64,000 nucleotides of DNA from a virus. Lineage: Duplodnaviria > Caudoviricetes. The stretch is taken from IMG/VR virus record IMGVR_UViG_3300028374_000002, positions 128,001 to 192,000 of that record. The stretch is one strand, 5' to 3'. Positions 1-64,000 of this stretch are shown here, piece after piece (positions within the stretch are counted from its first letter, which is position 1; each line of letters starts with the position of its first letter). The position numbers and the translations under genes were made by a program. A model generated the notes under the pieces. It worked only from the letters and a program-made list of their open reading frames with translations. It made no database searches and was not told the origin of the DNA.

Positions 1-57
1 TAATAAAGCAAGAATAATTATTTAATATATAAGCTATACAAAAAATTACATAATATT

Positions 58-294
58 ATGAAAAATATAAAAAAGTTTGAAGCATTTGTACAACAAAGTA
101 GTCCTAATAGACAACCAGAGGTTGATCCAGGTGTAAAACCAGGCAGAAGGATTAGTCCATCTAAACCAGGACCAATTAGAAGAGATAAGCCAGGAGTTAG
201 ACCAAGTCCTAAAGCTAGTGAAAAAGAACCAGTTAAAGCAACTGAGAAAGACGTTATAAATAAGTTCGTTGAATTAACAAACCAAAAAAAATAA
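58..294 (+). CDS. Small Pro/Lys/Arg-rich protein with N-terminal MKxIKxFExF motif (candidate internal head protein)
   Basis: 78-aa ORF MKNIKKFEAF..., downstream of TAATATATA (23-31); PxRR/PGPIRR-rich. Confidence 0.6.
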   Translation: MKNIKKFEAFVQQSSPNRQPEVDPGVKPGRRISPSKPGPIRRDKPGVRPSPKASEKEPVKATEKDVINKFVELTNQKK

Positions 295-300
295 AAAAAA

Positions 301-1791
301 ATGATTAAAAAATTTGATAAATTCCTAGAGGAAGTTAGTATTGAAGGAAACCCTGGCATACCAGGCGAAGGTGGTAAGCAAGAAGGAGATGTAGATTATC
401 TAAAAAATATGGAACGAGATGCCAGAGCTAAGTATGGTGCTGGTGCTGGTGAAAATCCTGGACCACATATTGGAAGAATAATGGGATTAGTTGGACAGTC
501 GTCTAGACTCATTATACCACATAAAGAAGCATTAGAACAATTGGCTGAAAAGGTCATAAGAAATGAATTTGGTGATATTCTAGATGGTGTTGATTTAGAT
601 ATAAAATTTGCAGAATCTGGTGATGATGTTGCAAAATTTATGAGTGAAGAAGATGAAGAAGAGGAAGATGAAGAAAAAATGCAAGAGATAAAAGACAAAG
701 ACCTTATTAATAAGATACATAAGGCTAAACTTGCCAATGTATTAATACAAGGGGAAGCCAAGAATACAAAACACATTCTTAATTTACCAGAAGTAAAAGA
801 AGAAATAGATATTATTTTTGGCAATAATTCAGATAGAATATTAAAAATTTGGAATGATATTACTAAGCTAGCAGAGAGATTAGATTGGTTAATACCAGTA
901 GATGCGAAAGCTAATATGATGGAAAACCAACCTGGTGGGATGGCTGGTGCTGTAAAGGTTGACTGGGTAAAGAAGGAAAAGAAAGAAGAAGAAGAGGAAG
1001 AAGAATTAGATATAGACAAAATTATAGGTAGTGATGAGGATGAAGTGGAAGAAGATATGGATGTTGAATACACACCTACTATAAAGGCTAGGGGTATAGA
1101 CTTCCCAATGCTATTACATGAAGCGGTTAAGGGTATATTAGAACTTATAGCATCGATTTATCAACCAGGTGAAGGAGCTAGTGAAAAGGAAATGTCTGAT
1201 GCTAGGACTGTGAAATTTAACGTGTCTACTTTTCAGGATGAAGCAGAGGATTTTAGAACTGGACCAGAGGTTGCTAGTGCTTTAAGAGATTTTATAAACG
1301 AGAGTCCTAGGGCTAGTTATAGTAGAGTTATGAGACTTTATGTTTATGGTAAAATGTTAGATCCTAATTATATGACAGAAGAGCAATTTCTTAAATTATT
1401 TAGAGGTATTCTTAACGGAAGTAGTGATGCTAGAACAAAAGTAGATCAGATTGTTAATGAAATAGTTTCTGAATTAAAAGAATATGAGTCTGGTGAAGTT
1501 ATAGGACATGATGACAAGGATGATGATTCAGGTTTAGATTATGATGCACTTGGGATGACGAAGCCCGATGAAAGTGAGCAGTCTGACTATGACAGAGAAG
1601 ATTTAGATTCTATGTCAGAAAAAGATTTATTAGCACTAATGGACGATGCTTTGGATTCTGGTAATACTAAGAGAATGGAAGATATTGGTTCTGTTTTGAA
1701 ACAATTTTATAACGAGAGTATTACTACACAGATTTACTTAAAAGAATTAAATATGATTAAGGAAAACCACCAATATAGAAATAAAAAATAA
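301..1791 (+). CDS. Hypothetical acidic protein (poly-Glu tracts), N-terminal MIKKFDKFLEE motif
   Basis: 496-aa ORF with an A-rich start context; no family recognised. Confidence 0.7.
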   Translation: MIKKFDKFLEEVSIEGNPGIPGEGGKQEGDVDYLKNMERDARAKYGAGAGENPGPHIGRIMGLVGQSSRLIIPHKEALEQLAEKVIRNEFGDILDGVDLDIKFAESGDDVAKFMSEEDEEEEDEEKMQEIKDKDLINKIHKAKLANVLIQGEAKNTKHILNLPEVKEEIDIIFGNNSDRILKIWNDITKLAERLDWLIPVDAKANMMENQPGGMAGAVKVDWVKKEKKEEEEEEELDIDKIIGSDEDEVEEDMDVEYTPTIKARGIDFPMLLHEAVKGILELIASIYQPGEGASEKEMSDARTVKFNVSTFQDEAEDFRTGPEVASALRDFINESPRASYSRVMRLYVYGKMLDPNYMTEEQFLKLFRGILNGSSDARTKVDQIVNEIVSELKEYESGEVIGHDDKDDDSGLDYDALGMTKPDESEQSDYDREDLDSMSEKDLLALMDDALDSGNTKRMEDIGSVLKQFYNESITTQIYLKELNMIKENHQYRNKK

Positions 1792-1796
1792 TAAAA

Positions 1797-3842
1797 ATGA
1801 AAGTACATAATTACAAAGGTTTTAGAAATGAAAGCAAACACGAAGTATTAGAACCTATAAACGAAAACTTAGATAGGGCTAAAAAGCTTATAAAGGAAAG
1901 AGAGACTATTAAAATAGCAGCAAAAGAACTTAACTTACTTTCTGATGATTTAAAATATAAGATGGAAGAGGGTGATATAATTACACTTAGGTTAGAAGAT
2001 TTCCCTAGAGAAAGTAGAGGAGATTTAGCTTATAAGATGAAAGGTGTTAAGATGAAGCCAGATGAACTTAAACAACTTGAAAAGAGTCCTACTTTTAAAG
2101 AACTGAGAGAGATTGTTGGGCAAAAGAACCTTGGATTCATGTACAACTTTGCATATATGTTTTATATAGAAAAAGCACCATTAGAGGATCTTAGAGATTT
2201 ATCAGATAAGTTAAAAGAATACAAGAGTTTGCTTCCTAGGTTATCAAAAATGCCAGAAATTGGTAGAAATTTTGATGCTAATTTTATCGATGATACTTAT
2301 ATAGATAATAGCACACCAGATACCGAAAGACCACTCACAAATTTTGAGACAATAACTGATGCTATGACAGAACTTGGGAAGTATAAAAGAGTTAAGATTG
2401 TACTAGATAGTTTGCCCAAAAAGATGAGAGATCAGTATGATACTGCACCAAAACTATTGAAGAATGACATGGATGAAATTGCTAGGGGATTTCTTGAAAC
2501 TGTTAGTGATGATGAAAAAGTTAGGGCTAAAGTTTGGCGGAATTTCTTTGGGGGTATGATAGAAGACACATATAAATTTACAACAGATGGTGATATTAAT
2601 CCTACATTTGGTAAAATGGTATATTCAAGTCGTATTAAAAAGTTTGAAAAAGAGCCAAATCCATTAAAAGCTTTTATAATAGATGCTAAAAAACATCTCA
2701 AAACATCAGTAGTTAATATTGATGAGCGTGAATCTAGGCTTAAAATCATAAAAAAAACAAATGATAGATTTGGACAAATGGGATGTGAATTGATTTTGGA
2801 TGATAGTGGTATAATCATTGTCATTGTGTTTTCATTCCCAGCTAATAATATGTTAAACGCACATGCTGGAGACCACTGTATAGTTAGTGCACAACACCAC
2901 TGGAATCACTATGTTGGTGAGTTTAATAAACAATATTATATCTATAACACCAACATAAGCAAAGTAGAAAATTTATCTACAATAGGTGTTAGTATTGAGC
3001 CCGATCAAGGTATAAGTTCTGCTGCTTGTCAAGATGTTCAAAATAATCCCATACGTAATAGATTTAGAGCTATTCTTAACTCATGGGAGAATGAATATGA
3101 CTTAGATTACAAGCTATTTGATATATTACAACCAATGAGTGAAGAAGAAGTAGATAAAAGAAAGAGAGCAAAAGAAGCAGATAGAGAAATAATAAAAAAG
3201 GGATTATCAATAGATGATATCAAAAGGCTTGTAACAGAAGATGGTGCTGACATTAATAAAAATTCCTCACAAGCCTTAATTAATGCAACTGAAGATGGTG
3301 ATTATGAGAAAATTAAACTATGCTTAGAGTATGGTGCATCACCTAATCTAGCATCTGGATCAAATGCAGCAATATCAAAAGCAAAAGACTTTGATACTGT
3401 TAAGTTACTTGTTAGCTATGGTTCGGATTTAACCACTAATGTACTTAAAGGAATAATAAATAATCCAGAGGCTCTACAATACTGTTTTGATGCTGGATTA
3501 GATCCTAATATGTCTAACTCAAGACCATTAAGAGAATGTATTAAAGGAACCTGGAAAAGCAAAGAAAACTTAGGCGATGCATACGTAGAATCTGCTAAGG
3601 TAATATTAGACCAACCAGAGGTAATAGAAAATGTTAAGAGAACAATAGATATTATGATTAAATACGCAGTTAATTATGGCAGAATTGGTATATTAGAATT
3701 GATGAAAAGAAAAGGCTTATTTACTAAATTAACCAACGAACAAGTAGAAACCTATGAAAAATGGCTTGAACAAGGTGGGAGAATAACACCAGAGTTAGCA
3801 GATGAAGTTCTTGAATATATATCCAAAAATATGTATGAGTAG
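1797..3842 (+). CDS. Large protein with C-terminal ankyrin repeats
   Basis: GADINKNSSQALINATEDGDYEKIKLCLEYGASPN and following units match the ankyrin consensus (GAxxN...AL..A...G...vkLLlxxGA). Confidence 0.7.
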   Translation: MKVHNYKGFRNESKHEVLEPINENLDRAKKLIKERETIKIAAKELNLLSDDLKYKMEEGDIITLRLEDFPRESRGDLAYKMKGVKMKPDELKQLEKSPTFKELREIVGQKNLGFMYNFAYMFYIEKAPLEDLRDLSDKLKEYKSLLPRLSKMPEIGRNFDANFIDDTYIDNSTPDTERPLTNFETITDAMTELGKYKRVKIVLDSLPKKMRDQYDTAPKLLKNDMDEIARGFLETVSDDEKVRAKVWRNFFGGMIEDTYKFTTDGDINPTFGKMVYSSRIKKFEKEPNPLKAFIIDAKKHLKTSVVNIDERESRLKIIKKTNDRFGQMGCELILDDSGIIIVIVFSFPANNMLNAHAGDHCIVSAQHHWNHYVGEFNKQYYIYNTNISKVENLSTIGVSIEPDQGISSAACQDVQNNPIRNRFRAILNSWENEYDLDYKLFDILQPMSEEEVDKRKRAKEADREIIKKGLSIDDIKRLVTEDGADINKNSSQALINATEDGDYEKIKLCLEYGASPNLASGSNAAISKAKDFDTVKLLVSYGSDLTTNVLKGIINNPEALQYCFDAGLDPNMSNSRPLRECIKGTWKSKENLGDAYVESAKVILDQPEVIENVKRTIDIMIKYAVNYGRIGILELMKRKGLFTKLTNEQVETYEKWLEQGGRITPELADEVLEYISKNMYE

Positions 3843-3859
3843 AAACTCTATATTAAAAT

Positions 3860-3888
3860 AAAAAACTCACATTAAATGTGAGTTTTTT
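3860..3888. terminator. Bidirectional terminator between convergent genes
   Basis: AAAAAACTCACATT-A-AATGTGAGTTTTTT. Confidence 0.7.
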
Positions 3889-4592
3889 TGTTCTAGTACC
3901 TTATATATGAGGTAAGCATCATTACAATCCTCATATGGCTTGTTTATAGATTTAACAGATGTTAAATCATCTTTTACATATTTACAGTGTTTGTACCAAT
4001 AATCATCAAACCTTTCATTCTCAACTATTGCCAAGTACATATCTGGTTTTTGAAAATTACCACCTGATATGCCTATTTTATTTCTCCATTTGTAATCAGT
4101 TCTAGGATTCTTACCACCAATTTCCCTTACTATAGGCTCATAAGTTAGTTTACAAGACTCTAGTTTTAAAGTGCTAGGTGACATAACAAAAATATTATTA
4201 GAAACTTTATCAAACAACTTCTTCCTAAGAAGTGTGGAGAATGCAACTAAGTCCACTAGGTCTCCAACTTTTGATCCAAAATTAAATCCTTCTATCCCTA
4301 TTTCAGTTGGTTCGTCTATGTCTATATTTTCTAAAATATCATCTATTATAGTATCTGTTATTCTATCATAGTCTTTTAATTTAGTAAGTTCACCTTCAGA
4401 ATAGTCTCCAAATTCACGGTATTCAACAAATCTATATATGACATGTTCTTCTGCCATCTTAAACCACTTTTTCATTCCCTTCTTACCATATACATCCCTT
4501 TCTCTAGTATAATTGTATATTTTAAATGTGTCTTTATTAGATACTACCATACCTGTTGATATAAGACTAGGGTCTATTGCTACATAATTCAT
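3867..4592 (-). CDS. RuvC-like Holliday junction resolvase / RNase H-fold nuclease
   Basis: N-terminal YVAIDPSLISTG, central IGIEG and C-terminal DCNDAY acidic motifs. Confidence 0.75.
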   Translation of the reverse strand: MNYVAIDPSLISTGMVVSNKDTFKIYNYTRERDVYGKKGMKKWFKMAEEHVIYRFVEYREFGDYSEGELTKLKDYDRITDTIIDDILENIDIDEPTEIGIEGFNFGSKVGDLVDLVAFSTLLRKKLFDKVSNNIFVMSPSTLKLESCKLTYEPIVREIGGKNPRTDYKWRNKIGISGGNFQKPDMYLAIVENERFDDYWYKHCKYVKDDLTSVKSINKPYEDCNDAYLIYKVLEQKNSHLM

Positions 4593-4662
4593 ACATTATA
4601 TATTAATATATACCCTTCCCTGTGTTGTGTATTAATTAAATTACTATATTTGTGAAAAAAAT

Positions 4663-5142
4663 ATGATTATGTCGTTGTTGTTGAGCATTGTGGTTCTTAT
4701 ACTATCATTTATATTTTCTATATACCAAAAAAGAAGAGTAAGCATATTATCAGATATAATGATGGGTAAGAATTGTTATTCGTGTAAGAAAAGAATACAC
4801 GACACAGATGAAGATTATATGACACATATTGTAGCAATAGGTTATGATTTCAAATATACTATGTGTGATTCTTGTATTAGACACAAAAAGTTAATAAGGC
4901 TAAAGAGTGTATATTATAGAATCAAGCCTAATTTAAATGAATTTCTGATAAAAAAATATGATAAGAAATCTCCTAAAATATTTTATATATCACTAGGTTT
5001 TATTTTATTGGCAGTTGTGTTATCATTTGTATTTGATATTTTTTGGATTATGTTAGTACTTATCCAATTATTTGTTATGTTTGTGTCAATTATTATGTAC
5101 TATAGGTCATACTTGACTACAATTAAAAAAACCCCATCTTAG
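4663..5142 (+). CDS. Membrane protein with CxxC...CxxC motif
   Basis: Hydrophobic N- and C-terminal segments, CYSC and CDSC; TATATTTG at 4645-4652 upstream. Confidence 0.55.
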   Translation: MIMSLLLSIVVLILSFIFSIYQKRRVSILSDIMMGKNCYSCKKRIHDTDEDYMTHIVAIGYDFKYTMCDSCIRHKKLIRLKSVYYRIKPNLNEFLIKKYDKKSPKIFYISLGFILLAVVLSFVFDIFWIMLVLIQLFVMFVSIIMYYRSYLTTIKKTPS

Positions 5143-5156
5143 AGATGAGGTTTTTT
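5125..5156. terminator. Bidirectional terminator before the uvsX 3' end
   Basis: AAAAAAACCCCATCT...AGATGAGGTTTTTT. Confidence 0.65.
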
Positions 5157-5211
5157 GGGGCTGACTTGATTTGTCCACCTTCCACCAACTTATTTAATAT
5201 AAGTTTATTAT

Positions 5212-6441
5212 TTATCCAAATAAATCTTCTGCATCAGTTGCATCTGAGAATCCATCTGTATCATCATCATCAGCAGCATCGTTAATAGTCTTATTGAATT
5301 CTTTTTCAGTTTCTTCTATCTCATCCATAGATTTGAATCTAAAATAATCATTAACAATAGGATTCATTATCTCCAATATTTCATCTGTGAAGATATTTGC
5401 TTTATGTAATTTTTTAAGGAAAAATGATTTATCTAAATGCCTCACGTAGTATTTATTACCACCTGGTTTAAATGATAGCTCACCTGTATCCTTATCAACT
5501 TCCATCTTACCCTTGGCTATTCCTATCTCTTTAAAGTATTCAGGTCTACAGAACGCTTCTAAGCCAGTATATGGATTCATACCATCTACGAACGAAATAT
5601 CAAATCTTATTTTCTTAGGCTTAGCTAATCTATTTTTGCTAGTTTTAAAGAGAACGTTGATACCAGATTGTCCAAGATCCATATCATCCTCATCACCAGT
5701 TTTTAACTTAGACTTAGATAAGAATCCAATAACAGATGCAGAATATAAAAGTCCATTACCACCTCTTAACATCTCTTTTGGGAACATGTCTAGTGTTCTG
5801 TATGTTTGGTTTATAACTAGAAATGGTATTTTTAAAATACCTAAATCTGTATTTAAACTTCTAAACATAGAACTTAAGGCTTTTGCCTTTGTCATATCTT
5901 GTTTTATATCACCTTTTAATAAATCTAGCTTCTCTTTATTAGATGCCATTTGACCTAGTGAATCCAATACTAGAAGTATTTTGGGTAGATTGCTCCCAGC
6001 CATCTTTTGGTCTTTTAAGTCATCAACAAGCTGTGTTAATGTCATATTTATATCTTCGACTTTATTAGACCTAATAAGTCTAAATTTATCTAGATTGGTG
6101 TCTATGCCATAATTCGATAAATCTTGTAAGTCTATAGATTGTTCTGTGTCTATATAAATACATGAATATCCTAGTTTCTGTGCATTCTTCACAACAGAGT
6201 ATGCTAAAAAGGATTTACCAGATCCAGACTCCCCTGCAAATGCAGAAATTCTGTTAGTAGGTATACCACCGTTTAACATATGTGCTGAAAGTGCAGCATC
6301 TAGGATATATACACCAGTAGAAATAAAACTTCTTTCTTCTATTTCTTTCTCAATGTAAATAGGAACTTTCTTTGAAATATTATCTAGTATAGTTCCTACT
6401 TTACTAAATTCGAAATCTTTATTGCTTTTTTTCTTCGCCAT
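5212..6441 (-). CDS. uvsX: RecA/UvsX-like recombinase
   Basis: Walker A GESGSGKS, YIDTEQS, VLDSLG, GGNGLLYSAS; phage UvsX-like length. Confidence 0.9.
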   Translation of the reverse strand: MAKKKSNKDFEFSKVGTILDNISKKVPIYIEKEIEERSFISTGVYILDAALSAHMLNGGIPTNRISAFAGESGSGKSFLAYSVVKNAQKLGYSCIYIDTEQSIDLQDLSNYGIDTNLDKFRLIRSNKVEDINMTLTQLVDDLKDQKMAGSNLPKILLVLDSLGQMASNKEKLDLLKGDIKQDMTKAKALSSMFRSLNTDLGILKIPFLVINQTYRTLDMFPKEMLRGGNGLLYSASVIGFLSKSKLKTGDEDDMDLGQSGINVLFKTSKNRLAKPKKIRFDISFVDGMNPYTGLEAFCRPEYFKEIGIAKGKMEVDKDTGELSFKPGGNKYYVRHLDKSFFLKKLHKANIFTDEILEIMNPIVNDYFRFKSMDEIEETEKEFNKTINDAADDDDTDGFSDATDAEDLFG

Positions 6442-6505
6442 ATTAAAAATGTTTTTTATTTATATACCAAATATTCTGTTTTGTTTGGAAATTTGTGTTA
6501 AATAA

Positions 6506-7006
6506 TCAAAAGAATATTTGCTCTAATCCTTTCTTACCATTCCCAGTTATCTCATCTCTTACATCCATTATCATCTTGCCTAGCATATTCTTACCATCTA
6601 TATTTTTGCACTTATCACAAAAACAAGATCCAAAATAGTTATCATGCCACCAATTGCCCTCTACTAACTCTTGATTACCAGTTGCAATTAGTTTACGCCT
6701 TAACTCTTTATTCTTAAATTTTTCAGTTATCCCAAACTTCATTACAATAAACCTATATTGCTTCCAATCATTTCTAGGCTTTATAGATTCTCCAACCTTT
6801 TTCACTAAACTAGCATTATCTAACTCAGATACCATTACTCTAAATTCATTTACAGTATATCTTTTCTTCTGAAACAAAACACTAGTATTTACTTTCATAG
6901 CTATATAATAATGCTCAACACTAGAATATATTATATCATCTTCCACTATCTCACATGGGTAGAAGTTAGACAAAAAGTGATTATCCCCTCTAAATACTCC
7001 AATCAT
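6506..7006 (-). CDS. NADAR (YbiA-like) family hydrolase
   Basis: FLSNFY, SVEHYY.A.K, KF...L..TG..ELVEGNWWHDNYFG, GKNMLGK..M.VR motifs. Confidence 0.85.
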   Translation of the reverse strand: MIGVFRGDNHFLSNFYPCEIVEDDIIYSSVEHYYIAMKVNTSVLFQKKRYTVNEFRVMVSELDNASLVKKVGESIKPRNDWKQYRFIVMKFGITEKFKNKELRRKLIATGNQELVEGNWWHDNYFGSCFCDKCKNIDGKNMLGKMIMDVRDEITGNGKKGLEQIFF

Positions 7007-7025
7007 AATTTATTTATTTATTTGT

Positions 7026-7355
7026 TTAAAAAAAGTCATAGTTGGCACCAACATATCTTGGTGTGTATCTCTTATCATATCCATTTATCTCTCTATTAAT
7101 ATCTTGCTTTGCTTTTTGTCTCTCTGTCCTATTAAGTTTTTTTCTAAACCATTTAGGAGCAACAGACCTATTGCTAAAGTTGTTACAACCTTCTGTGTAT
7201 AAAAAGTAAACTTTATTCGATATAACTGATGCCTCAGAGTGTGTTGAATATGATTTATCCCATGTATATGGTGTCCTTCCAAATCTAAGATACTCATCAT
7301 ATATAGCTAATGATATATTGTACTTATCTCTGAAAAAGTGTTTATTATGCTTCAT
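7026..7355 (-). CDS. Hypothetical protein (start reassigned to MKHNKH at 7355)
   Basis: The upstream part of the 7026-7427 ORF overlaps the tmRNA 3' end and its terminator. Confidence 0.55.
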   Translation of the reverse strand: MKHNKHFFRDKYNISLAIYDEYLRFGRTPYTWDKSYSTHSEASVISNKVYFLYTEGCNNFSNRSVAPKWFRKKLNRTERQKAKQDINREINGYDKRYTPRYVGANYDFF

Positions 7356-7368
7356 TTTTAATATGAAT

Positions 7369-7394
7369 AAAAAACCCATCATTAGATGGGTTTT
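7369..7394 (-). terminator. Intrinsic terminator after tmRNA
   Basis: AAAACCCATC-ATTA-GATGGGTTTT hairpin. Confidence 0.7.
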
Positions 7395-7400
7395 ATTTTG

Positions 7401-7774
7401 TGGAGAAGATGGTGTACCGCCCACCATGTCTTCAACAGTTATTAATAACTAATCATTTACAAGTTTATTTAGTTTTTCTAAACTAAAAAAATATATAATC
7501 TTTTTGATAAACTCTAAAAATTATTAAAAAACTGTTCCATATTTTTAATTGTATAGTGCCAATTGCAGATTTTTTAGAAACTACTGTTATGCAGTTGCTA
7601 GATCCTCTACTTGGATCATGTTGTTTTGTAGAGTCGCTACTAAATCTTCACGAGTTCCTACTTTGTTTACGTTTCCGTTTAAAAAATTTGTATTTTAATT
7701 TATTAATCGGGTAAATAACAATCCGATACTTGCATAGTTGCTAATTCACCATAAATCAATTCTAGAACTTCCCC
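7401..7774 (-). ncRNA. ssrA: tmRNA (one-piece), tag about (A)GNVNKVGTREDLVATLQNNMIQVEDLATA*
   Basis: 5' GGGGAAG pairs with 3' CTTCTCC-A (G3:U wobble, discriminator A). GAC-ATGGTG/CACCAT T-arm. PK1-type pseudoknot ATCGG/CCGAT plus TTATT/AATAA. Tag ORF 7676-7587 ends LATA. About 374 nt. Confidence 0.9.
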
Positions 7775-7785
7775 ATAGTATTTTA

Positions 7786-7800
7786 CAAATATATATATTA
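7786..7800 (-). promoter_or_regulatory. Overlapping late-type (TAATATATA) and Bacteroidota -7 (TATATTTG) promoter motifs for tmRNA
   Basis: Minus strand reads TAATATATATATTTG, ending 11 nt before the tmRNA 5' G. Confidence 0.6.
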
Positions 7801-7811
7801 TATATGAAATA

Positions 7812-8615
7812 TCAAAAAAGTTTAACTTTTTTAAAACTATTGAAAGATTTCATATATTTTAAATTTTCTGATATGTTCCCAATTGGTATACCTTCCCAGT
7901 CTATAGACACACATGCACTTGCTAGTGATTCTAGAAATGATATATTTTGCTTTTCATCCGTAGTATGTTCATTATAATAACCAACAGAAATATTAGTACA
8001 CTCCTTTATCTTACCAATGAACGATGCAGAATCACTATAAACGCCACTGTCATCTAAATTAAATTTAAGGCCATTTTCTAAGAATGTATCTTTTAATCTA
8101 TTAGCAAAAACATCACTACAACACCTCTCTTTACTTTGATGTGTTACTATAGAGTCTATACCACGCCTATCAAAGCTCACACACTTAGTTATATGGTCTA
8201 GGTGTCTATTACTGTCAAAAGAATTAGATAAGGCACTAGAGCCTATCACACCAACTTCTTCGCCTATGAAGAAGTAATATAACCCAACCACACCCCTTTC
8301 TATCATATATAGCATCAATGTAACACCTGCCTTATCATCAGCCCCTAAAATTGTATTAGTTGAGAACACATAATCATTCCCTTCTATATTTTTAACAAAA
8401 GGATTTGTATTAACTTGCTCCTTGCCATAATTATCCAAATGTGAATTAAACATTGTACTAGGCTTATCACCAACCACTTTATAATAATTCCCAAACTCAT
8501 CCTTTTCCAATTGGGGCAATATATTTAGTAAATCTTCCTCAGTAGAATGAGGATGTGTTTTATCAACTAATTTTAAAAATGTTTTTCTAATGTCGTTATA
8601 ATTTGTATTATTCAT
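7812..8615 (-). CDS. M28/M20-clan zinc peptidase
   Basis: SHLD, LGADDKAGV, FIGEEVG..GS, SFDRRG and YYNEHT metal-ligand motifs. Confidence 0.8.
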   Translation of the reverse strand: MNNTNYNDIRKTFLKLVDKTHPHSTEEDLLNILPQLEKDEFGNYYKVVGDKPSTMFNSHLDNYGKEQVNTNPFVKNIEGNDYVFSTNTILGADDKAGVTLMLYMIERGVVGLYYFFIGEEVGVIGSSALSNSFDSNRHLDHITKCVSFDRRGIDSIVTHQSKERCCSDVFANRLKDTFLENGLKFNLDDSGVYSDSASFIGKIKECTNISVGYYNEHTTDEKQNISFLESLASACVSIDWEGIPIGNISENLKYMKSFNSFKKVKLF

Positions 8616-8637
8616 ATAGTATATATTAATTTAAGAA

Positions 8638-10533
8638 TCAAGAACGTTTCCAAACCCACCTTTTTAAACAACAACCCCACACTCTATAATTACCCATATC
8701 GTGCATAATACTTACTTCAGTTTTGTTTGAATCACCTCCCATTTTTATAAGTTTCTTTTTATTAAATGAGAATCTATGTCTTCTAATACCACCAACATTC
8801 CACCAGTAGTTAATTGGTGTCTCTCCATTTAATTCAAAGTTTAAAGAAGTATATAAACCACCATTAAACACAGAACTTTCAGAAAATGAATATATTTCAT
8901 CTACATCATAAGTTTTAATATATTTTTTAAATAGCTTAGATGCAGAACCAACCACAACAAGGTTAATCTTGTTACAAAACCTTACCAACTCTATTCTTTT
9001 CTTGTTATTATGAAATGCAATAACCGATACTAATTCATTGTCATAAAACAATCCTATTGCGGTTGACCAATTAGTTTTACCCTGTAAATGGTTGTTATCA
9101 AGGAAATTATTTACTAACTTTTTATCACTTATTATTAACATATCACACTTTCTAGCGAATACTTTATCTGTTATTAAACCTAATCGGTTCTTAACAACTG
9201 ATTTTATAATATCATTTTTGTATAACCAATCATCTTCCCATATATTTATAAGGTCATAATTATTAGATAAGCATCTATTCATTTTCTCATAATGGTAGTA
9301 CTTGTCCTTATTAAGTTCAGAATGCCAATATAAACCATTATACTCTATTGCTATCTTTTTTTCCTTTATTAAAAAGTCAATTTCGTAAGGACTAATCAAA
9401 GTCCTATCACTATGTATAGCATTTTGGTCTAATTCTTTTAAAAAATCTAATATATTAGATTCTTGACTAGATTTCCCAGAGTTTATTGGATTACACACAG
9501 TACAAGTTTCTATACTAGCATCTATTCTTCTTTGTAATGTTGTTGGATGTATCTCAAATTGATGACCACAACTATTATTTTTACTTAATAAAACAAATCC
9601 TTCTCTACTTGAATTAGAAATGAACGTAAATCCTTTATCATTATAGAACTTTATTCTATTTTTAAGTATCACGTTCTTATATCTATCTGATTTTAAGTAA
9701 GTCTTATATTCATCACTTTTTGTATAATGATCAACACCAAACTTATCCAAAAAATGTTTCTTAGACTTCTCTTTGAATTCGATAGTTTTAAAGTAATTAT
9801 CAACACCATACTTTTCCATATTTGAATCCTCTATCTTATCTCTTATCTTGATACTTTTTAAGGGATGTGCAACACCATATCTTTCAAAAGATATGTTCTT
9901 ATAACTTATCCAAAAATCTTGTGTTTTAGAAATATGATTAACACCATACTTTTCTATATTAGTCTGGCTTATTTTATTCTGAACCTCCTTTGATTTAGAT
10001 GGATGGTCAACACCATACTTCTCTAAGGAAAACTCTTTAGTCTTTTCTTTAAATTCATCTGTTTTGAAATAATGGTCAACACCATACTTTTCCTCGATAG
10101 TTGTTTTCCACCTTTCTCTAACTTCCTCATTTTGAAATGATGACTTATGACCCCACCTCTCAATATTTGTTTGTTCTTGCTTCTTTTTAATATCTTGTGA
10201 TTTAGCTATGTTATCAACACCATACTTTTCTAAAACAGTTTTTTTCCTTTTCTCCTTGGTCTTGTTACTGCTCTGTGCACACTTAGTACTACAATACGTC
10301 TTATATCCCTCTGTCCACTTTTTATTAAAGCTAACTCTGTTTATGCAAGAACTACACAGTACATAAGATGTTTTTTTATTTACAAAACACCAAAGACGTT
10401 CTTTAAACGATAATTCTAAATCTATTGTATATTCAACTATTTTATCATATATATCACCATGGTTATTTATGAAATATGATTCCCTTAACCTACTTGGTTT
10501 ATTATCTATTATCTTTATTATTTTATCCTTCAT
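8638..10533 (-). CDS. Hef-like homing endonuclease (KYGVxN repeats + PD-(D/E)xK domain)
   Basis: Tandem EKYGVD repeats, Zn-ribbon, IDFLI..IAIEYNGLYWHS, IWEDDW, ARKC, HLQG, ELVRFC. Confidence 0.75.
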   Translation of the reverse strand: MKDKIIKIIDNKPSRLRESYFINNHGDIYDKIVEYTIDLELSFKERLWCFVNKKTSYVLCSSCINRVSFNKKWTEGYKTYCSTKCAQSSNKTKEKRKKTVLEKYGVDNIAKSQDIKKKQEQTNIERWGHKSSFQNEEVRERWKTTIEEKYGVDHYFKTDEFKEKTKEFSLEKYGVDHPSKSKEVQNKISQTNIEKYGVNHISKTQDFWISYKNISFERYGVAHPLKSIKIRDKIEDSNMEKYGVDNYFKTIEFKEKSKKHFLDKFGVDHYTKSDEYKTYLKSDRYKNVILKNRIKFYNDKGFTFISNSSREGFVLLSKNNSCGHQFEIHPTTLQRRIDASIETCTVCNPINSGKSSQESNILDFLKELDQNAIHSDRTLISPYEIDFLIKEKKIAIEYNGLYWHSELNKDKYYHYEKMNRCLSNNYDLINIWEDDWLYKNDIIKSVVKNRLGLITDKVFARKCDMLIISDKKLVNNFLDNNHLQGKTNWSTAIGLFYDNELVSVIAFHNNKKRIELVRFCNKINLVVVGSASKLFKKYIKTYDVDEIYSFSESSVFNGGLYTSLNFELNGETPINYWWNVGGIRRHRFSFNKKKLIKMGGDSNKTEVSIMHDMGNYRVWGCCLKRWVWKRS

Positions 10534-10539
10534 AATTTA

Positions 10540-11400
10540 TTAATTTGTGAAATGTGAAGATAAATACTCAAACACATCTAAATCATAAGGTATCCTTACT
10601 AACTCAAACCCATTATCTATACACCATCTATTTTTTAAACCATCATATTCGACTAGCTTTTTATAATATTCTTCCCCACCGAATATATCAACTGGTTTAA
10701 AATGTTGTATTCCATCATACTCTATAAATGTCCTTATACCCTCTATGTAAAAATCAAACCTTAACTTCTTATCTTCTATCTTAACAACATATTCTTTTTC
10801 ATATTTGATTTCAACTAAGTCTAGAAATTCTATTATTTCCCTCTCGCCCTTTGATTTAGAACACACAGGACAGTTTGTGTTCATATGTAGGATATAATTA
10901 GGTTTAGTATCAAATTCTGTATTGCAATCAGTACAGAGGTGTTTATGCCTATGGTGCGATCCTTTATATTCTGTTGATAATAGCTTTATATTATTAGGCA
11001 GTATTGACTTGTATTTATCTATAGAGAATATCTTACCAGAACATGACGGACATCCATTTGTAGAACTTAATATAGATTTAGGACTTGTTATAAATTCCAT
11101 ATCACATGTTTTACACTTATGTAAAGTCTTTTCTCTCATACTTATATAATTACCTAAAAGTTCTATATCCTTAGTTCTTAAAGATTCCTCATATTTAATT
11201 TTCCTATCTGTACAATTACATTTTATTTTACTAATTTCTTTGGGCTTTTTCTTATATATTCTATTGCATTTAGTACATGAGAATTTAATAGCAGTCTTTG
11301 AATCTATATAGTCTGACTCCCTTTTAATATTAGGATAATTATTTAATAGCCTAGTATCAAGTTGTTCGTTTGTTATTTTCTTACCAGATTTTGACCACAT
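10540..11400 (-). CDS. Zn-ribbon + Vsr/EDxHD-like free-standing endonuclease
   Basis: Repeated CxxC modules, SKGE, LRFDFY, IEYDGIQHF, KNRWC...LVRIPY. Confidence 0.75.
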   Translation of the reverse strand: MWSKSGKKITNEQLDTRLLNNYPNIKRESDYIDSKTAIKFSCTKCNRIYKKKPKEISKIKCNCTDRKIKYEESLRTKDIELLGNYISMREKTLHKCKTCDMEFITSPKSILSSTNGCPSCSGKIFSIDKYKSILPNNIKLLSTEYKGSHHRHKHLCTDCNTEFDTKPNYILHMNTNCPVCSKSKGEREIIEFLDLVEIKYEKEYVVKIEDKKLRFDFYIEGIRTFIEYDGIQHFKPVDIFGGEEYYKKLVEYDGLKNRWCIDNGFELVRIPYDLDVFEYLSSHFTN

Positions 11401-11463
11401 AATTTATATATTAAATAGGATTCTTTACTGTATTATAGCACAATAGTACGCAAAGTTTTTAAC

Positions 11464-11498
11464 AAAAAAAAGAGGAACAAATTAATTGTTCCTCTTTT
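11464..11498 (-). terminator. Terminator after the major capsid gene
   Basis: AAAAGAGGAACAA-ATTAA-TTGTTCCTCTTTT. Confidence 0.75.
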
Positions 11499-11518
11499 CC
11501 TATTTATATTCTTATGAA

Positions 11519-13222
11519 TTAGTTTAATAATCCATTCTCGTCTGTAATTCTCAAAGTCATAAATTGCTTTTGTGGGAACCAGCCTACTTCAGCTACTGCG
11601 TATCTTGAACGTAATAACATTCTAGGTGCAAAGGTAGCTTCCGAGATAACACTAATTGATTGTGCCATTAAGTAAGGTACAAATATGATACCTGGTTGGT
11701 CAGGATTGTTCTTTCTACCTAGAGCAATTCTGTTGTCGTTATACTTCATATATGGATCAACATATATTGATATATCCCCGATAGAACCTACTGGGTAAAG
11801 TTGTCCAGCTCCGTTTAGTTTAGATTTTACTGGGTTAAGAGTATAACCTGAAACATCCGATAAAGCTGCTGCTAAACCACCGTTAGTAACTAAATACTGT
11901 GCTGGTCCAACACGTCCTTCTGTTGCAATGTAGTTAGATGCATGCATTATCTTTGTGATAAGCTTTCTTTGCACAGCGTGAGTTGTCTCACCACCTACGT
12001 TAGCACCTGCATAGTTCGTGTTTAAATCGAACAAAGGCACTCCTGTACCTCCTCCTGGTGGTGTTCTTAATGGTGCAGACTCTCTGTTAAGTTCTCCCAT
12101 TTCAAATACTTTAGCAACAATTTGCTTAGATATTGTTTGAGAAAGTTCATTAACAAGAATGCTTTCCATTTTTTGAACGATATCCATACCAGTGTTGGCT
12201 TTGATATCTTCAATTTCAGTTCTTCTAAGTGCTGATGTTATCTCGATAGTACCAACGGCAATTGTTTTAGAAGAAATTTTCGGCCCAATGATACCTGCGT
12301 ATCTCTTGTCATCTTGCTCTCTATCCATTGGATAGTTTCCAGAAAAACCATTTTCACTTGTATTCCAGTTTGCAGAAAAACCTGGTAATTGGTCTTCAAG
12401 TGCAGAAATAAGTTCAACTTTTGCACCAGATACTGTTACACCAGCAACATTAACTAATTGATCAGTCATTGCAGTTGTTGAATCAAAAGTGTTTCTTGTT
12501 TGGTCAAATGCCCATGTAGTTCCAGCAGTTCCAACAGCACCATGAGATGTGTTAAATTGTCTGTAAGCTCTAAACATTGGGAATCCATCAATACGTGAAA
12601 ATCCTAAAAATTCTACTTGTCCTGTTTTATCAGATGCTTCTGTTGTAGTGATACCAGTATCTGGAGCGGTTTGTGCTGCGATATCATTGAAAAGCGTTCC
12701 GTTTTGTAAACCACCTTGTGATTCTACAATACCAGCAGTATTTAGTTGCTCCTTAAGTGCAGCTCTAACATCTGCGATATTATCAGCATTAAGTTTAAAA
12801 ACTTGTGGTCTTTCGTCAGAAGCACCTAAATGTGCATCATCATATCTAAAATCTACGTAAAGTAAATCGATTTTTGGTCCAGGAGAAGGCTTTACTGCAA
12901 CAAGGTCTAAACCTATTGTTTGTGCAGCAATCTTCATAGCTACTGGAAGTAAGTTTTGGCCTACATCTCCAGATCCCTGTGATCCACCGTTTTGTCCAAA
13001 AGCATTACCGATTGTTGAACCAGATAATGTTGATGGCTGTGCAGCTACAACACCTCCCATACCTGATACGTTAGATGCGTTTGCGTAAGCGTTTTCATTA
13101 ATTGAGTGGAATTCTGCGTACTCGCTCATCCAGTCAATTCTGTCGCCAGAAACACCCATGTTCTCTAGAACTGGTGTCCACTTCTTCTTGGCTTTTTGAT
13201 TGTCTATTCTAATGTGTGACAT
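11519..13222 (-). CDS. gp23: Major capsid protein (T4 gp23-like)
   Basis: KKWTPVLE, LLPVAMKIAAQTIGLDLVAVKP, IFVPYL, PRMLLRSRYAV; lies after the protease/scaffold gene. Confidence 0.9.
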   Translation of the reverse strand: MSHIRIDNQKAKKKWTPVLENMGVSGDRIDWMSEYAEFHSINENAYANASNVSGMGGVVAAQPSTLSGSTIGNAFGQNGGSQGSGDVGQNLLPVAMKIAAQTIGLDLVAVKPSPGPKIDLLYVDFRYDDAHLGASDERPQVFKLNADNIADVRAALKEQLNTAGIVESQGGLQNGTLFNDIAAQTAPDTGITTTEASDKTGQVEFLGFSRIDGFPMFRAYRQFNTSHGAVGTAGTTWAFDQTRNTFDSTTAMTDQLVNVAGVTVSGAKVELISALEDQLPGFSANWNTSENGFSGNYPMDREQDDKRYAGIIGPKISSKTIAVGTIEITSALRRTEIEDIKANTGMDIVQKMESILVNELSQTISKQIVAKVFEMGELNRESAPLRTPPGGGTGVPLFDLNTNYAGANVGGETTHAVQRKLITKIMHASNYIATEGRVGPAQYLVTNGGLAAALSDVSGYTLNPVKSKLNGAGQLYPVGSIGDISIYVDPYMKYNDNRIALGRKNNPDQPGIIFVPYLMAQSISVISEATFAPRMLLRSRYAVAEVGWFPQKQFMTLRITDENGLLN

Positions 13223-13302
13223 AATTTTTGTTTTATTTTTTTTAAATTTGATATAATCTATATATAAACCCTTTTTTTACCTTTTTTTGAAAGGTGGATT
13301 TT

Positions 13303-15441
13303 TTATAGACTTTTGAACCTTTCTAATATTGCATTAGTTTCATCATCAGATAAATTATCCTCTTGGATTAGTTTATCATGTGAAATTAATTTCTTACTAG
13401 TCGCTTCGTTTTTCTTGATATTTCTAGTATCCCAGAAATGCTCAACTTGACTTTCGGTTATCATGTTATCTTCTGGATAAAGTCTAGCTTGTGAAAGCAC
13501 TGACTTTTTAGAAGTCCCATCTAACTGCTCCCAGACTGGCTTGATACTATCAGGCATTAGTCTGACAACTCTGTCTTCTAGAGTTTCGTTCTTTGTTGAT
13601 AAAGATTCGCTTATTAAACTTAGAACGTCTTTCTGTGTGAAATAACTACTTTCGTTTATATGTAGTTTAACGTTGTCTTGTTCTTCGTTAGTTAAAGCGT
13701 AATAACTATCTATTTGTGATTTGTTTAAGAACTTTAAAAAATTCAAATCACTCGTCTCAGAAACTTTTCGTTTTTTAGCCTCTTCGATTAATTTATCAAT
13801 AGATTCTGATAAGTCTGAATCACTTAATTCTGATTCTTCCATTTCACAATCTTCATCTTCTTTTTCTTCGTGTGCATGAGCAACTTCTGCCATTGTCTTA
13901 GCAATACCAGTTTGCTTTCTAGTACCTTCTTCATCGTGCATATCTTCTTCATCATGCATATCTTCATCATGCTTACCTTCTTCATCGTGCATACCTTCTT
14001 CATCGTGCATACCTTCTTGAACACCAAATCCAACAGACTCTAGTGTTGGGAATTGCTCTCCTTTAGATTCAAATAATTTACCACCATTAAGTTTTTCTAC
14101 TATCATTCCTTGGTAGTCAACAGACTTGTCAAGGCTTTCAGCGATATACTCTGAATATGCAATGTTGTCATCTAGATTCTCTGCAATGTATTCTGAATAA
14201 GCAATATTACCATCAAGGTGTTCTGCTAGGTACTCTGAATAGTTAATAGAGTTATCTACATTTTCAGCAATGTATTCACTATAAGAAATGTTCTTACTTA
14301 CGTTTTCAGCGATGTATTCTGAATAATTAATGTTCTTATCTAGATTTTCAGCGATGTATTCTGAATAGTTAATGTTCTTATCTAGATTTTCAGCAATGTA
14401 TTCTGAATATCCAATGTTCTTATCTAGATTTTCTGCAACATATTCACTATAAGCAATGTTCTTGTCTAAATTTTCAGCAATGTATTCTGAATAGTTAATG
14501 TTCTTATCTAAGTTTTCAGCAACATATTCAGAATAGCTAATAGCTTTTTCTAAATTCTCTGCTAAATAGTCGTTATGCTTAGCTAGTTTACCAGTTGTCT
14601 CCTTTAATGATTTATTTTCATTAACCATTACTTGTACTTTCTCTGATAAATAATCTAAGTATCCTATTACTTTTTCGTTAGTAGTATTAAGTTCTTCGTA
14701 ATACTCTAATAATTGTTCTAGTTTCTTAGGGTTCATACTTCCCTTAGTTACTGCTCCCTTAACTTCCTTTTTAGTTTCGTTAAGCTCTTTAACTAAATAC
14801 TGTGAGTAATCAGTTAATTGTTTCTTTGTTACAAATTCATTTTTGTTCATGTTGAATAATTCGTTTATTTTTGATTCATCGGACATTTCATATATCCTAA
14901 AGTTAGATTTGGCATCGTTGTAGCCTAATGATTCATTAAGTACGGTAACATTCATTTTAGCGGATGCAAATCCAGGATCTGCTACAATGTCGTAAGTGAA
15001 TAGTTTTTTAAGTGATACAGAACCGTCAGATTCAGTAACACCCGCTGCTCTTGATGATACAAAAACAGGACAACCATCATTTACTAATGATTTTGCTTCT
15101 TTTCCCCAATAGGTACTTAAAAGCATAATCTCACCCTCTACTGAGTTCTTTTCTTGTACATAATCTGCCTTTCTAATTATGTGCGAAGCTCTTGATAAAG
15201 AAGTATCGAATACGTCTGGGTGATCAAACTCACCATAAACAACTCCTAGACTATTCATTCTTTCATTAAGTTCGCCCAAAGCTGGGAGAAACTTATCTGC
15301 TGAATAAACTCTATCGTTTCGATTTTTTACCCCGAATTCAGTGAAAGTCCCATTCATAACATATTCACCCTTCTTAGCAGAACCGTTAGATTCTTTAATC
15401 AAGGAGTTTGTCGAATTTTCTACTATTAATACTGGTTTCAT
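13303..15441 (-). CDS. gp21: Prohead protease (gp21-like) fused to a scaffold/core-like domain
   Basis: N-terminal KNRNDRVY, YGEFDHP, VSSRAAG, TYDIVADPG, followed by a long coiled-coil, repeat and acidic region. Confidence 0.85.
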   Translation of the reverse strand: MKPVLIVENSTNSLIKESNGSAKKGEYVMNGTFTEFGVKNRNDRVYSADKFLPALGELNERMNSLGVVYGEFDHPDVFDTSLSRASHIIRKADYVQEKNSVEGEIMLLSTYWGKEAKSLVNDGCPVFVSSRAAGVTESDGSVSLKKLFTYDIVADPGFASAKMNVTVLNESLGYNDAKSNFRIYEMSDESKINELFNMNKNEFVTKKQLTDYSQYLVKELNETKKEVKGAVTKGSMNPKKLEQLLEYYEELNTTNEKVIGYLDYLSEKVQVMVNENKSLKETTGKLAKHNDYLAENLEKAISYSEYVAENLDKNINYSEYIAENLDKNIAYSEYVAENLDKNIGYSEYIAENLDKNINYSEYIAENLDKNINYSEYIAENVSKNISYSEYIAENVDNSINYSEYLAEHLDGNIAYSEYIAENLDDNIAYSEYIAESLDKSVDYQGMIVEKLNGGKLFESKGEQFPTLESVGFGVQEGMHDEEGMHDEEGKHDEDMHDEEDMHDEEGTRKQTGIAKTMAEVAHAHEEKEDEDCEMEESELSDSDLSESIDKLIEEAKKRKVSETSDLNFLKFLNKSQIDSYYALTNEEQDNVKLHINESSYFTQKDVLSLISESLSTKNETLEDRVVRLMPDSIKPVWEQLDGTSKKSVLSQARLYPEDNMITESQVEHFWDTRNIKKNEATSKKLISHDKLIQEDNLSDDETNAILERFKSL
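14113..14568 (-). repeat. About 11 tandem 42-bp (14-aa) repeats, YSEY(I/V/L)AENLDKNI(N/A/S)
   Basis: Visible directly in both protein and DNA. Confidence 0.95.
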
Positions 15442-15591
15442 TTATTAGATTTTATTTTTTCCTATATCGTATATATAATGAGTTATTTCTCCTTAAATAA
15501 AAAGGTGGATTTTTTATACGATTGTCGGATTTTTTAGTTAATTTTGAGAACTTTCACCGAATTTAATATATATACTAAAATAGTTACCCAT

Positions 15592-17142
15592 ATGAAATTC
15601 AAGACAACAAGAGGACTTACTATAGAAAAGCTAAAAAGTGAGTTCCCATCATACTATAATAAAATGGTTAACTTCTTAATAGAAGATGATGACATAACAC
15701 TATCTGAAAAAATATGGTTGTTTCAAAATGAATTAAAACAAAAACCAAAATGTCTGAACTGTAATAGTAAGGTAAGTTTCACTAAATTTTATAAAGGTTA
15801 CAGAACATATTGTAGTAGAAGTTGTGCTACCAAGTATAGCCATGGATTTAAAGAGGTAAAGGATAAGAGAGTTAAGAAAATGATAGAATGTAACAACAAT
15901 CCAAAGACTAGGAAGAAAATGACCGAAAGTGCTAACATAACAAAGTCTAATTTTTCTGATACTAAAAAAAGAGAAATAAACAATAAGAGGTCAAAGACAG
16001 TAAATGATAAATGGGGTGTTAAAAACATATCAAATGCAGAAAGTATTAAACAGAAAATAAGTACTAGACTACAAGAGGTACTACCTGGTATTAGGCTTGA
16101 AAAGACTAAAGATAGAATTACAAGTGCTGGGTTTTCTGTAATAGATATAGACAATGGTAATTTTAAATTATTATGCAGTAAATGTAAAAAAGAGTTTAAT
16201 ATTTCTAGTAAACTATTTAACCAAAGAAATAGATTTGATATTGAGCCTTGTCTAAATTGTAACCCCAATAACAATGATTCTTTTTTTGAAAGCAGTATAT
16301 GTGATTTTATCAAAGAAAATTATGACGGTGAGGTAAAAGATAAATGTAGAGATTTTAAAAAATATGAAATAGATGTGTATTTACCAGAGTTATCAATAGG
16401 TTTTGAATGCAACGGTCTTTGGTGGCATTCTGAGAGGTATAAGGAAAATAGTTATCATAAATCTAAAAACGATTTCTTCAAAGAGAAAGGGATACAAATA
16501 ATACACATTTGGGAAGATGATTGGAAATTTAAAAAAGAAATAATTAAAAGTAGAGTACTTAACATAGTTAGCAAAACTAATGAAAGGATATGGGGCAGAA
16601 AATGTGAGATAAGAGAAGTTAATAGTAATGTGTATAGAAAATTTGTAGATAAAAATCATTTACAAGGCCATGCACCAGCCAAATATAAGCTAGGTCTATA
16701 TTATAATGACAATCTAGTATCTGTTATGTCATTTTCTAAGTTAAGGAGGAATTTAGGTTATAAGACAAATCCAGATAATCATTACGAATTACTAAGGTTT
16801 TGTAGTAGTAAAAACACCACTATTGTTGGTGGATCATCTAAATTATTGAAATATTTTATAAGGGAATATAAACCTACTAAAATAATTTCTTATGCTAGTA
16901 AAGATTGGTCAGTTGGTAATTTATATAATAAACTAGGATTTATTGAAATAAAAGAAACTGTTCCTAATTATTTTTATTTCCACAAAGATGAAGGTCTTAG
17001 AATAAATAGATTTAACTTTAGGAAAGATGTATTAGTTAAAGAAGGATATGACAAAGATAAATCAGAACACCAAATAATGAATGATAGGAAGTATTATAGA
17101 GTTTATGACACTGGGTCATTATTGTTTGAAATGAATATATAA
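15592..17142 (+). CDS. Hef-like homing endonuclease (start likely MKFKTT at 15592)
   Basis: IDVYLPELSIGFECNGLWWHSE, HIWEDDW, GRKC, HLQG, YELLRFC; TAATATATA at 15564-15572. Confidence 0.75.
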   Translation: MKFKTTRGLTIEKLKSEFPSYYNKMVNFLIEDDDITLSEKIWLFQNELKQKPKCLNCNSKVSFTKFYKGYRTYCSRSCATKYSHGFKEVKDKRVKKMIECNNNPKTRKKMTESANITKSNFSDTKKREINNKRSKTVNDKWGVKNISNAESIKQKISTRLQEVLPGIRLEKTKDRITSAGFSVIDIDNGNFKLLCSKCKKEFNISSKLFNQRNRFDIEPCLNCNPNNNDSFFESSICDFIKENYDGEVKDKCRDFKKYEIDVYLPELSIGFECNGLWWHSERYKENSYHKSKNDFFKEKGIQIIHIWEDDWKFKKEIIKSRVLNIVSKTNERIWGRKCEIREVNSNVYRKFVDKNHLQGHAPAKYKLGLYYNDNLVSVMSFSKLRRNLGYKTNPDNHYELLRFCSSKNTTIVGGSSKLLKYFIREYKPTKIISYASKDWSVGNLYNKLGFIEIKETVPNYFYFHKDEGLRINRFNFRKDVLVKEGYDKDKSEHQIMNDRKYYRVYDTGSLLFEMNI

Positions 17143-17145
17143 GTT

Positions 17146-18759
17146 ATGATAAAAGAAGATATTTCTAATTTAGGAAAGTATAGCAAGGCTAAAATAACTG
17201 CCATATGTGATAATTGTCTTAATGAAAAGAAAACAACAATGAAATTATATACATCATATGGATATAAAGCAGGTGTGTACTTATGTAGGAGTTGTAAGAT
17301 GAAGAAGAATAATCTAGAAAAATATGGAGTTGATAATGTGTTTAAACTAGACAGTGTTAAAGATAAAATAAAAAGTAGCAACCAAGAAAAATACGGTGTT
17401 GATAATGTATCACAGTCTGATATTATTAAAGATAAAATAAGAGTTAGTAATTTAGAAAAGTATGGAGTGGAACACCATATGAAGAATAATAATGTTTTAC
17501 AGAAACAGAAAGATAGCAATTTAAAAAAATATGGTGTAGAGAATATTTCTTCACTAGATAGTGTTAAAGAAAAAAAGATATCTACATGTCTTAAAAATAA
17601 TGATGTTGAATTTATATTCCTAGACAAAGTCTTTATAGAAAACAGAAGAAACAACAATTTAGAAAAATATGGCGTAGAGAGTGTTCTTAGTTCAAAAGAA
17701 ATAAGAGACAAAATAAAAAATACTAATTTAAAAAGGTATGGCGTAAGAAATCCCTCTATGAATAAAGACATTTCTAATAAAATAAAAAGCAGTGTATTAA
17801 GAACCAAACATAAACAAATATTAGACAGAGGTGATATTTTATCTATTGATAGTGATAATAGAATGTTCGAAGCTTTTTGTAATAGTTGTAATAATAAATT
17901 TGATATAAGCTATTTTCTATACTACAAGCGAAGAGAAACTAATACAGAGATATGTACTATATGCAATGAGATAGATAAGCACCAATCTGGGGAAGAAATA
18001 AAAGTATTTAATTTTATAAATGATAATTATAGTGGTGTTATAATACAAAACCATAGAATATTAAACAAAGAATTGGATATATATTTACCAGAATTAAATA
18101 TTGCTTTTGAAGTGAATGGACTATATTGGCATTCTGAAATATTCAAAAGCAAAAATTATCACAAGGATAAGTATGACATGTGCAAAAGTAATAATATACA
18201 ACTTATACATCTATGGGAAGATAATTTGGACTATAATTTCGAAATTATAAAATCAATGATATTGAACAAGATTAATATGTCAATTTATAAAATATGGGCA
18301 AGGAAATGTATTATTAAAGAAGTATGTGATAATAATGTTATCAAGGAGTTTTTAAATAAGAACCATATACAAGGATATGCTTCTTCGTCTGTGAAGGTTG
18401 GACTATACCATAATGAAGAGTTGGTTAGCCTTATGACATTCAAAAAAAGTAAAGATAAATATGATTTAAATAGATTTTGTAATAAATTAAATACCAGTGT
18501 TGTAGGTGGTGCTTCAAGATTATTAAAGTATTTTAATAGGAATTATTCAAATAAAATATTTACTTTTTCTGATAATTCTTATAGCAATGGCGATTTATAT
18601 AAGACATTAGGATTTGATATAGAATACAATCTTAAACCAGACTATAAATATGTACAAAACAATATAAGGATTCATAAGTTTAACTTCAGAAATAAAGACA
18701 CCTCTGGATTATACAGAATCTATGATGCTGGTAAAGTTAAATATTACATGAGGGGATAA
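17146..18759 (+). CDS. Hef-like homing endonuclease
   Basis: Multiple NLEKYGVxN repeats; LDIYLPELNIAFEVNGLYWHSE; same C-terminal module as the other copies. Confidence 0.75.
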   Translation: MIKEDISNLGKYSKAKITAICDNCLNEKKTTMKLYTSYGYKAGVYLCRSCKMKKNNLEKYGVDNVFKLDSVKDKIKSSNQEKYGVDNVSQSDIIKDKIRVSNLEKYGVEHHMKNNNVLQKQKDSNLKKYGVENISSLDSVKEKKISTCLKNNDVEFIFLDKVFIENRRNNNLEKYGVESVLSSKEIRDKIKNTNLKRYGVRNPSMNKDISNKIKSSVLRTKHKQILDRGDILSIDSDNRMFEAFCNSCNNKFDISYFLYYKRRETNTEICTICNEIDKHQSGEEIKVFNFINDNYSGVIIQNHRILNKELDIYLPELNIAFEVNGLYWHSEIFKSKNYHKDKYDMCKSNNIQLIHLWEDNLDYNFEIIKSMILNKINMSIYKIWARKCIIKEVCDNNVIKEFLNKNHIQGYASSSVKVGLYHNEELVSLMTFKKSKDKYDLNRFCNKLNTSVVGGASRLLKYFNRNYSNKIFTFSDNSYSNGDLYKTLGFDIEYNLKPDYKYVQNNIRIHKFNFRNKDTSGLYRIYDAGKVKYYMRG

Positions 18760-18799
18760 GCCATTTATTTATAAATACATTAAAAATAAATGAGTTTTT

Positions 18800-19156
18800 A
18801 TGATATTAACTAGAGAGGTCTCTATCAAGATAAGTGAGTCTAACTTTCAATACTATGATAACTTAGGATATGATGTAACAATTGGTGAGTACTTATTAAT
18901 ACCAATAGATTTACTATCCAGGGGATCACATAGAGAGATAAAGTGTAAGTGTGATACTTGTGGTGTTGAGAAAGATGTGTTATTTAAAAACTATGTTAAA
19001 TATGGTAATAAATGGGGTGAATATTTTTGTAGAAAGTGTTCAGAATTTAAAAGAAAGAAAACGCTTAAAAGAAATTTTGGTGTAGATTATCCTATTCAAA
19101 ATGAAGATTTAAAAAAGAAAATAAAATCATCTAGTTCTTCTAAAGAAAAATCTTAA
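18800..19156 (+). pseudogene. Stand-alone or truncated N-terminal module of the Hef-like family
   Basis: Resembles the N-termini of 25251-27035 and 29396-31132 (YYxxLGY..LSRGSH..CxCDxC, FGVDYP) but has no nuclease domain; abuts the convergent LRR gene. Confidence 0.55.
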
Positions 19157-19917
19157 TCAATAACATTATATCCATCTATTCCCCTAACTTTATCTATAGG
19201 TGGTACTTCAAATCCAAAACCATCTAAAAAGCTATAAAGCCTATCGTATAGAATAGTGTTTTTGCCTCTTATAACTTCAAATTCTTGAAATTCTTCGATT
19301 AGTTCTTCATCTGTAAGAGAATTGTTTCTAATCTCACCCATCATAGGTTGATTTTTAAAATAATTATATAGGTAGAATAATGGATTACCATACATTTTTA
19401 TATCCCCACCAACTTCTGGAAATCCTTCAAATGATGTTATGTTATTATTACTAATGTCTAAATCCCCCTCTATTCTTTTTGATATATAATCAAACGATTC
19501 TATTTTATTGTTACCACAAAACAGACCACCGTTTATAACTTCTGGTAGATATTTAAAACTTTTTATTTCATTACCAGCAAAGTCATAATGATGACCTACT
19601 TTACTAGGACCACCTTTAAGTGTTTTTAGATTATTCATAGCACAACTATAATCACCACCAACCTCTGTTGGTCCATTATTTAGGCTAAATATACCTGACT
19701 TGTATGCATTAAAAGAAAATTTAACTTTATTTATTTTTATAGGTAGCATATATCCAACTTTATCAAATATAGAGGTTTGGAAGTTATCATTTATATCTAT
19801 TGAGTAGTCATCATTTATAGTATAGTTTACTATACCGTGTGTTGTAACAAATTCTTTTATTTGGCTTATCTTTTCTTTATCACTTTTAAAGTCCTCATAT
19901 AATTTAATATTTCCCAC
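19153..19917 (-). CDS. Dispersed member of the 21-aa LRR family
   Basis: MGNIKLYEDF start, NYTINDDYSIDI cap, L..L.GGP..VGG.Y.C..N repeats, EFEVIRG..ILYDRL..F cap. Confidence 0.8.
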   Translation of the reverse strand: MGNIKLYEDFKSDKEKISQIKEFVTTHGIVNYTINDDYSIDINDNFQTSIFDKVGYMLPIKINKVKFSFNAYKSGIFSLNNGPTEVGGDYSCAMNNLKTLKGGPSKVGHHYDFAGNEIKSFKYLPEVINGGLFCGNNKIESFDYISKRIEGDLDISNNNITSFEGFPEVGGDIKMYGNPLFYLYNYFKNQPMMGEIRNNSLTDEELIEEFQEFEVIRGKNTILYDRLYSFLDGFGFEVPPIDKVRGIDGYNVID

Positions 19918-19966
19918 GAAGTATATATTAAGTTAAAACTTTACTTTTTAAAAATATATAATAAAC

Positions 19967-21838
19967 ATGGAAAATAATAAAAAAGAAGGTGTTATAAACT
20001 TCTCAGTGAATGGGAATGCATCAATAGAAATTGATAAAACTAAGATATACATACACAAAAGCAAGACTTTAAATGCTTTAAATAAGGATTTAGTGAGTGT
20101 AAATGTTTATAAAAATAAATCAAGGCAAGAAGCTGAAGTAATCGAGGTATTAAAGAGAAATAGGAAAACATTTGTAGGTAAGGCAAGAGTAGGGAAAAAG
20201 ACTATTTTTGTAGTTGCTGATGATAATAAAACACCTGTTGACTTCTATATAAAGGGTGGTTTAACTTGTAAAAATGGACAGAAGGTAATAGTAGAGTTTA
20301 CTAAATGGAATGATGGTAAATCACCACAAGGGAAGATAATTGAGATATTGGGAGACTCTGGTGAAAATAATGCAGAAATGAACTCAATAATGCATGATTA
20401 TAATCTACCAGTAGAGTTTCCTAGAGATGTTGAGAAGGAAGCATCCAAAATCCCAAAGGAAATATCAATGAAAGATATTAGCGAAAGGAGAGATATGAGG
20501 GGAATTAAGACATTCACTATTGATCCAAAGAGTGCCAAGGATTTTGATGATGCACTTTCAGTTAAGAATATTGAAAGTGGTTTAATAGAAGTAGGTATTC
20601 ATATAGCAGATGTTGGACATTATGTAAAGGACGGAACTTTACTAAATGATGAGGCTATTAAAAGAGCAACATCGGTATATCTCGTTGATAGAGTTATACC
20701 AATGCTACCAGAGGTTTTAAGTAATGACATATGTTCTTTGAAGCCACATGTAGATAGATTAGCATTTTCTGTAATCTTAACTATAAATGAGGATGGTAAG
20801 ATATTAAAAGAATGGTTTGGTAAGACAATAATAAATTCAGATAATAGATTTACATATGCAGAAGCACAAAGTATAATAGAGGGAGATAGCCATGTATTAG
20901 ATTACGAAGTTAGGATATTAGACACAATTGCAAGGAAAATAAGAAAGAAAAGAATTGGAGAAGGTTCAATAGAAATGGGTGGTGTAGAAATACAATTTAA
21001 GTTAGCACCAGATAATAAAAAACCAATAGGTGTTTATTATAAGGTACAGAAAGAGGCTAATAAGCTTATAGAGGAATATATGTTACTAGCCAACAAAGCA
21101 GTTGCTAAGAAGCTATCAAATGCACAAAGAACAGGTGTTTATAGAGTACACAACACTCCTTCTATTGAGAAACTTAATGCACTAGCAGATATATGTGAAA
21201 GTTTTGGCTATAGTGTAGACTTAGAGAAAACTTCTAATGATTTAAAAAAGGAGTTGAATAAATTACTAATAGAGATAAAAGACCAACCAGAAGAAAATAT
21301 GATACAGACACTAGTAACTAGGTCTATGTCTAAGGCATATTATACTATAAAGAATATTGGACATTATGGGTTAGGATTTTCACACTACTCACATTTTACA
21401 TCTCCAATAAGAAGATACCCTGATCTTATAACACATAGGCTATTGTTAGGCTTATTAGAGAATAAGCCTAAGTCTAATCCTCTATCTATTGAAGAAGATG
21501 CAGAGTGGTGTTCACAAAGAGAAATAATAGCATCTAAGGCTCAGAGGGATTCTATAAAATACAAGCAAGTTGAATTTCTAATGGACAAGATTGGACAAAT
21601 ATTCCAAGGTGTCATCACTGGTGTTACTGACTGGGGCATATATGTAGAATTAACAGATAATAAATGCGAGGGTATGATAGCACCAAATGATTTAGGAGAT
21701 GGTAAGTGGAGAATAGATACTAAGAAATATACAGGTGATAATAAACTAGGTGATAAACTATCACTGGGTGATGAAATTACAATTGTTGTAGATAATGTGG
21801 ACTTGGATAAGAAACAGATAAACTTTAAAAAGTTTTAA
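19967..21838 (+). CDS. rnr: Ribonuclease R / RNB-family 3'-5' exoribonuclease
   Basis: TIDPKSAKDFDDALS, VHIADV-like IHIADV, EEYMLLAN, HYGLGFSHYSHFTSPIRRYPDL, C-terminal S1 domain. Confidence 0.92.
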   Translation: MENNKKEGVINFSVNGNASIEIDKTKIYIHKSKTLNALNKDLVSVNVYKNKSRQEAEVIEVLKRNRKTFVGKARVGKKTIFVVADDNKTPVDFYIKGGLTCKNGQKVIVEFTKWNDGKSPQGKIIEILGDSGENNAEMNSIMHDYNLPVEFPRDVEKEASKIPKEISMKDISERRDMRGIKTFTIDPKSAKDFDDALSVKNIESGLIEVGIHIADVGHYVKDGTLLNDEAIKRATSVYLVDRVIPMLPEVLSNDICSLKPHVDRLAFSVILTINEDGKILKEWFGKTIINSDNRFTYAEAQSIIEGDSHVLDYEVRILDTIARKIRKKRIGEGSIEMGGVEIQFKLAPDNKKPIGVYYKVQKEANKLIEEYMLLANKAVAKKLSNAQRTGVYRVHNTPSIEKLNALADICESFGYSVDLEKTSNDLKKELNKLLIEIKDQPEENMIQTLVTRSMSKAYYTIKNIGHYGLGFSHYSHFTSPIRRYPDLITHRLLLGLLENKPKSNPLSIEEDAEWCSQREIIASKAQRDSIKYKQVEFLMDKIGQIFQGVITGVTDWGIYVELTDNKCEGMIAPNDLGDGKWRIDTKKYTGDNKLGDKLSLGDEITIVVDNVDLDKKQINFKKF

Positions 21839-21857
21839 TTAGAACAAAAACTAGCAC

Positions 21858-21897
21858 AAATAAAAACATGACTGAATATTCAGTCATGTTTTTATTT
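21858..21897. terminator. Bidirectional terminator (perfect 40-bp palindrome)
   Basis: AAATAAAAACATGACTGAAT|ATTCAGTCATGTTTTTATTT between the convergent rnr and portal genes. Confidence 0.8.
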
Positions 21898-21918
21898 TTG
21901 TACCAATCCATAATTATT

Positions 21919-23613
21919 TTAGAACTCAAACTCATCACCACCACCAGTATCTGGACTTGGATCATCTGTGCCACCAATATCTAAATCATCACCACCGTCA
22001 TCTATTGCAGAGTCGTCTGTGTCACCTGGTCCACCATCCATGGGAGCACCTCCCTCACCTTCGAAACCTTCAACACCAACTGCCGAACCCGCACCTTTAT
22101 TATTATCTCTAGCCCAGTATCTTTCATTCTCTGCTTTCTCTTCTGGTGTTAATTTAAACACATTGTCCATAATCCATTCTATATGAAAGTATGGCTGTTC
22201 TTCATTTCTCATAACCCCTAATAAGCTACTAACAACATCTGCCTTTTTAGACATATTATTTATCTTCTTCCAGTCCTCAAATGTTTGATTGCTATAGAAG
22301 TATATGTCTATTTGGTTTATAAAGTTTTCATCATCAGTAAGTTCTGGGAATTCTATAAGCAGTTGTAACCTCACTGGTTTGACAATCATTTCTTTAAAAT
22401 TCGCTCTAAGTCTACTAATAAAGTTATGAAATTTTATCTCATCTCTGGTCATATCTGATGCATCGGTAAATAAATTACCACCACCATTTTCAGACTCGAA
22501 TCTCTGTACAGGTATTTTAGAAGCTCTTTTGAGTGCTCTGTAAAACCAATTTAACATAGTTTCATCATTTAAATCATGACCTTCTTGCTTAACAAGTTCC
22601 ATATTAGGAGTACCTGCATCACCCTCTGGGAACCATATTTGTTTATTATAATGCAATTGTTTAGAACCATTCATAGATAATGTTCCTAAATCATCATCCC
22701 ATTCTACGTCTTCTGAATAGTCATGTATTAATTGTCCTATTTGTTCTTCTGCTCTTTGTCTAGACATTCCCTTAATAGGAACTGTAAATTTTTGATAAAC
22801 TTGAGCATTTAATACGTTAAACATTATTCTTGTCTGTTCAAGTATTTTAAGTTGGTTATATGGTTTTATAAGACCCTCCACATAAGAAGTTTCTGAATAA
22901 TCATTTTGTGTAGAATATGATATATAAACTATCTGTGAATCTAGAAATATTCTTCTTAACTGTGGATCTTCTGGATATTGTATCCATAAGTGTCCAACAT
23001 TAGGTTCATAAGCAGGTACTAATGTATCTGGTCTTAATCCATTAAATCCAATAATATTCTTCTTTTTATCATCAAAGATTATTTCTGATGCTAAATAGCC
23101 ATCGATTAAGAAATCTTTCATCATATTCCACGCAGTAATATTGTCAGAAAATCCATACTTAGTATAAACTTTTTTGAAATATTCTAGATATTTATCTTGT
23201 ATCTCTTGTGAATATTCATTTGAAAGTGATCTTGCTGAACAAAAATCACTTTCATCGTTATATACTATACATTCATCACACACAGAAGATACAAAATCTC
23301 TTATATCATCCTTTATAGAATACTCTCTAAGTATTCTTCTTTTATCAGCATATGATTTGTCAAGATACGGAATAGATTTTCTACTTAATACAGATGATAC
23401 GGCCCTTTGGCTGAAGAAATCATACATTGAATTCCCCTTTGATGAATAAGGATCTTCATTGATTCCTATACCTACTTGGTTTCTTATAATCATATCATTA
23501 TAATTCATTCCATAATTTGAAAGATTTCTAAGTATTTTACTAAAGATTCCTTTATTCTCTATTGCTGAATTTGCAGTACCAAAATCTGAACTAGTAGTAT
23601 TATATGTTGCCAT
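21919..23613 (-). CDS. gp20: Portal protein (T4 gp20-like)
   Basis: WNMMKDFLIDG, LKILEQTRIMF, WFYRALKRASKIPVQRF, TRDEIKFHNFISRLR..F. Confidence 0.88.
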   Translation of the reverse strand: MATYNTTSSDFGTANSAIENKGIFSKILRNLSNYGMNYNDMIIRNQVGIGINEDPYSSKGNSMYDFFSQRAVSSVLSRKSIPYLDKSYADKRRILREYSIKDDIRDFVSSVCDECIVYNDESDFCSARSLSNEYSQEIQDKYLEYFKKVYTKYGFSDNITAWNMMKDFLIDGYLASEIIFDDKKKNIIGFNGLRPDTLVPAYEPNVGHLWIQYPEDPQLRRIFLDSQIVYISYSTQNDYSETSYVEGLIKPYNQLKILEQTRIMFNVLNAQVYQKFTVPIKGMSRQRAEEQIGQLIHDYSEDVEWDDDLGTLSMNGSKQLHYNKQIWFPEGDAGTPNMELVKQEGHDLNDETMLNWFYRALKRASKIPVQRFESENGGGNLFTDASDMTRDEIKFHNFISRLRANFKEMIVKPVRLQLLIEFPELTDDENFINQIDIYFYSNQTFEDWKKINNMSKKADVVSSLLGVMRNEEQPYFHIEWIMDNVFKLTPEEKAENERYWARDNNKGAGSAVGVEGFEGEGGAPMDGGPGDTDDSAIDDGGDDLDIGGTDDPSPDTGGGDEFEF

Positions 23614-23679
23614 TTATGATTTGTATTTACATTATATATTAAGTTACAAACCTCCCATTAATCGCTTGATTAGCAAGGG

Positions 23680-24366
23680 TTAATACTTTTTAATATTTCT
23701 TTGTAATCTTTTTATATGTCCTTTAAGGACATCGTATTTTTCAGATATCTCAGAATTAACATCATAAAAATCGCTTAATAATGATAATGTCATCTCTCTA
23801 TGTCTCTGTTCTCTTTTAGCTAGCTTAGCTTCCCATATTTGCATAAGCTTCATAGGATCATATTTATTTTTTGGATGTTGGTGGTATAAGAATCTTGGAA
23901 GTATGTCTAAGCTAACTTTATGAACTACTTTTATTCTAGATACATCATATTCATTAAGAGCATATTCAAATCCCAACCTCCTAAGTTCATCATATATACC
24001 TTGTAGGTCTACTTTTAGATAGTTATTATCTTCAAAATCTTTCTCTGTTATGTACTTATCAAATAATAATACCCTAACCTCTAATGGTATAAAATTAAAG
24101 TTAACACCAAATGCTATAACCTTCCCAGACATCTTTCTATAATCTGCTAGAAATATTGGCGAGTATTTCATCCAATTAGACTCATCTTGGTAATGTAAAA
24201 AATAGAATCCACCATTTGACATTTTAGAAACTGGTATTGCATTAAACTCTTTTGTAGTTTTTGTATATTGCTCATAAAAGTATAAGCTGTTGTTCTTGAA
24301 ATTATCAGAAATACTATTACCATGTAATAATAAATCTAGCTTTGTTCGTTTAAATAGTTCTGCCAT
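23680..24366 (-). CDS. gp2: DNA end protector (T4 gp2-like)
   Basis: KYSPIF..., GVNFNFIPLEVRVLLFD; divergent from the gp4-like gene. Confidence 0.6.
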   Translation of the reverse strand: MAELFKRTKLDLLLHGNSISDNFKNNSLYFYEQYTKTTKEFNAIPVSKMSNGGFYFLHYQDESNWMKYSPIFLADYRKMSGKVIAFGVNFNFIPLEVRVLLFDKYITEKDFEDNNYLKVDLQGIYDELRRLGFEYALNEYDVSRIKVVHKVSLDILPRFLYHQHPKNKYDPMKLMQIWEAKLAKREQRHREMTLSLLSDFYDVNSEISEKYDVLKGHIKRLQRNIKKY

Positions 24367-24413
24367 AGTATATATATTATTTTAGAAAAAGAACATTTCT
24401 TAATATATACAAT

Positions 24414-24935
24414 ATGTTAAACTCAAAACCAAATAACAAAAAGTATCACCAAGGTAATTATAGACCTAAGAATAGAGATAAGATAGTTAAAATGAATTCA
24501 GAAGGTGGTGTCTATTTCAGAAGTGGTCTAGAACAAAGATTTATGGTTTACTTAGACATGAATGATAATGTTAAGAAATGGGGTGCAGAATGTTTGAAGA
24601 TAAGCTACCAAAAAATGAATCCAAGTTCTGGTGCTTTAAAACAACATACTTACTACCCAGATTTCTACTATGAACTAAGAGGTAGTGATGGTGTTTTAAA
24701 ACAAGTAGTTGTTGAAGTTAAGCCTATGAAAGAGTACAGAAATGTACAAATGCTTATGGAGAATAAGCTAAAAGTACCAGAAAATGGCTTAAAGAAGTTG
24801 AGGAATTTTGAATACGACCTAAAAATGGCACATACAAACAGAAGCAAGTGGGAGGCAATGATAAAGTGGTGTGATAAAAAAGGTTATAAGTTTATAATAA
24901 TAACAGAAGAGCATCTAAAGCAGTATGGCGTTTAA
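24414..24935 (+). CDS. gp4: Head completion nuclease (T4 gp4 / TnsA-like)
   Basis: YRPKN, FRSGLE, YYPDF, VEVKP, KWEA..KWC...FIIITE. Confidence 0.85.
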   Translation: MLNSKPNNKKYHQGNYRPKNRDKIVKMNSEGGVYFRSGLEQRFMVYLDMNDNVKKWGAECLKISYQKMNPSSGALKQHTYYPDFYYELRGSDGVLKQVVVEVKPMKEYRNVQMLMENKLKVPENGLKKLRNFEYDLKMAHTNRSKWEAMIKWCDKKGYKFIIITEEHLKQYGV

Positions 24936-25207
24936 ATAACTAATATCTCGTTTAGGTTTAGTAAATTATTCATCTCATGTCTCATAAGCTTAACTGTTTC
25001 TAAGCCTTTTATTAAATTAGATTTTAATAAAACATCAATAGGCTCACCAATAGCTCTCTCGTAGTATTCTGGGACTTTATTCCTGCCACTATAGATTGAT
25101 TTTAAATATTTGTCTCTAGATTGTAAATCTGAATGTATGGAACAACCACATGGTCTGTTATTATTCTTTTCACTTTCTTCCCATAGTTGTAAAACAGCTC
25201 TTGTCAT
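24932..25207 (-). CDS. Hypothetical protein
   Basis: 91-aa ORF filling the gap between genes. Confidence 0.45.
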   Translation of the reverse strand: MTRAVLQLWEESEKNNNRPCGCSIHSDLQSRDKYLKSIYSGRNKVPEYYERAIGEPIDVLLKSNLIKGLETVKLMRHEMNNLLNLNEILVI

Positions 25208-25250
25208 ATATTATTATTTGTGATTATTATATATGAATTAATTTAAATGT

Positions 25251-27035
25251 TTAACTTTTATATAGCCATTTTTCTTGACCAGTCGAAAATATTCTATAAT
25301 AACCCCTTTCGTTCATTATTTCTAACTCAGTCTTATCTTTATCAAATCCTTGTTTTACTAGCTTTCTTTTAGAGTAATTATATCTGTGTATTCTTTTCCC
25401 ATTTATAACCCAAAAATAATTAGGTTTAGATAATGTATCAAAAACAAAACCTAACTTTTTATAGACACCACCACCAAATAATGATATGTCGGCATATGAT
25501 ATTAAATATTCAAACTTAGTATTGTCTACGAAATACTTAAATAGTTTAGAAGCACCACCAATAACACTAGTATTTAATTCATTACAAAACCTAATTAATT
25601 CATATTCTTTTTTATTGTTTGTTCTCCTCCATCCGAATGTCATTAAACTAACTAACTCATCATTAAAATATAATCCTAAGTTTATTGAAGAAGATGCATA
25701 TCCTTGTATATGATTATTGTTTAGAAATAATTTATAATCTTTGGTATTGACCTCTCTTATATCACATTTTCTAGCATATATTCTATTATTTACTTTACCC
25801 AATCTATTCCTTATGATTGATTTTATTATTTCTTTCTTGCTATCCCAGTCGTCCTCCCATATATGTAGCAGAGATATCCCCTCTTCATTGCACTTATTTG
25901 TTTTACTGATATGATAATCACTACTTTTGAATAGTTCAGAGTGCCAGTATATGCCGTTACACTCAATAGCTATATTATATTCTGGTATGTATATATCAAT
26001 CTCCTTACCTTTTAGTATTTTTTTATCATTTTTTATATAGCCAATTCCTAGACTCTCTATAAAAGAACCAACTTGTGTTTCGAAGTTAGAATATAATACA
26101 CCAACTGGGTTGCATTGTGTACATATCATCTTACATGAGTTAAACCTTGCTCTTAATAAACCTTTGTTTATATCAAAGGTATTATTACATTCTTTATGTA
26201 TTAATGAGAATGTCTCATTTTTATATGAATTAAGTATATACTTATCTGATATTAGTTCTGCATATCTTTTAAATGTTTTTCTCTGTTTAGTATTCTTTGC
26301 CTTTAACTTAAAATTTTCATTCTTAGAAGGATGCTCACCCCAGTTTGAAAAATTTGTAGATTTTACCTTCTCTTTATATTCTATAGTTTTTGAATAATTA
26401 CTAACACCCCATTTCTCTATAGAAGTTTCTTTTATTTTGTCTTTATAGTAGTCTGATTTGGATATCCAATCTACACCATATTTATCATTAAATGATTTTC
26501 TTGATTTGGATATAGTCGATTTACTTTGCATAGACCAGTCTACACCTAAGTTCTTTTGATTAGTTTCTTTTATTTTGTTAATAACGCCAATAGACTTAGA
26601 AGGATTAGTAACACCATACCTATCTAAAGATGTTTGTACGAACTTATCCTTCCATTCTTTCGTCTTAGAATAGTGGGAAACATTATATTTGTCTAGAAGG
26701 CTTTTCTTAAGAGTTTGTTTAACTTCTTCTGATTGCATTGGATTTTTAACACCATACTTTTTAAGAGAAGTCTTTTCAGATTTTATCTTTTTACAAGAGT
26801 TGCAATAATATATCCCACTTAGACCATTCGTGTAATTCCAGTAGTCTTTAAAGCCATTAGAGACTTCTTTGTTACAGTTTTGGCATATACATGTAATCTT
26901 AGATGAAGTTCCCTTAGACAAGTGTTCTACGCTTATATCTATATATTTACCAACACTAATATCATATCCAAATGATTTGTAATATTTTATATTCCTAGAG
27001 TGACCCTTTATCTTTATCTTTTTTTCTTTTATCAT
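25251..27035 (-). CDS. Hef-like homing endonuclease
   Basis: KYGV repeats; IDIYIPEYNIAIECNGIYWHSE; HIWEDDW; YELIRFC. Confidence 0.75.
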   Translation of the reverse strand: MIKEKKIKIKGHSRNIKYYKSFGYDISVGKYIDISVEHLSKGTSSKITCICQNCNKEVSNGFKDYWNYTNGLSGIYYCNSCKKIKSEKTSLKKYGVKNPMQSEEVKQTLKKSLLDKYNVSHYSKTKEWKDKFVQTSLDRYGVTNPSKSIGVINKIKETNQKNLGVDWSMQSKSTISKSRKSFNDKYGVDWISKSDYYKDKIKETSIEKWGVSNYSKTIEYKEKVKSTNFSNWGEHPSKNENFKLKAKNTKQRKTFKRYAELISDKYILNSYKNETFSLIHKECNNTFDINKGLLRARFNSCKMICTQCNPVGVLYSNFETQVGSFIESLGIGYIKNDKKILKGKEIDIYIPEYNIAIECNGIYWHSELFKSSDYHISKTNKCNEEGISLLHIWEDDWDSKKEIIKSIIRNRLGKVNNRIYARKCDIREVNTKDYKLFLNNNHIQGYASSSINLGLYFNDELVSLMTFGWRRTNNKKEYELIRFCNELNTSVIGGASKLFKYFVDNTKFEYLISYADISLFGGGVYKKLGFVFDTLSKPNYFWVINGKRIHRYNYSKRKLVKQGFDKDKTELEIMNERGYYRIFSTGQEKWLYKS

Positions 27036-27092
27036 TATATGTTATATCTATATATCTAAAAGAGTTGTTGCTAAAGGGTGTGAAAATATAAA

Positions 27093-27458
27093 TTATAGAG
27101 AATGAATACCATTACCATCGTTAGAACCCTCTATTGATAGTACCTTTATTAGATTATCACCATCGCCTTTCTTTTTATAGAGTTCATTAAATCCCTTAGC
27201 TAACCCTCGTTTAAATATTTCTGTGAAGTATGCAAAGGCATTTACTGACTTAGCTTCGTTAAAGTTATACCAATTTTGGTACATGTCTAAAACGCCTGAT
27301 TGGTAGCAATCCATTTTATCATCATTTGACCAGTACCTCATTTTCTTAATGGTTTTATTTCCTAGTAATTCTAGCATCTTCTCAGCCTTTCTAGTAAGCT
27401 TACCTCTTGCTTTTGATACTATTATTTCTACATATAGTTCTTTGTTGTTTAAATACAT
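27093..27458 (-). CDS. gp55: Late-transcription sigma factor (T4 gp55-like, compact)
   Basis: YLNNKEL N-terminus, DDKMDC..., YNFN..KS.NAFAYFTEI motif. Confidence 0.75.
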   Translation of the reverse strand: MYLNNKELYVEIIVSKARGKLTRKAEKMLELLGNKTIKKMRYWSNDDKMDCYQSGVLDMYQNWYNFNEAKSVNAFAYFTEIFKRGLAKGFNELYKKKGDGDNLIKVLSIEGSNDGNGIHSL

Positions 27459-28370
27459 TTATGTTCTATTATTTTTATATATATTATATATATTTTTATC
27501 AATAAGTTTTAACTTTTCATTAACAGATTCGTCATATTTGATTATTAATAGATTTATTCTATTATTTGCACAAAATTCTTGTTTTATCTTATCTTTTTTT
27601 CTATTATATTCCAAATTTTTAACACCACCAAAGTATTTTACTGGCTTATAGTGTTGTTCACCATTATATTCAATACAAATATTGTATTTTGGTATATAGA
27701 AATCAAATCTTAAAGGAAGCTTATTTACACAACCATTAAAGGATTTTTGAAATTCATATAATATTTTATTTTTGTCTAGAAAAATACTTATCATACTCTC
27801 CCCCTTTGACTTATTACAGTCTGGGCATCCATTCATGCTATATAAGTGATTATCAGGTCTTTGGCTAAAAATGCCATGCTTAACACATATTATATCAACA
27901 TGTGTTTTGTTATTTGTATAATTAACATTAGAATAATCCCATTTATGTTCTCCCCATATACTTTTAGAACTATCTATAAAGTCAGCTTGTAGTTTTGCCC
28001 TTTTACATACATCACAATCTTTTTCTTGGTTTAGATGTTGTTTAGGATAAATTTGAAAATAAGTACCATGACTTCGGCAACCTATTGTTAATTTACTCCT
28101 AGAACACTTGTACAAAGTTTTTGAATAATCCCATTTATGTTCTCCCCATACTCTCTTAGACTCTTGTATGAATTTATCTGTTGTCTTTACTTTTGTAGAG
28201 CATAATGGACACAGGTTGCCTTTTCTTATTTGTTTTAAGTTTCTAGAAAATTTAGTTTTGTGTTTATTGCAGACTATAATGGATTTAGTTGTATTGTTAG
28301 TATATTCGAAATATGAAAAATTATAATTAATTAGTTCTGTAACTTCTTCATAAAAGTTTGCTTTTTTCAT
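27459..28370 (-). CDS. Zn-ribbon repeat + Vsr-like free-standing endonuclease
   Basis: Repeated WDYS...Y...I.C..HG modules, SKGE, LRFDFY, IEYNGEQHY; paralog of 10540-11400. Confidence 0.75.
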   Translation of the reverse strand: MKKANFYEEVTELINYNFSYFEYTNNTTKSIIVCNKHKTKFSRNLKQIRKGNLCPLCSTKVKTTDKFIQESKRVWGEHKWDYSKTLYKCSRSKLTIGCRSHGTYFQIYPKQHLNQEKDCDVCKRAKLQADFIDSSKSIWGEHKWDYSNVNYTNNKTHVDIICVKHGIFSQRPDNHLYSMNGCPDCNKSKGESMISIFLDKNKILYEFQKSFNGCVNKLPLRFDFYIPKYNICIEYNGEQHYKPVKYFGGVKNLEYNRKKDKIKQEFCANNRINLLIIKYDESVNEKLKLIDKNIYNIYKNNRT

Positions 28371-28454
28371 ATAGGCTATATATTAAGTTAAATATGTAAC
28401 AAATAATTGGTGATAAGTAGTTTATTTTTATTATATTTGTATAAAACTTAAAAT

Positions 28455-29366
28455 ATGAAAAAAGCATTTATATTTATAGGGTTGCCATTGTCAGGTAAAT
28501 CTATGTATATTGAATCTAGAAAGAAAAAAGACTGGATTGGTATTAAGGTTGTATCTGCTGATAATATAAAGCTAACACACCCTGACTATAATCACAACGT
28601 CCCAGAACATGTGCATTTGTGGAGTACAAAAATGGCAGAGGAAGAGATAATTACTCTAGCTAAACAAGGGTTGTCTAAGATTGTTATGGATGGTGGTGGT
28701 ATTAACAATAGCTATACCATCAGAATAATTAATATGCTTAAGGACAATGGGTATAAAACAGAATTAATTCATATCAAAACCCCTTTACAAGTATGTCTTA
28801 GCAGAAATGAAAAACGTGAGAGGAAAGTACCACACATTGATATAATAAGAAAAGCAGCCAAAGAGAATATACAATTTAATAGAATATCAGAAATTTGTGA
28901 TATTTCAACTGTTGTTAATCACTTTTCTAATAAAAACATATTTGTAGATATGGATGGTGTTATAGCTGGATTATCTTTACTACCTACATATGAGGACAAA
29001 GTAGATTTTGTTAATAATGAAATATTCAAAACGCTATTACCAGTAAACCCCGTAATTGATAAACTAGAAAAATTAAAAGAAGAAGGAAGAAATATCTATA
29101 TATTATCAGCAATTCCAAATTCACTTTCGTATATAGATAAAAATGAGTGGTTAGATAAGCATTTCAACATAGACAAGGATAAGAGATTTTTTGTAAATTC
29201 GGGTAGGCACAAAGCAGAGATGTTAGATAATCTTAGATTAAAGTTAAAGCTAGAGAAAAGGGATGTATGTCTTATAGAAGACACACACTCTACTCTAGAA
29301 AAAGTAAGAGATTATGATATGAATCCTATACACGTATCAGAATTTCTCACAGATGGTTTTGTATAA
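28455..29366 (+). CDS. P-loop kinase + HAD phosphatase fusion (PseT/PNKP-like architecture)
   Basis: GLPLSGKS Walker A in the N-half, FVDMDGVIA HAD motif I in the C-half; TATATTTG at 28432-28439. Confidence 0.75.
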   Translation: MKKAFIFIGLPLSGKSMYIESRKKKDWIGIKVVSADNIKLTHPDYNHNVPEHVHLWSTKMAEEEIITLAKQGLSKIVMDGGGINNSYTIRIINMLKDNGYKTELIHIKTPLQVCLSRNEKRERKVPHIDIIRKAAKENIQFNRISEICDISTVVNHFSNKNIFVDMDGVIAGLSLLPTYEDKVDFVNNEIFKTLLPVNPVIDKLEKLKEEGRNIYILSAIPNSLSYIDKNEWLDKHFNIDKDKRFFVNSGRHKAEMLDNLRLKLKLEKRDVCLIEDTHSTLEKVRDYDMNPIHVSEFLTDGFV

Positions 29367-29367
29367 C

Positions 29368-29400
29368 AAAAAAGCTCTTGAATAACAAGAGCTTTTTAAT
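29368..29400. terminator. Terminator hairpin, copy 1 of a 33-bp direct repeat
   Basis: AAAAAAGCTCTTG-AATAA-CAAGAGCTTTTT-AAT. Confidence 0.8.
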
Positions 29401-31132
29401 ATTTTTTCTCAAATTTTATTTTACCACAGTCCCATATCTTCTTATAGTTATTATCTTTCATAAATTTACTTTCTGTTAGATTTGTATTTAAATTAGATTT
29501 TTTATAATTTGACTTATGTATTCTCTTACAACCAACGATATATTTATAGTCTGGTTTTGTTTCTTTAATTTTCACAAATCCTAAGTTTTTATATAGACCA
29601 CCATCAGACCAGTCGCTATCAGCATAACTTATTAATCTTTTGGGACTGTGATTTTTAACGAAATAACTCAATAATTTACTAGCACCTCCAATTACAGAAG
29701 TATTCTTTTTATTACAGAATCTGTTAAGATTCCACTCATCACTCATCATTCTTTTTCTACCTTCTAAATGATCAAAGGTCATTATACTAACCAATTCTTC
29801 ATTGTGGTACAGTCCCAATTTTAGTGAGGATTTTGCTCTTCCCTGTATATGATTTTTGTCTAAGAAATTAGTTACAATCTTCGTATTTTTTATTTCTTTT
29901 ATAACACATTTTCTAGCACCTATTTTATTACTTATACTCAACCAGTTACATATTTGTGATTTTAGTATTTCTATATTATTTACCCAATCATCTTCCCATA
30001 TATGTATTATTCTGATTCCTTTATCAAGAAAATATTTACTCTTATCATAGTGATAGTTTTTTTCTTTATATTCTTCTGAATGCCAGTATAATCCATTAAA
30101 TTCAAAACCTATATTAAGTTCTGGTAAGTAAACATCTATTTCTAAACCATCTCTATAAGATTTTATTATAGAACCATTATATTTAGAAGTTATATATTCT
30201 AGTAGTTCTTTCTCTTTTATTGATTGTGAACTGCTTATGGGATAACATGTAGTACAAAGTGGTAGGTTAGACCTTGACCTTTTTAAATAATTATCTATAT
30301 GTATTTTATAATCATGTTCTTTGTAACACCTCATCAAAGAGATACCATTATCAATATACTTAATGTAATTATCATCACTAGATATTGAGAACTTTCCTGG
30401 TCTGAATATATCAGATTTCATAATATTATCAGAATCCCATTTATTAGACATAGTCTTTTTATTTTTTATCTTAAAATCATCAGATAGTAAATAGTTAGAT
30501 TGACCATACCTATCCTTATTAGTCTTATTAACACTTTGTCTAACACTTTCTAACATTGAAGGATTTTCAACACCATATTTTCTTATGTTTGTAGTCCTTG
30601 ATTTATCTCTTACTTTTTTTGACATCATTGGATACTCGACACCATGATTTTTAAGACAAGTTTCTTTAAATTTATTTTTAAAATGCTTTGATTTAGATAT
30701 ATGGTCTACTCCATACTTATCAATTAATGTTTGGGATGACTTTTTTCTTATTTTTTTTGATTGTTGTAAGTATTCAACACCATATTTTTCTATATTGGTC
30801 TTTTTAACGCTTTCTTGTATTTCTTTTAGCATCATAGGATGGTCTACACCGTATTTTTTTATACTAGTTTCTTTAGCCTTTAGAGATCCACACTTCATAC
30901 AACAGGCATACTTACTACCATTTGATATATTTCTAAAATACTCTTTTATCTGTATATTGACTTCCTTGTTACAAAAATCACAAGATACATCCACATCGAG
31001 TCTTGATCCCTTGGATATATGTTCTATTTTTATTTCTATTTCATCTTTATGAACTTCATACCCAAGTGATTTATAATATTTTATCTTTCTACACCCTTTG
31101 GTCTTTATTGTTATGGTCTTTTTTATTATCAT
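29396..31132 (-). CDS. Hef-like homing endonuclease
   Basis: KYGV repeats; IDVYLPELNIGFEFNGLYWHSE; HIWEDDW; LNRFC. Confidence 0.75.
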   Translation of the reverse strand: MIIKKTITIKTKGCRKIKYYKSLGYEVHKDEIEIKIEHISKGSRLDVDVSCDFCNKEVNIQIKEYFRNISNGSKYACCMKCGSLKAKETSIKKYGVDHPMMLKEIQESVKKTNIEKYGVEYLQQSKKIRKKSSQTLIDKYGVDHISKSKHFKNKFKETCLKNHGVEYPMMSKKVRDKSRTTNIRKYGVENPSMLESVRQSVNKTNKDRYGQSNYLLSDDFKIKNKKTMSNKWDSDNIMKSDIFRPGKFSISSDDNYIKYIDNGISLMRCYKEHDYKIHIDNYLKRSRSNLPLCTTCYPISSSQSIKEKELLEYITSKYNGSIIKSYRDGLEIDVYLPELNIGFEFNGLYWHSEEYKEKNYHYDKSKYFLDKGIRIIHIWEDDWVNNIEILKSQICNWLSISNKIGARKCVIKEIKNTKIVTNFLDKNHIQGRAKSSLKLGLYHNEELVSIMTFDHLEGRKRMMSDEWNLNRFCNKKNTSVIGGASKLLSYFVKNHSPKRLISYADSDWSDGGLYKNLGFVKIKETKPDYKYIVGCKRIHKSNYKKSNLNTNLTESKFMKDNNYKKIWDCGKIKFEKKY

Positions 31133-31175
31133 AGCTTAATTCTTATATGCAATTTGTCTTTGGAAGTTTCAAACA

Positions 31176-31208
31176 AAAAAAGCTCTTGAATAACAAGAGC
31201 TTTTTAAT
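31176..31208. terminator. Terminator hairpin, copy 2 (identical to 29368-29400)
   Basis: Same 33-nt sequence on the other side of the endonuclease gene. Confidence 0.8.
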
Positions 31209-31227
31209 TTAAAAACTTTTAATGTAT

Positions 31228-32514
31228 TTATTTACTTAACTTCACTTTTTCATTATATTGAAGTTCTTTTACCCCACCTAATTCGGACTTAAGATTTTTA
31301 TGTCTTTTCTCTAGATTTACCAATGCAGTAGAAAGTGTAGTAGACTCCCCAATCATTTGTATAGAACCCTTTACTTTTTCAATGTTAAAATTGACATCCT
31401 CTAGTTTTAAAGTGATTTCTCTTTCCTTATCTTCTAGTTTTCTCTTAACCATTGTTTCTTTACCCAACTTATTCTCATAAAAATAAGTTAAATCGTAGTT
31501 AAGTTCGTTTCGGACTTCATTTACTAATTCGATTGCAGATTCAAATTGAAAGAAGCTATTTCCATATCTCTCATCACATCTATATAAGAAGGTTGCGTTC
31601 TTATAGTTAAAGGCATAACATTCTAAATAAGGATTTATTAAGTTATCAATTTTTTTAACAACGTCTAGTTCTACAAATTTATCCATATTTTTAGCAACTT
31701 CTTGAATAACTGGATAGAAGTTCTTGTTTATAATTGGTATAATAGGTGAATTAAATAATGATTCTAATGTACTTTCATCTTCAAGTTCATCATCATTAAT
31801 ATAAATAGATTTATTATCTACACCAAGACCTATAGTTAAATGTTCAGAAATTCTAAAATTTATTTTATCATTATCTATTTGAGCATATGTCATAGCAGAT
31901 TCAATCAATCTTAATTTTCTAAGTTCTGATTCTTCTTTTATATGATCTTCTAATAGTGTTTTCTCAATTGCATCTTCTGTTAATAGAAACCATGAATCTT
32001 TGACAAGTGCTATATGACCATTCTCTACTTGTTCTACTATTGTGTGAACTGACTCTCCCTGACCACCACTAAGTAAATTTGATTTTTTCTCAGGTGAAGA
32101 AGTTAAGTTATGTACAAATAGTTTTATCTCTGGCACCCACTCATATATCGATAACTCATTAAGAACTTTTGACATTCTGTCTTGGTCTGATTGAAGGTTA
32201 ATTGTTTCTAGAAGAACGTTTATAGGCTGTCTATATAATTCTCCTTGGTTTTTGGAATTAAGAACATTATACAAGTTTTTAAGTTCGTATAAAAGTTGAT
32301 ACTCATCCATATCGGTGTTTAACCCTTCTAGCAGAGATTTTACTTGTTTGTCGTATGTATAAGGTTTCAACCTTTCATTCAAAGAAGTAATAATATTTTT
32401 CTCTGATTCATCGTTACAAACATTCATATGTCCCTCTACTATATTAGAGATTTCTTCTTGATCAAGCGAAAGTTCTCTTTTGAAGTTAAACAACTCTAGT
32501 TTAAGATTCTTCAT
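31228..32514 (-). CDS. Hypothetical protein, probably virion or morphogenesis related
   Basis: 428-aa ORF with a C-terminal coiled coil; late-type motif upstream. Confidence 0.6.
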   Translation of the reverse strand: MKNLKLELFNFKRELSLDQEEISNIVEGHMNVCNDESEKNIITSLNERLKPYTYDKQVKSLLEGLNTDMDEYQLLYELKNLYNVLNSKNQGELYRQPINVLLETINLQSDQDRMSKVLNELSIYEWVPEIKLFVHNLTSSPEKKSNLLSGGQGESVHTIVEQVENGHIALVKDSWFLLTEDAIEKTLLEDHIKEESELRKLRLIESAMTYAQIDNDKINFRISEHLTIGLGVDNKSIYINDDELEDESTLESLFNSPIIPIINKNFYPVIQEVAKNMDKFVELDVVKKIDNLINPYLECYAFNYKNATFLYRCDERYGNSFFQFESAIELVNEVRNELNYDLTYFYENKLGKETMVKRKLEDKEREITLKLEDVNFNIEKVKGSIQMIGESTTLSTALVNLEKRHKNLKSELGGVKELQYNEKVKLSK

Positions 32515-32578
32515 GTGTTATTATTTTATTTTTTTTCTATATTGTATATATTAATAGCAAAAAGCCATTTTTTTCTAT

Positions 32579-33511
32579 TTATTTATTATTTTGTCTATCA
32601 CTTGGGGATTCTCCGTTAGGATTGCTATCTTGTGGAGCATTCCTTTCTCTTGCTTTTAGTATATTGTTGTACCACTTACTTTTCTTAGGACTAATGGAGT
32701 ATCCATCTTCTGAATTAACATAAGGCCAACTACTCTTGTCTGTAAAGCTACCCTTACCCCCTGGATTACCTACAAAATCTTGATCAGGGCTAAAGTAATC
32801 ACTATATCCACCAGTTGTTTGATAACCGTTTTGGTCAGTCATACCATCTCCCTCTTTAGTATAACCAGGTGTGTCTATTTTGTCTTTTCTAAACGCTGGG
32901 TAGTATGTTTGTACCTCAAATGATATTGACATTTTTATTTCATTACTTGAAGATAAGTCCTTTTCACGAGTTATTTCTATATTAGATTCATCTGGTGTTA
33001 AAAGAACTGCATCTATGTTCATATAGTTATGCTCAAAATACATAAATCTATATAACCAAAGTGTATCCAATAGTGCTTGACTACACTTAAATGTGTCTAT
33101 TTCATTAGCTAACGTTATTTCTAGGTCATATAATACACTTACAGGTACTGCTCTTACTCTATTAAGTGTTTTTCTAACCTCTATTTTATTCTCAACTACT
33201 GTTCTTAACCAAACATTTGGATTTGCAAATTCATCAGATCTTACATTAAATGATTTAAGGGATATATGTCCTCTTGGTATAATATCCGTGTTTAGTTCAA
33301 CTTTTCTACTACCAGATGCTATATCATCTTGGAAACTGTCTAATAAAAACCGCTCATCACCTGTCATAGAGTAATACATTGGTACCTCAACTGCATAATC
33401 ACCAGATGAGAATCTATTTACCCATCTTAGGCTACCCTCAAGTGTATCTAATACACAAACTGTTAAGTCTCTAAAGAATGTGTCATCCATGTTTTTTCTA
33501 TTTCCTATCAT
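32579..33511 (-). CDS. gp15: Tail terminator / sheath stabiliser (T4 gp15-like)
   Basis: DTFFRDL, VPMYYS..ERFL, IPRG motifs. Confidence 0.6.
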   Translation of the reverse strand: MIGNRKNMDDTFFRDLTVCVLDTLEGSLRWVNRFSSGDYAVEVPMYYSMTGDERFLLDSFQDDIASGSRKVELNTDIIPRGHISLKSFNVRSDEFANPNVWLRTVVENKIEVRKTLNRVRAVPVSVLYDLEITLANEIDTFKCSQALLDTLWLYRFMYFEHNYMNIDAVLLTPDESNIEITREKDLSSSNEIKMSISFEVQTYYPAFRKDKIDTPGYTKEGDGMTDQNGYQTTGGYSDYFSPDQDFVGNPGGKGSFTDKSSWPYVNSEDGYSISPKKSKWYNNILKARERNAPQDSNPNGESPSDRQNNK

Positions 33512-33583
33512 ATTTTTATATATTAAATTAAACTTTCTCTAATCTAATTAATAAGTAATGTATACAATACTAAACAAAAAGAC

Positions 33584-34549
33584 ATGAGTGTGAACAAATT
33601 ACTCCTATGGGAGAAGTGGAGACCTAAAAAGGTAGAAGATATGATACTTCTTCCTAGAATTAAAAAACATTTTGAAAATGGGATAGAAGGAAATTATATA
33701 TTCTATGGACATTACGGAACTGGGAAAACATCATTATCTAGGATACTGGTTGGTAGATACACAAAAGATAAACCTTATATAGAGATAAATAGTTCCTTAT
33801 ACACATCCATTGATGTACTTAGGAATGAAATAGAGGATTTTTGTAGATTCACACCAATGATAGATGCTGGTGATGGAACTAAATATGTTTTTTTAGATGA
33901 GTTTGAGAGAGTTTCTATACAATTTCAGGATGCATTTAAAGCATTCATTGAAAAATATAGTAAAAATGGTGTTAGATTTATAATAACCACGAACCATATC
34001 AATAAGATATCGGATGGTATAAAGTCTAGAATCCCACAGATAAATTTTGATTGTGAGAATATAGAGGAAGAAAAGTTTTTAAAAAAAGAAATTTTCAAAA
34101 AAATTCAAAACGAAATATTACCAAGCGAAGGTAATACTATACCCAAAGAGGATCTAATAAAAATAGTAACAAAGAAATTCCCAGACTTTAGATCAACAAT
34201 CGAGGAGGTTCAAAGTTATATAAGAACAGGTGGCACATCTTCTAGTTCATCTAATGTATCAAACGTGGTTAAACTAGAACTTTATGAGGTACTGTATAAT
34301 TCCGAGCTAGATTATGAGCAAATATATCATTTTTTGATGTCTAAATTTGGCTCTGAAAGAATAGATGTTATGATTAAGCTTTTAGGTAAGCCACTCATAG
34401 ATTGGTCAATTGATGGAAACAAAAATATAGATAAATTATTTGAGTGTAATTTTATAATATCTGACTATTCTAATTTATTAGAAAACTCGACTGATCCTAT
34501 AGTTCTTGGTCTAACAGTAATTGGTAAACTTAGAAAAATTTTAATCTAA
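33584..34549 (+). CDS. gp44: Clamp loader large subunit (gp44/RFC)
   Basis: WEKWRPK, GHYGTGKT, LDEFE, SR motif, FPDFR. Confidence 0.88.
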   Translation: MSVNKLLLWEKWRPKKVEDMILLPRIKKHFENGIEGNYIFYGHYGTGKTSLSRILVGRYTKDKPYIEINSSLYTSIDVLRNEIEDFCRFTPMIDAGDGTKYVFLDEFERVSIQFQDAFKAFIEKYSKNGVRFIITTNHINKISDGIKSRIPQINFDCENIEEEKFLKKEIFKKIQNEILPSEGNTIPKEDLIKIVTKKFPDFRSTIEEVQSYIRTGGTSSSSSNVSNVVKLELYEVLYNSELDYEQIYHFLMSKFGSERIDVMIKLLGKPLIDWSIDGNKNIDKLFECNFIISDYSNLLENSTDPIVLGLTVIGKLRKILI

Positions 34550-35137
34550 ATTTTTAAATACATGTGAAGATGTGTATATAGATACATCATTACCAACTAC
34601 CATAACACCTACATTTCCTTTATGATGTGGGTGTTCTATTATCTTATTTACAACACCTAATTCTTCACCATAAGTAGCCTTGTATATAAAATCACCCACT
34701 TTAATATCTTGAGCCTTTCTATTTTCGCTTAACCACTTTTTTAATTCGTTCTTTATTTGCCTCTTAGTTTTCACTCGCTTAATTTCATCACCATTACCCT
34801 TTTTGTTATTACATCCATAACACATTGGTTGGTAATTATCAATATGATTAGCACCGCCCTTAGACTTAGGGATAATGTGGTCAACGTTTAATGGATAAAG
34901 GTTGTCATCATATATGTCAATATGAATGTTCCCTGCCTTATCTAATCCATGACCTATTTGTGTTCCTACGTGTCCACATTCTACACATTTAACACCTTTG
35001 TGATAGAATGTTTGTAGTCTCCTATGATCTTTGTATTTATATAGGTTTTCAAGAGGCTCTGTTTTAAATATTTTATATTTAAATACTTTAGCTTTTTGTG
35101 TTTCTTTTAATTCTTTAAAATTTTCTAATACTTTCAT
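34541..35137 (-). CDS. HNH endonuclease
   Basis: CVECG...NVDHIIPKSKGGANHIDNYQPMCYGCNNKKG. Confidence 0.85.
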   Translation of the reverse strand: MKVLENFKELKETQKAKVFKYKIFKTEPLENLYKYKDHRRLQTFYHKGVKCVECGHVGTQIGHGLDKAGNIHIDIYDDNLYPLNVDHIIPKSKGGANHIDNYQPMCYGCNNKKGNGDEIKRVKTKRQIKNELKKWLSENRKAQDIKVGDFIYKATYGEELGVVNKIIEHPHHKGNVGVMVVGNDVSIYTSSHVFKNLD

Positions 35138-35185
35138 ATTCTATATATTTTATATGCAAAGATAAACAAAATTAATATATAAACA

Positions 35186-35563
35186 ATGGCATCACTTAGT
35201 TTTACCGATTTTTACATAAAATACCCTGGGCATCCTAGTTTTAACAACATAGAATTGGTTGAAGATGATGTCATAAGAGTTATTGTGCAGAAGTACGAGA
35301 TGATAATATTCACAAATAAGGGTGATTTATTAGGCGATCCTAATTTTGGTGCTGATTTACCAAACCTATTGTACGAAACTAAATTATCTGCCGAATTTAT
35401 AGAGGGGGATATTAAAGCACAAATAGCAGACTATATTCCAGAGGTTGATAACATTGAGTATGAACTTAAAGTTGAATTTTTTGAAGATCCTGATAGGTTT
35501 CAAGAATATATGGTAATTGGTTTTAAGATAAGAGACATAGAGATATTTGCCAGCGTACTATAA
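35186..35563 (+). CDS. gp25: Baseplate wedge protein (gp25/GPW-like)
   Basis: IFTNKGDLLGDPNFGADL..LLYE...I..QI..YIP pattern. Confidence 0.7.
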   Translation: MASLSFTDFYIKYPGHPSFNNIELVEDDVIRVIVQKYEMIIFTNKGDLLGDPNFGADLPNLLYETKLSAEFIEGDIKAQIADYIPEVDNIEYELKVEFFEDPDRFQEYMVIGFKIRDIEIFASVL

Positions 35564-36178
35564 TTATTTAATAGGACAATTTTTACCAGAGTATATATAT
35601 CCTTTGTTTCTAGATATATCAACACCAATCGATTTACTAGAAATATAAACATCTTCTAGACATTCAGTATCAGAACCACCTACTATAACATATCTTCTAT
35701 ACTTATCATTACTTAGTCTTTTATATAGTTTTTTAGGGATTTGAAACCATTTATGATTATTTCCAATATATACAATTGCAGTTCCCTTAGTTGTTTTGAA
35801 TATATCACCTTTATTTAGTTTATCATTACTTTCTTTATTCTTTATGTTATCATAGGTGTTTTTATCTAATATCTTTTTATAGTAATCTACACTAACATCA
35901 TAGTTATACCTTTTTTCTATAATTTCAGTTTGGTTAGGAAAATGATATAAATCCTGCTCAATATTTATTTCTGGGTCATGATCAAATAAATATTCGTTCC
36001 CCACTTTACCATTTATGTGATTATCCCATATTTGGAACACCTCATCAAATTCATTACAATACTTTTTTAATTCCTTAACATAATTATCAGTAAAATACTT
36101 TTTAAAACTTTTTTGAACATCAACGATTATAAGAATATCATCAGTTCTATTACTTTCAAATGTATTTATGTATTTCAT
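35564..36178 (-). CDS. Cysteine hydrolase (isochorismatase/nicotinamidase-like)
   Basis: LIIVDVQKSF, W.NH, EKRY, VGGSDTECL; N-terminal MKYINTFES. Confidence 0.65.
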   Translation of the reverse strand: MKYINTFESNRTDDILIIVDVQKSFKKYFTDNYVKELKKYCNEFDEVFQIWDNHINGKVGNEYLFDHDPEINIEQDLYHFPNQTEIIEKRYNYDVSVDYYKKILDKNTYDNIKNKESNDKLNKGDIFKTTKGTAIVYIGNNHKWFQIPKKLYKRLSNDKYRRYVIVGGSDTECLEDVYISSKSIGVDISRNKGYIYSGKNCPIK

Positions 36179-36246
36179 AGTATTATATATTAAAAATCCC
36201 CATCATTTCTTTGACAGGGATTTAATTTATTTGGTACTTTTAATTA

Positions 36247-36807
36247 TTATATTGGCAAATCTTCATCATCATCTTCCTCTACATCTTCAAACCCTTCTTC
36301 GTCTTGTGCTTGTTGTGTTTGGTCTTGTTGTGTTTGGTCTTCTTCATCTTGCATTTGTGCTTTGTCAAATCCTTCTTCAGCTTGAATTTGTGTTTCGTCT
36401 TGCGTCTCTTCTTGACCACCTTGCATTTGTGTTTCATCTTGCATCTCTTCTTGGCTACCATCCATTTGTGTTTGGATTTGAGGTTGTGTTTGTACTTGAT
36501 CACCTTCACTATCACCACCTATCAAGGCTCTTGAAGATAGTATGTCATTATCTAAGAACTTTTTAGCAACATGCTTAACTAACTCTTCTGCAATGTCGAA
36601 ATCGCCAAAAAGTTTCTTTAAGTCCTCACCTGTTTCATCTTTTACTTTCTTACTATAAGCGTTTATAAGACTTTTAGGAACATCAATAGTTGTTCTAACT
36701 TTATATGTATCTTCTACTTGAAATACATTTTCATTTATATTTGGTGTTTTGTCTTTACTAACTTTCTTATCTGTTCTATGTGATTCGAAATTTTGAATGC
36801 GTTTCAT
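36247..36807 (-). CDS. Hypothetical protein with Gln/Asp/Glu-rich tail, N-terminal MKRIQNFES
   Basis: ORF track; low-complexity QDETQ repeats. Confidence 0.6.
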   Translation of the reverse strand: MKRIQNFESHRTDKKVSKDKTPNINENVFQVEDTYKVRTTIDVPKSLINAYSKKVKDETGEDLKKLFGDFDIAEELVKHVAKKFLDNDILSSRALIGGDSEGDQVQTQPQIQTQMDGSQEEMQDETQMQGGQEETQDETQIQAEEGFDKAQMQDEEDQTQQDQTQQAQDEEGFEDVEEDDDEDLPI

Positions 36808-36860
36808 AATTTTTGTTATTTTTATAATTTATATATTAATATCTTAAACTCTCTTTTTTG

Positions 36861-37358
36861 CTATAATGATCCACCAATTAAGAATGCACCTATTATAACA
36901 ATAATGCTACTAACACCACCCCAAAACACTTTTTTCTCTAATTTATCGACTTGTGTTTCATATATATCAACTTTAGTATTCAAATTACCAACTTGTGATC
37001 TATAAGTTTCTTCTATTAACATATTATTAGCTATTTGTGATTGTAAGTTTAATATTTGTTCGTCTTTATTGTTTACTAACTCAAATAAATTGGTTATTTG
37101 TATCTCTTGCTCACCTATAACTTTCTCTAAATCATTTACAACCCTTATTGTTATTGAATCCAAGCCTTGTCCTAATATGTCATTCTTTTCCATAAGTTCT
37201 AGTATATCTAACTTAGTATCAACATATCTAGCTTGTTCCATTGTTATAACAACATATTGATTACCTAAAGAATCTTTTTCATATTTAGGATAATCTTGAC
37301 CATATAGAGCAAATGTTGATAGGATGGCTATCAAAGTTATTATTATTTTTTTTCTCAT
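36861..37358 (-). CDS. Signal peptide + coiled coil + C-terminal transmembrane protein
   Basis: MRKKIIITLIAILSTFALYG signal; C-terminal VFWGGVSSIIVIIGAFL. Confidence 0.6.
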   Translation of the reverse strand: MRKKIIITLIAILSTFALYGQDYPKYEKDSLGNQYVVITMEQARYVDTKLDILELMEKNDILGQGLDSITIRVVNDLEKVIGEQEIQITNLFELVNNKDEQILNLQSQIANNMLIEETYRSQVGNLNTKVDIYETQVDKLEKKVFWGGVSSIIVIIGAFLIGGSL

Positions 37359-37768
37359 TTATTTAATTTTATTTTTAAAGATTTAAGCAATCTCTCATCA
37401 CTTTTATCAGGTGCTTTATTTAGGCTATCTATTTCTTTTTTATTCTTTTCTATTTTAGCTTGCAGAGATTTTAATAATTTCTTACTAAGATATGCTTCTC
37501 TCTTAGCTTGTATTATAGAATCTTGGCTTTGTTCTATCTTTGTAGAAAGTATACTATCCATTTCTTTTAATAAAACATATTCTCCCTTTATACTATCTAA
37601 TTCAAATGTCAAGGAATCTCTTTTGGCTATAAGACTCTCATTTTTAGCATTAAGCCTTTCTATATCTTCCTTGTATGAATCATCTGTTTCGAAATATTCC
37701 TTGTATATAAAAAATACTAATAGAAAGAATAAGACTGTTATTAGTATTGATTTATTATCTAATTTCAT
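37355..37768 (-). CDS. N-terminal transmembrane + coiled-coil protein (i-spanin-like topology)
   Basis: ILITVLFFLLVFFIY followed by heptads; overlaps the next gene by 4 nt. Confidence 0.55.
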   Translation of the reverse strand: MKLDNKSILITVLFFLLVFFIYKEYFETDDSYKEDIERLNAKNESLIAKRDSLTFELDSIKGEYVLLKEMDSILSTKIEQSQDSIIQAKREAYLSKKLLKSLQAKIEKNKKEIDSLNKAPDKSDERLLKSLKIKLNK

Positions 37769-37836
37769 ATATTTTATTTTTTTTCTTATATATTATATTG
37801 CATTATCCACATATTATTTATATATTTGTCAAAAAA

Positions 37837-38355
37837 ATGATTAGAGAATTATACTGTTTTGATTTTGATAAAACACTGTGCTTAACACCAGAGCCAAAAG
37901 AAGGTAAAGTTATATGGAAAGAAAAGACTGGTGAGGATTGGGGACACCGAGGTTGGTGGGGTAAGCCTGACTCTTTAGATACTAGTGTATTTGATATACC
38001 AAAGGTTGATTGGATTTATGAAGAATATCTAAGGGCAGTTGCTAGACCAGGTTCTTACGTCATTATGGCTACTGGGAGACAGAATAGAGTAATGGGAATG
38101 AGATCCCGTGTTGAAGAAATTATTAGAAGCCACAATATGTCCTTTGATGAGGTTCATTTATGTAGTGGTCACGATACATTTACATTTAAAGTAAAGCTAT
38201 TTGAAAATCAAATAGAAAATACTAAATGTGAACACTTCACTATGTATGATGATAGGGCTGAGCATTTAGAAAAATTCGCTAGGTGGGGAGAAACACAAAA
38301 GATAAAGATTACAATAATCGACTCAATTAACAAAACTATAAAAACATTTAATTAA
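37837..38355 (+). CDS. HAD phosphatase (Swiss-army-knife RNA-repair type); start reassigned to MIRELY
   Basis: FDFDKTL, GWWGKP, ATGR, MYDDRAEH; TATATTTG at 37821-37828. Confidence 0.75.
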   Translation: MIRELYCFDFDKTLCLTPEPKEGKVIWKEKTGEDWGHRGWWGKPDSLDTSVFDIPKVDWIYEEYLRAVARPGSYVIMATGRQNRVMGMRSRVEEIIRSHNMSFDEVHLCSGHDTFTFKVKLFENQIENTKCEHFTMYDDRAEHLEKFARWGETQKIKITIIDSINKTIKTFN

Positions 38356-38360
38356 TAGCT

Positions 38361-38639
38361 ATGACAAAGATAAAAGAAGAAACTAAGACAGAAGTAGAAG
38401 AAATATTATCTAGTCCATATAGACTAGATTTACACAATGACTCCCATAATTCATTTGAACATGTTATTAAGTGTTTGATAAATATATGTGGACACGAAAA
38501 AGAACAAGCAAATCAATGTGCACACATTGTACACTTTAAAGGTATTTGTGATGTTAAGTATGGTGATTATGAGACTATTTCTAGTATGAAAGAAAAATTG
38601 TCAAATAATGGACTGCTTGTTACTATGGAGGAAAACTAG
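38361..38639 (+). CDS. clpS: ClpS N-degron adaptor
   Basis: LHNDSHNSFEHVIKCL...HEKEQANQCAHIVHFKG.CDVKYG. Confidence 0.85.
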   Translation: MTKIKEETKTEVEEILSSPYRLDLHNDSHNSFEHVIKCLINICGHEKEQANQCAHIVHFKGICDVKYGDYETISSMKEKLSNNGLLVTMEEN

Positions 38640-38643
38640 CTGA

Positions 38644-41600
38644 TTACCTGCGTCTTCCATATCCACTACTTGACTTATATTTACTCTGACCATATCCACC
38701 ACCAGTTCTAGAACCAAGTGTTTTTTTCTTCACATCTAAAAAGTGTGTGTAATCATTACTTTCTATATAATCAGATTTCTTCATACACTCATTTATGTAA
38801 TCAACTATTTCCTTATCAACATGTTTGTTCATCCATTCGTGTATCATCTCTGTAAACTCGTTCTTTTCGAATATAGATGTAGCATTTACAATAGTCATGA
38901 CACAATTATGTACAACTATCCCATTTGCTACATAACTATTATCATCCTCTACTTCTAAATTATAAGTTGTTCCAGTATAATTATACTTTTCATTTCTTTG
39001 TAGTACTGACGAATATTCAAAATCAGAAATCTTTCTCATACATGACCTTTCTAAACTATCTTCATAAATAGATACCCAATATTGGCTTTTCGTAGGCTTA
39101 CCATATCTATGTCTTTTATTATAGGATATTACTGCATGTTTGTCTAATGATATAGATATATCTCTCATAGTCAATGCTAGTTGAAAACTAGTTGAACATC
39201 CTATGTAATGTTTAGTCTTACCAGGTGTTTCACAGAGCCAACCATCTCCCTTTATCCAATAATCTAGGACTAGGGACATTTTCTCTTTATCTAGTTTGTT
39301 ATAGAGCATTTCGGGGAATATTTTCTCTTTATCTTCATCATAGCATTTAGAAAATATTTCCCATAAGAATCTATTATAAAATATCACAGTAGTGCAATTA
39401 TTTCTATTCTGTACATGATATTTTAAATTCCAGTTATTTATTATATCCTTCATTTCATCAATAAGAGTTAAATCTTTATCATTAAAGGCTAAAGTTATTC
39501 GGTAAGTATTATGAGATGGTTTATAACTGTTACCATCTGCTAAGAATAAGCCTAAAAACTTAGCAAAATTATTATCTAGTTCTATTTCCTTTATTTTAAA
39601 ATTAGATGACGGAGAATATTTATTCCTTTCAAATAATTCTTGATATTTGATATTATTAACATCACCAGTATATAGAGGTGATTTTATAACAACACACCTA
39701 GATTTATTAGAAATGTCACTTGGTAAAATCCACTCTCGCTTAAGATAATTATTATAATTCTTTCTATTTTTCTTTGAGTAGTCATTTTTTGGAACATATA
39801 TAGGATGGTTATATGTTATATCTAAGCTAGGTTGGCCTCTAAATTTGATTCTGTGCATAACACCATCAAAATCTTTTTTACATATATTTGTTACTGGTTT
39901 GTAATTTCCTAAATGTGTTAACACCAACTCACCTAATTTGATATCTTTTATTCTTTTATAACCATTTATAGTCTTTATAAGAGTGTTTGGCAAAACGCAA
40001 TCATCGTTTCCATTATCTGCTGCATATTTTATATTACCAGAACTAGTTGTATGTTTTACAAATGTGGTTATTTCCCTTATGGTGTCTTCATTATTTATTG
40101 AGAAAGATTTACTAAGCATTAGAGATTGGTAGTCTTTTATAAGTAAATTTTTTAAACTTGTTACTTTAAGTCCTACCTTTTCTTCTGGTGAATCTATTCT
40201 GTGCTTATATCTAACAAATACAGAAGAACCATAATCATTAATACCATCAAAAACATGAGGTAGTTCTGCTAGTAATGTATTTCCATAGTTGTTAAGTTCT
40301 AAAACTATTTTAAGGTTATCTGGATTAAAATATTCAAAAGCTAATATATAAAGCAATTCTGACATTTGTTTAATAGATATTATATTACTTCGATATATCC
40401 CAATTTGTTCTAGTTTGAAAAAATCCTTTATTGATGAATACTTTTCTTTTTGTATATCTATGACCTCTCTACTTTTATTACTTATTCTGAATATGTTTAT
40501 AACAGAAAAATCTTGACCTAATCCCTCTGCAAGGTCAATTGATAAGACTATTTTATATTCTTTTCTTTTTATAGGGTTGTATATATCATAATCATCAACC
40601 CATTTTAAATTTTCATAGGAAAAATTTAGCTTATCTTCAAATTCATATATCTCCTCCCACTCATAAAGAATTTTATTATTCAATAAATGGTCTATAATAT
40701 TTTCACTTAGTAAAGATTTACTAGCATTTACAAATCTAAGACCGTATTCTTGGTTAAAAGCATCTTCTCCACCAATATCTTTTATTGCCTCATCCTTCCA
40801 TGTAGTAAGTTCTGCTAACTCTAGTATAGATATCTCTTTACCATCGGGTGTTTTTATATTAAATCCAACAACATCCTCATCATGACAATAATCATTATTA
40901 TAAACCTCGATTACATATTTTTGTAAATCAACACTCCAACTCATTTCGACCTTAGTATCAGCACCCCATTTATTATGTACTTGATTAAGAATATCATCCT
41001 TTTCTATTTTGTTTTCGTATAATTTATGATCATTAAGCCTTATATATGTAACAAACCTACCAGGGACTTGATACCAGTAAACCCTCATAGGGGTGTAGTT
41101 GTTTCTTTGTGGGTCACCAGCTGGTCGTTCTGCATTAGTAAGTAATTTATGAAATAAATTCATACCATTTGGTGTAGATGTGATTATTATTTTAGAGTTT
41201 TTTATTGCAGATACTGTTGGAAAAACCGCAGTATAATATGGTTCTATTATGTTTGAAGGAATATGTGCAAATTCATCTAAATAAAGAACATCAATAGTAA
41301 AACCAATAGCTGGAGTCTTTGTCCTAGCAGAGGTCTTAATACGACAACCATTGTCAAATGTTAGTGATTTTTGATTCCATGTTTTTATACCAGGTTTTAA
41401 AAAAAATGGTAGTAATGAATAAATGGATTTTATCTTGTCAACAATCTCAACTGATGTATCTCCCTTGTTAGCTACAATCATAATGTTTTTATCATTATTG
41501 AATAGTATTGTATGGAGCATAAATATAGAAGCAGATATAGTATTATGTGAAAGTATCCCATTCGTGTAGAACCTATGATTCTGATGGTCTACCGATAAAT

Positions 41601-41991
41601 CAAACATAGATGATTTATAATCTTCCCTTTTTATATGCTTCACAATACTATTGCCATTTTTGGTCTTTATAGTATCGCCTATTTTTAATTCTTTACAGAA
41701 TACTTCATCAAAATATTCATCAAATAATATATGATTATCTGCACAAGTTAAGCTAAGACCGTCAATAGTTTTGATATTATAATGATTAAATGGTTGTGTT
41801 AAATGTATCTCTGATACTGCCTCATATCCAGTATCAGTCTTTACTCTAATATCTATTAAAGATATAGATTTTAATATTTTTTTAGAAATATCATCCTCAT
41901 CCAATGATACATTTCTATATTGGTATTTTTCTATCAACTCAATAGATTTTTCTATCAACTCAATCAATATTTTTTTAAGAAGTGTAATCAT
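38644..41991 (-). CDS. gp17: Terminase large subunit, C-terminal part (begins with IntC; contains a second intein)
   Basis: After IntC: TISASI, IVANK, LYLDEFAH, IITSTPNG, SIDLAEGLGQDFS, DD-CVM. Confidence 0.9.
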   Translation of the reverse strand: MITLLKKILIELIEKSIELIEKYQYRNVSLDEDDISKKILKSISLIDIRVKTDTGYEAVSEIHLTQPFNHYNIKTIDGLSLTCADNHILFDEYFDEVFCKELKIGDTIKTKNGNSIVKHIKREDYKSSMFDLSVDHQNHRFYTNGILSHNTISASIFMLHTILFNNDKNIMIVANKGDTSVEIVDKIKSIYSLLPFFLKPGIKTWNQKSLTFDNGCRIKTSARTKTPAIGFTIDVLYLDEFAHIPSNIIEPYYTAVFPTVSAIKNSKIIITSTPNGMNLFHKLLTNAERPAGDPQRNNYTPMRVYWYQVPGRFVTYIRLNDHKLYENKIEKDDILNQVHNKWGADTKVEMSWSVDLQKYVIEVYNNDYCHDEDVVGFNIKTPDGKEISILELAELTTWKDEAIKDIGGEDAFNQEYGLRFVNASKSLLSENIIDHLLNNKILYEWEEIYEFEDKLNFSYENLKWVDDYDIYNPIKRKEYKIVLSIDLAEGLGQDFSVINIFRISNKSREVIDIQKEKYSSIKDFFKLEQIGIYRSNIISIKQMSELLYILAFEYFNPDNLKIVLELNNYGNTLLAELPHVFDGINDYGSSVFVRYKHRIDSPEEKVGLKVTSLKNLLIKDYQSLMLSKSFSINNEDTIREITTFVKHTTSSGNIKYAADNGNDDCVLPNTLIKTINGYKRIKDIKLGELVLTHLGNYKPVTNICKKDFDGVMHRIKFRGQPSLDITYNHPIYVPKNDYSKKNRKNYNNYLKREWILPSDISNKSRCVVIKSPLYTGDVNNIKYQELFERNKYSPSSNFKIKEIELDNNFAKFLGLFLADGNSYKPSHNTYRITLAFNDKDLTLIDEMKDIINNWNLKYHVQNRNNCTTVIFYNRFLWEIFSKCYDEDKEKIFPEMLYNKLDKEKMSLVLDYWIKGDGWLCETPGKTKHYIGCSTSFQLALTMRDISISLDKHAVISYNKRHRYGKPTKSQYWVSIYEDSLERSCMRKISDFEYSSVLQRNEKYNYTGTTYNLEVEDDNSYVANGIVVHNCVMTIVNATSIFEKNEFTEMIHEWMNKHVDKEIVDYINECMKKSDYIESNDYTHFLDVKKKTLGSRTGGGYGQSKYKSSSGYGRRR
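38905..39999 (-). mobile_element. Contiguous intein with LAGLIDADG endonuclease (365 aa)
   Basis: GNDD|CVLPNT...FLGLFLADG...WIKGDG...YNLEVEDDNSYVANGIVVHN|CVM. Confidence 0.92.
41542..41991 (-). mobile_element. Split intein C-fragment (IntC, 150 aa)
   Basis: TCADNH (block B-like), FDLSV..NHRFYTNGILSHN|T. Confidence 0.9.
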
Positions 41992-42009
41992 TTTTTTTAT
42001 TATTTTTAT

Positions 42010-43005
42010 CTATACATTATTTAAAAAATCTATACATTTTTTAATAGTTAAATCTTTTTTGCTTTTATATTCAGTATCCCATATTATTAGAATATCAAAT
42101 CCTTTTGATTTAGCAATATTTATTTTTAAATTATCTTTATCCCATATTTCCCTTGCAGTAGGTCCACTTTCTTTATAGAAAGGATGTGGGTAATCGTTCT
42201 CTTTGAAAGTTTTAGGATTTGCATGGTATAAATCACCATTGTATTCGATAATTTTCATTCTTTTTCTATCAGTGAAATCATATGAGAAAAATCCTACATC
42301 TTTAACTGATATAAAGAACTCTTTATTTTTTATTGCATAGTGTACACGTTTTAGTTCATTATCTGTATAAATCTTACTTATCTTTTTAAATAGGTCTTGT
42401 GATATTTCAGAATAGCCACATTTCATATTACCATTTTCTGCCAAATTTTTCTGCCAAAGTGTTTGTCTATCTAGCCATCTTTTCTTACCACCAACATCAC
42501 CATATTTTTCTACACATTTTTTTAGAGAAAATGTACTTTGTCTTTCACTAAGCATCTTTTTAGATGTTTCCTCATCATAACCTTTCAGTAAATAGTATTC
42601 TAAAGTAGTATCTGATATTCTATCCTTAATAGCTTCCTTTGCAAAAATACTTATATGCTTCTCTATATTCTCTATACCTTCATATTTTGAAAAGTTCTTT
42701 GAAAATGGACTTCTCGATTTTCTTTCTAATTCAGTTGTATTTTCTTTGTGATTAGGATTTTTTCTGCCTCTTATTTTATCTGCAAACATTTTTTTATACT
42801 TTTCTGTCTTCATATGCTTACCACTTTTAATTGTTGTCTTAGCCTTATCTGATAATGCCATTATAGGAGCACCTTCGTACAATTCTTTATATTCTTTAGT
42901 AGTCATATTATTATGTGCAAATTTTAAATGTTTACCATATATTCTTTTACATTGCTCACCACATATTCTACATGTTACAGTTTCTTTATTATCATTTATT
43001 ATCAT
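42010..43005 (-). CDS. Free-standing Vsr-like homing endonuclease between the split-intein halves
   Basis: CRIC..H..H Zn finger; YDF...IIEYNGDLYHANP...D..K...A..KGFDILIIWDTE. Confidence 0.8.
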   Translation of the reverse strand: MIINDNKETVTCRICGEQCKRIYGKHLKFAHNNMTTKEYKELYEGAPIMALSDKAKTTIKSGKHMKTEKYKKMFADKIRGRKNPNHKENTTELERKSRSPFSKNFSKYEGIENIEKHISIFAKEAIKDRISDTTLEYYLLKGYDEETSKKMLSERQSTFSLKKCVEKYGDVGGKKRWLDRQTLWQKNLAENGNMKCGYSEISQDLFKKISKIYTDNELKRVHYAIKNKEFFISVKDVGFFSYDFTDRKRMKIIEYNGDLYHANPKTFKENDYPHPFYKESGPTAREIWDKDNLKINIAKSKGFDILIIWDTEYKSKKDLTIKKCIDFLNNV

Positions 43006-43075
43006 AATTTATTCTGTTTTATTATTAAATGCTTTTATATATAAAAAGATGTTGGCTTGTTATCAAATAGGTAAA

Positions 43076-43591
43076 TTATTTTTCTAGCAAAAATAAAATA
43101 TCATATAGTTTAATTTTTATTTTTTCTAATAATGTTAGTGATCTTTCTTGCTTAAGCATGTAGTAATATAGTTTACCAATTCTATATTCTTTTCTAATTT
43201 CCTTGCTCTTAATTTCGCATAAAGTGTTGAAGGTCAAGCACTTACCCACCTGCCTACTAGCCATTAATATATTGAATCGATTATCAACAAAATTATCTAA
43301 TATGTCAGCTTGATAGTCTCTAAGTGTTATTGCTCCAATAGAACCATCTTCTCTTTTCACCTTACAGTATTTTTCGGTAAAATGGTGTATATCTAGTGCA
43401 CATTTAATGTATTCTCCTTGCTCGGCACTTGTCATCTTAAATGTAAGACCTGATCTTCTTAACCCTATTTCATTTTTAAGCCATGGGTTTTGAAACCTTT
43501 TTAGTACTATACCATCATTTATCTTATCAGTAGCCTCGGTAACGTTCTCACTACTAAATACCATTTGTCTTTCTTTCTTAATCTTTGCCAT
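43076..43591 (-). CDS. gp17: Terminase large subunit, N-terminal part + IntN
   Basis: EYIKCA.D..HF..KY, LRDYQ, ILMASRQVGK followed by CLTFNT. Confidence 0.9.
   Translation of the reverse strand: MAKIKKERQMVFSSENVTEATDKINDGIVLKRFQNPWLKNEIGLRRSGLTFKMTSAEQGEYIKCALDIHHFTEKYCKVKREDGSIGAITLRDYQADILDNFVDNRFNILMASRQVGKCLTFNTLCEIKSKEIRKEYRIGKLYYYMLKQERSLTLLEKIKIKLYDILFLLEK
43079..43240 (-). mobile_element. Split intein N-fragment (IntN, 54 aa)
   Basis: Starts at Cys right after the Walker A GK; CLTFNTLCEI...IGKLY resembles atypical TerL IntN sequences. Confidence 0.88.
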
Positions 43592-43633
43592 AAGCGACTT
43601 ATTTTTTTATATATATTATAAAAAAACAGCTCT

Positions 43634-44284
43634 ATGTCTAAAACAGATAAAGAAAAAAGTAGGATACAAGACGAATTTGATCAAATACAAGGGGAGAATA
43701 ATGATTTTGATATATCAAAACATTTGGCAGAAGCAGAAGATTTACCAGACCTTGGTGAGATAAGCTTGTATGATTATGATGCAGATTTAAGCACATCATC
43801 ACAGCAATCAGTGGAGGTTTTAAGTTCACTTATAGACTTATACCTAAGTGATGTTCCAAAACTAAAACAACATCCTTATATAAAAAATAAGATGAAGGAA
43901 GATGCTATGGTATATTCAGAGGCTATATTCTTGGCTAAAATGACTAGAAAAAACTTCCTTAACCAACTACGCCAAATTGATAATGGGGAAAGCTCAGCTA
44001 GAATGCACGAAGTTGTTAACCAGACTATTGTGCAGGTTAGGGAAAACTCTAAATTTCTATCCACACAAAGAACTGACTTAGAAAAGTTCTATAAGAATCT
44101 AAGAACAGATATGGGATTAGACGATATTGAAAATTCAGAGGTTTTAGAGTCACAATCTGATAAAGCGAAAGATTCACAAGATGATGGTGATATTGTTGAT
44201 AATAGAAAACTAAATGACCTTATAAAAGGAGCAATGATGAAAGAGAGTAATAATAAAAAAGAAAGTAAGGGTAAAAAGAAGTAA
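43634..44284 (+). CDS. Probable terminase small subunit (gp16-like)
   Basis: Helical protein with ARMHEVVNQTI and C-terminal KLNDLIK; divergent from TerL. Confidence 0.5.
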   Translation: MSKTDKEKSRIQDEFDQIQGENNDFDISKHLAEAEDLPDLGEISLYDYDADLSTSSQQSVEVLSSLIDLYLSDVPKLKQHPYIKNKMKEDAMVYSEAIFLAKMTRKNFLNQLRQIDNGESSARMHEVVNQTIVQVRENSKFLSTQRTDLEKFYKNLRTDMGLDDIENSEVLESQSDKAKDSQDDGDIVDNRKLNDLIKGAMMKESNNKKESKGKKK

Positions 44285-45136
44285 TTATATTTTTAAGTAC
44301 TTAAATGTTTCAAAAGTTTTCACTAAATTATTAGCATGTATTAGAATATCTTTTTGTTTAAAGATGTTTCTTTGGTTATATGTTACCTCCCTAACCATAA
44401 CGTATTTATCTACTCTATTCGTAATGTCATGGATATTATTTTTTATACCATCGCTAGTATTACTCATTATTGTGGTAAACACATCGTTTATATTAATAGC
44501 CAAATCAATAGATTTTTTATTTTCATCATAAAAGTGGACTGTGTTATAATTCTCAACAACTGTATCTGTAAATTTGTCACCATCAGTTTTATAACCGAAC
44601 AAATGTTGTAATAAGAGTCTTGTTTTTAGATATGAGATATAATCTTTATCTCTATTATAGAATGTTTCTGATAGAAAGTAATAATCTTTTACTACTAGAT
44701 TCATATCACCCAATTCCTTCTCTAAGCTATCTATAATCGTTTTGTAGCTACTTTTACTTTTTTTAGAACATATTATGTATATATCATCGTTTTTGTTTCT
44801 AAGGTGCTGAAAATGCTTCTTATAGATAGTGTAGTCTAAATTTTCTATAATACTTGTATTCATAAATTCTTGTAAGGAGAATGATAGGTCAGTTATGTTG
44901 AACTTCATACTTTTACTCTTAATCTTTAGTGTGTTGTAAAGGTTTTCTGGTAGCCAATATCCAACATCATCAATATTAAGCATAGAATTATATTTCTTAT
45001 AGATACCTTTTTTTATTAAATTGAATTCTGATTCAGTTAATTTAATGATGGGTATCGAAGGTTTATTCTTAGAGACTAACCATACTGAATTATCTATCTT
45101 AATAAGTGTATCAATGTCAAAAAAATGTGCCTTCAT
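44285..45136 (-). CDS. Degenerate HAD-like protein
   Basis: N-terminal FFDIDTL, IYIICSK, HFYDE. Confidence 0.45.
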   Translation of the reverse strand: MKAHFFDIDTLIKIDNSVWLVSKNKPSIPIIKLTESEFNLIKKGIYKKYNSMLNIDDVGYWLPENLYNTLKIKSKSMKFNITDLSFSLQEFMNTSIIENLDYTIYKKHFQHLRNKNDDIYIICSKKSKSSYKTIIDSLEKELGDMNLVVKDYYFLSETFYNRDKDYISYLKTRLLLQHLFGYKTDGDKFTDTVVENYNTVHFYDENKKSIDLAININDVFTTIMSNTSDGIKNNIHDITNRVDKYVMVREVTYNQRNIFKQKDILIHANNLVKTFETFKYLKI

Positions 45137-45137
45137 A

Positions 45138-45389
45138 TTATTTGCTATATTTATTAGTTTCAGTATACCTTATTTCCTCTTGTCCACCACCCTTTGGTTC
45201 ATCTTCATATTCTCTATCTTCCCATGTTACTCCACCACTTGTTTGTGAGTTAAAGCTTTTGCATTTACTACATTCCTTTGGAAATACACTTTTTCCATCT
45301 TTTTCTATTGCTTTATCAATATCATAGTAAAAGGGAGCTTTGCACCAAGGATTATTACACACTAATCTTTTTTTATTTTCTCTATCCAT
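45138..45389 (-). CDS. Small Zn-ribbon protein
   Basis: CNNPWC...CSKC; TAATATATA 4 nt upstream. Confidence 0.6.
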   Translation of the reverse strand: MDRENKKRLVCNNPWCKAPFYYDIDKAIEKDGKSVFPKECSKCKSFNSQTSGGVTWEDREYEDEPKGGGQEEIRYTETNKYSK

Positions 45390-45406
45390 AATCTATATAT
45401 TAATTA

Positions 45407-45545
45407 AAAAACATGCAAGATCATGACTATATAGATATTATAATATAAATTTTGTACTTGTATAGAATTTTAGTTAAAATAAATCCTTTTTACTTACAAA
45501 AACATGCAACATCATGATATATAAATATATTTAATATAAAATTTT
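45407..45545. repeat. Intergenic imperfect direct repeat (2 x about 47 bp)
   Basis: AAAAACATGCAA(G/C)ATCATGA...ATATAAA(A)TTTT at 45407-45453 and 45498-45545. Confidence 0.75.
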
Positions 45546-46000
45546 CATTTTATTAGACTTTCGCTTAGTGCAAATTCATATATGTTAAGTAAATTTAGCT
45601 CATATTCAAATATAGATTTTACATCTGCTAATGTCTTTGAATTCTCTACTGCTTCAACTATCATAGTTCCAAACTTTTCTTGAAAATGTATATATGATTC
45701 ACACCACGGCTTATTGTAGTTTACAAGTGTATCCCACTCTTTTTGACCACCTGATAACCAGTACAAACTTTTTTCTGGGATTACTGAATATTTCTTAAAA
45801 TCGTCCAATCTAGTTTTCCATATACTATCTGTTGAATCGACCCTTTTCATTAATATCGATACTGCTTCTGCTACATCATCTGTTATTTGTTCACCAATTT
45901 CAAAGAAATAACCACATTCTGTTTTATAAATAGATACTATATTATCATTAAAAACTATATCTGATAAATTCATCTTAACCAAAGTTTTTCTTTTTTTCAT
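45545..46000 (-). CDS. Hypothetical protein
   Basis: 151-aa ORF. Confidence 0.55.
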   Translation of the reverse strand: MKKRKTLVKMNLSDIVFNDNIVSIYKTECGYFFEIGEQITDDVAEAVSILMKRVDSTDSIWKTRLDDFKKYSVIPEKSLYWLSGGQKEWDTLVNYNKPWCESYIHFQEKFGTMIVEAVENSKTLADVKSIFEYELNLLNIYEFALSESLIK

Positions 46001-46024
46001 AGCTATCTATTATTTTTTATACTC

Positions 46025-46309
46025 TTATATTCTTAATCCACTGTTCCACTTACCACTAAAAAGCCCATCTTCAAAAATTCCATTTAACCAATTACCATAA
46101 AATTCACCCCCTTTAAATACACCATAATACCAATTACCACTTAGGTAAACACCATCATGCCATATTAGAGTATTCTTTCTTATTTCTATAACTGCGTTGG
46201 AAATTTCGGAGTCTATTAACCAATAGAATTCCTCTTCTTTAAGTATCTCTACTATCGTATCAATATCTTTATAGGCTTTATCTTTGTAAGTAATCTGTTT
46301 AAACTTCAT
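46025..46309 (-). CDS. Hypothetical protein with Gly-x-Phe/Trp beta-repeat C-half
   Basis: GNWYYGVFKGGEFYGNWLNGIFEDG. Confidence 0.55.
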   Translation of the reverse strand: MKFKQITYKDKAYKDIDTIVEILKEEEFYWLIDSEISNAVIEIRKNTLIWHDGVYLSGNWYYGVFKGGEFYGNWLNGIFEDGLFSGKWNSGLRI

Positions 46310-46408
46310 TTTGTTATTAATTTACACTTTTATATATTATCATTTTAATATTGCTTTTTATCTAAAATCTATTTTATGGATAAAAATTAACATATTAAAA
46401 AAAATATA

Positions 46409-46448
46409 ATAAAAAAAGCCAAAATAATATTATTTTGGCTTTTTTTAT
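46409..46448. terminator. Perfect 40-bp palindrome / bidirectional terminator
   Basis: AAAAAAAGCCAAAATAAT|ATTATTTTGGCTTTTTTT. Confidence 0.7.
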
Positions 46449-46476
46449 CACTTTATGTACTAAATAACATCAGTAC

Positions 46477-46842
46477 TTATAGGCTTTTGTCTAGAAATTC
46501 TTTTTCAATTAATGATATCTTATCTATACCTAATCTTGATATTTTATCAAGAATTTCGTCAGTGTCAAGACTATCTATTATACCTTCTTCAATATCTTGG
46601 AAATTTTCTGGTTGTATAGTTTCCAAAAACATTTCAATATCAATTACTGAAACTTCCTTAGAAGATTTTGGATGTGTAAAGGCAACTATTCTGTACTCTT
46701 CATCCTTCGTAGTTATCCATACTTTACTAAACCCAGCTTTCTGAGCATTTTTTATACCATCTGGTGATAAAGCAGGATACTTATCTTGAAGTATTCTGTA
46801 TTCTTTATCTCTCATCTCTGTTAAATCTATACAAATAATCAT
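46477..46842 (-). CDS. Hypothetical protein (start reassigned to MIICID)
   Basis: TATATTTG on the minus strand at 46866-46873; the longer GTG ORF overlaps the start of the divergent gene. Confidence 0.55.
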   Translation of the reverse strand: MIICIDLTEMRDKEYRILQDKYPALSPDGIKNAQKAGFSKVWITTKDEEYRIVAFTHPKSSKEVSVIDIEMFLETIQPENFQDIEEGIIDSLDTDEILDKISRLGIDKISLIEKEFLDKSL

Positions 46843-46940
46843 AATAATAGTTTTAAGGTTTGATACAAATATAACAAATATATTGACATCAAAAAATAAA
46901 ACAAGTCTTTTATTTTTAATATATATAAAAAAATTCATAT

Positions 46941-49205
46941 ATGAAATACCTAAAAAGAAAAAATATATACTTAAGTGAAGCATTTGACATGTCAGGTGGA
47001 TCATCAGGACCATTGGGCAATGACATAAATTGGGGAGATTCATTAGTGGGTAGAATGTTCAATTCTATAGCTAGGAGATTTACAGTTAATTATAATGTTA
47101 ATAGGATTGAGGCAATAGCTAAAGGCATAGATAGTGAATTTGAAATATTGTTAGCATCTGGTGCTATAGAGGGAAGTGAGCAAGAAGATGAATTTAACTT
47201 TTTTAAAATATCATTTTTATTGGGTAAGTTAAAAGAAATAATTGACAACGAAGAGTCTATAAGTAAAATAAAAGAAAATGTAGAGAACCTTTTAGATTAT
47301 ATATCTGAAATGGATGAATTTAAGAACGATAGAGCTAGTATTAAAAAAGAATTAGAAGAAAGCCTTCTTAATTTTGAAGAATATTTAAAAGATATTAAAA
47401 GTGATTCTACTAATGATGATGGGGATAAAGATGAAACTGAAACTGAAACTGAAAGCGATGATTCAGAGGAAGAAACAGATTTAGATCATCAAGAGGTGGT
47501 TAAATTAATAGACATAATAACCGATATACTAGAGAAGGCAGAAGAACTTGAAGAAGAATATAAAAATGTTCCTAGTGTACCTAGCGTATCTAATAAAGTT
47601 AGTGATGAAGATGCAGCTATAGAAGGTATGTCAAGAGAACACAAACAGTACATCAAGCTAAGTAAGCAGATACAAGAACTAGTATCAGAAGAAAATGGCA
47701 TTAAGCTAGATAAAAATTTTCTAACAAATCTAAAAAAACTATATAGTGATGGCAAATCTAAAAAATACTGGATTGGCTTAGGAAGAAAGCTTCAATTAGC
47801 ATACAAAAAATTTAGCAATAAATTTAATGAAAGTGCTGATATAGATTCTAGTGAAAGTGAAAGGGTGTCTATAGCTAGTAAGATATCAAATTTTGCTAAA
47901 AAATTAATGGGCATACCAGAAACAGAACTAGATGGCGACTTTGGTAGTTCTATTAAGAAGTTTAATAAGTTATTTAAGAGAATAGTTGATACAGGCATAG
48001 ATTCTAAAAACGAGAGCAAAATAATTAAATATAATGCCTTTATGAAGGTATATGAAAAATCTACGAATGGGAAAGAAATTCAAAAATTCTTTTATAAAAA
48101 CGTAGTATTAGATAATTGGATTGTTGACAAGAGTAAGGCTGATGATATTAAAGATATTGTTGAGAATTCTACAAAAGATATTAAAAAAATTGAAATAGAT
48201 CCAATATTAAGCATAGTAAAGCTGTTTAACAAGGCTTTTAAGGTTTATACAACACAAACTATACCTTCTGGTAGAAGTGGTGGTAGAGTCTCTAATAATG
48301 TGTTTAGAAGGTATACTAATTTAGGATCTAATGTAGGAACTCCAGATAATCCTGGTGGTGGACCATTTATAATAAACAAAGTATTCAATAAATTTGAGGA
48401 TAAGATACAGGATATTATTAGGGATAATAAATATAAAGCTTTATTTGACAAAGATACTGAAATAGAATTGGGTGATGGTAGAAAGGTTAAAGGTGGTGGT
48501 AAAATACTTCTTAGTTTTATACAAAAACTTCTAGATGGGGAAAATCTTTATAAAGGAAATGCTCAAAGTGTATTTTTTAAAGAATACTTTGGAATGGATG
48601 TGATACCTAAGAAAATAGGATCTGACAACATAACAGTTGGTAAAGATAATGAAGATTCACAAGATAGTGATGAAGCTATTGTTAAAGATAATACACAAAT
48701 TGATAAAGAAGTAATAGACACTTATTTTGAAGAGGTTAGTAAAATAACTGATACAGAAGGAACAATATATGGTATGTTGATAGGAAAGCAATTAATGTTT
48801 TACCTTATTGTTATTAAAGTAGAGGATGAAGATGTGTATGTTAAGTATTCAGAAACATTTTTAAACTTTTCTAAATATTTAGACCAAGACTATAATATTA
48901 AACCTGGTAAGATAAAAAATGTTGAATTAAGACCTAAACCAATGTTTTTTGGTAAGATGGATAGAGATTTATTTGATATAACTCCTGGTTCTGATATTAA
49001 AGTAGCAGCAGTTAATATTGATATGTTTAACACAAACAATGAAAGAACTATAGCTAAAAACTTTAAAGACTTAAAAGATGTTAGGAATATATTTCAATTA
49101 GTTGATAGCAATAAAGAACCTATCAAGTTTACTGACTTAGAGAAAACCGCATTTGGACCAATGGATTCTAAAAACTATAAAGATTTAAAAGAAAAATTTA
49201 AATGA
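46941..49205 (+). CDS. Large hypothetical virion-associated protein
   Basis: 754 aa, late motif at 46917-46925, MKYLKRKNIYLSE start; same operon direction as the sheath gene. Confidence 0.65.
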   Translation: MKYLKRKNIYLSEAFDMSGGSSGPLGNDINWGDSLVGRMFNSIARRFTVNYNVNRIEAIAKGIDSEFEILLASGAIEGSEQEDEFNFFKISFLLGKLKEIIDNEESISKIKENVENLLDYISEMDEFKNDRASIKKELEESLLNFEEYLKDIKSDSTNDDGDKDETETETESDDSEEETDLDHQEVVKLIDIITDILEKAEELEEEYKNVPSVPSVSNKVSDEDAAIEGMSREHKQYIKLSKQIQELVSEENGIKLDKNFLTNLKKLYSDGKSKKYWIGLGRKLQLAYKKFSNKFNESADIDSSESERVSIASKISNFAKKLMGIPETELDGDFGSSIKKFNKLFKRIVDTGIDSKNESKIIKYNAFMKVYEKSTNGKEIQKFFYKNVVLDNWIVDKSKADDIKDIVENSTKDIKKIEIDPILSIVKLFNKAFKVYTTQTIPSGRSGGRVSNNVFRRYTNLGSNVGTPDNPGGGPFIINKVFNKFEDKIQDIIRDNKYKALFDKDTEIELGDGRKVKGGGKILLSFIQKLLDGENLYKGNAQSVFFKEYFGMDVIPKKIGSDNITVGKDNEDSQDSDEAIVKDNTQIDKEVIDTYFEEVSKITDTEGTIYGMLIGKQLMFYLIVIKVEDEDVYVKYSETFLNFSKYLDQDYNIKPGKIKNVELRPKPMFFGKMDRDLFDITPGSDIKVAAVNIDMFNTNNERTIAKNFKDLKDVRNIFQLVDSNKEPIKFTDLEKTAFGPMDSKNYKDLKEKFK

Positions 49206-49726
49206 AACATTTAAAAAAGTACAAACTATTCTTAGAAGATTTTGAAGTTGAGGATAGTGATAGTGAAGATGTTAAACTATCTAAAGAAAAATTAGACAGA
49301 GTAAAGACACAAATATCATATTATAACTCTAATAAATCAAAAATAGATAAAATTTATCAAGATTTAGAAAATGGTAGTATTAAAGATGATTTAGATAAGG
49401 TAATTGGGACTGATGAAGATACAAACCCATTTCTAGTTAGTTACTCTAGTATAGCTAGTATAACTAGAAGTATTGAGAAGTTAAAAAAGAGAGAAACTGA
49501 TAAATCGATAGAAAAAAATGAGCTAAAGGATAGACTATCAGATGCTAGTGATGATATCTCAAAAGATATAAGTGATAGAATAAGCAAAGTCAATGATCAA
49601 ATAATTAAAATTAAAAAAGATATTAATGATGCTAGTAAAAAATTATCTGTATTAGAGAAAAGTCACAAAGAGAAAATGGATAATATAGAACAAGATATTA
49701 AAGATTGGATATCTAAAATTAAATAG
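49202..49726 (+). CDS. Coiled-coil protein, N-terminal MKHLKKYKLFLE
   Basis: 174-aa ORF with an ATGA overlap with the upstream gene. Confidence 0.65.
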   Translation: MKHLKKYKLFLEDFEVEDSDSEDVKLSKEKLDRVKTQISYYNSNKSKIDKIYQDLENGSIKDDLDKVIGTDEDTNPFLVSYSSIASITRSIEKLKKRETDKSIEKNELKDRLSDASDDISKDISDRISKVNDQIIKIKKDINDASKKLSVLEKSHKEKMDNIEQDIKDWISKIK

Positions 49727-49801
49727 CTATTATCCAAAATAGAAAAAATGTCATTTTTTAGTTTTTATATATATACTAAATAAAAAAATTAAATAGAAAA
49801 T

Positions 49802-52800
49802 ATGGCAAATATTCAAATTGGCAAGTACAAAAGACCAGGTATATTCATAGAAGAATTTGATCAGTCAGTAAATTCATCACCAACAGTAGATGGGATAACT
49901 AACCTCGTTATAGGTACTTCTAAAAAAGGACCAGTTAACACACCAGTAAGATTGACAAATATAAATGATTTAGAATCAGTTTTTGGACAAATAGACAGAG
50001 GTATGGAAAGAAAAGGATCATTCTTTCATAGAACGATTTCTAAGATGTTAGAAACTTCACCAGTTTTTGCATTGAATTTACTCTCAACTAATGACGAATT
50101 AGACACAATTAAATTTAAAACATTGTCAGCTTCTGCTGGTACAAATAATGATGTTTTGAAAGAAGGACCTTATAGAAGAGTTTTCGACACAACAGGCTTT
50201 TGGAGAAGGGATACTGAATCTTTCTTAAACTTAACAGATGATAATCAAAGAGCATTTAGCTTAACAAACCTATCTGATAAGACAGTAACTGCATTCGTTT
50301 TTAAATCAAGACTAAGTGGATTTGATAGAACTTTGTTAGAATGGTACGGGTCAGAAGATAGAATACCACCATATGTATCTAGTAAAGACTACGCAGCAGA
50401 CTACCTAGTAGATGTTGTTTTAGTAAGTGGGGATTGGTCAGATTACCAATCACTAGCGGTTGATAACAGATGGAGTAGCTATTTCAATAATAATGGTCTT
50501 ATAAAAGAAAGAGTAAGAGATTTTGCTAATGATAGAAATATTAATCTTCTAGAATACTATGAAGGTCTTTCACTTATTCCTTTTTTCAGAGATACAAATG
50601 GAAATAACATATTTATAGAAACTATTATAAACAGAGATACTGATAGAACTGGCTTATTCTGTGCATTTAATAATGATGCAGTAGAGGTTGATTCTTATAA
50701 TGGTTTAATTGACTTGTTAGGAAATACTACAACTGATGAAGATGTAGAATCAATTGACTTTTTGTCTTATAATGAAACTTTAAAAGAGGAAATTGAATTT
50801 ATTCAAACTCCTTTAGACTTGCCTGGTAATGTAACTGCTATAATGGGTGGTGTAACAAATTACACAGGTCAAGCATCACATGCGTTTACAGATACTGATG
50901 TTTCACCTGCTCCATTAGTAGAGGGCAATATTGAAAACGGTAATAATAGAACAGCATATTTTGCAGAGGGATCAACTTTTGGATTAACAAGAACTGATTT
51001 CGTTATAACTGCTAGCAATATAGAATTAACATATGAAGCTATTGAAGGTGCATTTGTAGTTATTGGGGATAGAAAAATAGATATCACTGATGGTTCTTAT
51101 ACATTAATCTTAGATGCTTCACAATACCCAGAGGCTACTAGTGGTCCAGTATCATATAGTTCGGTAGCAACTGTTAATACAAAGGGTGAAATAGCATTAA
51201 AGAATAGTGATGATGAAAATAATATGCCTGTAGCAATTACTGAATTAGCATTAGGTAAAATTGAAATAGTTATAGATGGTATTGAATTTGATATTTCATC
51301 AAATATACAAGACATAACAGTCGATGTAGCTGGCTTTGTAGACTTGGTGATTGGTGTTGATTATAGCGTAAGTTATACAGAGAATGGTAAATTTGAAATT
51401 GAATTTTTAGATACTGCAACAACTGTATCTCTTTCTAATTACCAACAATCTAGAAGATTTAAGATGTTTAACAGATTGGTTAGTGTAATTGATAATGTTA
51501 ACAAAGATAAAGTCCTTATGAGCTTAGGCTCTACTGGTTTTAATGTTAGCTTAGGAAATGTAACAATAGAAGATATAATTACTTCTACTAGCCAGAATAA
51601 GAAGTTTACATTGAATACACCATTAACAGAAGTTGAATTAGTGGATGTTCTTGCTGGATACTTAGTATTCTATACAGTAGATAATGAATTTATATTAGGA
51701 TCAGAAGGTGCTAAAACTAAAGGAGAGGTAGCATCAAACGAAGAAGGTGTAATTGGTAAATATTCTGATTTCTACGATGCATTTAATGACGGAGTTATAA
51801 ACACAAGAGATTCATTTGACCAAGTTGGTGTTGAGAATGGTGTATTTATGAAAATGTACTTAGAGGCTAATGGCGATATGATTTTTGAATCAACTGGTAA
51901 AGATATGTTAGCGACTGAGGCAATTGACGGTGATAACTTAACTAAATCTATTACAGTTAAATCAAAACTTGGTAATTTAAAACAAACTCTAGAATTAGAG
52001 GATGATGTTAATTACATTGAGACACCTAATAAGGTATTAATAGATGGGTCTAGATATACTGAGGTTAGAATAGGCGATTTCTTGAAATCTACAAAAACTC
52101 CTAGAGAATTAACTAGGATTATTTCTAAAAGAAGATATAATACTACTACTAATTTAGTTGAACTTACTTGTGATTCTGAAATATTAAAAGAAGATTTTAA
52201 TGGTGATAGACAAACAACAAGATTTGTATCAGTAGATAATTATGCTAATACATATAAAGGTTTAGTTTTTGAAGGATTTAAAGTAAAGGAGTCTTCATTA
52301 CCAGATGGTACAGAAGAAACTCAAAATAGAATACTAAACTTAGTAGCTAAAGGAACTCCCTTATTTAAAGCAGTAACTAATAAAGAAGCTATTGACTTTA
52401 GATATTTAATTGACTCTTTTGGACTTGGATTAGTAGAAAATTCTAAATCTCAATTGGTAGATATTTGTGGAGATAGATTAGATGCATTTGGATTTATAAA
52501 CATGCCTTCTTTAAGACAGTTTAAAAAATCGCCAAACTTTACAGATTTGGAAGGTGTATTAAGTGTTGAGTTCTTAGCAGATGGTGGTAATAAAGAAAGT
52601 CTAAATCCAGTTGGATATTCATTCCCACAAGGAGTAGGTGATACATCGGTTGGGTATTTCACACCTTATGTTACTGTAAATGATAATGGTCGTCCATTAG
52701 AGATGCCACCAGCATCTTATGTGGCTACAACTTATATGAGAAAGCATATTTCTAATATAACATCTATTACACCTTGGACAATAGCAGCTGGTGTTACAAA

Positions 52801-53293
52801 TGGTAGAATAACAAATATCACAGGTCTAGAAATGGACTTTACTAAAGAAGATATTGAGTTCTTAAATCAAGCACAAATTAACCCTATTGTTTTCAAAAGA
52901 AATAGAGGATATATAATTGAGACAGAGAACACTGCACAAACATTGTTTAATTCTGCACTATCTTTTATACATGTTAGAGAGGTTCTTATAGAACTTGAAA
53001 GAGAATTATCTAATATGTTATTGGATTACCAATGGAAGTATAATACTCCTGATGTTAGAGCAGAAATTAAACTAAGAGCAGATGTTATATGTGAGACTTA
53101 TGTGAGTAAGAATGGTTTATTCAACTTCTTTAATAAGATGGATGATGAAAATAACACACCAGAGATAATAGATAACCAAATTGGGGTGCTTGACACGTTT
53201 GTTGAACCGATACGCGCAATGGGAATCATTGTTAATAACATTACTATCCTTAGAACTGGTGCTATATCAGCAGGTGGATTTATAAATAGATAG
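49802..53293 (+). CDS. gp18: Tail sheath protein (gp18-like, enlarged)
   Basis: RPGIFIEEFD, GTSKKGPVNTP, C-terminal PWTIAAG..G, INPI, HVREVL.E.E, VEP.RA..I..N. Confidence 0.9.
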   Translation: MANIQIGKYKRPGIFIEEFDQSVNSSPTVDGITNLVIGTSKKGPVNTPVRLTNINDLESVFGQIDRGMERKGSFFHRTISKMLETSPVFALNLLSTNDELDTIKFKTLSASAGTNNDVLKEGPYRRVFDTTGFWRRDTESFLNLTDDNQRAFSLTNLSDKTVTAFVFKSRLSGFDRTLLEWYGSEDRIPPYVSSKDYAADYLVDVVLVSGDWSDYQSLAVDNRWSSYFNNNGLIKERVRDFANDRNINLLEYYEGLSLIPFFRDTNGNNIFIETIINRDTDRTGLFCAFNNDAVEVDSYNGLIDLLGNTTTDEDVESIDFLSYNETLKEEIEFIQTPLDLPGNVTAIMGGVTNYTGQASHAFTDTDVSPAPLVEGNIENGNNRTAYFAEGSTFGLTRTDFVITASNIELTYEAIEGAFVVIGDRKIDITDGSYTLILDASQYPEATSGPVSYSSVATVNTKGEIALKNSDDENNMPVAITELALGKIEIVIDGIEFDISSNIQDITVDVAGFVDLVIGVDYSVSYTENGKFEIEFLDTATTVSLSNYQQSRRFKMFNRLVSVIDNVNKDKVLMSLGSTGFNVSLGNVTIEDIITSTSQNKKFTLNTPLTEVELVDVLAGYLVFYTVDNEFILGSEGAKTKGEVASNEEGVIGKYSDFYDAFNDGVINTRDSFDQVGVENGVFMKMYLEANGDMIFESTGKDMLATEAIDGDNLTKSITVKSKLGNLKQTLELEDDVNYIETPNKVLIDGSRYTEVRIGDFLKSTKTPRELTRIISKRRYNTTTNLVELTCDSEILKEDFNGDRQTTRFVSVDNYANTYKGLVFEGFKVKESSLPDGTEETQNRILNLVAKGTPLFKAVTNKEAIDFRYLIDSFGLGLVENSKSQLVDICGDRLDAFGFINMPSLRQFKKSPNFTDLEGVLSVEFLADGGNKESLNPVGYSFPQGVGDTSVGYFTPYVTVNDNGRPLEMPPASYVATTYMRKHISNITSITPWTIAAGVTNGRITNITGLEMDFTKEDIEFLNQAQINPIVFKRNRGYIIETENTAQTLFNSALSFIHVREVLIELERELSNMLLDYQWKYNTPDVRAEIKLRADVICETYVSKNGLFNFFNKMDDENNTPEIIDNQIGVLDTFVEPIRAMGIIVNNITILRTGAISAGGFINR

Positions 53294-53315
53294 TAAATAG
53301 ATAATAAATAATTAC

Positions 53316-53348
53316 AAACCTCCATTTTAATCTAATGGGGGTTTTTTT
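53316..53348 (+). terminator. Intrinsic terminator after the sheath gene
   Basis: AAACCTCCATT...AATGGGGGTTTTTTT. Confidence 0.65.
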
Positions 53349-53399
53349 AATTAAACAAACTATTTAAAAAGCATATAACATATAAATGAAAACTATCTT

Positions 53400-55100
53400 A
53401 TGATAAGCAAAGATTTCTTATATAATTATAAATTTGATAATAAGTCTGGTAAAATGTCTATGGAAAAGTATGTTTCAAAGAACTTTTTTGATGATTATAC
53501 ATACATAGTCAAATATTGTGAAGATAATAATATAAATCATCTATGTTTTAAAGAAAAGGTATATCATGTTATAAATGATATAAAGACAGATGTCATTTGT
53601 GTCAATGAGTTGTGTGATAATCTAGTAAAATTTAAAAACTCATCTATGGGGTACTATGATTACTGTTCTAACAAATGTATAGGTAGTGATGATAAAATAA
53701 AAAAGAAAAAAGAAAACACCAATTTAAAAAAATTTGGACATAAACACGCAGCACATAGTGAGCATGTTAAGGCAATAACTTCAAAAAAATATGAAAACCG
53801 AACAAATTCTTATAAAAAAAGTATCTTAAATAAGAGGATAAAAACACTAAATGATAGGTATGGTGTTAATAATGTAGCAAGTATAGATGGTCTTTTAGAA
53901 AGAAGAGTCGAGTCTTTTAAGAAAAATATAGATGCATACAAAGCATCATATAAAAAAACATCCCTTGATAGATATGGTGTAGACCATCCTTGGAAAAATG
54001 AAAAAATACACAAAAAAAGCATTCTCAATTCAAAAATCACTAAAAATGAAAACTTGTATAAAAAAGTACTAGATAAAATACACACATATGATAACATACA
54101 CTTTATTAGTATAGATTATCACACTAGAGTAATAAGCCTACATTGCGATGTGTGTAATGAAGGGTTTAATATACATAGAGAATATTTGCATAACAGACAA
54201 AGTGTGGATAATGTAATATGTACAAAATGCAATCCAGTCAGTAGTAATATATCTGGTCTAGAGAAGGATTTAAAAATATATATAGAGAGCATATATGACG
54301 ATTTAATAATTGAAAATGATAGAAAAGTTTTAGGTGGCAAGGAACTAGATATATATTTACCAAATTCTAACATAGCATTTGAGTTTAATGGACTATATTG
54401 GCACAGTGAGATTAATAAAGCTAAGAAATACCATTATGATAAGACAAATATGTGCTTGAGTAAAGGTGTGTACCTTATGCATATATGGGAAGATGACTGG
54501 ATATTGAGGAAAGATATAATAAAATCTATCATATCATATAAGCTCAAGAAAACAATAGGTTCTATATATGCTAGGAAGTGTCTAATTAAAACAGTCAACA
54601 CAGAAGATAGTAGAATATTTATGGATAATAATCATATACAGGGATATTCTAATTCTAATATAAAATTAGGTCTATATCACAAAGATACCTTAGTATCACT
54701 TATGTGTTTCTCTAGACCAAGGGGTGGATCTGATAATGAATATGAATTAATTAGGTTTTGTAATCTATTAAAAACAAATGTTGTTGGTGGTGCTAGTAAA
54801 CTATTCAATTATTTATTAAAACAGTATAGTGTTAGCAGTGTTATCTCATTTTCAGACACCTCTATGTTCGATGGCTCATTATATGAAAAATTGGGATTTG
54901 AACATACTAAAAATGTACCAATCGATTACAAATGGATTATTGGAAATAGAAGGTGTCATAAATCTAAGTATAGAAAATCACAGCTTATAAAAATGGGTTA
55001 TGATATAGATAAATCTGAAAAGGAAATAATGTATGAAGATGTTATAAGTTATAGAATATGGGACTGTGGGAAGGTCAAGTGGATTTATAAAACGCTATAG
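53400..55100 (+). CDS. Hef-like homing endonuclease
   Basis: YGVNN/YGVDH repeats; LDIYLPNSNIAFEFNGLYWHSE; HIWEDDW; YELIRFC. Confidence 0.75.
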   Translation: MISKDFLYNYKFDNKSGKMSMEKYVSKNFFDDYTYIVKYCEDNNINHLCFKEKVYHVINDIKTDVICVNELCDNLVKFKNSSMGYYDYCSNKCIGSDDKIKKKKENTNLKKFGHKHAAHSEHVKAITSKKYENRTNSYKKSILNKRIKTLNDRYGVNNVASIDGLLERRVESFKKNIDAYKASYKKTSLDRYGVDHPWKNEKIHKKSILNSKITKNENLYKKVLDKIHTYDNIHFISIDYHTRVISLHCDVCNEGFNIHREYLHNRQSVDNVICTKCNPVSSNISGLEKDLKIYIESIYDDLIIENDRKVLGGKELDIYLPNSNIAFEFNGLYWHSEINKAKKYHYDKTNMCLSKGVYLMHIWEDDWILRKDIIKSIISYKLKKTIGSIYARKCLIKTVNTEDSRIFMDNNHIQGYSNSNIKLGLYHKDTLVSLMCFSRPRGGSDNEYELIRFCNLLKTNVVGGASKLFNYLLKQYSVSSVISFSDTSMFDGSLYEKLGFEHTKNVPIDYKWIIGNRRCHKSKYRKSQLIKMGYDIDKSEKEIMYEDVISYRIWDCGKVKWIYKTL

Positions 55101-55132
55101 ATATATTCCTAACCAAACTCAACTTACCTATT

Positions 55133-55141
55133 TAATATATA
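55133..55141 (+). promoter_or_regulatory. Late-promoter-like TAATATATA heading the LRR array
   Basis: Same 9-mer and 4-nt spacing to the start codon as at many other genes in the window. Confidence 0.65.
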
Positions 55142-55145
55142 GGTT

Positions 55146-55814
55146 ATGAAACATATAAAACCTTATAAAATATTCGAGAGTACAAGTCTTAACTTCCCAA
55201 CTACAAGAGAGGAAGTTATAGAAGTGTGTAAAAAATATAGAATAAAAAACTACACTATCAATGACGATTTAAGTATTGATGTTGATGGTGATGTTGAATT
55301 AGATAGCAGAAATTTAGAATACTTACCACTTAAATTTAATTATGTAAATGGTCATTTTGATTGTGCTTATAATAGATTAGAAACATTAGAAGGTTGTCCA
55401 CAAACAGTAGGTGGTTATTTTTTTTGTTTTGAAAATGAACTAAAGACATTAGAAGGTAGTCCACAAACAGTAGGTGGTGATTTTGGTTGTTCACTTAATG
55501 AATTAATAACATTAGAAGGTAGCCCACAAACAGTAAATGGGAATTTTCTTTGTTTTGGAAATGAATTAAAAGACTTAGAATACTTCCCAGAAGTAATTGG
55601 TAATGTATACATAAAGGAAAATCCAGTAGATTTATTAGTACATACTTTTATCGAAACTGCTGATAGTTTTATGATAGAAGACTTCATAGATTATGAGATA
55701 GTTAGAAACAGAGATACTGTTATGTTAGATAGATTACAAACATTCATAAGGGATAATGATTTAAAGATGCCTAATTTAAAAGAAATTAAAAAACACTATA
55801 AAATAATAGAATAG
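55146..55814 (+). CDS. LRR array protein 1 (222 aa)
   Basis: 21-aa repeats L..LEGxPQTVGGxFxCxxN. Confidence 0.9.
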   Translation: MKHIKPYKIFESTSLNFPTTREEVIEVCKKYRIKNYTINDDLSIDVDGDVELDSRNLEYLPLKFNYVNGHFDCAYNRLETLEGCPQTVGGYFFCFENELKTLEGSPQTVGGDFGCSLNELITLEGSPQTVNGNFLCFGNELKDLEYFPEVIGNVYIKENPVDLLVHTFIETADSFMIEDFIDYEIVRNRDTVMLDRLQTFIRDNDLKMPNLKEIKKHYKIIE

Positions 55815-55816
55815 AA

Positions 55817-56359
55817 ATGAAACATATAAAACCCTACAAGATATTTGAGAGTACAAGTCCTAACTTCCCAACTACAAGAGAGGGAGTTATACAAGTTTGT
55901 GAAAAGTATAGAATAGAAAACTATACTATTAACAATGACTTAACAATTGATGTTGATGGTGGTGTTTATTTAGGGGAGAAAGACTTAAAACACTTACCAC
56001 TTAAATTTAATTATGTGAGTGGGATTTTCGTTTGCCGTATTAATAAACTAAAATCCTTGGAAGGTTGTCCTAAAACAGTAGGTGGTAATTTTTATTGTTC
56101 TAACAATGAATTAAGAGATTTAGAACATTTCCCAGAAGTAGATGGTATTATATCTATGAGAGAAAATCCAGTATATCTCTTAGTATACACCTTTATTCAG
56201 AATGCTGATAGTTTCCTAATAGAAGATTTTAACGACTATGAAATAGTTAGAAACAGAGATACTGTTATGTTAGATAGATTACAAACTTTTATAAGAGATA
56301 ATAATCTAAGGATGCCTGAGTTAGAACTCATTAAAAACCACTATAAAATAATAGAATAG
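55817..56359 (+). CDS. LRR array protein 2 (180 aa, two fewer repeats)
   Basis: 222 minus 42 aa. Confidence 0.9.
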   Translation: MKHIKPYKIFESTSPNFPTTREGVIQVCEKYRIENYTINNDLTIDVDGGVYLGEKDLKHLPLKFNYVSGIFVCRINKLKSLEGCPKTVGGNFYCSNNELRDLEHFPEVDGIISMRENPVYLLVYTFIQNADSFLIEDFNDYEIVRNRDTVMLDRLQTFIRDNNLRMPELELIKNHYKIIE

Positions 56360-56361
56360 AA

Positions 56362-57030
56362 ATGAAACACATAAAACCTTACAAAATATTTGAAAGCAAC
56401 AGTCCTAACTTCCCAACTACAAGAGAAGGTGTTATAGAAGCTTGTGAAAAGTGTTTAATAAATATCTACACTATCAATGATGATTTAAGCATCGATGTTG
56501 GTGATGATGTTTTTTTAACTAATAGAAGCTTAGAGTATCTACCACTTAAATTTAACCATGTGAAAGGTTCTTTTATATGTAGCTTTAATGAATTAAAAAC
56601 ATTGGAGGGTAGTCCACAAACATTAGGTGGACAGTTTGATTGCTGTCATAATAAACTAAAGACATTGGAGGGTAGTCCACAAACAGTAGATGGTAACTTT
56701 AATTGTTCTGCTAATATTCTAATGACATTAGAAGGTAGTCCAAAAACAATAAATGGTGATTTTGATTGTTTTGATAATGATTTAACTGATTTAGAATATT
56801 TCCCAGAAGTAAATGGGGAAATATTTTTAGGGATTAATAAAATAAGTCATTTAGTACATAGCTTTATCAAAAATGCTGATAGCTTTATGATAGAAGATTT
56901 TAATGATTATGAGATAGTTAGAAACAGAGACACTGTTATGTTAGATAGATTACAAACATTCATAAGGGATAACGATTTAGAGATGCCTGACTTAGAACCC
57001 ATTAAAAACCACTATAAAATAATAGAATAG
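56362..57030 (+). CDS. LRR array protein 3 (222 aa)
   Basis: Same caps and repeats. Confidence 0.9.
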   Translation: MKHIKPYKIFESNSPNFPTTREGVIEACEKCLINIYTINDDLSIDVGDDVFLTNRSLEYLPLKFNHVKGSFICSFNELKTLEGSPQTLGGQFDCCHNKLKTLEGSPQTVDGNFNCSANILMTLEGSPKTINGDFDCFDNDLTDLEYFPEVNGEIFLGINKISHLVHSFIKNADSFMIEDFNDYEIVRNRDTVMLDRLQTFIRDNDLEMPDLEPIKNHYKIIE

Positions 57031-57032
57031 AA

Positions 57033-57701
57033 ATGAAACATATAAAACCTTACAAAATATTTGAAAGCAACAGTCCTAACTTCCCAACTACAAGAGAGGA
57101 AGTTATAGAAGTTTGTAAAAAATATGATATAGAGAACTATACTATTAATGATGATTTAAGTATTGATGTTGATCATAACGTTATTTTAAATTTTAAAAGG
57201 TTAGAATATTTACCACTTAAATTTAATTATGTGAGTGGTGGTTTTAGTTGTCACCACAATAAACTAAAAACATTAAAAGGTAGTCCACAAACAGTAGGTG
57301 GTTTTTTTGAATGCTCTTTTAATTATTTAGAATCACTAGAAGGTTGTCCACAAACAGTAGGTGGTTATTTTATGTGTTATGATAACGAATTAAGAACACT
57401 AGAAGGTAGTCCACAAAAAATAGATGGTGATTTTAATTGTGGTGATAATTATTTAACTGATTTAGAACATTTCCCAGAAGTAAGTGGTGGTATATACATA
57501 AATACAAACCCAGTAAATTTACTAGTATATACCTTTATCAAAAATGCTGATAGCTTTATGATAGAAGACTTTATAGACTATGAGATAATTAGGAACAGAG
57601 ATACTGTTATGTTAGATAGGCTTCAAACATTCATAGAAGGATTTGATTTAGAAATACCTGACTTAGAAAAAATTAAAGAACACTATAAAATAATAGAATA
57701 A
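57033..57701 (+). CDS. LRR array protein 4 (222 aa)
   Basis: Same caps and repeats. Confidence 0.9.
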   Translation: MKHIKPYKIFESNSPNFPTTREEVIEVCKKYDIENYTINDDLSIDVDHNVILNFKRLEYLPLKFNYVSGGFSCHHNKLKTLKGSPQTVGGFFECSFNYLESLEGCPQTVGGYFMCYDNELRTLEGSPQKIDGDFNCGDNYLTDLEHFPEVSGGIYINTNPVNLLVYTFIKNADSFMIEDFIDYEIIRNRDTVMLDRLQTFIEGFDLEIPDLEKIKEHYKIIE

Positions 57702-57703
57702 AC

Positions 57704-58459
57704 ATGAAATATATAAAACCTTACAAAATATTCGAGAATGCTAGTCCTAACTTCCCAACTACAAGGGATGAAGTTATAGAAGTGTGTGAAAAGTATGAAA
57801 TAGAAAATTATACCATAAACGATGATTTAAGTATCGGTGTTGATGGTGATGTTCATTTATATAGTAAAAATTTAGAATACTTACCACTTAGATTTAGTTA
57901 TGTGAGTGGTGATTTTAGTTGTCACCACAATAAACTAAAAACATTAAAAGGTGGTCCACAAACAGTAGATGGTTATTTTTATTGCTTTAATAATAATTTA
58001 GAATCATTAGAAGGTTGTCCACAAACAGTAGGTGGGCGTTTTAATTGTTTTGAAAATGAACTAAAGACATTAGAAGGTAGTCCACAAACAGTAAATGGTG
58101 ATTTTAATTGCTTTAATAATAAACTAGAATCATTAGAAGGTAGTCCACAAACAGTAGGTGGGCATTTTAATTGTTCTTTTAATAAATTAACCGATTTAGA
58201 ATATTTTCCAGAAGTAAATGGTTCGGTAATTATATATGGAAATATAGTAAATTTATTAGTATATACATTTGTGGAAAATGCTAATACTTTCCTCATAGAA
58301 AATGCTAATGCTTTCCTCATAGAAGATTTTGTAGACTACGAGATAGTTAGAAACGGTGATACTGTTATGTTAGATAGATTACAAACTTTTATAAGAGATA
58401 ATAATCTAAGGATGCCTGAGTTAGAACCCATTAAAACCCACTATAAAATAATAGAATAG
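57704..58459 (+). CDS. LRR array protein 5 (251 aa)
   Basis: One extra repeat plus an 8-aa duplication (ENANTFLI/ENANAFLI). Confidence 0.9.
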   Translation: MKYIKPYKIFENASPNFPTTRDEVIEVCEKYEIENYTINDDLSIGVDGDVHLYSKNLEYLPLRFSYVSGDFSCHHNKLKTLKGGPQTVDGYFYCFNNNLESLEGCPQTVGGRFNCFENELKTLEGSPQTVNGDFNCFNNKLESLEGSPQTVGGHFNCSFNKLTDLEYFPEVNGSVIIYGNIVNLLVYTFVENANTFLIENANAFLIEDFVDYEIVRNGDTVMLDRLQTFIRDNNLRMPELEPIKTHYKIIE

Positions 58460-58460
58460 T

Positions 58461-59183
58461 ATGAAACATATAAAATTATACGAAGAATATAACAGTACTA
58501 AGGAAGTAGTAGAAGAAGTAATTAAATATGAGGTAATATTTGATGTAGTTGATGTATCAAGCGACCCAGTTGCTAAGGAAGAATTTGATAATTATGAAGA
58601 TGCCTTAGCATATTATGAGAAAACATATGAATATGATGATGGTGTATATAGGACAAGAACTCATTCAAAAATGCTAGATGAAATAACATATTCTGTATCC
58701 TATGAATATGACAGTGATAATGAGGATAAAGACGATGTTGATGATGATGATAAAAATTGGGATATAATCGATACTGATAATATGGAGTCAGAAGAATATC
58801 GAATTAATGATGATTCTGAAAATGTTTTGGAACAGATTGAGGATTGGTTCAAAGAAAAATATGATTCAAATAGGACAAAATACCATGAGATAGATGTTTA
58901 TTACAATGATGATGACTATAAGACTATACAAATTAGGTTTTCTAATCACACAGAAAACATTATGAACAATGATAGATTCAGAAGTAAGGATTATTACATA
59001 TCAGTTGTTGTTTCTGATTATGATGTTACTGATAGCAGATTTGGTATGTCAAATAGTTTTGAGAGAAGGAATAACGAACATGAACTAAAATATGGTAGTA
59101 GTGATGATACTATACAAATGGAAATAGATATTGATTTTTTAATTAAAGAGTTAAAAGAGGAAATATTAGAAGACTTTGGATAG
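58461..59183 (+). CDS. Highly acidic non-LRR protein embedded in the array (MKHIKLYEEY start)
   Basis: D/E-rich; contains IQIRFSNH; no LRR units. Confidence 0.8.
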   Translation: MKHIKLYEEYNSTKEVVEEVIKYEVIFDVVDVSSDPVAKEEFDNYEDALAYYEKTYEYDDGVYRTRTHSKMLDEITYSVSYEYDSDNEDKDDVDDDDKNWDIIDTDNMESEEYRINDDSENVLEQIEDWFKEKYDSNRTKYHEIDVYYNDDDYKTIQIRFSNHTENIMNNDRFRSKDYYISVVVSDYDVTDSRFGMSNSFERRNNEHELKYGSSDDTIQMEIDIDFLIKELKEEILEDFG

Positions 59184-59220
59184 TAAATACATTACAAAAT
59201 AAGTAATTAATATATACTTT

Positions 59221-59330
59221 ATGAAGCATATAAAACCTTATAAAAATATTAGACAGGTTACAAACATTTATAAGTGATAATGGTTTAGATATGCTGGATT
59301 TGAAAGAAATTAAAAAAAATAATAGAATAA
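59221..59330 (+). pseudogene. Collapsed LRR-gene remnant (N-cap joined out of frame to C-cap)
   Basis: MKHIKPYK... followed in another frame by LDRLQTFISDNGLDMLDLKEIKK; has its own TAATATATA at 59208-59216. Confidence 0.85.
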
Positions 59331-59332
59331 AC

Positions 59333-60001
59333 ATGAAACATATAAAACCTTATAAGATATTCGAGAGCAATAGTCCTAACTTCCCAACCACAAGAGAGGA
59401 AGTTATACAAGTGTGTGAAAAGTATGAAATAGAAAACTACACTATTAATGATGATTTAAGCATTGATGTTGATGATAACGTTCATTTAGGTTTTAAAATG
59501 TTAGAATATTTACCTCTTAAATTTAATTATGTAAGTGGTGGTTTTGGTTGTTATGAAAATAAATTAATATCATTAGAAGGTAGTCCACAAATATTAGATG
59601 GTTCTTTTCTTTGTTTTGAAAATGAATTAAAATCGTTAGAAGGTAGTCCATCAGTAGTGAATGGTAATTTTATATGTTATGAAAATGAATTAGAATCATT
59701 AGAAGGTTGTCCACAAACAGTAGGTGGTGATTTTTCTTGTTCTGATAATAAATTAAAAGATTTAGAACACTTCCCAGAAGTAAATGGTATCATATCTATG
59801 AGGGGAAATCCATTAGATTTATTAGTACATACCTTTATCAAAAATGCTGATATCTTTATGATAGAAGACTTTACAGACTATGAAATAGTTAGAAACAGAG
59901 ATACTGTTATGTTAGATAGATTAGAAACTTTCATTAGAGATAATGATTTAAAAATGCCTGACTTAGAAGGTATTAAAAAACACTATAAAATAATAGAATA
60001 A
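59333..60001 (+). CDS. LRR array protein 6 (222 aa; true start 59333)
   Basis: The ORF-track extension from 59291 belongs to the remnant C-cap. Confidence 0.9.
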   Translation: MKHIKPYKIFESNSPNFPTTREEVIQVCEKYEIENYTINDDLSIDVDDNVHLGFKMLEYLPLKFNYVSGGFGCYENKLISLEGSPQILDGSFLCFENELKSLEGSPSVVNGNFICYENELESLEGCPQTVGGDFSCSDNKLKDLEHFPEVNGIISMRGNPLDLLVHTFIKNADIFMIEDFTDYEIVRNRDTVMLDRLETFIRDNDLKMPDLEGIKKHYKIIE

Positions 60002-60013
60002 AATAGAATAAAC

Positions 60014-60682
60014 ATGAAACATATAAAACCTTATAAGATATTCGAGAGCAATAGTCCTAACTTCCCAACCACAAGAGAGGAAGTTATACAAGTGTGTGAA
60101 AAGTATGAAATAGAAAACTACACTATTAATGATGATTTAAGCATTGATGTTGATGATAACGTTCATTTAGGTTTTAAAATGTTAGAATATTTACCTCTTA
60201 AATTTAATTATGTAAGTGGTAGTTTTAATTGTTTTTATAATAAATTAACATCATTGGAAGGTTGTCCACAAAAAGTAGGTGGTAGCTTTGGTTGTTTTTA
60301 TAATAATTTAGAATCATTAGAAGGTTGTCCACAAACAGTAGGTGGTGATTTTTCTTGTTCTGATAATGAATTAGTATCATTGAAAGGTGGCCCACATACA
60401 GTGGGTGGTAATTTTAATTGTGTTTATAATAAATTAACAGACTTAGAACACTTCCCAGAAGTAAATGGAATTATAAGTATAAAGAAAAACACAGTATATC
60501 TATTAGTACATACTTTCATTGAAAATGCTAATAGTTTCCTCATAGAAGATTTTATAGACTATGAAATAGTTAGAAACGGAGACACTGTTATGTTAGATAG
60601 ATTACAAACATTCATTAGAGATAATGATTTAGAGATGCCTGACTTAGAAGAAATTAAAGAACACTATAAAATAATAGAATAA
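60014..60682 (+). CDS. LRR array protein 7 (222 aa)
   Basis: 5' region identical to protein 6 through LKFNYVSG. Confidence 0.9.
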   Translation: MKHIKPYKIFESNSPNFPTTREEVIQVCEKYEIENYTINDDLSIDVDDNVHLGFKMLEYLPLKFNYVSGSFNCFYNKLTSLEGCPQKVGGSFGCFYNNLESLEGCPQTVGGDFSCSDNELVSLKGGPHTVGGNFNCVYNKLTDLEHFPEVNGIISIKKNTVYLLVHTFIENANSFLIEDFIDYEIVRNGDTVMLDRLQTFIRDNDLEMPDLEEIKEHYKIIE

Positions 60683-60684
60683 AC

Positions 60685-61482
60685 ATGAAATATATAAAAC
60701 CTTATAAGATATTTGAGAATATATCTAACTATTTCCCAACTACAAGAGAAGAAGTTGTGGAAGTATGTATAAAATTTGAAATTATAAATTATACTATCAA
60801 TGATGATTTAAGTATAGATGTTGATGGTGATGTTGATATGGCGAATAAGGGAATAAGCAGCTTACCAATTAAATTTGGAAAGGTAAGTGGTGATTTTGCT
60901 TGTGAGTCTAATTATCAATTCTTTACACTAGAGGGATGTCCTTATGAGGTTGGTGGGAGTTTTAGTTGTAATACCAATGAACTTTTTTCACTAAGGGGGT
61001 GTCCTAAGATAATAGGAATTGATTTTGATTGTGGGTATTGTCCAATAGATTCATTGGAAGGTTGCCCAGAAACAGTAGGTGGTAATTTTTATTGTGAGCA
61101 TAGTGGTATAGAATCATTAGAATATATGACAAAAAATATTGGGGGATCTGTTATTTTAAACATGAATGAAATAAAATCATTCAAAGGGTGTCCAGATAGT
61201 ATATTTGGTAATTTGTATATAAGTGATAATAATATCACAGACTTAGAATATATACCAAATGTATCAGATTATATACACTTGCAAAGGAATCCAGTACACT
61301 CTATAGTAAACTCTTTCATTATAAAAGGTGATGATATGCTAATTGAAGATTTCCAAGACTATGATATAATAATTGATAATAAATCTATAAATTTGTTTAG
61401 GTTAGAAAATTTCTTTAAAGATTTTAACCTACCAATGCCAGACTTAAAAAAAATAAAAAAACATTATAAAATAATAGAATAA
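60685..61482 (+). CDS. LRR array protein 8 (265 aa, divergent)
   Basis: Same architecture, two extra repeats, diverged caps. Confidence 0.9.
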   Translation: MKYIKPYKIFENISNYFPTTREEVVEVCIKFEIINYTINDDLSIDVDGDVDMANKGISSLPIKFGKVSGDFACESNYQFFTLEGCPYEVGGSFSCNTNELFSLRGCPKIIGIDFDCGYCPIDSLEGCPETVGGNFYCEHSGIESLEYMTKNIGGSVILNMNEIKSFKGCPDSIFGNLYISDNNITDLEYIPNVSDYIHLQRNPVHSIVNSFIIKGDDMLIEDFQDYDIIIDNKSINLFRLENFFKDFNLPMPDLKKIKKHYKIIE

Positions 61483-61484
61483 GA

Positions 61485-62309
61485 ATGAAATATATAAAAC
61501 CTTACAAGATATTTGAGAGTGTTAGTCCTAATTTCCCAACTACAAGGGATGAAGTTATAGAAGTGTGTGAAAAGTATGAAATATATAACTACATCATTAA
61601 TGATGATTTAAGCATTAATGTTGAAGGTGATGTTGATTTAAATATTGATATCGATGAGGATATAGGCCTACAAAATATAAAATTAAAATATTTACCTGTT
61701 GTATTCAACTATGTAAAAGGCTCATTTTATTGTCAAGATAATGAATTAATATCACTAGAAGGTTCACCACGTGATGTTGGAATTTTTGATTGCTCTAATA
61801 ATAAATTAAAAACACTTGAAGGTGGGCCAGTGGATGTGCGTGGTTTTTTCAGTTGTGATGATAATAATTTAAAAACATTAAATGGGTCACCTTCTAATGT
61901 TTCTAGGTGGTTTTCCTGTTCTAATAATAATTTAAAAACATTAGAGGGTTCTCCAAATGTTGTAAACGGAGAGTTTGTTTGTCATAATAATGAGTTAGAA
62001 TCATTAAAGGGTATTACTAAAAATATAACTGATAGATTATATATAAACCACAATAATATTAAATCGTTGGATTACTTTCCAACAACAACAAGTATAATAT
62101 TCACACAAGGAAATCCAATAGATGTACTAATAAGCACTTTTATCAGAAATGATAACTTCAATGATCTTTTAGAAGAATTTGAAGAATTTGAAATATTAAG
62201 AAATGGTGTTGTTGTTTATCTAGATAGATTAAAAACCTTCATAGAAGGATTTGATTTGAAAATGCCTAGCTTAGATAGAATTAAACAAGAGTATAAAATA
62301 ATAGAATAA
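61485..62309 (+). CDS. LRR array protein 9 (274 aa, divergent)
   Basis: Same architecture. Confidence 0.9.
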   Translation: MKYIKPYKIFESVSPNFPTTRDEVIEVCEKYEIYNYIINDDLSINVEGDVDLNIDIDEDIGLQNIKLKYLPVVFNYVKGSFYCQDNELISLEGSPRDVGIFDCSNNKLKTLEGGPVDVRGFFSCDDNNLKTLNGSPSNVSRWFSCSNNNLKTLEGSPNVVNGEFVCHNNELESLKGITKNITDRLYINHNNIKSLDYFPTTTSIIFTQGNPIDVLISTFIRNDNFNDLLEEFEEFEILRNGVVVYLDRLKTFIEGFDLKMPSLDRIKQEYKIIE

Positions 62310-62311
62310 AC

Positions 62312-62980
62312 ATGAAACATATAAAACCTTATAAAATATTTGAAAGCAACAGCCCTAACTTCCCAACTACAAGGGATGAAGTTATAGAAGTGTGTGAAAA
62401 GTATGAAATATATAACTACATCATTAATGATGATTTAAGCATAGATGTTGCTGATGATGTTTTTTTAACTAGAAGCTTAGAGTATCTACCACTTAAATTT
62501 AACCATGTGGAAGGTTCTTTTTTATGTGGCTTTAATGAATTAAAAACATTGGAGGGTAGTCCACAAACATTAGGTGGGTTTTTTGATTGCTCTTATAATA
62601 AACTAAAGACATTAGAAGGTTGTCCACAAACAATAGTACGTGGTTCTTTTAAATGTTCTAATAATAATATAATGACATTAGAAGGTAGTCCACAAACAAT
62701 AAATGGTGATTTTATTTGTAGTGATAATAAGTTGGTAGATTTAGAACATTTCCCAGAAGTAAATGGTATAATAAATATAGAGAAAAACACAGTAAATTTA
62801 TTAGTATATACTTTTATTAATAAAGTGGATACTTTTATGATAGAAGACTTCATAGATTATGAAATAGTTAGAAACAGAGATACTGTTATGTTAGATAGAC
62901 TAGAGACCTTTATTAGTGATAATGATTTAATGATGCCAGACTTAAAAGAAATAAAAAAACATTATAAAATAATAGAATAA
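62312..62980 (+). CDS. LRR array protein 10 (222 aa)
   Basis: Middle region resembles protein 3. Confidence 0.9.
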   Translation: MKHIKPYKIFESNSPNFPTTRDEVIEVCEKYEIYNYIINDDLSIDVADDVFLTRSLEYLPLKFNHVEGSFLCGFNELKTLEGSPQTLGGFFDCSYNKLKTLEGCPQTIVRGSFKCSNNNIMTLEGSPQTINGDFICSDNKLVDLEHFPEVNGIINIEKNTVNLLVYTFINKVDTFMIEDFIDYEIVRNRDTVMLDRLETFISDNDLMMPDLKEIKKHYKIIE

Positions 62981-62982
62981 AC

Positions 62983-63714
62983 ATGAAACATATAAAACCT
63001 TACGAGATATTTGAGAGTGCTAGTCCTAATTTCCCAACTACAAGAGAGGAAGTTATAGAAGTGTGTGAAAGGTATAGAATAAAAAACTATACTATTAATG
63101 ATGATTTAAGTATCGATGTTGATGGTGATGTTTATTTAGTGGATAAAGGCTTAGAATACTTACCACTTAAATTTAATTATGTAAGTGGTAATTTTGTTTG
63201 TTCTGATAATAAATTAAAGACATTAGAAGGTAGTCCACAAACAGTAGGTGGTTATTTTTTTTGTTTTGAAAATGAACTAAAGACATTAGAAGGTAGTCCA
63301 CAAACAGTAGGTGGTACTTTTAATTGTTCTTACAATGAATTAATAACATTAGAAGGTAGCCCACAAACAGTAAATGGGAATTTTCTTTGTTTTGGAAATG
63401 AATTAATAACATTAGAAGGTAGCCCACAAACAGTAAATGGGAATTTTCTTTGTTTTGGAAATGAATTAAAAGACTTAGAATACTTCCCAGAAGTAAGTGG
63501 TAATGTATACATAAAGGGAAACACAGTATATCTATTAGTGTATACTTTTATTAGAACTGCTAGTAGTTTTATGATAGAAGATTTTATAGACTATGAAATA
63601 GTTAGGAACAGAGATACTGTTATGTTAGATAGATTACAAACATTCATAAGGGATAATGATTTAAAGATGCCTAATTTAAAAGAAATTAAAAAACACTATA
63701 AAATAATAGAATAG
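62983..63714 (+). CDS. LRR array protein 11 (243 aa)
   Basis: Exact 63-bp duplication, 63334-63396 and 63397-63459. Confidence 0.9.
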   Translation: MKHIKPYEIFESASPNFPTTREEVIEVCERYRIKNYTINDDLSIDVDGDVYLVDKGLEYLPLKFNYVSGNFVCSDNKLKTLEGSPQTVGGYFFCFENELKTLEGSPQTVGGTFNCSYNELITLEGSPQTVNGNFLCFGNELITLEGSPQTVNGNFLCFGNELKDLEYFPEVSGNVYIKGNTVYLLVYTFIRTASSFMIEDFIDYEIVRNRDTVMLDRLQTFIRDNDLKMPNLKEIKKHYKIIE

Positions 63715-63716
63715 AA

Positions 63717-64000
63717 ATGAAACATATAAAACATTACAAGATATTTGAGAGTACAAGTCCTAACTTCCCAACTACAAGAGAGGAAGTTATAGAAGTGTGT
63801 GAAAGGTATAGAATAAAAAACTATACTATTAATGATGATTTAAGTATCGATGTTGATGGTGATGTTCATTTATATAGTAAAAATTTAGAATACTTACCAC
63901 TTAGATTTAGTTATGTGAGTGGTGCATTTCTATGTTTTGATAATGAATTAAAAACATTAGAAGGTTGTCCACAAACAGTAGGTAGGTCTTTTTCCTGTTC
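63717..64000 (+). CDS. LRR array protein 12 (partial, runs off the window)
   Basis: MKHIKHYKIFESTSPNFPTTREEV... open to the end of the window. Confidence 0.85.
   Translation, partial: MKHIKHYKIFESTSPNFPTTREEVIEVCERYRIKNYTINDDLSIDVDGDVHLYSKNLEYLPLRFSYVSGAFLCFDNELKTLEGCPQTVGRSFSC

What the first reader, a model, noticed from the sequence alone, without database searches (positions are those of the whole stretch)
58..64000. Shared N-terminal MKxIKx(F/Y)xxFE peptide on many unrelated proteins: a candidate capsid-targeting signal
Seen: MKNIKKFEAF (58), MIKKFDKFLEE (301), MKVHNYKGFRNE (1797), MGNIKLYEDF (19917), MKYINTFES (36178), MKRIQNFES (36807), MKHLKKYKLFLE (49202), MKHIKLYEEY (58461) and MK(H/Y)IKPYKIFE on the LRR copies. 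The bodies of these proteins are otherwise non-homologous. Established: T4 internal proteins carry a 10-aa capsid-targeting sequence (MKTYQEFIAE type) removed by gp21 after Glu. Inference: these proteins, including the LRR library, ankyrin protein, cysteine hydrolase and acidic protein, are packaged in the head and ejected with the DNA, so they could act before phage gene expression.
Basis: partly seen in the sequence, partly recalled or inferred. Interest (0 to 1): 0.78.

Follow-up and report, generated by a model that had tools for sequence, protein, structure and literature searches.

The report
Shared capsid-address leader, huge lake phage
About a fifth of the genes in this fragment of an uncultured huge lake phage start with the same roughly 10-residue peptide; it most likely works like phage T4's clip-off capsid-targeting tag and loads a very varied set of proteins into the phage head, but packaging has not been shown.

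Summary
In the 201-kb record that holds the window (an IMG/VR phage fragment, about 28% complete), 47 ORFs start with M-K-x-(I/L)-K-x-(F/Y) followed by E, N-E or K-I-F-E. Without their first 16 residues these fall into 23 unrelated sequence groups. The strict motif occurs at 14 non-LRR N-termini against 0.36 expected.

Selection acts on the peptide, because codons vary synonymously. AlphaFold2 leaves the leader unstructured in front of two different folds. In 120 orthologues a hypervariable linker follows it.

The phage has a T4-type head module. Its protease is fused to a scaffold with 11 tandem YSEYIAENLDKNI repeats. These imply a cut rule (I/L/V)-x-E|(N/S), which also fits the capsid-protein propeptide and the long leader form KIFE|S/N. 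Leader genes sit behind the late-type promoter used by structural genes. None is a replication enzyme.

Best reading (0.55): a T4-CTS-like prohead-targeting propeptide.

Weaknesses: there is no proteomic evidence. The short leader form lacks I/L at P3. A matrix built from these leaders does not pick out the T4 CTS significantly.

The scan found analogous leaders, with different sequences, in other T4-like and huge phages.

The parts
58..294 (+). Leader gene, 78 aa: MKNIKKFE|AF followed by a basic, Pro-rich, low-complexity body (pI 10.3). It is the first gene of a three-gene leader operon.
   Evidence: late-type promoter TTAATATATA at 22-31
301..1791 (+). Leader gene, 496 aa: MIKKFDKFLEE|V with an acidic body and no Pfam or PHROG family.
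1797..3842 (+). 681-aa protein with weak ankyrin repeats and a weak or variant leader, MKVHNYKGFRNE|S.
   Evidence: Pfam Ank_2 E=2.5e-4, below cut-off; PWM 7.2 bits; similar variant leaders in LR756501
19153..19917 (-). Leader gene, 254 aa, GTG start: MGNIKLYE|DF on an LRR-like body. It lies between the portal and protease genes, where T4 has its prohead-core genes 67 and 68.
   Evidence: promoter motif at 19922-19931; T4 gene order
35564..36178 (-). Leader gene, 204 aa: MKYINTFE|S, then the linker NRTDD, then a cysteine-hydrolase/nicotinamidase-like fold.
   Evidence: More than 1,100 homologues. The leader is conserved at 3.3 bits/column, against 1.9 for the linker. AF2 pLDDT is 86, with residues 1-10 below 50 and the fold starting at residue 12. 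Weak Foldseek hits to nicotinamidase and cysteine hydrolase, E about 0.01. Promoter motif at 36184-36193.
36247..36807 (-). Leader gene, 186 aa: MKRIQNFE|S on a very acidic Q/E/D-rich body (pI 4.1).
   Evidence: promoter motif at 36830-36839
46941..49205 (+). 754-aa protein with a marginal leader, MKYLKRKNIYLSE|A. It heads the operon that contains the next leader gene, just upstream of the sheath gene.
   Evidence: PWM 9.8 bits; promoter motif at 46916-46925; no PHROG or Pfam family
49202..49726 (+). Leader gene, 174 aa: MKHLKKYKLFLE|D, with a charged, probably coiled-coil body.
55146..58459 (+). Five tandem LRR paralogues (55146, 55817, 56362, 57033, 57704), each starting MK(H/Y)IKPYKIFE|(S/N).
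   Evidence: Alignment A2: M1 K2 I4 K5 P6 Y7 I9 F10 E11 are invariant. AF2 model has pLDDT 82, with residues 1-13 below 50. One promoter motif at 55132-55141 heads the array.
58461..59183 (+). Leader gene, 240 aa: MKHIKLYE|EY on an acidic non-LRR body, inserted inside the LRR array.
59221..59332 (+). Remnant of an LRR gene: promoter motif, leader MKHIKPYK, a stop after 18 codons, then the conserved 3' end of an LRR gene.
   Evidence: sequence read
59333..64000 (+). Seven more LRR paralogues with the same leader (59333, 60014, 60685, 61485, 62312, 62983, and 63717, which is cut by the window end).
13303..15441 (-). Prohead protease fused to a scaffold (712 aa). The protease domain covers about residues 1-240 (GEFDHP, VSSRAAG) and its N-terminus reads MKPVLIVE|N.
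   Evidence: PHROG_207 head maturation protease E=2e-27; Pfam Peptidase_S77 only E=0.0025; alignment with relatives and with the PTm1 'prohead core scaffolding protein and protease'
14074..14535 (-). Eleven tandem 14-residue scaffold repeats, YSEY(I/V/L)AENLDKNIx (residues 303-456). Each holds an (I/V/L)-A-E|N site, and KLFE|S follows the array.
   Evidence: [ILV]xE[NS] density is 2.8 per 100 aa, the highest in the proteome (background 0.34)
11519..13222 (-). gp23-type major capsid protein. The propeptide carries VLE|N (residues 18-21) and INE|N (41-44), at nt 13091-13171.
   Evidence: Pfam Gp23 E=5e-28; KKWTPVLENMGV aligns with T4 NKWKPLLEGEGL; the sites are conserved in relatives
21919..23613 (-). 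T4-type portal protein, preceded by the late-type promoter motif at 23633-23642.
   Evidence: Pfam Portal_T4 E=3e-53
27093..27458 (-). gp55-like late sigma factor. It is the likely reader of the TAATATATA-type promoters.
   Evidence: PHROG_234 late sigma transcription factor E=1e-7

Best explanation
The leader is a capsid-targeting propeptide of the T4 kind.

Proposed mechanism. Late in infection, proteins that begin M-K-x-(I/L)-K-x-(F/Y)... are drawn through this short unstructured peptide into the scaffolding core of the prohead. That core is built by the protease-scaffold fusion protein. After the shell closes, the gp21-type protease chops the scaffold at its repeated (I/V/L)-A-E|N sites. 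It also trims the capsid-protein propeptide and removes the leader after its conserved Glu (E8, E9 or E11, mostly followed by Ser or Asn). The cargo is left free inside the head and is probably released into the host with the DNA.

The cargo comprises a diversified LRR family, charged low-complexity proteins, an ankyrin protein and a cysteine-hydrolase-like enzyme. In relatives it also includes an M15 peptidase, a SET-domain protein and an NFACT-R protein.

Shown here:
- the tag exists and is under peptide-level selection;
- it lies outside the folds;
- it is confined to non-replication, non-shell and non-tail proteins behind late-type promoters;
- the head module is T4-type.

Inferred: binding to the core, cleavage and ejection.
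For: 1. Enrichment and modularity. There are 14 strict matches at N-termini against 0.36 expected. The 47 leader proteins form 23 unrelated clusters.

2. Selection is on the peptide. I/L use ATA, ATT, TTA, CTA and CTT; F/Y, K and E codons vary as they do genome-wide. In 120 orthologues at about 60% identity, K5 is kept in 113, F/Y7 in 118, E8 in 117 and N/S9 in 112. A 4-6 residue hypervariable linker with indels follows.

3. Not part of the fold. AF2 gives pLDDT below 50 for residues 1-10 of the hydrolase-like protein (model pLDDT 86) and for residues 1-13 of an LRR protein (model pLDDT 82).

4. T4-type head machinery. Gp23 E=5e-28, Portal_T4 E=3e-53, protease PHROG_207 E=2e-27.

5. An internal cut rule.
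- The scaffold has 11 tandem repeats with (I/V/L)AE|N, followed by KLFE|S. Relatives have KLNE|S or KLNE|N at that place.
- The protease N-terminus reads LIVE|N, and T4 gp21 has LIE-9 (PMC9026906).
- The capsid-protein propeptide has VLE|N and INE|N.
- The leader Glu is followed by S/N in 22 of 23 LRR copies and 11 of 24 other leader proteins, against a background of 13.8% (p=1.5e-4).
- The long form K-I-F-E|S/N has the same I-F-E-(S/N) ending as SIFES in T4 gp22 and KIFEN in the T4 gp23 propeptide.

6. Same positional logic as the T4 CTS: residues 4 and 7 hydrophobic or aromatic, Glu for processing.

7. Timing.
- The motif [AT]ATATATA / TAATATATA lies upstream of 9 of 10 structural genes against 3 of 12 replication genes (p=0.004).
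- 15 of 24 leader genes have it directly and 5 more lie in operons behind it.
- 0 of 26 have the host-type TAnnTTTG promoter.
- A gp55-like late sigma factor is encoded.

8. Cargo. No leader sits on any polymerase, helicase, topoisomerase, RNR, UvsX, clamp loader, sheath, portal or capsid protein. Of 86 leader proteins in relatives, none is a core replication enzyme, although single HNH and weak Toprim-like hits occur.

9. The tag is a lineage trait. It gives 53, 62 and 31 exact-pattern hits in three 630-640-kb relatives, against 0-1 control hits.
Against: - There are no proteomic, structural or genetic data for this uncultured phage.
- The short leader forms (T/K/N-F-E, F-N-E) lack the I/L/V at P3 that the scaffold, the capsid-protein sites and T4 share. 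Cleavage there is therefore less certain than targeting.
- A position matrix trained on these leaders scores T4 IPII and IPIII at only 3.1 bits, rank 6-7 of 267 T4 ORFs and below the T4 interior 99.9th percentile. Likeness to the T4 CTS is one of pattern, not demonstrable homology.
- T4 itself has a CTS-like N-terminus (MKTFKEFIKE) on gene 61.1, a hypothetical protein next to the primase gene that is not known to be packaged.
- The number of tagged genes is far beyond any known case: about 20% of ORFs here, and likely over 100 per complete genome.
- Most cargo is acidic (median pI 4.8), unlike basic IPII and IPIII.
- The late-type promoter also precedes homing endonucleases and two topoisomerase genes.
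Confidence: 0.55

Rival explanations
1. The leader is a virion docking tag that is not removed. In this reading it is a short strand or helix that plugs interchangeable binding heads, above all the diversified LRR proteins, onto a common socket on the outside of the capsid, neck or tail, giving decoration or adhesin proteins.
For: - The largest tagged family is a hypervariable LRR repertoire, which looks like a set of binders (scan notes e1-5408137 and e1-5408098).
- The genes are late.
- An unstructured conserved N-terminal peptide fits strand or helix insertion into a partner equally well.
- The scan read a 13-residue tag in a giant E. coli phage this way (e1-158929).
Against: - The same tag heads a nicotinamidase-like enzyme, an ankyrin protein, a basic Pro-rich 78-aa protein and several very acidic low-complexity proteins. 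In relatives it heads SET, NFACT-R and HNH proteins. These are cytoplasm-type activities rather than surface fibres.
- The near-invariant Glu-(Ser/Asn) junction followed by a hypervariable linker mirrors the scaffold and propeptide cut sites.
- Ten residues is short for a stable structural anchor.
Confidence: 0.15
2. The leader is a sorting or regulatory tag unrelated to the virion. In this reading it is a short linear motif read by some other phage or host factor, such as a chaperone, a modifying enzyme, a protease that times degradation, or a membrane or compartment receptor. It marks a class of late accessory proteins.
For: - Conserved, disordered and modular features are generic to any short linear motif.
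- In another phage group a shared N-terminal tag turned out to go with a radical-SAM enzyme rather than the capsid (e1-127136).
- T4 gene 61.1 shows that CTS-like N-termini exist on proteins not known to be packaged.
Against: - No radical-SAM gene is present in the 201-kb record, although that record is only about 28% of the genome.
- This reading does not explain why the tag's Glu-(S/N) junction matches the repeated scaffold and propeptide sites.
- It does not explain why the positional pattern matches the T4 CTS in a phage with a T4-type head module.
- It does not explain why one tagged gene sits between the portal and protease genes.
Confidence: 0.2
3. There is no protein-level function. 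In this reading the shared start is a by-product of AT-rich composition, of translation initiation on short-leader or leaderless late mRNAs, or of a mobile promoter-plus-5'-end cassette spread by recombination.
For: - The genome is 28.8% GC, and ATG-AAA starts are common.
- The late-type promoter often ends only 4-5 nt before the ATG, so the first codons lie in the initially transcribed region.
- Leader genes are hyperplastic and clustered.
Against: - Enrichment is 40-fold over the interior rate of the same AT-rich proteins, and the reversed DNA pattern gives 0-1 hits.
- Synonymous codons vary freely while I/L, F/Y and E are kept.
- Many genes with the promoter at -14 have quite different N-termini, such as MAELF, MLNSK, MASLS and MNYVA.
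- Internal genes of the LRR arrays keep the leader without a promoter.
- E8 and N/S9 are held in 117 and 112 of 120 orthologues.
Confidence: 0.07

Closest known systems
Capsid targeting sequence (CTS) of phage T4 internal proteins IPII and IPIII (MKTYQEFIAE; also IPI and Alt), removed by the prohead protease gp21 (Mullaney and Black 1996, as reviewed in PMC9026906 and PMC3012670)
   Same: - It sits at the extreme N-terminus, is about 10 residues long, starts M-K, and has hydrophobic or aromatic residues at positions 4 and 7 and a Glu at the end.
- It is shared by otherwise unrelated, fast-evolving accessory proteins.
- The phage has a gp20/gp21/gp22/gp23-type head module.
- The long form ends I-F-E|S/N, which fits L/I-x-E.
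   Different: - The sequence is different, and the T4 CTS scores only 3.1 bits on this leader's matrix.
- There are three length forms, and the short forms lack L/I at P3.
- There are about 47 tagged genes in 201 kb, against 3-4 in T4.
- The cargo is mostly acidic and includes a large LRR family.
- The protease is fused to a scaffold with 11 tandem cut-site repeats.
- Nothing has been tested experimentally.
Polymorphic internal-protein loci of T-even phages with CTS-like leaders (Repoila et al. 1994, PMC395341, cited as ref. 69 in PMC9026906)
   Same: A constant leader sits on a variable, hyperplastic set of small proteins. These are thought to be injected counter-defence factors, for example IPI* against GmrSD.
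   Different: The lineage is different (uncultured huge phages of lakes, probably with Bacteroidota hosts). The scale is far larger and the leader consensus differs.
N-terminal capsid-targeting signal of phage P1 DarB (PMC9024508)
   Same: An N-terminal signal directs a protein, and a heterologous reporter, into a myophage head for delivery to the host. The first 30 residues suffice, and the key region is residues 6-10.
   Different: P1 has one known client, no separate scaffold, and a different sequence. Here many clients share one tag.
Long propeptides of ejection and inner-body proteins in phiKZ, 201phi2-1 and SPN3US, cut after Glu by a gp21 homologue (PMC5694885, PMC9026906)
   Same: [quoted passage not shown] Paralogues can share identical N-termini.
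   Different: Those propeptides are mostly over 100 residues long, and their motif is S/A/G-x-E. Here the tag is about 10 residues and the head module is T4-like rather than phiKZ-like.

Membership tests
T4-type capsid targeting sequence (CTS) propeptide | A short (about 10-20 aa) peptide at the extreme N-terminus, shared by otherwise unrelated proteins | tested here: met
   14 strict N-terminal matches against 0.36 expected. The 47 proteins form 23 unrelated clusters.
T4-type capsid targeting sequence (CTS) propeptide | The phage assembles its head with a T4-type portal, gp21-family protease, scaffolding core and gp23-type capsid protein | tested here: met
   Gp23 E=5e-28 and Portal_T4 E=3e-53. 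PHROG_207 protease E=2e-27, although Pfam Peptidase_S77 reaches only E=0.0025, below its cut-off. The scaffold is fused to the protease, as annotated in PTm1.
T4-type capsid targeting sequence (CTS) propeptide | Targeting determinants at residues 4 and 7 (PMC9026906) | tested here: inconclusive
   I/L at position 4 and F/Y at position 7 are among the best-conserved positions. Their role in targeting cannot be tested with these tools.
T4-type capsid targeting sequence (CTS) propeptide | The tag ends in a prohead-protease site (L/I-x-E in T4) and is removed | tested here: inconclusive
   The long form K-I-F-E|S/N fits. The short forms (x-F-E, F-N-E) lack I/L at P3. The Glu-(S/N) junction matches the inferred scaffold and propeptide sites. 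Removal itself is not testable here.
T4-type capsid targeting sequence (CTS) propeptide | Recognisable sequence similarity to the T4 CTS | tested here: not met
   A matrix built from this genome's leaders scores T4 IPII and IPIII at 3.1 bits, rank 6-7 of 267. The likeness is positional only.
T4-type capsid targeting sequence (CTS) propeptide | Tagged proteins are physically inside the head and delivered to the host | not testable with these tools
   This needs virion proteomics or reporter encapsidation.
Sec, Tat or lipoprotein signal peptide | A hydrophobic h-region of 7 or more residues (with a lipobox or twin-Arg motif) after a basic n-region | tested here: not met
   Read directly from the leaders: each has only two or three separated hydrophobic residues, followed by a polar or acidic linker.
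RiPP-like leader served by a radical-SAM/SPASM enzyme (as found by the scan in RB43-type phages) | A radical-SAM enzyme gene encoded alongside the tagged genes | tested here: not met
   No PF04055 match in the 201-kb record. That record is only about 28% of the genome, so absence from the whole phage is not shown.

The most novel reading that the evidence does not exclude
The largest known phages pre-load their capsids with a combinatorial arsenal. Each complete genome would have dozens to over a hundred different tagged proteins, including a diversifying library of LRR binders. Each is docked through a 10-residue tag onto the multivalent 14-residue repeats of the scaffold, then released by the head protease and injected with the DNA to disarm host defences before any phage gene is expressed.
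Probability: 0.25. Interest if true: 0.85.

Novelty: new variant of a known kind. Interest (0 to 1): 0.6.

Why it matters
If the tag is a capsid address, it gives one testable function to about a fifth of the otherwise unannotatable genes of a clade that includes 630-640-kb phages.

It would extend the T4 'internal protein' idea from three or four proteins to a large, rapidly diversifying injected repertoire (LRR binders, enzymes, possible DNA mimics).

It would explain why the protease-scaffold protein carries an array of identical cut sites.

It would also supply a very short portable tag for loading foreign proteins into phage heads in Bacteroidota-type systems.

It further offers a simple sequence rule for predicting virion-delivered effectors in metagenomic phage genomes.

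Tried and rejected
- Complex prediction of the scaffold region (residues 240-470 of the protease-scaffold protein) with the first 40 residues of the 78-aa leader protein gave no answer (score 0.00). This is not evidence either way.
- A PWM from this genome's leaders applied to all T4 ORF N-termini ranked IPII and IPIII 6-7 of 267 at 3.1 bits, so I dropped the claim of sequence homology to the T4 CTS.
- The upstream motif 'P2' (CACTATAAAATAATAGAATAA), first taken for a second promoter, is only the conserved 3' end of the preceding LRR gene.
- Megablast of the sheath gene against the phage collection found nothing. Relatives were reached by protein search instead.
- Tenacibaculum phage PTm1 is the nearest cultured, annotated relative (capsid protein 28% identical). 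It has essentially no such leader, with 1 pattern hit, so its virion proteome cannot serve as a test. Its paper is not in the library.
- Pfam and PHROG scans of leader proteins gave almost nothing.
- Foldseek of the 204-aa protein gave only weak nicotinamidase and cysteine-hydrolase hits, E about 0.01.
- The radical-SAM partner idea found no PF04055 match in the record.
- In the sequencing-run search, no RNA holder was listed.
- Literature searches found no paper describing this leader in huge phages.
Full report
**What the DNA is**

The window is bases 128001-192000 of a single 201,264-bp IMG/VR virus record. The record is 28.8% GC and linear, and CheckV estimates it at about 28% complete. 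It encodes a T4-type core:
- a gp23-type capsid protein (Pfam Gp23 E=5e-28);
- a T4-type portal (E=3e-53);
- a head-maturation protease (PHROG_207 E=2e-27);
- a tail sheath, a terminase with an intein, UvsX and a gp55-like late sigma factor.

The nearest records are uncultured huge phages: LR745206.1 (634 kb) and LR756502.1 (642 kb) at 74% capsid-protein identity, then LR756504.1 and LR756501.1 at 52%. The nearest cultured phage is Tenacibaculum phage PTm1 at 28%.

Host-type promoters of the Bacteroidota form TAnnTTTG lie upstream of some genes. Near-identical DNA is present in many lake and salt-lake metagenomes.

**The observation**

Across the whole record, the strict motif [IL][KRQN]x[FY][EDN][EDSA] begins within the first nine residues of 14 of 215 non-LRR ORFs. 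The interior rate of the same proteins predicts 0.36. A further 24 LRR paralogues start MK(H/Y)IKPYKIFE(S/N).

With a looser definition, 47 ORFs of 70 residues or more carry the leader. After removal of their first 16 residues they form 23 BLAST clusters, one LRR cluster of 25 and 22 singletons. 'Unrelated bodies' therefore holds.

The ankyrin protein at 1797 is a weak or variant case. The ORF from 59291 really starts at 59333, and a decayed LRR gene that still carries the leader lies at 59221-59332.

**The leader is a peptide-level, modular tag**

- Codons at the conserved positions vary synonymously, in about the genome-wide proportions. I/L are encoded by ATA, ATT, TTA, CTA and CTT.
- The 204-aa hydrolase-like protein has more than 1,100 homologues in metagenomes. 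In the best 120, at about 60% identity, K5 is kept in 113, F/Y7 in 118, E8 in 117 and N/S9 in 112. Four to six hypervariable polar residues with indels follow, and then the invariant first strand of the fold. Information content is 3.3 bits per column for the leader, 1.9 for the linker and 3.5 for the body.
- AlphaFold2 with that alignment gives pLDDT 86 overall but below 50 for residues 1-10, with the fold starting at residue 12.
- An LRR paralogue gives pLDDT 82 overall and below 50 for residues 1-13, even though nine of its first eleven residues are invariant among ten paralogues.

A conserved but unstructured peptide that precedes two different folds and is followed by a variable linker is the signature of a short linear motif read in trans.

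**The tag is a trait of the lineage**

The exact DNA pattern for M-K-x-(I/L..)-K-x-(F/Y) was counted in each record, with the reversed pattern as a control:

| Record | Pattern hits | Control hits |
|---|---|---|
| LR745206.1 | 53 | 0 |
| LR756502.1 | 62 | 1 |
| LR756504.1 | 31 | 0 |
| This record | 33 | 0 |
| LR756501.1 | 1 | 1 |
| PTm1 | 1 | 0 |

In LR756501.1 the N-termini near the capsid gene show a looser variant leader.

In the relatives the leader genes are small, clustered and co-oriented. They show three forms...(F/Y)-E-x-(F/Y)...(F/Y)-N-E-S and ...Y-K-(I/L/V)-(F/Y)-E-(S/N).

Of 86 such proteins, all but a few have no Pfam domain. The exceptions are single cases of Peptidase_M15_4, SET, NFACT-R and HNH, plus weak Toprim-like and CBM hits.

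**The link to the head**

The 712-aa protease protein is a protease-scaffold fusion, as annotated for its PTm1 homologue. After the protease domain and a coiled-coil stretch come 11 tandem 14-residue repeats, YSEY(I/V/L)AENLDKNIx, and then KLFES.

T4 gp21 cuts after L/I-x-E, and its scaffold gp22 is degraded at many such sites (PMC9026906). In the T4 record, gp22 contains LIAEA, SIFES, KIAEK and ELFES, the gp23 propeptide contains KIFEN, and gp68 contains SINEN.

By analogy, each repeat in this phage is a cut site (I/V/L)-A-E|N. The pattern [ILV]xE[NS] is denser in this protein than in any other protein of the record, at 2.8 per 100 residues against 0.34. Outside the repeats it is still 1.65 per 100.

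Other sites fit the same rule:
- The capsid-protein N-terminus aligns with the T4 gp23 propeptide. It carries VLE|N and INE|N, both conserved in relatives.
- The protease itself starts MKPVLIVE|N, which parallels LIE-9 of gp21.
- The site after the repeats is KLFE|S here and KLNE|S or KLNE|N in relatives, so P3, P1 and P1' are conserved while P2 is free.

The leaders share the junction. Their first Glu after the aromatic residue is followed by Ser or Asn in 22 of 23 LRR copies and 11 of 24 other proteins, against a background of 13.8% (p=1.5e-4). The long form K-I-F-E|S/N obeys the full rule.

One leader gene (19153-19917) lies between the portal and protease genes, where T4 keeps its prohead-core genes 67 and 68.

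**Positional likeness to the T4 CTS**

T4 ipII and ipIII both begin MKTYQEFIAE. According to the review, residues 4 and 7 carry targeting and residues 8 and 10 carry processing. Here the best-kept positions are M1, K2, I/L4, K5, F/Y7 and the Glu.

The likeness is positional only. A matrix trained on this genome's leaders gives T4 IPII and IPIII 3.1 bits, rank 6-7 of 267 T4 ORFs, whereas 21 proteins of this genome score 13.5-23.6 bits.

T4 also has MKTFKEFIKE on gene 61.1, a hypothetical protein beside the primase gene. A CTS-like start is therefore not proof of packaging.

**Timing and exclusion**

A motif TTAATATATA (core [AT]ATATATA) lies either 13-14 nt or about 30 nt before many start codons. 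It precedes 9 of 10 recognised structural genes but only 3 of 12 replication genes (p=0.004). With the gp55-like sigma factor, it is most simply the late promoter.

Among leader genes:
- 15 of 24 non-LRR genes have the motif directly upstream;
- five more lie in operons behind it;
- each LRR array is headed by one;
- none of 26 has the host-type promoter, against 19 of 189 other genes.

No leader is found on the DNA polymerase, helicases, topoisomerase subunits, RNR, DnaB-like helicase, SbcD, UvsX, clamp loader, sheath, portal, capsid protein or terminase.

**What the cargo looks like**

The set includes:
- the LRR family, all acidic (pI 4.3-5.0);
- a basic Pro-rich 78-aa protein;
- a Lys-rich 120-aa protein;
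- several strongly acidic or mixed-charge low-complexity proteins;
- coiled-coil proteins;
- an ankyrin protein;
- the hydrolase-like enzyme.

The median pI is 4.8, against 6.3 for other proteins.

As an inference only, solenoids, coiled coils and disordered chains are shapes that could pass through a tail tube, and acidic proteins could act as DNA mimics.

**Verdict**

The tag is real, is selected as a peptide and is modular. It is tied by several independent computed features to the late, T4-type head-assembly programme. I put 0.55 on a T4-CTS-like prohead-targeting propeptide. Confidence is lower for cleavage of the short forms, and lower again for injection and early action.

The rivals are:
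- an unremoved external docking tag (0.15);
- a non-virion sorting or regulatory motif (0.20);
- no protein-level function (0.07).

The complex prediction gave no answer.

The scan has found analogous leaders with other sequences in other T4-like and huge phages. This case belongs to a recurring, still unpublished pattern, and literature searches found no description of it.

Noticed in passing
window 14074-14535 (-): The head protease is fused to a scaffold holding 11 near-perfect tandem 14-residue repeats, YSEY(I/V/L)AENLDKNIx. The repeats are conserved in four huge-phage relatives but not in PTm1. A scaffold built as an array of identical protease sites appears undescribed.
   Followed up: partly
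window 22-31, 19922-19931, 23633-23642, 36184-36193, 46916-46925, 55132-55141 and many more: The late-type promoter motif TTAATATATA often ends only 4-5 nt before the start codon. This suggests leaderless or nearly leaderless late mRNAs. A separate set of genes has the Bacteroidota host-type TAnnTTTG promoter.
   Followed up: partly
window 55146-64000 (+), LRR genes: Every LRR paralogue ends ...(H/E)YKIIE-stop. Its C-terminus (I-I-E) therefore looks like the product side of a prohead-protease cut and echoes the N-terminal YKIFE. The function is unknown.
   Followed up: no
window 59221-59332 (+): A decayed LRR gene: promoter motif, leader MKHIKPYK, a stop after 18 codons, then the conserved 3' end of an LRR gene. 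This is evidence of recombination or deletion inside the array. The ORF called from 59291 is an artefact of it.
   Followed up: partly
L027 / T4 NC_000866.4 18966-19130 (-): T4 gene 61.1, a 54-aa hypothetical protein next to the primase gene, begins MKTFKEFIKE. This is a close copy of the ipII/ipIII capsid-targeting sequence.
   Followed up: no
G000:C1:76479-77072 (-): A 197-aa leader protein has a Lys-rich C-terminal domain (…KKYKVYVKNP…TAGYWSCR…) that looks like a widespread viral domain of unknown function. No Pfam hit was found.
   Followed up: no
L061-L070 (LR756502.1, LR745206.1): Many leader proteins of the relatives share a second short element 15-25 residues after the leader, an acidic amphipathic stretch such as ...ILLDLTDDG, ...IFHELRDEG or ...FLLDLSDMG. 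A sub-family may therefore have a larger common N-terminal module.
   Followed up: no
window 38644-41991 (-), 43076-43591 (-); 8638-10533 (-), 53400-55100 (+): The large terminase is split, carries intein-like inserts, and is encoded in at least two ORFs. Several large HNH or homing-endonuclease genes interrupt the structural module.
   Followed up: no

Follow-up and report, generated by a model that had tools for sequence, protein, structure and literature searches.

How can a phage package its DNA when the gene for its large terminase subunit (TerL) is broken into pieces? This question is raised by the window analysed here, a stretch of 64,000 nucleotides covering positions 128,001 to 192,000 of IMG/VR record IMGVR_UViG_3300028374_000002, in which the terL of a huge Mahaphage-like lake phage is a 'fractured' gene. 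The answer proposed here, which we consider highly probable, is that two mobile inteins are located at the two catalytic centres of the terminase, that they are removed by trans- and cis-splicing, respectively, and that a homing nuclease is encoded between the two halves of the first intein.

The locus consists of three ORFs, all on the minus strand. ORF A of the ORF list (43591..43076, 171 aa) encodes the TerL N-extein and an N-terminal intein half (IntN). The N-extein (43241..43591, 117 aa) matches the terminase family phrog_5989 (E 2e-17), can be aligned with T4 gp17 as far as K166 and ends with MASRQVGK, the first half of the Walker A motif. IntN (43079..43240) comprises the 54 aa from C118 to K171, the last 22 or so of which (43144..43079) form a conserved amphipathic helix, and is followed by the stop codon at 43078..43076. 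After a gap of 70 nt, a free-standing homing-endonuclease gene starts as a separate ORF (ORF B, 43005..42010, 331 aa), and another 18 nt separate it from ORF C (41991..38644, 1115 aa), which encodes the C-terminal intein half (IntC) and the TerL C-extein with a second intein. IntC (41542..41991, 150 aa) starts with a conserved amphipathic helix of about 24 aa (41991..41920), contains the blocks B (CADNH), F and G (GILSHN), and ends with NGILSHN, after which the C-extein continues from T151 with TISASIFMLH. This first residue T of C-extein part 1 (40000..41541, 514 aa; Pfam Terminase_6N, E 3.8e-14) is the second half of Walker A, and when the intein-less homologue is aligned with T4 gp17, this part is seen to comprise what remains of the ATPase domain as well as the larger part of the nuclease domain, as far as the HDD/NDD motif. 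The second intein (38905..39999, 365 aa) is contiguous and lies inside ORF C. It is followed by C-extein part 2 (38644..38904, 86 aa plus the stop codon), which is homologous to the C-terminus of intein-less TerL and whose first residue, C, serves as the +1 residue for intein 2. A first-pass annotation made from the sequence had described the TerL N-half ending SRQVGK|C with a 54-aa IntN, and a separate ORF opening with a 150-aa IntC ending SHN|T; both descriptions are borne out by the ORFs and their boundaries. The second intein in ORF C was absent from that account. Since the same layout occurs in seven independent IMG/VR contigs at 97-100% identity and is kept by hundreds of diverged homologues, it is neither due to chance nor an assembly artefact.

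Removal of intein 1 restores an uninterrupted terminase, as had been claimed in the first-pass annotation. Joining K117 to T151 results in SRQVGKTISASIFMLH. The same sequence is found in LR745206.1, the closest phage, whose TerL is uninterrupted, and in 36 IMG/VR loci without the intein, where SRQVGKTISAS spans the junction. Mapped to T4 gp17, the insertion site is K166|T167, within the Walker A P-loop. The residues required for splicing are conserved on both sides of the break. Of 120 homologous N-halves, 119 have Cys1 (GKC), which is C118 directly after K117 in this phage, and the IntN tail is also strongly conserved among them. The SHN|Thr end is found in all 118 split C-halves, and the remaining two of the 120 C-halves are contiguous forms. 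In block B, CADNH, the usual Thr of TxxH is replaced by Ala, and C83, A84, D85 and H87 are invariant in an alignment of 27 sequences. M129, F130 and D131 as well as S148, H149, N150 and T151 are likewise invariant in the IntC alignment, with blocks F and G reading MFD...HR.YTNGILSHN|T. Judged by its sequence, that is, by Cys1, the block-B His, the His-Asn end and Thr+1, intein 1 is a naturally split class-1 HINT intein. Its split is atypical because IntN contains block A only, and block B is located in IntC. Inteins with Thr+1 are a minority among inteins. One relative, LR756500, ends with SSQ|T and not with SHN|T, so the canonical end is not kept in every family member.

The amphipathic helices at the two split ends are predicted to be in contact. 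The predicted complex of IntN and IntC reached a score of 0.86 (best of three controls, 0.00). Among solved complexes, 58 of 80 attain this mark, and among mismatched pairs, 2 of 110 do; this score is a measure of likeness and not of binding, because similar complexes have been solved. The HINT-core part of this result may simply reproduce known structures, since split-intein complexes including Cat (6DSL) are already available as solved structures. At least 78% of the contacts were in common between the runs, and the partner pLDDT was at least 82. Residues 155-170 of ORF A touch the IntC helix in the predicted complex, and the helix-helix contacts are antiparallel, with residues 158-166 of chain 1 facing residues 20-13 of chain 2. 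No solved counterpart of these helix-helix contacts was found. Structure prediction and conservation together suggest that the helices at both split ends pair in an antiparallel manner.

Such a pairing could in principle be sufficient to hold the halves together non-covalently, by means of the helices and the HINT interface, in a terminase that has lost splicing. The conserved helices predicted to pair fit this explanation, and so does the relative with the non-canonical SSQ end. A precedent for a gene fractured by a homing endonuclease is the split NrdA of phage Aeh1, which is reported to be assembled by mobile-element-derived interaction domains, without splicing (PMC3045599). However, the terminase is broken within its P-loop (GK|T), where about 200 intein residues remaining in place would disrupt ATP binding. 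In addition, more than 100 diverged sequences show little or no variation in the residues needed for splicing (Cys1, block-B His, block F, His-Asn and Thr+1), which is not expected of a mere docking module. A purely non-covalent assembly is therefore very unlikely.

Protein splicing, the reading preferred here, would also be needed in the nuclease domain. According to the mapping to T4 gp17, the insertion site of intein 2, DD|C, immediately follows the HDD motif of the nuclease. It shows the blocks A (CVLPNTL), B (TYNH) and F/G (VVHN|C) and is matched by Pfam Intein_splicing (E 1.5e-15) and Hint_2. The corresponding empty site is precise: the near-identical strain L023, which has no intein 2, reads NGNDD|CVMTIV with exactly the 1095 nt absent, and DD-CVMTIV is uninterrupted across the junction in intein-less TerL. 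Two LAGLIDADG-like motifs (LGLFLADGNS and YWIKGDGW) are visible, for which a weak match to LAGLIDADG_WhiA (E 0.014) was the lone Pfam match, and a search of intein 2 against PDB sequences found no match. With intein 1 in Walker A and intein 2 after HDD, both catalytic centres of TerL would need protein splicing. The suggestion of the first-pass annotation that packaging would depend on trans-splicing is thus supported for intein 1 as far as its residues can tell, but it is incomplete, as the second intein would also have to splice, in cis.

The gene between the halves of intein 1 encodes three distinct parts. Residues 1-61 (43005..42823) are a Ros/MucR-type C2H2 zinc finger, matched by Pfam ROS_MUCR with an E-value of 1.6e-4, under the curated cut-off, and by Ros 2jsp with a Z of 4.6 (VIA-align). 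A conserved helical middle part (residues ~62-194) connects it to the predicted Vsr-like nuclease domain of the EDxHD type (residues 195-331, 42423..42013). The assignment of ORF B as a Vsr-like nuclease, as in the first-pass annotation, is supported by the predicted fold. In VIA-align, the model of residues 195-331 (pLDDT ~90) superposes on Vsr 1cw0 with Z 11.7 and an rmsd of 2.7 over 115 residues, and on I-Bth0305I 3r3p with Z 10.6 and an rmsd of 2.6 over 95 of 97 residues. Foldseek alone returned weak matches for this domain (E 0.04-0.15), and sequence and profile searches of ORF B against Vsr and I-Bth0305I gave no significant match. The composite catalytic motif of EDxHD nucleases comprises a metal-binding Asp, an acidic residue at the position of Vsr F62, a general-base His and a second Asp. 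D243, E254 and H261 are invariant in 15 ORF B homologues and show a Vsr-like spacing, from which their putative equivalence is read; the distance from Asp to His is 18 in ORF B, 18 in Vsr (D51 to H69) and 17 in I-Bth0305I (D196 to H213). The last acidic residue, D313, is not invariant and is replaced or shifted in one sub-group.

The combination of a split intein and a nuclease gene has been described before. Dassa, London, Stoddard, Schueler-Furman and Pietrokovski (2009) reported 'fractured genes' as GOS metagenome loci in which an extein with IntN, a free-standing GIY-YIG or Vsr-like endonuclease and IntC with its extein follow each other, including one incomplete Lake Gatun locus of a gp17-like terminase (PMC2677866). 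The present locus has in common with them the three-ORF layout on one strand, the occurrence in phage DNA enzymes including terminase, the Vsr-like nuclease fold and the proposed origin by homing-endonuclease invasion of an intein. In contrast to their inteins, most of which are split canonically into a long IntN and a short IntC, intein 1 is split before block B. Furthermore, the N-terminus of the nuclease is a Ros/MucR-type zinc finger here and consists of NUMOD/HTH motifs there, and the second, contiguous intein in terL is a difference from these loci.

Relatives of intein 1 itself are AceL-TerL (25/104 aa), GOS-TerL (37/115 aa) and the consensus intein Cat (30/104 aa; PDB 6DSL), all of which have Cys+1 (PMC11766414). 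The TerL host, the short IntN and the location of block B in IntC are common to them and intein 1. Residues 38-150 of IntC are homologous to residues 8-112 of CatC (6dsl_B; phmmer E 2e-7), the motifs CxDNH and YTNGI(L/V)SH occur in both, and IntC also matches gp41-1 (E 3e-5). The kinship with fractured genes and atypical TerL inteins that had been recognised at first pass is thus confirmed by the layout and by homology. Nevertheless, intein 1 has Thr+1 in GK|T instead of the Cys+1 of AceL-TerL, GOS-TerL and Cat, and is therefore treated as a homologue at another site; it would not be an allele of AceL-TerL or GOS-TerL, which amends the earlier reading. From the +1 residues we infer that the insertion site of these inteins must differ from GK|T. 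Another difference is that each split end of intein 1 (54/150 aa) has an extra amphipathic helix of about 22-30 aa, known here from sequence and prediction, that Cat does not have. The locus is of a known kind, but with a probably different insertion site and extra helices.

Three further systems can be compared with the elements of this locus. I-Bth0305I is the prototype of the EDxHD (Vsr-like) homing endonucleases (PMC3239194; PDB 3R3P) and, like ORF B, is bipartite with a DNA-binding N-part and a nuclease C-part. However, it is encoded in a group I intron and has two NUMOD/HTH motifs, whereas ORF B is placed between the two halves of an intein, and its C2H2 zinc finger is followed by a long helical region. 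Vibrio phage VAP7 and its relatives VP-1 and BX-1 (Ackermannviridae) contain a contiguous homologue of intein 1 at the same TerL site (SRQSGK|C...SHN|T), with the homologous blocks DTGY, CADxH and MYDL...YFTDGILSHN. This intein is a single polypeptide of the cis-splicing type without an endonuclease gene, and in the region equivalent to the split site an unrelated linker replaces the two helices. The protein bearing it is annotated merely as 'terminase large subunit' in these phages. Finally, the genome studied here encodes another split intein in its gp41/DnaB helicase (G000:C1, about 109.2-111.2 kb; L091). Its insertion site is also in a P-loop (GGK|C...SHN|S), its split falls at the structural position at which intein 1 is divided, and the IntC sequences of the two inteins are 32% identical (pairwise E 1e-19). 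It differs in its Ser+1, in an IntN of 37 aa without the C-terminal helix and in a gap of 78 nt without an endonuclease gene.

The first-pass annotation had regarded the locus as a new natural member of the atypical TerL inteins. This holds true in that a known kind is found at what is probably another site, but it is not an isolated case. At least 276 N-half and at least 358 C-half protein clusters were found in public metagenomes, and the locus belongs to a large family, members of which also occur in the published huge-phage genomes LR756500 and LR756501. A description of the intein-1 family was not found in any paper. Among related phages, the site can be empty, split with or without a nuclease gene, re-fused, or split with distant halves, and 34 of the 76 related loci show the order of N-extein with IntN, endonuclease, and IntC with C-extein on a single strand. 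A distance of 12.4 kb, with about 14 genes in both orientations, separates the two halves in LR756501, and six antisense genes separate them in L039. L042 and L036 have gaps of 76 and 284 nt, respectively, and no nuclease gene between the halves, and the nuclease gene of L040 is broken in two. The halves are therefore independent genes. On the tree of the exteins, at least 10 changes between presence and absence of the intein are counted, and mosaic exchange is seen between near-clonal strains. Compared to L023, identity is ~100% in the flanks and exteins, 48-68% in IntN and 39-75% in the nuclease domain plus IntC, and the two strains differ by a precise indel of intein 2. Exteins of about 100% identity next to an intein and nuclease domain of roughly 50-70% identity point to cassette exchange.

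The conservation of the exteins is also relevant to the possibility that this terL copy is a decaying pseudogene and that another terminase is encoded in the remaining 72% of the genome. The sequence examined covers 28% of the genome, and LR756500 has a TerL-like paralogue adjoining its fractured terL, both of which would be compatible with this view. It is nevertheless highly improbable, as the exteins are 100% identical in near-clonal strains with differing inteins and retain 66-76% identity within the family as a whole, hundreds of contigs have both ORFs intact, and LR745206.1 has its single intact terL in a syntenic position. Moreover, neither another Terminase_6N match nor a second intact terL was found in the 201 kb examined (28% of the genome). 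Mending at the RNA or translation level by a group I or II intron, trans-splicing or ribosomal bypass, with the intein-like ends as remnants, is extremely improbable: related huge phages do carry group I introns (PMC12880540), and ORF B and ORF C share one frame here with one TAG and six codons between them, but even with the insert removed from the RNA, splicing of an intein would still be required, the 12.4-kb spacing in LR756501 and the antisense genes in L039 oppose it, and the shared frame is not kept in relatives. An Rfam search of positions 38000-44200 gave no family match even at E 1, and TAG is an ordinary stop codon that ends 13 of 54 long ORFs, normally with another stop soon after.

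With protein splicing as the preferred explanation, ORF A would provide the N-extein with IntN, and ORF C would provide IntC with the rest of TerL. IntN would dock into IntC to complete the HINT fold, while its C-terminal helix would zipper antiparallel with the N-terminal helix of IntC. Class-1 protein trans-splicing involving Cys1, the block-B His, the terminal Asn and Thr+1 would join GK to T, the contiguous intein 2 would splice in cis, and the spliced product would be a TerL of 717 aa. At co-infection, the ORF B nuclease would most likely cut intein-less terL alleles, into which the whole IntN-HEN-IntC cassette would then be copied. As there are two inteins to splice, packaging would depend on two protein-splicing events.

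A further role may be considered for the helices at the split ends (ORF A ~150-171; IntC 1-24). They might be a natural built-in heterodimerisation zipper that gives the split intein its affinity and partner specificity, a tentative idea that we judge to be somewhat less than probable and that is drawn from the predicted complex. At least five further split inteins, among them the paralogous P-loop intein in the gp41 helicase, are expressed alongside it in the infected cell. In protein engineering, coiled-coil or FKBP/FRB domains are added to low-affinity split inteins, and a zipper, if true, would be the natural counterpart of these add-ons. The two helix/intein allele classes seen here could then be ready-made orthogonal pairs. 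For the phages themselves, such a zipper would explain how terL halves encoded up to 12 kb apart still meet.

The large terminase (terL) locus of this virus comprises three co-oriented ORFs, all on the minus strand in the ORF listing of the window. ORF A (43591..43076, 171 aa) encodes the first 117 aa of a T4-type large terminase, ending in MASRQVGK, followed by Cys118 and 53 further residues of an N-intein (IntN). A gap of 70 nt separates the ORF A stop codon from ORF B (43005..42010, 331 aa), and one of 18 nt separates ORF B from ORF C (41991..38644, 1115 aa). The opening 150 aa of ORF C, the C-intein (IntC), end in NGILSHN and are followed by T151, ISASIFMLH and the remainder of TerL, which matches Pfam Terminase_6N (E-value 3.8e-14) and the PHROG terminase families. 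The source is a 201-kb IMG/VR virus record with a completeness estimate of 28 %, the complete genome being expected to measure about 700 kb. Among GenBank entries it is closest to the 'uncultured phage' genomes LR745206 and LR756500-LR756504 of 462-735 kb. Of these, LR745206.1 is the nearest; it is syntenic and encodes a single uninterrupted TerL of 710 aa, which reads SRQVGKTISASIFMLH across the first junction and HDDCVMTIVNATSIF across the second. In alignments to T4 gp17 structures, the first junction separates K166 from T167 in Walker A and the second lies directly past the nuclease-domain HDD motif, which corresponds to the D542 metal ligand of gp17. The first-pass annotation had proposed a terL gene fractured at Walker A, and the alignment with this intein-less TerL bears out the proposed junction.

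Since the second junction is uninterrupted in the LR745206.1 TerL, ORF C also holds a contiguous intein that goes beyond the first description of the locus. This intein 2 (39999..38905, minus strand, 365 aa; CVLPNTL...TYNH...LGLFLADGNS...YWIKGDGW...VVHN/C) matches Pfam Intein_splicing with an E-value of 1.5e-15, had no match in a PDB sequence search, and is present in 13 of 120 C-halves (the best 120 of at least 358 clusters). The predicted mature TerL would comprise 117 + 514 + 86 = 717 aa.

The identification of the Walker A element, intein 1, as a split intein is based on the homology of IntC to Cat (PDB 6DSL), the consensus of the atypically split AceL-TerL and GOS-TerL inteins (E-value 2e-7, residues 38-150), on conserved ends and on the location of the halves on separate ORFs. 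IntC also matches gp41-1 and VidaL, more weakly than Cat, and a PDB sequence search with IntN plus junction gave no match. The split is atypical, like that of AceL-TerL and GOS-TerL, because block B (CADNH) lies in IntC. Public protein collections contain at least 276 clusters of N-halves (about 170-185 aa) and at least 358 clusters with this IntC. Among the best 120 of each, GKC is found in 119 N-halves, and 118 C-halves have this IntC at the start with SHN and then Thr at its end, the other two being contiguous. Residues C83, A84, D85, H87, M129, F130, D131, H139, R140, S148, H149, N150 and T151 are invariant in an alignment of 27 sequences. Complex prediction of IntN (ORF A 105-171) with IntC (ORF C 1-165) gave a score of 0.86, the best control scoring 0.00; 58 of 80 solved complexes attain this mark, as do 2 of 110 mismatched pairs. 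At least 78 % of the contacts were common to the runs and the partner pLDDT was at least 82. As split-intein complexes, Cat included, have been solved, the HINT-core part of this prediction may reflect memory, and the model shows likeness, not binding.

Repair at the level of translation or RNA was considered as an alternative to protein trans-splicing. ORF B and ORF C share one frame, with one TAG and six codons between them, an arrangement in which read-through or recoding of the TAG would fuse them. This was rejected: TAG terminates 13 of the 54 long ORFs, all other TAGs meet another stop within 18 codons, so that TAG is an ordinary stop in the window, and in relatives the two ORFs overlap or use other frames. 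An intron was likewise rejected, with no Rfam match over 38000-44200 at E-values up to 1.

Each terL half is a gene in its own right, and the two products have to come together at the protein level. In LR756501 the halves are separated by 12.4 kb that hold about 14 genes, encoded on both strands, and in the IMG/VR locus L039 six antisense genes intervene, some of which are homologous to genes upstream of terL in the window. Promoter-like sites were not above shuffled expectation. No terminator-like site was found between ORFs A, B and C, which agrees with their co-transcription without proving it.

An endonuclease of Vsr type between the halves had also been proposed, and for ORF B this is supported by the predicted fold. 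The AlphaFold2 model, built from 15 homologues, has a mean pLDDT of 77, rising to about 90 for residues 195-331. It aligns with E. coli Vsr (1cw0; Z 11.7, rmsd 2.7, 115 residues) and with the catalytic domain of I-Bth0305I (3r3p; Z 10.6, rmsd 2.6, 95 of 97 residues), and its residues 1-61 align with the Ros C2H2 zinc finger (2jsp; Z 4.6, rmsd 3.2, 59 residues). These clear Z scores came from VIA-align only, Foldseek by itself giving E-values of 0.04-0.15. D243, E254 and H261 are invariant in ORF B homologues, with the spacing of Vsr D51, F62 and H69. The designation as Vsr-like applies at the fold level, as no sequence method reached Vsr: the sole Pfam match was a sub-threshold one to ROS_MUCR, and neither phmmer nor the profile of the 15 homologues reached Vsr or I-Bth0305I in the PDB. 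The N-terminal module of I-Bth0305I is of the NUMOD/HTH type (PMC3239194), unlike that of ORF B. Compared with the near-clonal strain L023, ORF B is a mosaic, its DNA-binding N-part (42600-43005) being 94-97 % identical and its nuclease domain (42013-42600) only 41-83 %. Two variants of the nuclease domain, differing by an insert of about 26 aa, occur in the family and are paired with similar N-parts.

The state of the Walker A site could be classified in 76 of 80 related IMG/VR loci. It is intein-less in 36. In 34 it is split and the halves flank a homologous Vsr-like gene (broken into two pieces in L040); in four further split loci the intervening DNA is different, consisting of rearranged genes or of a 575-aa ORF in antisense orientation, and in two it amounts to just 76 or 284 nt. 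On the extein tree, intein presence and absence take no fewer than 10 changes to explain, and well-supported branches force 9 of these. The flanks and exteins of L023 are about 99-100 % identical to the window at the DNA level, compared with 48-68 % for IntN and spacer, 94-97 % for the first ~400 nt of the nuclease gene and 39-75 % for the nuclease domain and IntC, before identity returns to 100 % from about 60 nt ahead of the C-junction onward. Intein 2 is an exact 1095-nt indel between the two. Judged from these sequences, the pattern is the footprint of a recent modular cassette exchange between otherwise clonal genomes. Ser112 (43256-43258), five codons ahead of the intein, is encoded by AGY in most intein-bearing alleles, whereas the empty alleles, with a single exception, have TCN (L009-L088, uncorrected for phylogeny). 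This agrees with co-conversion of the flank and may represent a tract or a nuclease-resistance marker. In L034, L035, L037 and L038, an opposite-strand ORF of 574-575 aa replaces the Vsr-like gene and takes up the 1.8 kb that separates IntN from IntC. In L003 (LR756504.1), a free-standing 156-aa Vsr/DUF559-like ORF (3225..3695) ends exactly at the start of an intein-less terL and may be a homing endonuclease parked beside it.

The three-ORF layout is that of the fractured genes of Dassa et al. 2009 (PMC2677866), where a terminase locus and Vsr-like nucleases are already listed, and P-loops are a known intein hot-spot (PMC4760082). Intein 1 is homologous to the AceL/GOS/Cat group. It is not an allele of these inteins, because Thr+1 lies in the P-loop here and Cys+1 is found there (PMC11766414). 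The finding is well supported and useful, but in principle unsurprising; no paper describing a split intein in the TerL of Mahaphage or huge phages was found in the literature. A contiguous homologue at the same GK/T site occurs in cultured Vibrio phages such as VAP7 (NC_048765.1, L007), where HWC21_gp148 contains an unannotated mini-intein of about 170 aa. Vibrio phage Va1 (MK387337.2, L006) has a terL fractured at a different insertion site (Va1_137/Va1_136): its 'putative terminase (T4 gp17-like)' is a Vsr-like endonuclease joined in one reading frame to a C-intein (NHN/C) and the TerL C-part, preceded and overlapped by the 'DNA packaging protein' ORF. The 462-kb phage LR756500.1 (190000-200000, L004; minus strand, 7825..4237 and 4145..3333 within this segment) has the same order of N-half, Vsr-like endonuclease and C-half, with an intein ending in SSQ/T instead of SHN/T and an IntN of 69 aa; directly downstream lies a 270-aa TerL-like ORF whose Walker A is degenerate (SRQMGIS).

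High conservation and an amphipathic character mark the C-terminal ~22 aa of IntN and the N-terminal ~24 aa of IntC. Both helices are retained even in LR756500 and LR756501, whose corresponding ORFs share just 34-47 % identity with those of the window. They are extra relative to Cat, because the Cat IntC begins only at about residue 31 of this IntC. In the complex model the helices are predicted to run antiparallel, ORF A 158-166 touching ORF C 20-13 with heptad-like spacing. In the contiguous protein clusters P0024 and P0025, the IntN helix is fused straight onto the IntC helix, which agrees with this pairing. IntN tail and IntC head vary jointly in two allele classes. From this we infer that the helices are an association and specificity device of intein 1.

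Further split inteins were observed in the same genome, outside the window. A gp41/DnaB-type helicase (G000:C1:108587-111967, L091) is split at Walker A (GGK/C...SHN/S) by a 37/148-aa intein, its halves lying 78 nt apart with no endonuclease gene between them. Its IntC shares 32 % identity with that of TerL (E-value 1e-19), and its IntN is without the C-terminal helix. A single phage thus carries both of these paralogous P-loop split inteins, and cross-reaction between them becomes a question. The large subunit of a class I ribonucleotide reductase (G000:C1:111500-120500, L089) is cut into four ORFs by three split inteins. Each pair of intein halves encloses a free-standing endonuclease gene, Vsr-like in two cases and GIY-YIG-like in one. 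One of its C-inteins is followed by GGGK and a stop, with a gap of about 290 nt ahead of the next exon-like ORF; no intron was found there by Rfam.

For protein engineering, the family offers hundreds of natural variants of a split intein with short IntN and Thr+1, along with putative zipper helices and a pair of diverged allele classes. ORF B adds a new predicted nuclease combining a zinc finger with a Vsr-like domain, whose target would be the highly conserved Walker A coding sequence. This one gene displays nearly all stages of the homing cycle, from empty sites through intact, broken and lost endonuclease genes to dispersed and re-fused halves, and the near-clonal pair of the window and L023 catches a cassette swap in the act. 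If the inferred splicing holds, the packaging motor would be inoperative until one trans-splicing event, and in some strains one additional cis-splicing event, rebuilds its ATPase P-loop and nuclease site, and protein splicing would be an obligatory late step of infection throughout an entire clade of the largest phages known.

Follow-up and report, generated by a model that had tools for sequence, protein, structure and literature searches.

Evidence for homologous exchange among tandem leucine-rich repeat genes of a huge phage

Array C and its protein family

The window analyzed here is a 64,000-nt stretch (positions 128,001 to 192,000) of the IMG/VR record IMGVR_UViG_3300028374_000002, a 201-kb fragment that covers only ~28% of the genome of a huge lake-water phage; all coordinates below are window positions. 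The window ends within array C, a tandem array of 12 genes that extends past position 64,000 and is one of three such arrays in the fragment. Together, the three arrays contain 24 intact paralogs encoding leucine-rich repeat (LRR) proteins. Only 2 nt separate neighboring genes, and there is one gene relic; the genome has 29% GC and biased codon usage. Array C is bounded upstream by a homing-endonuclease gene (53400..55100, + strand), and a divergent, isolated relative of the family is located outside the arrays (19153..19749, − strand; HMM E 6e-41). ORF240 (58461..59183, + strand), inside array C, encodes an unrelated acidic protein whose N-terminus, MKHIKLYEEY, resembles the tag of the LRR family. 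This gene is kept in all strains compared and was used as a fixed anchor within the array.

In the family proteins, constant N- and C-terminal domains enclose 1.5 to 9.5 copies of a 21-residue cysteine-ladder LRR. They begin with an 11-residue N-terminal tag, which is also found on three unrelated ORFs. The repeat unit is 63 bp long with a conserved framework, and the gene ends are conserved at the DNA level. No signal peptide was seen in the sequences of the array LRR proteins. The family profile matched Listeria Internalin-J (PDB 3bz5) with an E-value of 1.9e-15; its matches to IpaH LRRs were weaker, at about 1e-4 to 1e-5, and the best Foldseek matches were the LRR domains of IpaH/SspH, the fold matches being weak (TM 0.36–0.43). 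The likeness lies in the 21-residue repeat, the Cys in the ladder position and the Asn ladder; only the repeat region matched these LRRs, and the N- and C-terminal domains gave no match. We know of no such recombining tandem arrays for Internalin-J or the IpaH effectors. Variable sites cluster at a few codons in each repeat, whose dN/dS is 1.5–1.7, and the adenines of the framework codons CCA, CAA, ACA and GTA are nearly invariant. The array proteins are likely to be binding proteins. In metagenomes, the family forms at least 1,420 distinct clusters at 90%, and no relative carrying its end motifs was found in bacterial genomes.

Tracts shared among paralogs

The original prediction listed six cases of shared cassettes or duplication in array C, all of whose genes are on the + strand, and all six are borne out in both the nucleotide and the protein sequences. 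C1 (55146..55814; 222 aa, 3.5 units) and C11 (62983..63714; 243 aa), said to share cassettes and a C-terminal cap, have exact tracts of 83, 100 and 108 nt in common (55396–55478, 55497–55596 and 55707–55814 in C1), which take in the complete unit YFFCFENELKTLEGSPQTVGG (63/63 nt) and the final 108 nt. C11 also contains the predicted exact 63-bp tandem duplication (63334–63396/63397–63459), in which period-63 identity continues for a further 10 nt to 63469, and has a 102-nt tract (63031–63132) in common with C12 (63717..64000 in the window, ending at 64328; 203 aa). The identical 5′ ends noted for C6 (59333..60001; 222 aa) and C7 (60014..60682; 222 aa) extend over 219 nt (59321–59539 = 60002–60220), that is, 12 nt upstream and the first 207 nt of the gene, beyond which the identity is ~80%. 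C7 is a chimera, whose 5′ 207 nt are those of C6 and whose last 196 nt are those of its positional ortholog in strain L033, a 286-aa protein with three more units and an N-domain ~90% identical to that of C7. The C6/C7 joint carries a 10-nt duplication, AATAGAATAA. The relic (59221..59332, + strand) is an internally deleted family gene, with its first 25 nt joined to its last ~85 nt, and is present in all strains.

The remaining predicted pairs share shorter stretches. The first units of C4 (57033..57701; 222 aa) and C5 (57704..58459; 251 aa, 4.5 units) match at 60/63 nt with a 40-nt exact run, and those of C3 (56362..57030; 222 aa) and C10 (62312..62980; 222 aa) also match at 60/63 nt, with exact runs of 49 and 40 nt. 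C5 and C12 share a 74-nt exact tract (nt 135–208) that is also present in B9, a gene of array B; C12 and B9, 124 kb apart, are 94.8% identical over their whole length. In addition, C5 carries a 24-bp tandem duplication at 58274–58324 and has a 70-nt tract in common with C2 (55817..56359), the shortest paralog (180 aa, 1.5 units), which has tracts of 58–59 nt in common with B4 and B6. C8 (60685..61482) and C9 (61485..62309) are divergent paralogs. C8 shows 65–77% nucleotide identity to the other paralogs, has no tract of 45 nt or more in common with any of them and is nearly invariant across strains. C9 is stable across strains and has one 83-nt 5′ tract (61533–61615) identical to its neighbor C10 (62360–62442). 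That C8 and C9 hardly exchange and remain stable is expected if exchange depends on homology.

In a unit-level identity network, the shared cassettes were discrete outliers: background pairs had 46/63 matches (sd 4), the units being ~73% identical to one another, and only 7 unit pairs reached 60/63 or more. Given this low background and the few pairs above it, the shared cassettes do not represent the repeat consensus. Most units are unique, and only a minority of the sequence shows recent exchange. When alignment columns were shuffled among 18 canonical paralogs (300 shuffles), the longest exact tract averaged 56 nt (95th percentile 74, maximum 81), compared with observed tracts of 208, 207, 140, 108, 105, 105, 93 and 85 nt; paralog pairs with tracts of at least 80 nt numbered 8, against 0.01 expected. 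The exact tracts of 219, 108, 102 and 100 nt between paralogs of array C also far exceeded the 95th percentile of this null.

In the pairs C6/C7 and B2/B7, the N-domains are 100% identical and the bodies about 80–87% identical. The distance matrices of the N- and C-domains were uncorrelated (r = 0.107, Mantel p = 0.20), contrary to simple duplication. The PHI test was significant for the N+C concatenation (p = 0.0005) and for the 222-aa (p = 0.0015) and 243-aa (p = 0.0005) classes, and not for the N-domain alone (p = 0.22). In a GENECONV-like test, 5 pairs were globally significant (global p<0.01), and the pairwise p fell below 0.01 in 37 of 231 pairs; the tracts of one gene pointed to different nearest paralogs. 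The PHI and GENECONV-like tests reject simple duplication and divergence. Since the typical dS of paralog pairs is about 0.43–0.62, protein-level constraint cannot explain the identical tracts. Most paralog pairs are old, and recombination is a sporadic short-patch exchange superimposed on a diverged family, without wholesale homogenization.

Array haplotypes in related strains

Array C was compared with contigs from other lake metagenomes, all of them short-read assemblies, many of which break inside arrays; Logan contigs lacked the length to span paralogs. The flanks of the strain contigs are 98.5–99.3% identical over 12–15 kb, and the gene content between them varies. The interval from the endonuclease gene to ORF240 contains 5 genes here, 6 in L031 and L033 and 2 in L029 and L032, and the interval from ORF240 to C8 contains 2 genes here, 3 in L033 and 1 in L013. 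In array B, L014 has 3 family genes beside a 98.5%-identical downstream flank, compared with 10 here. C4 is almost intact in L013, L029 and L032.

Orthologs differ by exact 63-nt unit indels, as in C5, which has exactly one unit fewer in three strains, and by short patches that match other paralogs, including those of array B. The strain genes are patchworks of the paralogs of this genome: one combines the N-domain of C2, a unit of C11 and 266 nt of C3, the last 266 nt of C3 being found exactly in this differently built gene of L033, and an array-C gene of one strain has 214 nt identical to the array-B gene B3. The identity tracts at donor switches in these genes have a median length of 12 nt and never exceed 62 nt. 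The C10 ortholog in L012/L013 has 21 of its 28 mismatches within the first 115 nt, a cluster that marks a 5′ conversion patch. The clearest single case is provided by L029 and L032, which are 0.2% divergent (31 differing sites in 16.4 kb) and have 26 more differences in one 107-nt patch, where the L032 version matches B2/B7.

The endonuclease gene is dimorphic (566-aa and 564-aa types), and the combination of its type with the first array gene differs between contigs; in L030, for instance, a C1-like gene comes after the type-2 endonuclease. In L013, C8 and C9 are more than 99% identical to those of this genome and the downstream flank is about 94% identical. The haplotypes also look reshuffled between strains. 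The L031 and L033 contigs come from different metagenomes and show 100% identity across 4,366 nt of endonuclease gene and array, and the C6/C7 joint is present again in L032. As a whole, the proposal that gene conversion and/or unequal crossover generates combinatorial diversity survives both the statistical tests and the strain comparison. The exchange had been described as intra-array; it does occur within the array, but this term is too narrow, because tracts are also common to arrays 120 kb apart and to different strains.

Proposed mechanism and comparison with known systems

These data led us to conclude that ordinary homologous recombination among paralogs, by patch conversion, gain and loss of units and gain and loss of genes, is the probable source of this diversity. 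Because the gene ends and the 63-bp framework are conserved at the DNA level, the general recombination machinery could pair copies out of place. The enzymes acting in the exchange would include a UvsX-type recombinase, presumably within recombination-dependent replication of many genome copies. UvsX and a RuvC-like resolvase in the window had been named as possible agents in the original prediction. A UvsX/RecA-like protein, a candidate strand-exchange enzyme, is indeed encoded there (5212..6441, − strand; 409 aa; PF00154, 57.5 bits), but the resolvase was not found: RuvC (PF02075), Pox_A22 (PF04848) and endonuclease VII (PF02945) had no match in the 201-kb fragment. Short-patch gene conversion (about 20–220 nt) would copy pieces of one paralog into another, whether the two lie in one array, in separate arrays or in co-infecting strains. 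Whole 63-bp units would be gained or lost by slippage or in-register unequal exchange, and whole genes by unequal crossover. Exchange would be intramolecular or between genome copies, and the present data do not separate intramolecular, sister-copy and inter-strain events. Since the record covers only ~28% of the genome, donors of some tracts may lie elsewhere. Selection would keep every copy as an open reading frame and favor change at four or five residues per repeat that presumably face a ligand.

Chimeric genes could also arise if short-read assemblers stitched together reads of paralogs or strains, but we regard such an artefact as improbable. Assemblers do struggle in these arrays, where many related contigs end, and the compared haplotypes rest on short-read assemblies throughout. 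The samples also hold several strains, as seen in run X3, whose Logan contigs do not cover the endonuclease gene, and in run X5, where a unique C4 piece is at about half the flank depth. However, the same 4.4 kb of array sequence was recovered from the independent metagenomes of L031 and L033, the C6/C7 joint was seen again in L032, and the 107-nt patch of L032 is bordered on both sides by sequence unlike the B2/B7-like donor. Unique segments of C3, C5, C8, C9 and C10 are at 19–28x in run X1, compared with 20–21x for the flank. The donor-switch tracts are shorter than the final-round k-mers of common assemblers, although the actual assembler may differ, and the repeat arrangement of C6/C7 and B2/B7 would allow only one path using all the sequence. 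Less credible still is duplication and divergence without exchange, with the cassettes reflecting recent duplications and protein-level constraint on the repeat consensus. That consensus is strongly conserved, the codon usage of this AT-rich genome is biased, and the C12/B9 pair looks like a plain recent duplication; nevertheless, clock-like divergence after duplication cannot make identity drop abruptly from 100% to about 80% within one gene, and the uncorrelated domains, the differing nearest paralogs, the silent-site divergence and the significant PHI, GENECONV-like and column-shuffle tests all oppose it.

The strongest competitor, which we consider possible but distinctly less likely than not, is exchange essentially between phage genomes in mixed infections, with little occurring within one genome and standing variation being reshuffled. 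The varied combinations of endonuclease type and first gene, the contrast between C8/C9 and the downstream flank in L013 and the many metagenomic clusters favor it. On the other hand, the identical tracts within one genome (C6/C7, B2/B7, C1/C11 and C12/B9) require ectopic pairing at some time, and the C11 unit duplication and 63-nt indels are local events; both routes are compatible and would use the same machinery. A dedicated diversification system that writes the variable positions, either a diversity-generating retroelement or cassette assembly as in lamprey VLRs, is very unlikely. The clustering of variation at a few codons under elevated dN/dS and the VLR-like sharing of units would fit such a system, but no dedicated diversifier was seen in the 201-kb fragment (~28% of the genome), in which reverse transcriptase (PF00078) was not found. 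Mutagenesis directed at adenines from a template repeat would also change the framework adenines. Furthermore, all 24 genes are complete ORFs, no incomplete germline gene with partial cassettes on its flanks is present, and silent-site conservation is no higher in the repeat framework (0.185) than in the N-domain (0.187).

Lamprey VLR, Borrelia vlsE, Neisseria pilE/pilS, plant NLR clusters and poxvirus gene accordions also vary binding or antigenic surfaces by exchanging homologous cassettes, and in the last two copy number also changes by unequal crossover. In contrast to these gene-conversion repertoires, the phage arrays have neither silent donors feeding an expression site nor a somatic program; their copies are all intact and presumably expressed, and the diversity is inherited and population-wide. 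In the phage population, otherwise nearly identical genomes carry many combinations of binder genes, each strain having a different set of likely binding proteins. We found no published account of such an LRR repertoire in a phage.

A close likeness is to a tandem LRR locus of Flavobacterium psychrophilum (Altae-Tran et al. 2020), whose genes, up to 19 in number, each encode 2–14 LRRs of ~22 residues with hypervariable positions lying on a single face (PMC10392669). Gene number, repeat number and repeat sequence vary among strains between conserved flanks, with nucleotide-level signatures of extensive recombination (PMC10392669), as in array C. The Bacteroidota setting is also common to both, relatives of this phage being predicted to infect Bacteroidota (PMC7162821). 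The F. psychrophilum proteins, however, are bacterial, are located at the cell surface and carry both a signal peptide and a type-9 secretion signal, and the intergenic DNA contains many broken gene fragments joined at 1–5-bp microhomologies, indicating illegitimate recombination (PMC10392669). Here, the genes are those of a phage, lack a visible signal peptide and are spaced 2 nt apart with one relic, and the tracts look homology-driven.

Among phages, the gp38 adhesins and distal tail-fiber genes of T-even phages recombine at conserved motifs between hypervariable segments, and exchanges in or near these motifs yield chimeras with new binding determinants, so that the population forms a shared library (PMC3157838). 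Array C likewise belongs to a phage of the T4-like recombination world, with conserved DNA motifs alternating with hypervariable segments; gp38, unrelated in fold and repeat type, is single-copy and exchanged between phages, whereas at least 24 paralogs per genome fragment also exchange with each other here. In the hyperplastic regions of T4-type phages, small genes are inserted, deleted or replaced via short conserved flanks (PMC2839356, PMC4122927, PMC3012670); the units exchanged here are homologous paralogs and sub-gene cassettes rather than unrelated genes. The T-even internal proteins are a diverse anti-defense set whose sole common feature is a short N-terminal tag, the capsid targeting sequence (PMC2839356, PMC4122927, PMC3012670); the LRR family likewise has a common N-terminal tag, of 11 residues, which the three unrelated ORFs also carry.

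LRR gene family and its three arrays

The source record, a single linear sequence of 201,264 bp (28.8% GC) with a CheckV completeness of approximately 28%, of which the window comprises bases 128001–192000, encodes a tail sheath that is 64% and 58% identical to tail sheaths of uncultured huge phages of 635–642 kb. The group that includes these phages was assigned to the Mahaphage clade, and its predicted hosts are Bacteroidetes (Al-Shayeb et al., PMC7162821). A family of LRR genes occupies three arrays in the record: array A (genome 831–2233, minus strand) with 2 genes, array B (genome 61424–68832) with 10 genes, and array C (window 55146–64328) with 12 head-to-tail genes, C1–C12, mostly 2 nt apart, C12 ending at window 64328. 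Two divergent, isolated relatives are also present. Each of the 24 family genes is a full ORF that includes both end domains, and only a single relic fragment was found. In metagenomes, the family comprised at least 1,420 distinct 90% clusters, every one of them unnamed; its end motifs had no relative among the 185,579 bacterial and archaeal genomes scanned, and comparison with PHROGs gave a single match, to a PHROG of unknown function.

Each family protein consists of a 69-residue N-terminal part and 1.5–9.5 repeat units, followed by a cap and an 80-residue C-terminal part. The unit of 21 residues (63 nt) has the pattern xFxCxxNxLxxLEGxPQTVxG, in which the LRR core LxxLxLxxNxL appears as xFxCxxNxL. 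Among 73 units compared, F2, C4, N7 and L12 were invariant and L9 was conserved in 72. A profile of 22 paralogs matched Listeria Internalin-J (3bz5) over three stretches (E value, 1.9e-15; 60 bits), as well as the LRRs of IpaH7.8 and IpaH9.8 (E values, 2.6e-5 to 1.5e-4). The AlphaFold2 model (pLDDT 91.9) contained two short strands per unit, with residues 1–12 predicted to be disordered, and the top PDB matches in Foldseek were all LRR domains, at weak scores (E value 6e-3 or worse; TM 0.36–0.43). No Pfam LRR model scored above its cut-off, the sole match being LRRNT with 16 bits against a cut-off of 25.8. By repeat pattern and profile, the family is predicted from its sequence to be a 21-residue cysteine-ladder LRR of the Internalin-J type.

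Shared tracts and incongruent gene parts

The original prediction proposed that recombination within array C produces mosaic paralogs, and every shared cassette listed in its support was present at the DNA level. C6 and C7 are identical over 219 nt (window 59321–59539 and 60002–60220) and approximately 80% identical beyond. C1 and C11 have exact tracts of 83, 100 and 108 nt in common, C5 and C12 share 74 nt that also occur in the array-B gene B9, and the first units of C4 and C5, like those of C3 and C10, agree at 60 of 63 positions. The tandem duplication in C11 (window 63334–63459) is exact and 63 bp long, and C5 holds a duplication of 24 bp. Further tracts link C11 with C12 (102 nt) and C9 with C10 (83 nt), while an out-of-register tract of 60 nt joins units 3–4 of C6 to units 2–3 of C7. 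C12 and B9 are 94.8% identical along the whole gene despite being 124 kb apart.

The background identity of the 63-nt units was 46/63 (sd 4), and only seven unit pairs reached 60/63. When alignment columns were permuted among the 18 canonical paralogs, with site-wise conservation kept, the longest exact tract averaged 56 nt (95th percentile, 74 nt); the tracts observed in the 18-paralog alignment measured 208, 207, 140, 108, 105, 105, 93 and 85 nt. When the two divergent copies were excluded, N-domain distances showed no correlation with C-domain distances (r = 0.107, Mantel p = 0.20). Our own implementation of the PHI test detected recombination in the joined N- and C-domains (p = 0.0005), in full-length genes (p = 0.0015 for seven 222-aa genes and p = 0.0005 for seven 243-aa genes) and in the C-domain alone (p = 0.006); the N-domain alone was not significant (p = 0.22). 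In a GENECONV-like permutation of polymorphic sites, five pairs were globally significant, and 37 of 231 pairs had a pairwise p < 0.01, compared to approximately 2 expected.

The congruence between unit trees and gene trees that the prediction had named as evidence against itself was not observed. Unit identity within genes (0.749) equalled that between genes (0.748), and the units were star-like, which fits long-term exchange among all units, a single old duplication burst being also compatible with this figure. The family tree over related contigs was likewise star-like and mostly unresolved, with a genome-specific clade only in the distant relative L028 (IMGVR_UViG_3300017917_004998), where five tandem family members at 7879–11617 form their own clade with a support of 100/100. 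Distant lineages have therefore undergone their own expansion or homogenisation of the family. Synonymous divergence between paralogs was typically 0.43 (N-domain) to 0.62 (C-domain) with dN/dS of 0.13–0.30, thereby indicating that the constant ends are under purifying selection in old copies and that the identical tracts are recent overlays.

Array content and patches in related strains

An IMG/VR search with the tail sheath recovered nine or so contigs from other metagenomes, which were 98.5–99.3% identical to the record along 12–15 kb upstream of array C; further contigs, 94–99% identical, extended over the distal part and the flank downstream. ORF240 (an unrelated acidic protein within array C), the divergent pair C8–C9 and a 319-aa ORF downstream were conserved in all strains, and the content between these anchors differed. 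From the homing-endonuclease gene that precedes array C to ORF240, there are five genes in the record, six in L031 and L033, and two in L029 and L032; from ORF240 to C8, two in the record, three in L033 and one in L013; and from C9 to the flank, three in the record, L012, L013 and L020 having an additional gene of 243 aa. The gene that follows the endonuclease gene took seven forms among nine contigs, and its recombinant pairings with the endonuclease type suggest that exchange between strains contributes. Array B of L014 contained three family genes, compared to 10 in the record, beside a downstream flank that was 98.5% identical.

When strain genes were painted with exact 24-mers of the record's paralogs, they proved to be patchworks; one L033 gene combined the N-domain of C2, a unit of C11 and the 266 nt at the end of C3. 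In L033, the ortholog at the position of C7 ended in the same 196 nt as C7, had an N-domain that was approximately 90% identical to that of C7 and carried three extra units, so the 5′ conversion from C6 to C7 occurred after the two lineages split. The C5 orthologs of three strains lacked exactly one 63-nt unit and carried small clustered patches, and 21 of the 28 mismatches in the C10 ortholog of L013 fell within its first 115 nt. C8 and C9, whose identity to other paralogs is only 65–84% according to the domain compared and which have almost no tracts in common with them, were nearly invariant across strains, as would fit homology-dependent exchange.

The cleanest single event was found between L029 and L032, which have 26 differences over 12.3 kb of flank and five over the remaining 4.1 kb. 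Another 26 differences are packed into one 107-nt patch (nt 134–240 of the second array gene), where the L032 version matches the array-B genes B2 and B7 and the sequence on both sides is unchanged, which is a classical gene-conversion signature. The patch thus has 26 mismatches within 107 nt, compared to 31 over the other 16.4 kb. This near-isogenic pair suggests that a single conversion event in the arrays alters approximately ten times more bases than point mutation. Exchange does occur within arrays, as originally proposed, but the term intra-array is too narrow, since a stretch of 214 nt in the third array-C gene of L034 is identical to the array-B gene B3. Bounded tracts, incongruent gene parts, a flanked patch and in-register changes in gene and unit number are all present, as expected for non-allelic exchange, and the proposal of gene conversion or unequal crossover is supported by the tract, incongruence and strain tests alike.

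The main weakness remaining is that the mosaics might have been created during assembly. Many contigs break inside the arrays, and Logan contigs, assembled from single sequencing runs, are too short for phasing them: in four lake and salt-lake runs compared with window 50000–64000, pieces within the array reached at most a few hundred bases and bridged no paralogs, and the joints listed from such contigs had sides of at most 36 letters. No conclusion on connectivity or rare variants was drawn from these contigs, and gaps in their cover carry no weight. (The shares of sampled words present in 23 sequencing runs, 52–67%, were not used as evidence.) Four observations speak against an artefact. 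The sequences of L031 and L033, which come from different metagenomes, were 100% identical across 4,366 nt comprising the endonuclease gene and three array genes. L032 had the same C6/C7 joint, including the 10-nt duplication, and the joint in L033 was near-identical, one base shorter. In run X1, whose contigs were identical to the flanks, unique pieces of C3, C5, C8, C9 and C10 had depths of 19–28x compared to 20–21x for the flanks. Finally, donor switches sat in identity tracts with a median of 12 nt and a maximum of 62 nt, a length that would not permit a mis-join if the assembler used ended, as common ones do, with rounds of long k-mers. These lengths are the sole use made of a greedy donor tiling of the strain genes, in which the median tile of 28 nt mostly reflected point divergence.

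Mechanism, possible role and neighbouring elements

The simplest account would be general homologous recombination acting on dispersed homology. Three kinds of change make up the pattern: non-reciprocal short patches of approximately 20–220 nt, 63-nt units gained or lost in register together with the 24-bp duplication in C5, and whole family genes gained or lost. Exchange within one molecule, between sister copies and between co-infecting strains cannot be separated on these data. T4-like phages replicate through recombination, and of the two enzymes originally suggested, a UvsX-like RecA homolog was found (window 5212–6441, minus strand; PF00154, 57.5 bits). The RuvC-like resolvase is unconfirmed, because the 201-kb record (approximately 28% of the genome) contained no match to RuvC (PF02075), endonuclease VII (PF02945) or Pox_A22 (PF04848), the last of which also had none in control genomes. 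Nor was a resolvase among 19 ORFs scanned against Pfam and PHROGs, which included the UvsX-like RecA, a NADAR-domain protein, an HNH endonuclease, a terminase-large-subunit fragment and a head-closure protein. The NADAR-domain gene (PF08719, E value 4e-23; window 6506–7006, minus strand) directly adjoins the UvsX-like gene.

More specialised sources of variation were also considered. A diversity-generating retroelement is unlikely: no reverse transcriptase (PF00078) was matched in the 201-kb record (approximately 28% of the genome), adenines of framework codons were nearly invariant, and variable codons differed at all three positions. Assembly of the lamprey VLR type would involve incomplete genes with partial cassettes, of which there were none beside the 24 complete ORFs and one relic. 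The framework DNA likewise gave no sign of special preservation for the sake of recombination, since mismatch at silent sites was 0.185 in the framework and 0.187 in the N-domain (0.228 in the C-domain, with approximately 0.5 expected from codon usage).

Among systems described so far, the tandem LRR locus of Flavobacterium psychrophilum comes closest, with up to 19 genes of 2–14 repeats each, strain-specific content and recombination signatures; it differs in being bacterial, in encoding proteins secreted to the cell surface and in the dominance of illegitimate joins (PMC10392669). In phages, T-even gp38 adhesins recombine at conserved motifs between hypervariable segments (PMC3157838), and modular shuffling is known from hyperplastic regions of T4-type phages (PMC2839356, PMC4122927). 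The jumbo-phage reviews searched did not mention LRR families, one of them describing a 35-copy zinc-ribbon expansion in phage G, and the literature searched contained no description of phage LRR gene arrays. These precedents make the mechanism a known one; its setting, a bacterial virus whose large LRR repertoire is intact and recombining, is new as far as we found. Phages are known to vary single host-recognition genes, by mosaicism of tail fibres and by mutagenesis through retroelements. In the literature searched, a large, inherited and reshuffled family of binder genes that differs between otherwise 99% identical strains is undescribed for phage. Part of the extra DNA of a huge phage is spent here on a fast-evolving repertoire, most likely in an arms race with the host. 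The arrays, which break huge-phage assemblies, offer a natural system with three anchor-bounded intervals for measuring ectopic recombination in phage populations, and compact binders with a constant scaffold could interest protein engineers.

Variable residues occupy unit positions 1, 3, 5 and 6, with positions 8, 10 and 20 varying too, and dN/dS was 1.5–1.7 at variable positions compared to 0.28 in the framework. Positions 1, 3, 5 and 6 correspond to the x positions of LxxLxLxxN, which are ligand-facing in LRR proteins. No signal peptide was seen in the family protein sequences, which begin with a common 11-residue tag, MKHIKPYKIFE, ending in I-F-E. Similar 10-residue tags (MKHIKLYEEY, MKNIKKFEAF and MKHLKTFESF) occur on three unrelated ORFs, located at window 58461–59183 (ORF240), window 58–294 and genome 107526–107906 (minus strand), and judging from these sequences the tag looks like a portable signal. 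In its form, the family tag agrees with the capsid targeting sequence of T4, in which otherwise unrelated proteins share a short N-terminal stretch that closes with (L/I)-x-E. The T4 prohead protease (PF03420) had no match in the record (approximately 28% of the genome) and none in control genomes. The internal proteins of T-even phages, a varied group directed against host defence, have nothing but such an N-terminal tag in common (PMC3012670). With low confidence, we consider injected or intracellular binders of variable host proteins to be the most likely role. A bolder reading, which we regard as improbable, is that the arrays would be a phage counterpart of an adaptive binder repertoire: a combinatorial LRR library at the population level, delivered into the host by the tag, in which each protein would neutralise a different variable host defence or surface protein, with conserved ends and framework kept for cassette exchange and the recombination rate selected rather than a by-product of homology.

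Several other elements were noted. The homing-endonuclease gene (window 53400–55100; phrog_3339, E value 8e-106), between the tail sheath gene and array C, is dimorphic, with a 566-aa or a 564-aa type at the same site depending on the strain; similarity to the second strain group ends at window 53308, and the gene had no Logan contig cover in run X3. An ORF of similar size (552 aa; genome 193656–195314) lies just downstream of array C, and, judged by size, ORFs of 564–578 aa at window 11519–13222, 21919–23613 and 29396–31132 (all minus strand) may be further scattered copies of the endonuclease family. The family relic (window 59221–59332) joins the first 25 nt of a family gene to the last 85 nt or so, with an extra deletion of approximately 10 nt near the stop; the relic was conserved in every strain and forms a read-through leader of 14 codons in front of C6. 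A second variable spot was found at window 41610–43239, at the end of a 1115-aa ORF and within a 331-aa ORF, where L031, L033 and L036 are at least 98.6% identical to the record on either side and the inside is replaced or approximately 92% identical. A 171-aa ORF (window 43076–43591, minus strand) matches terminase large subunit models (phrog_5989, E value 2e-17) only over an N-terminal portion, profile positions 95–172 of 347, and may be a split or interrupted terminase gene.
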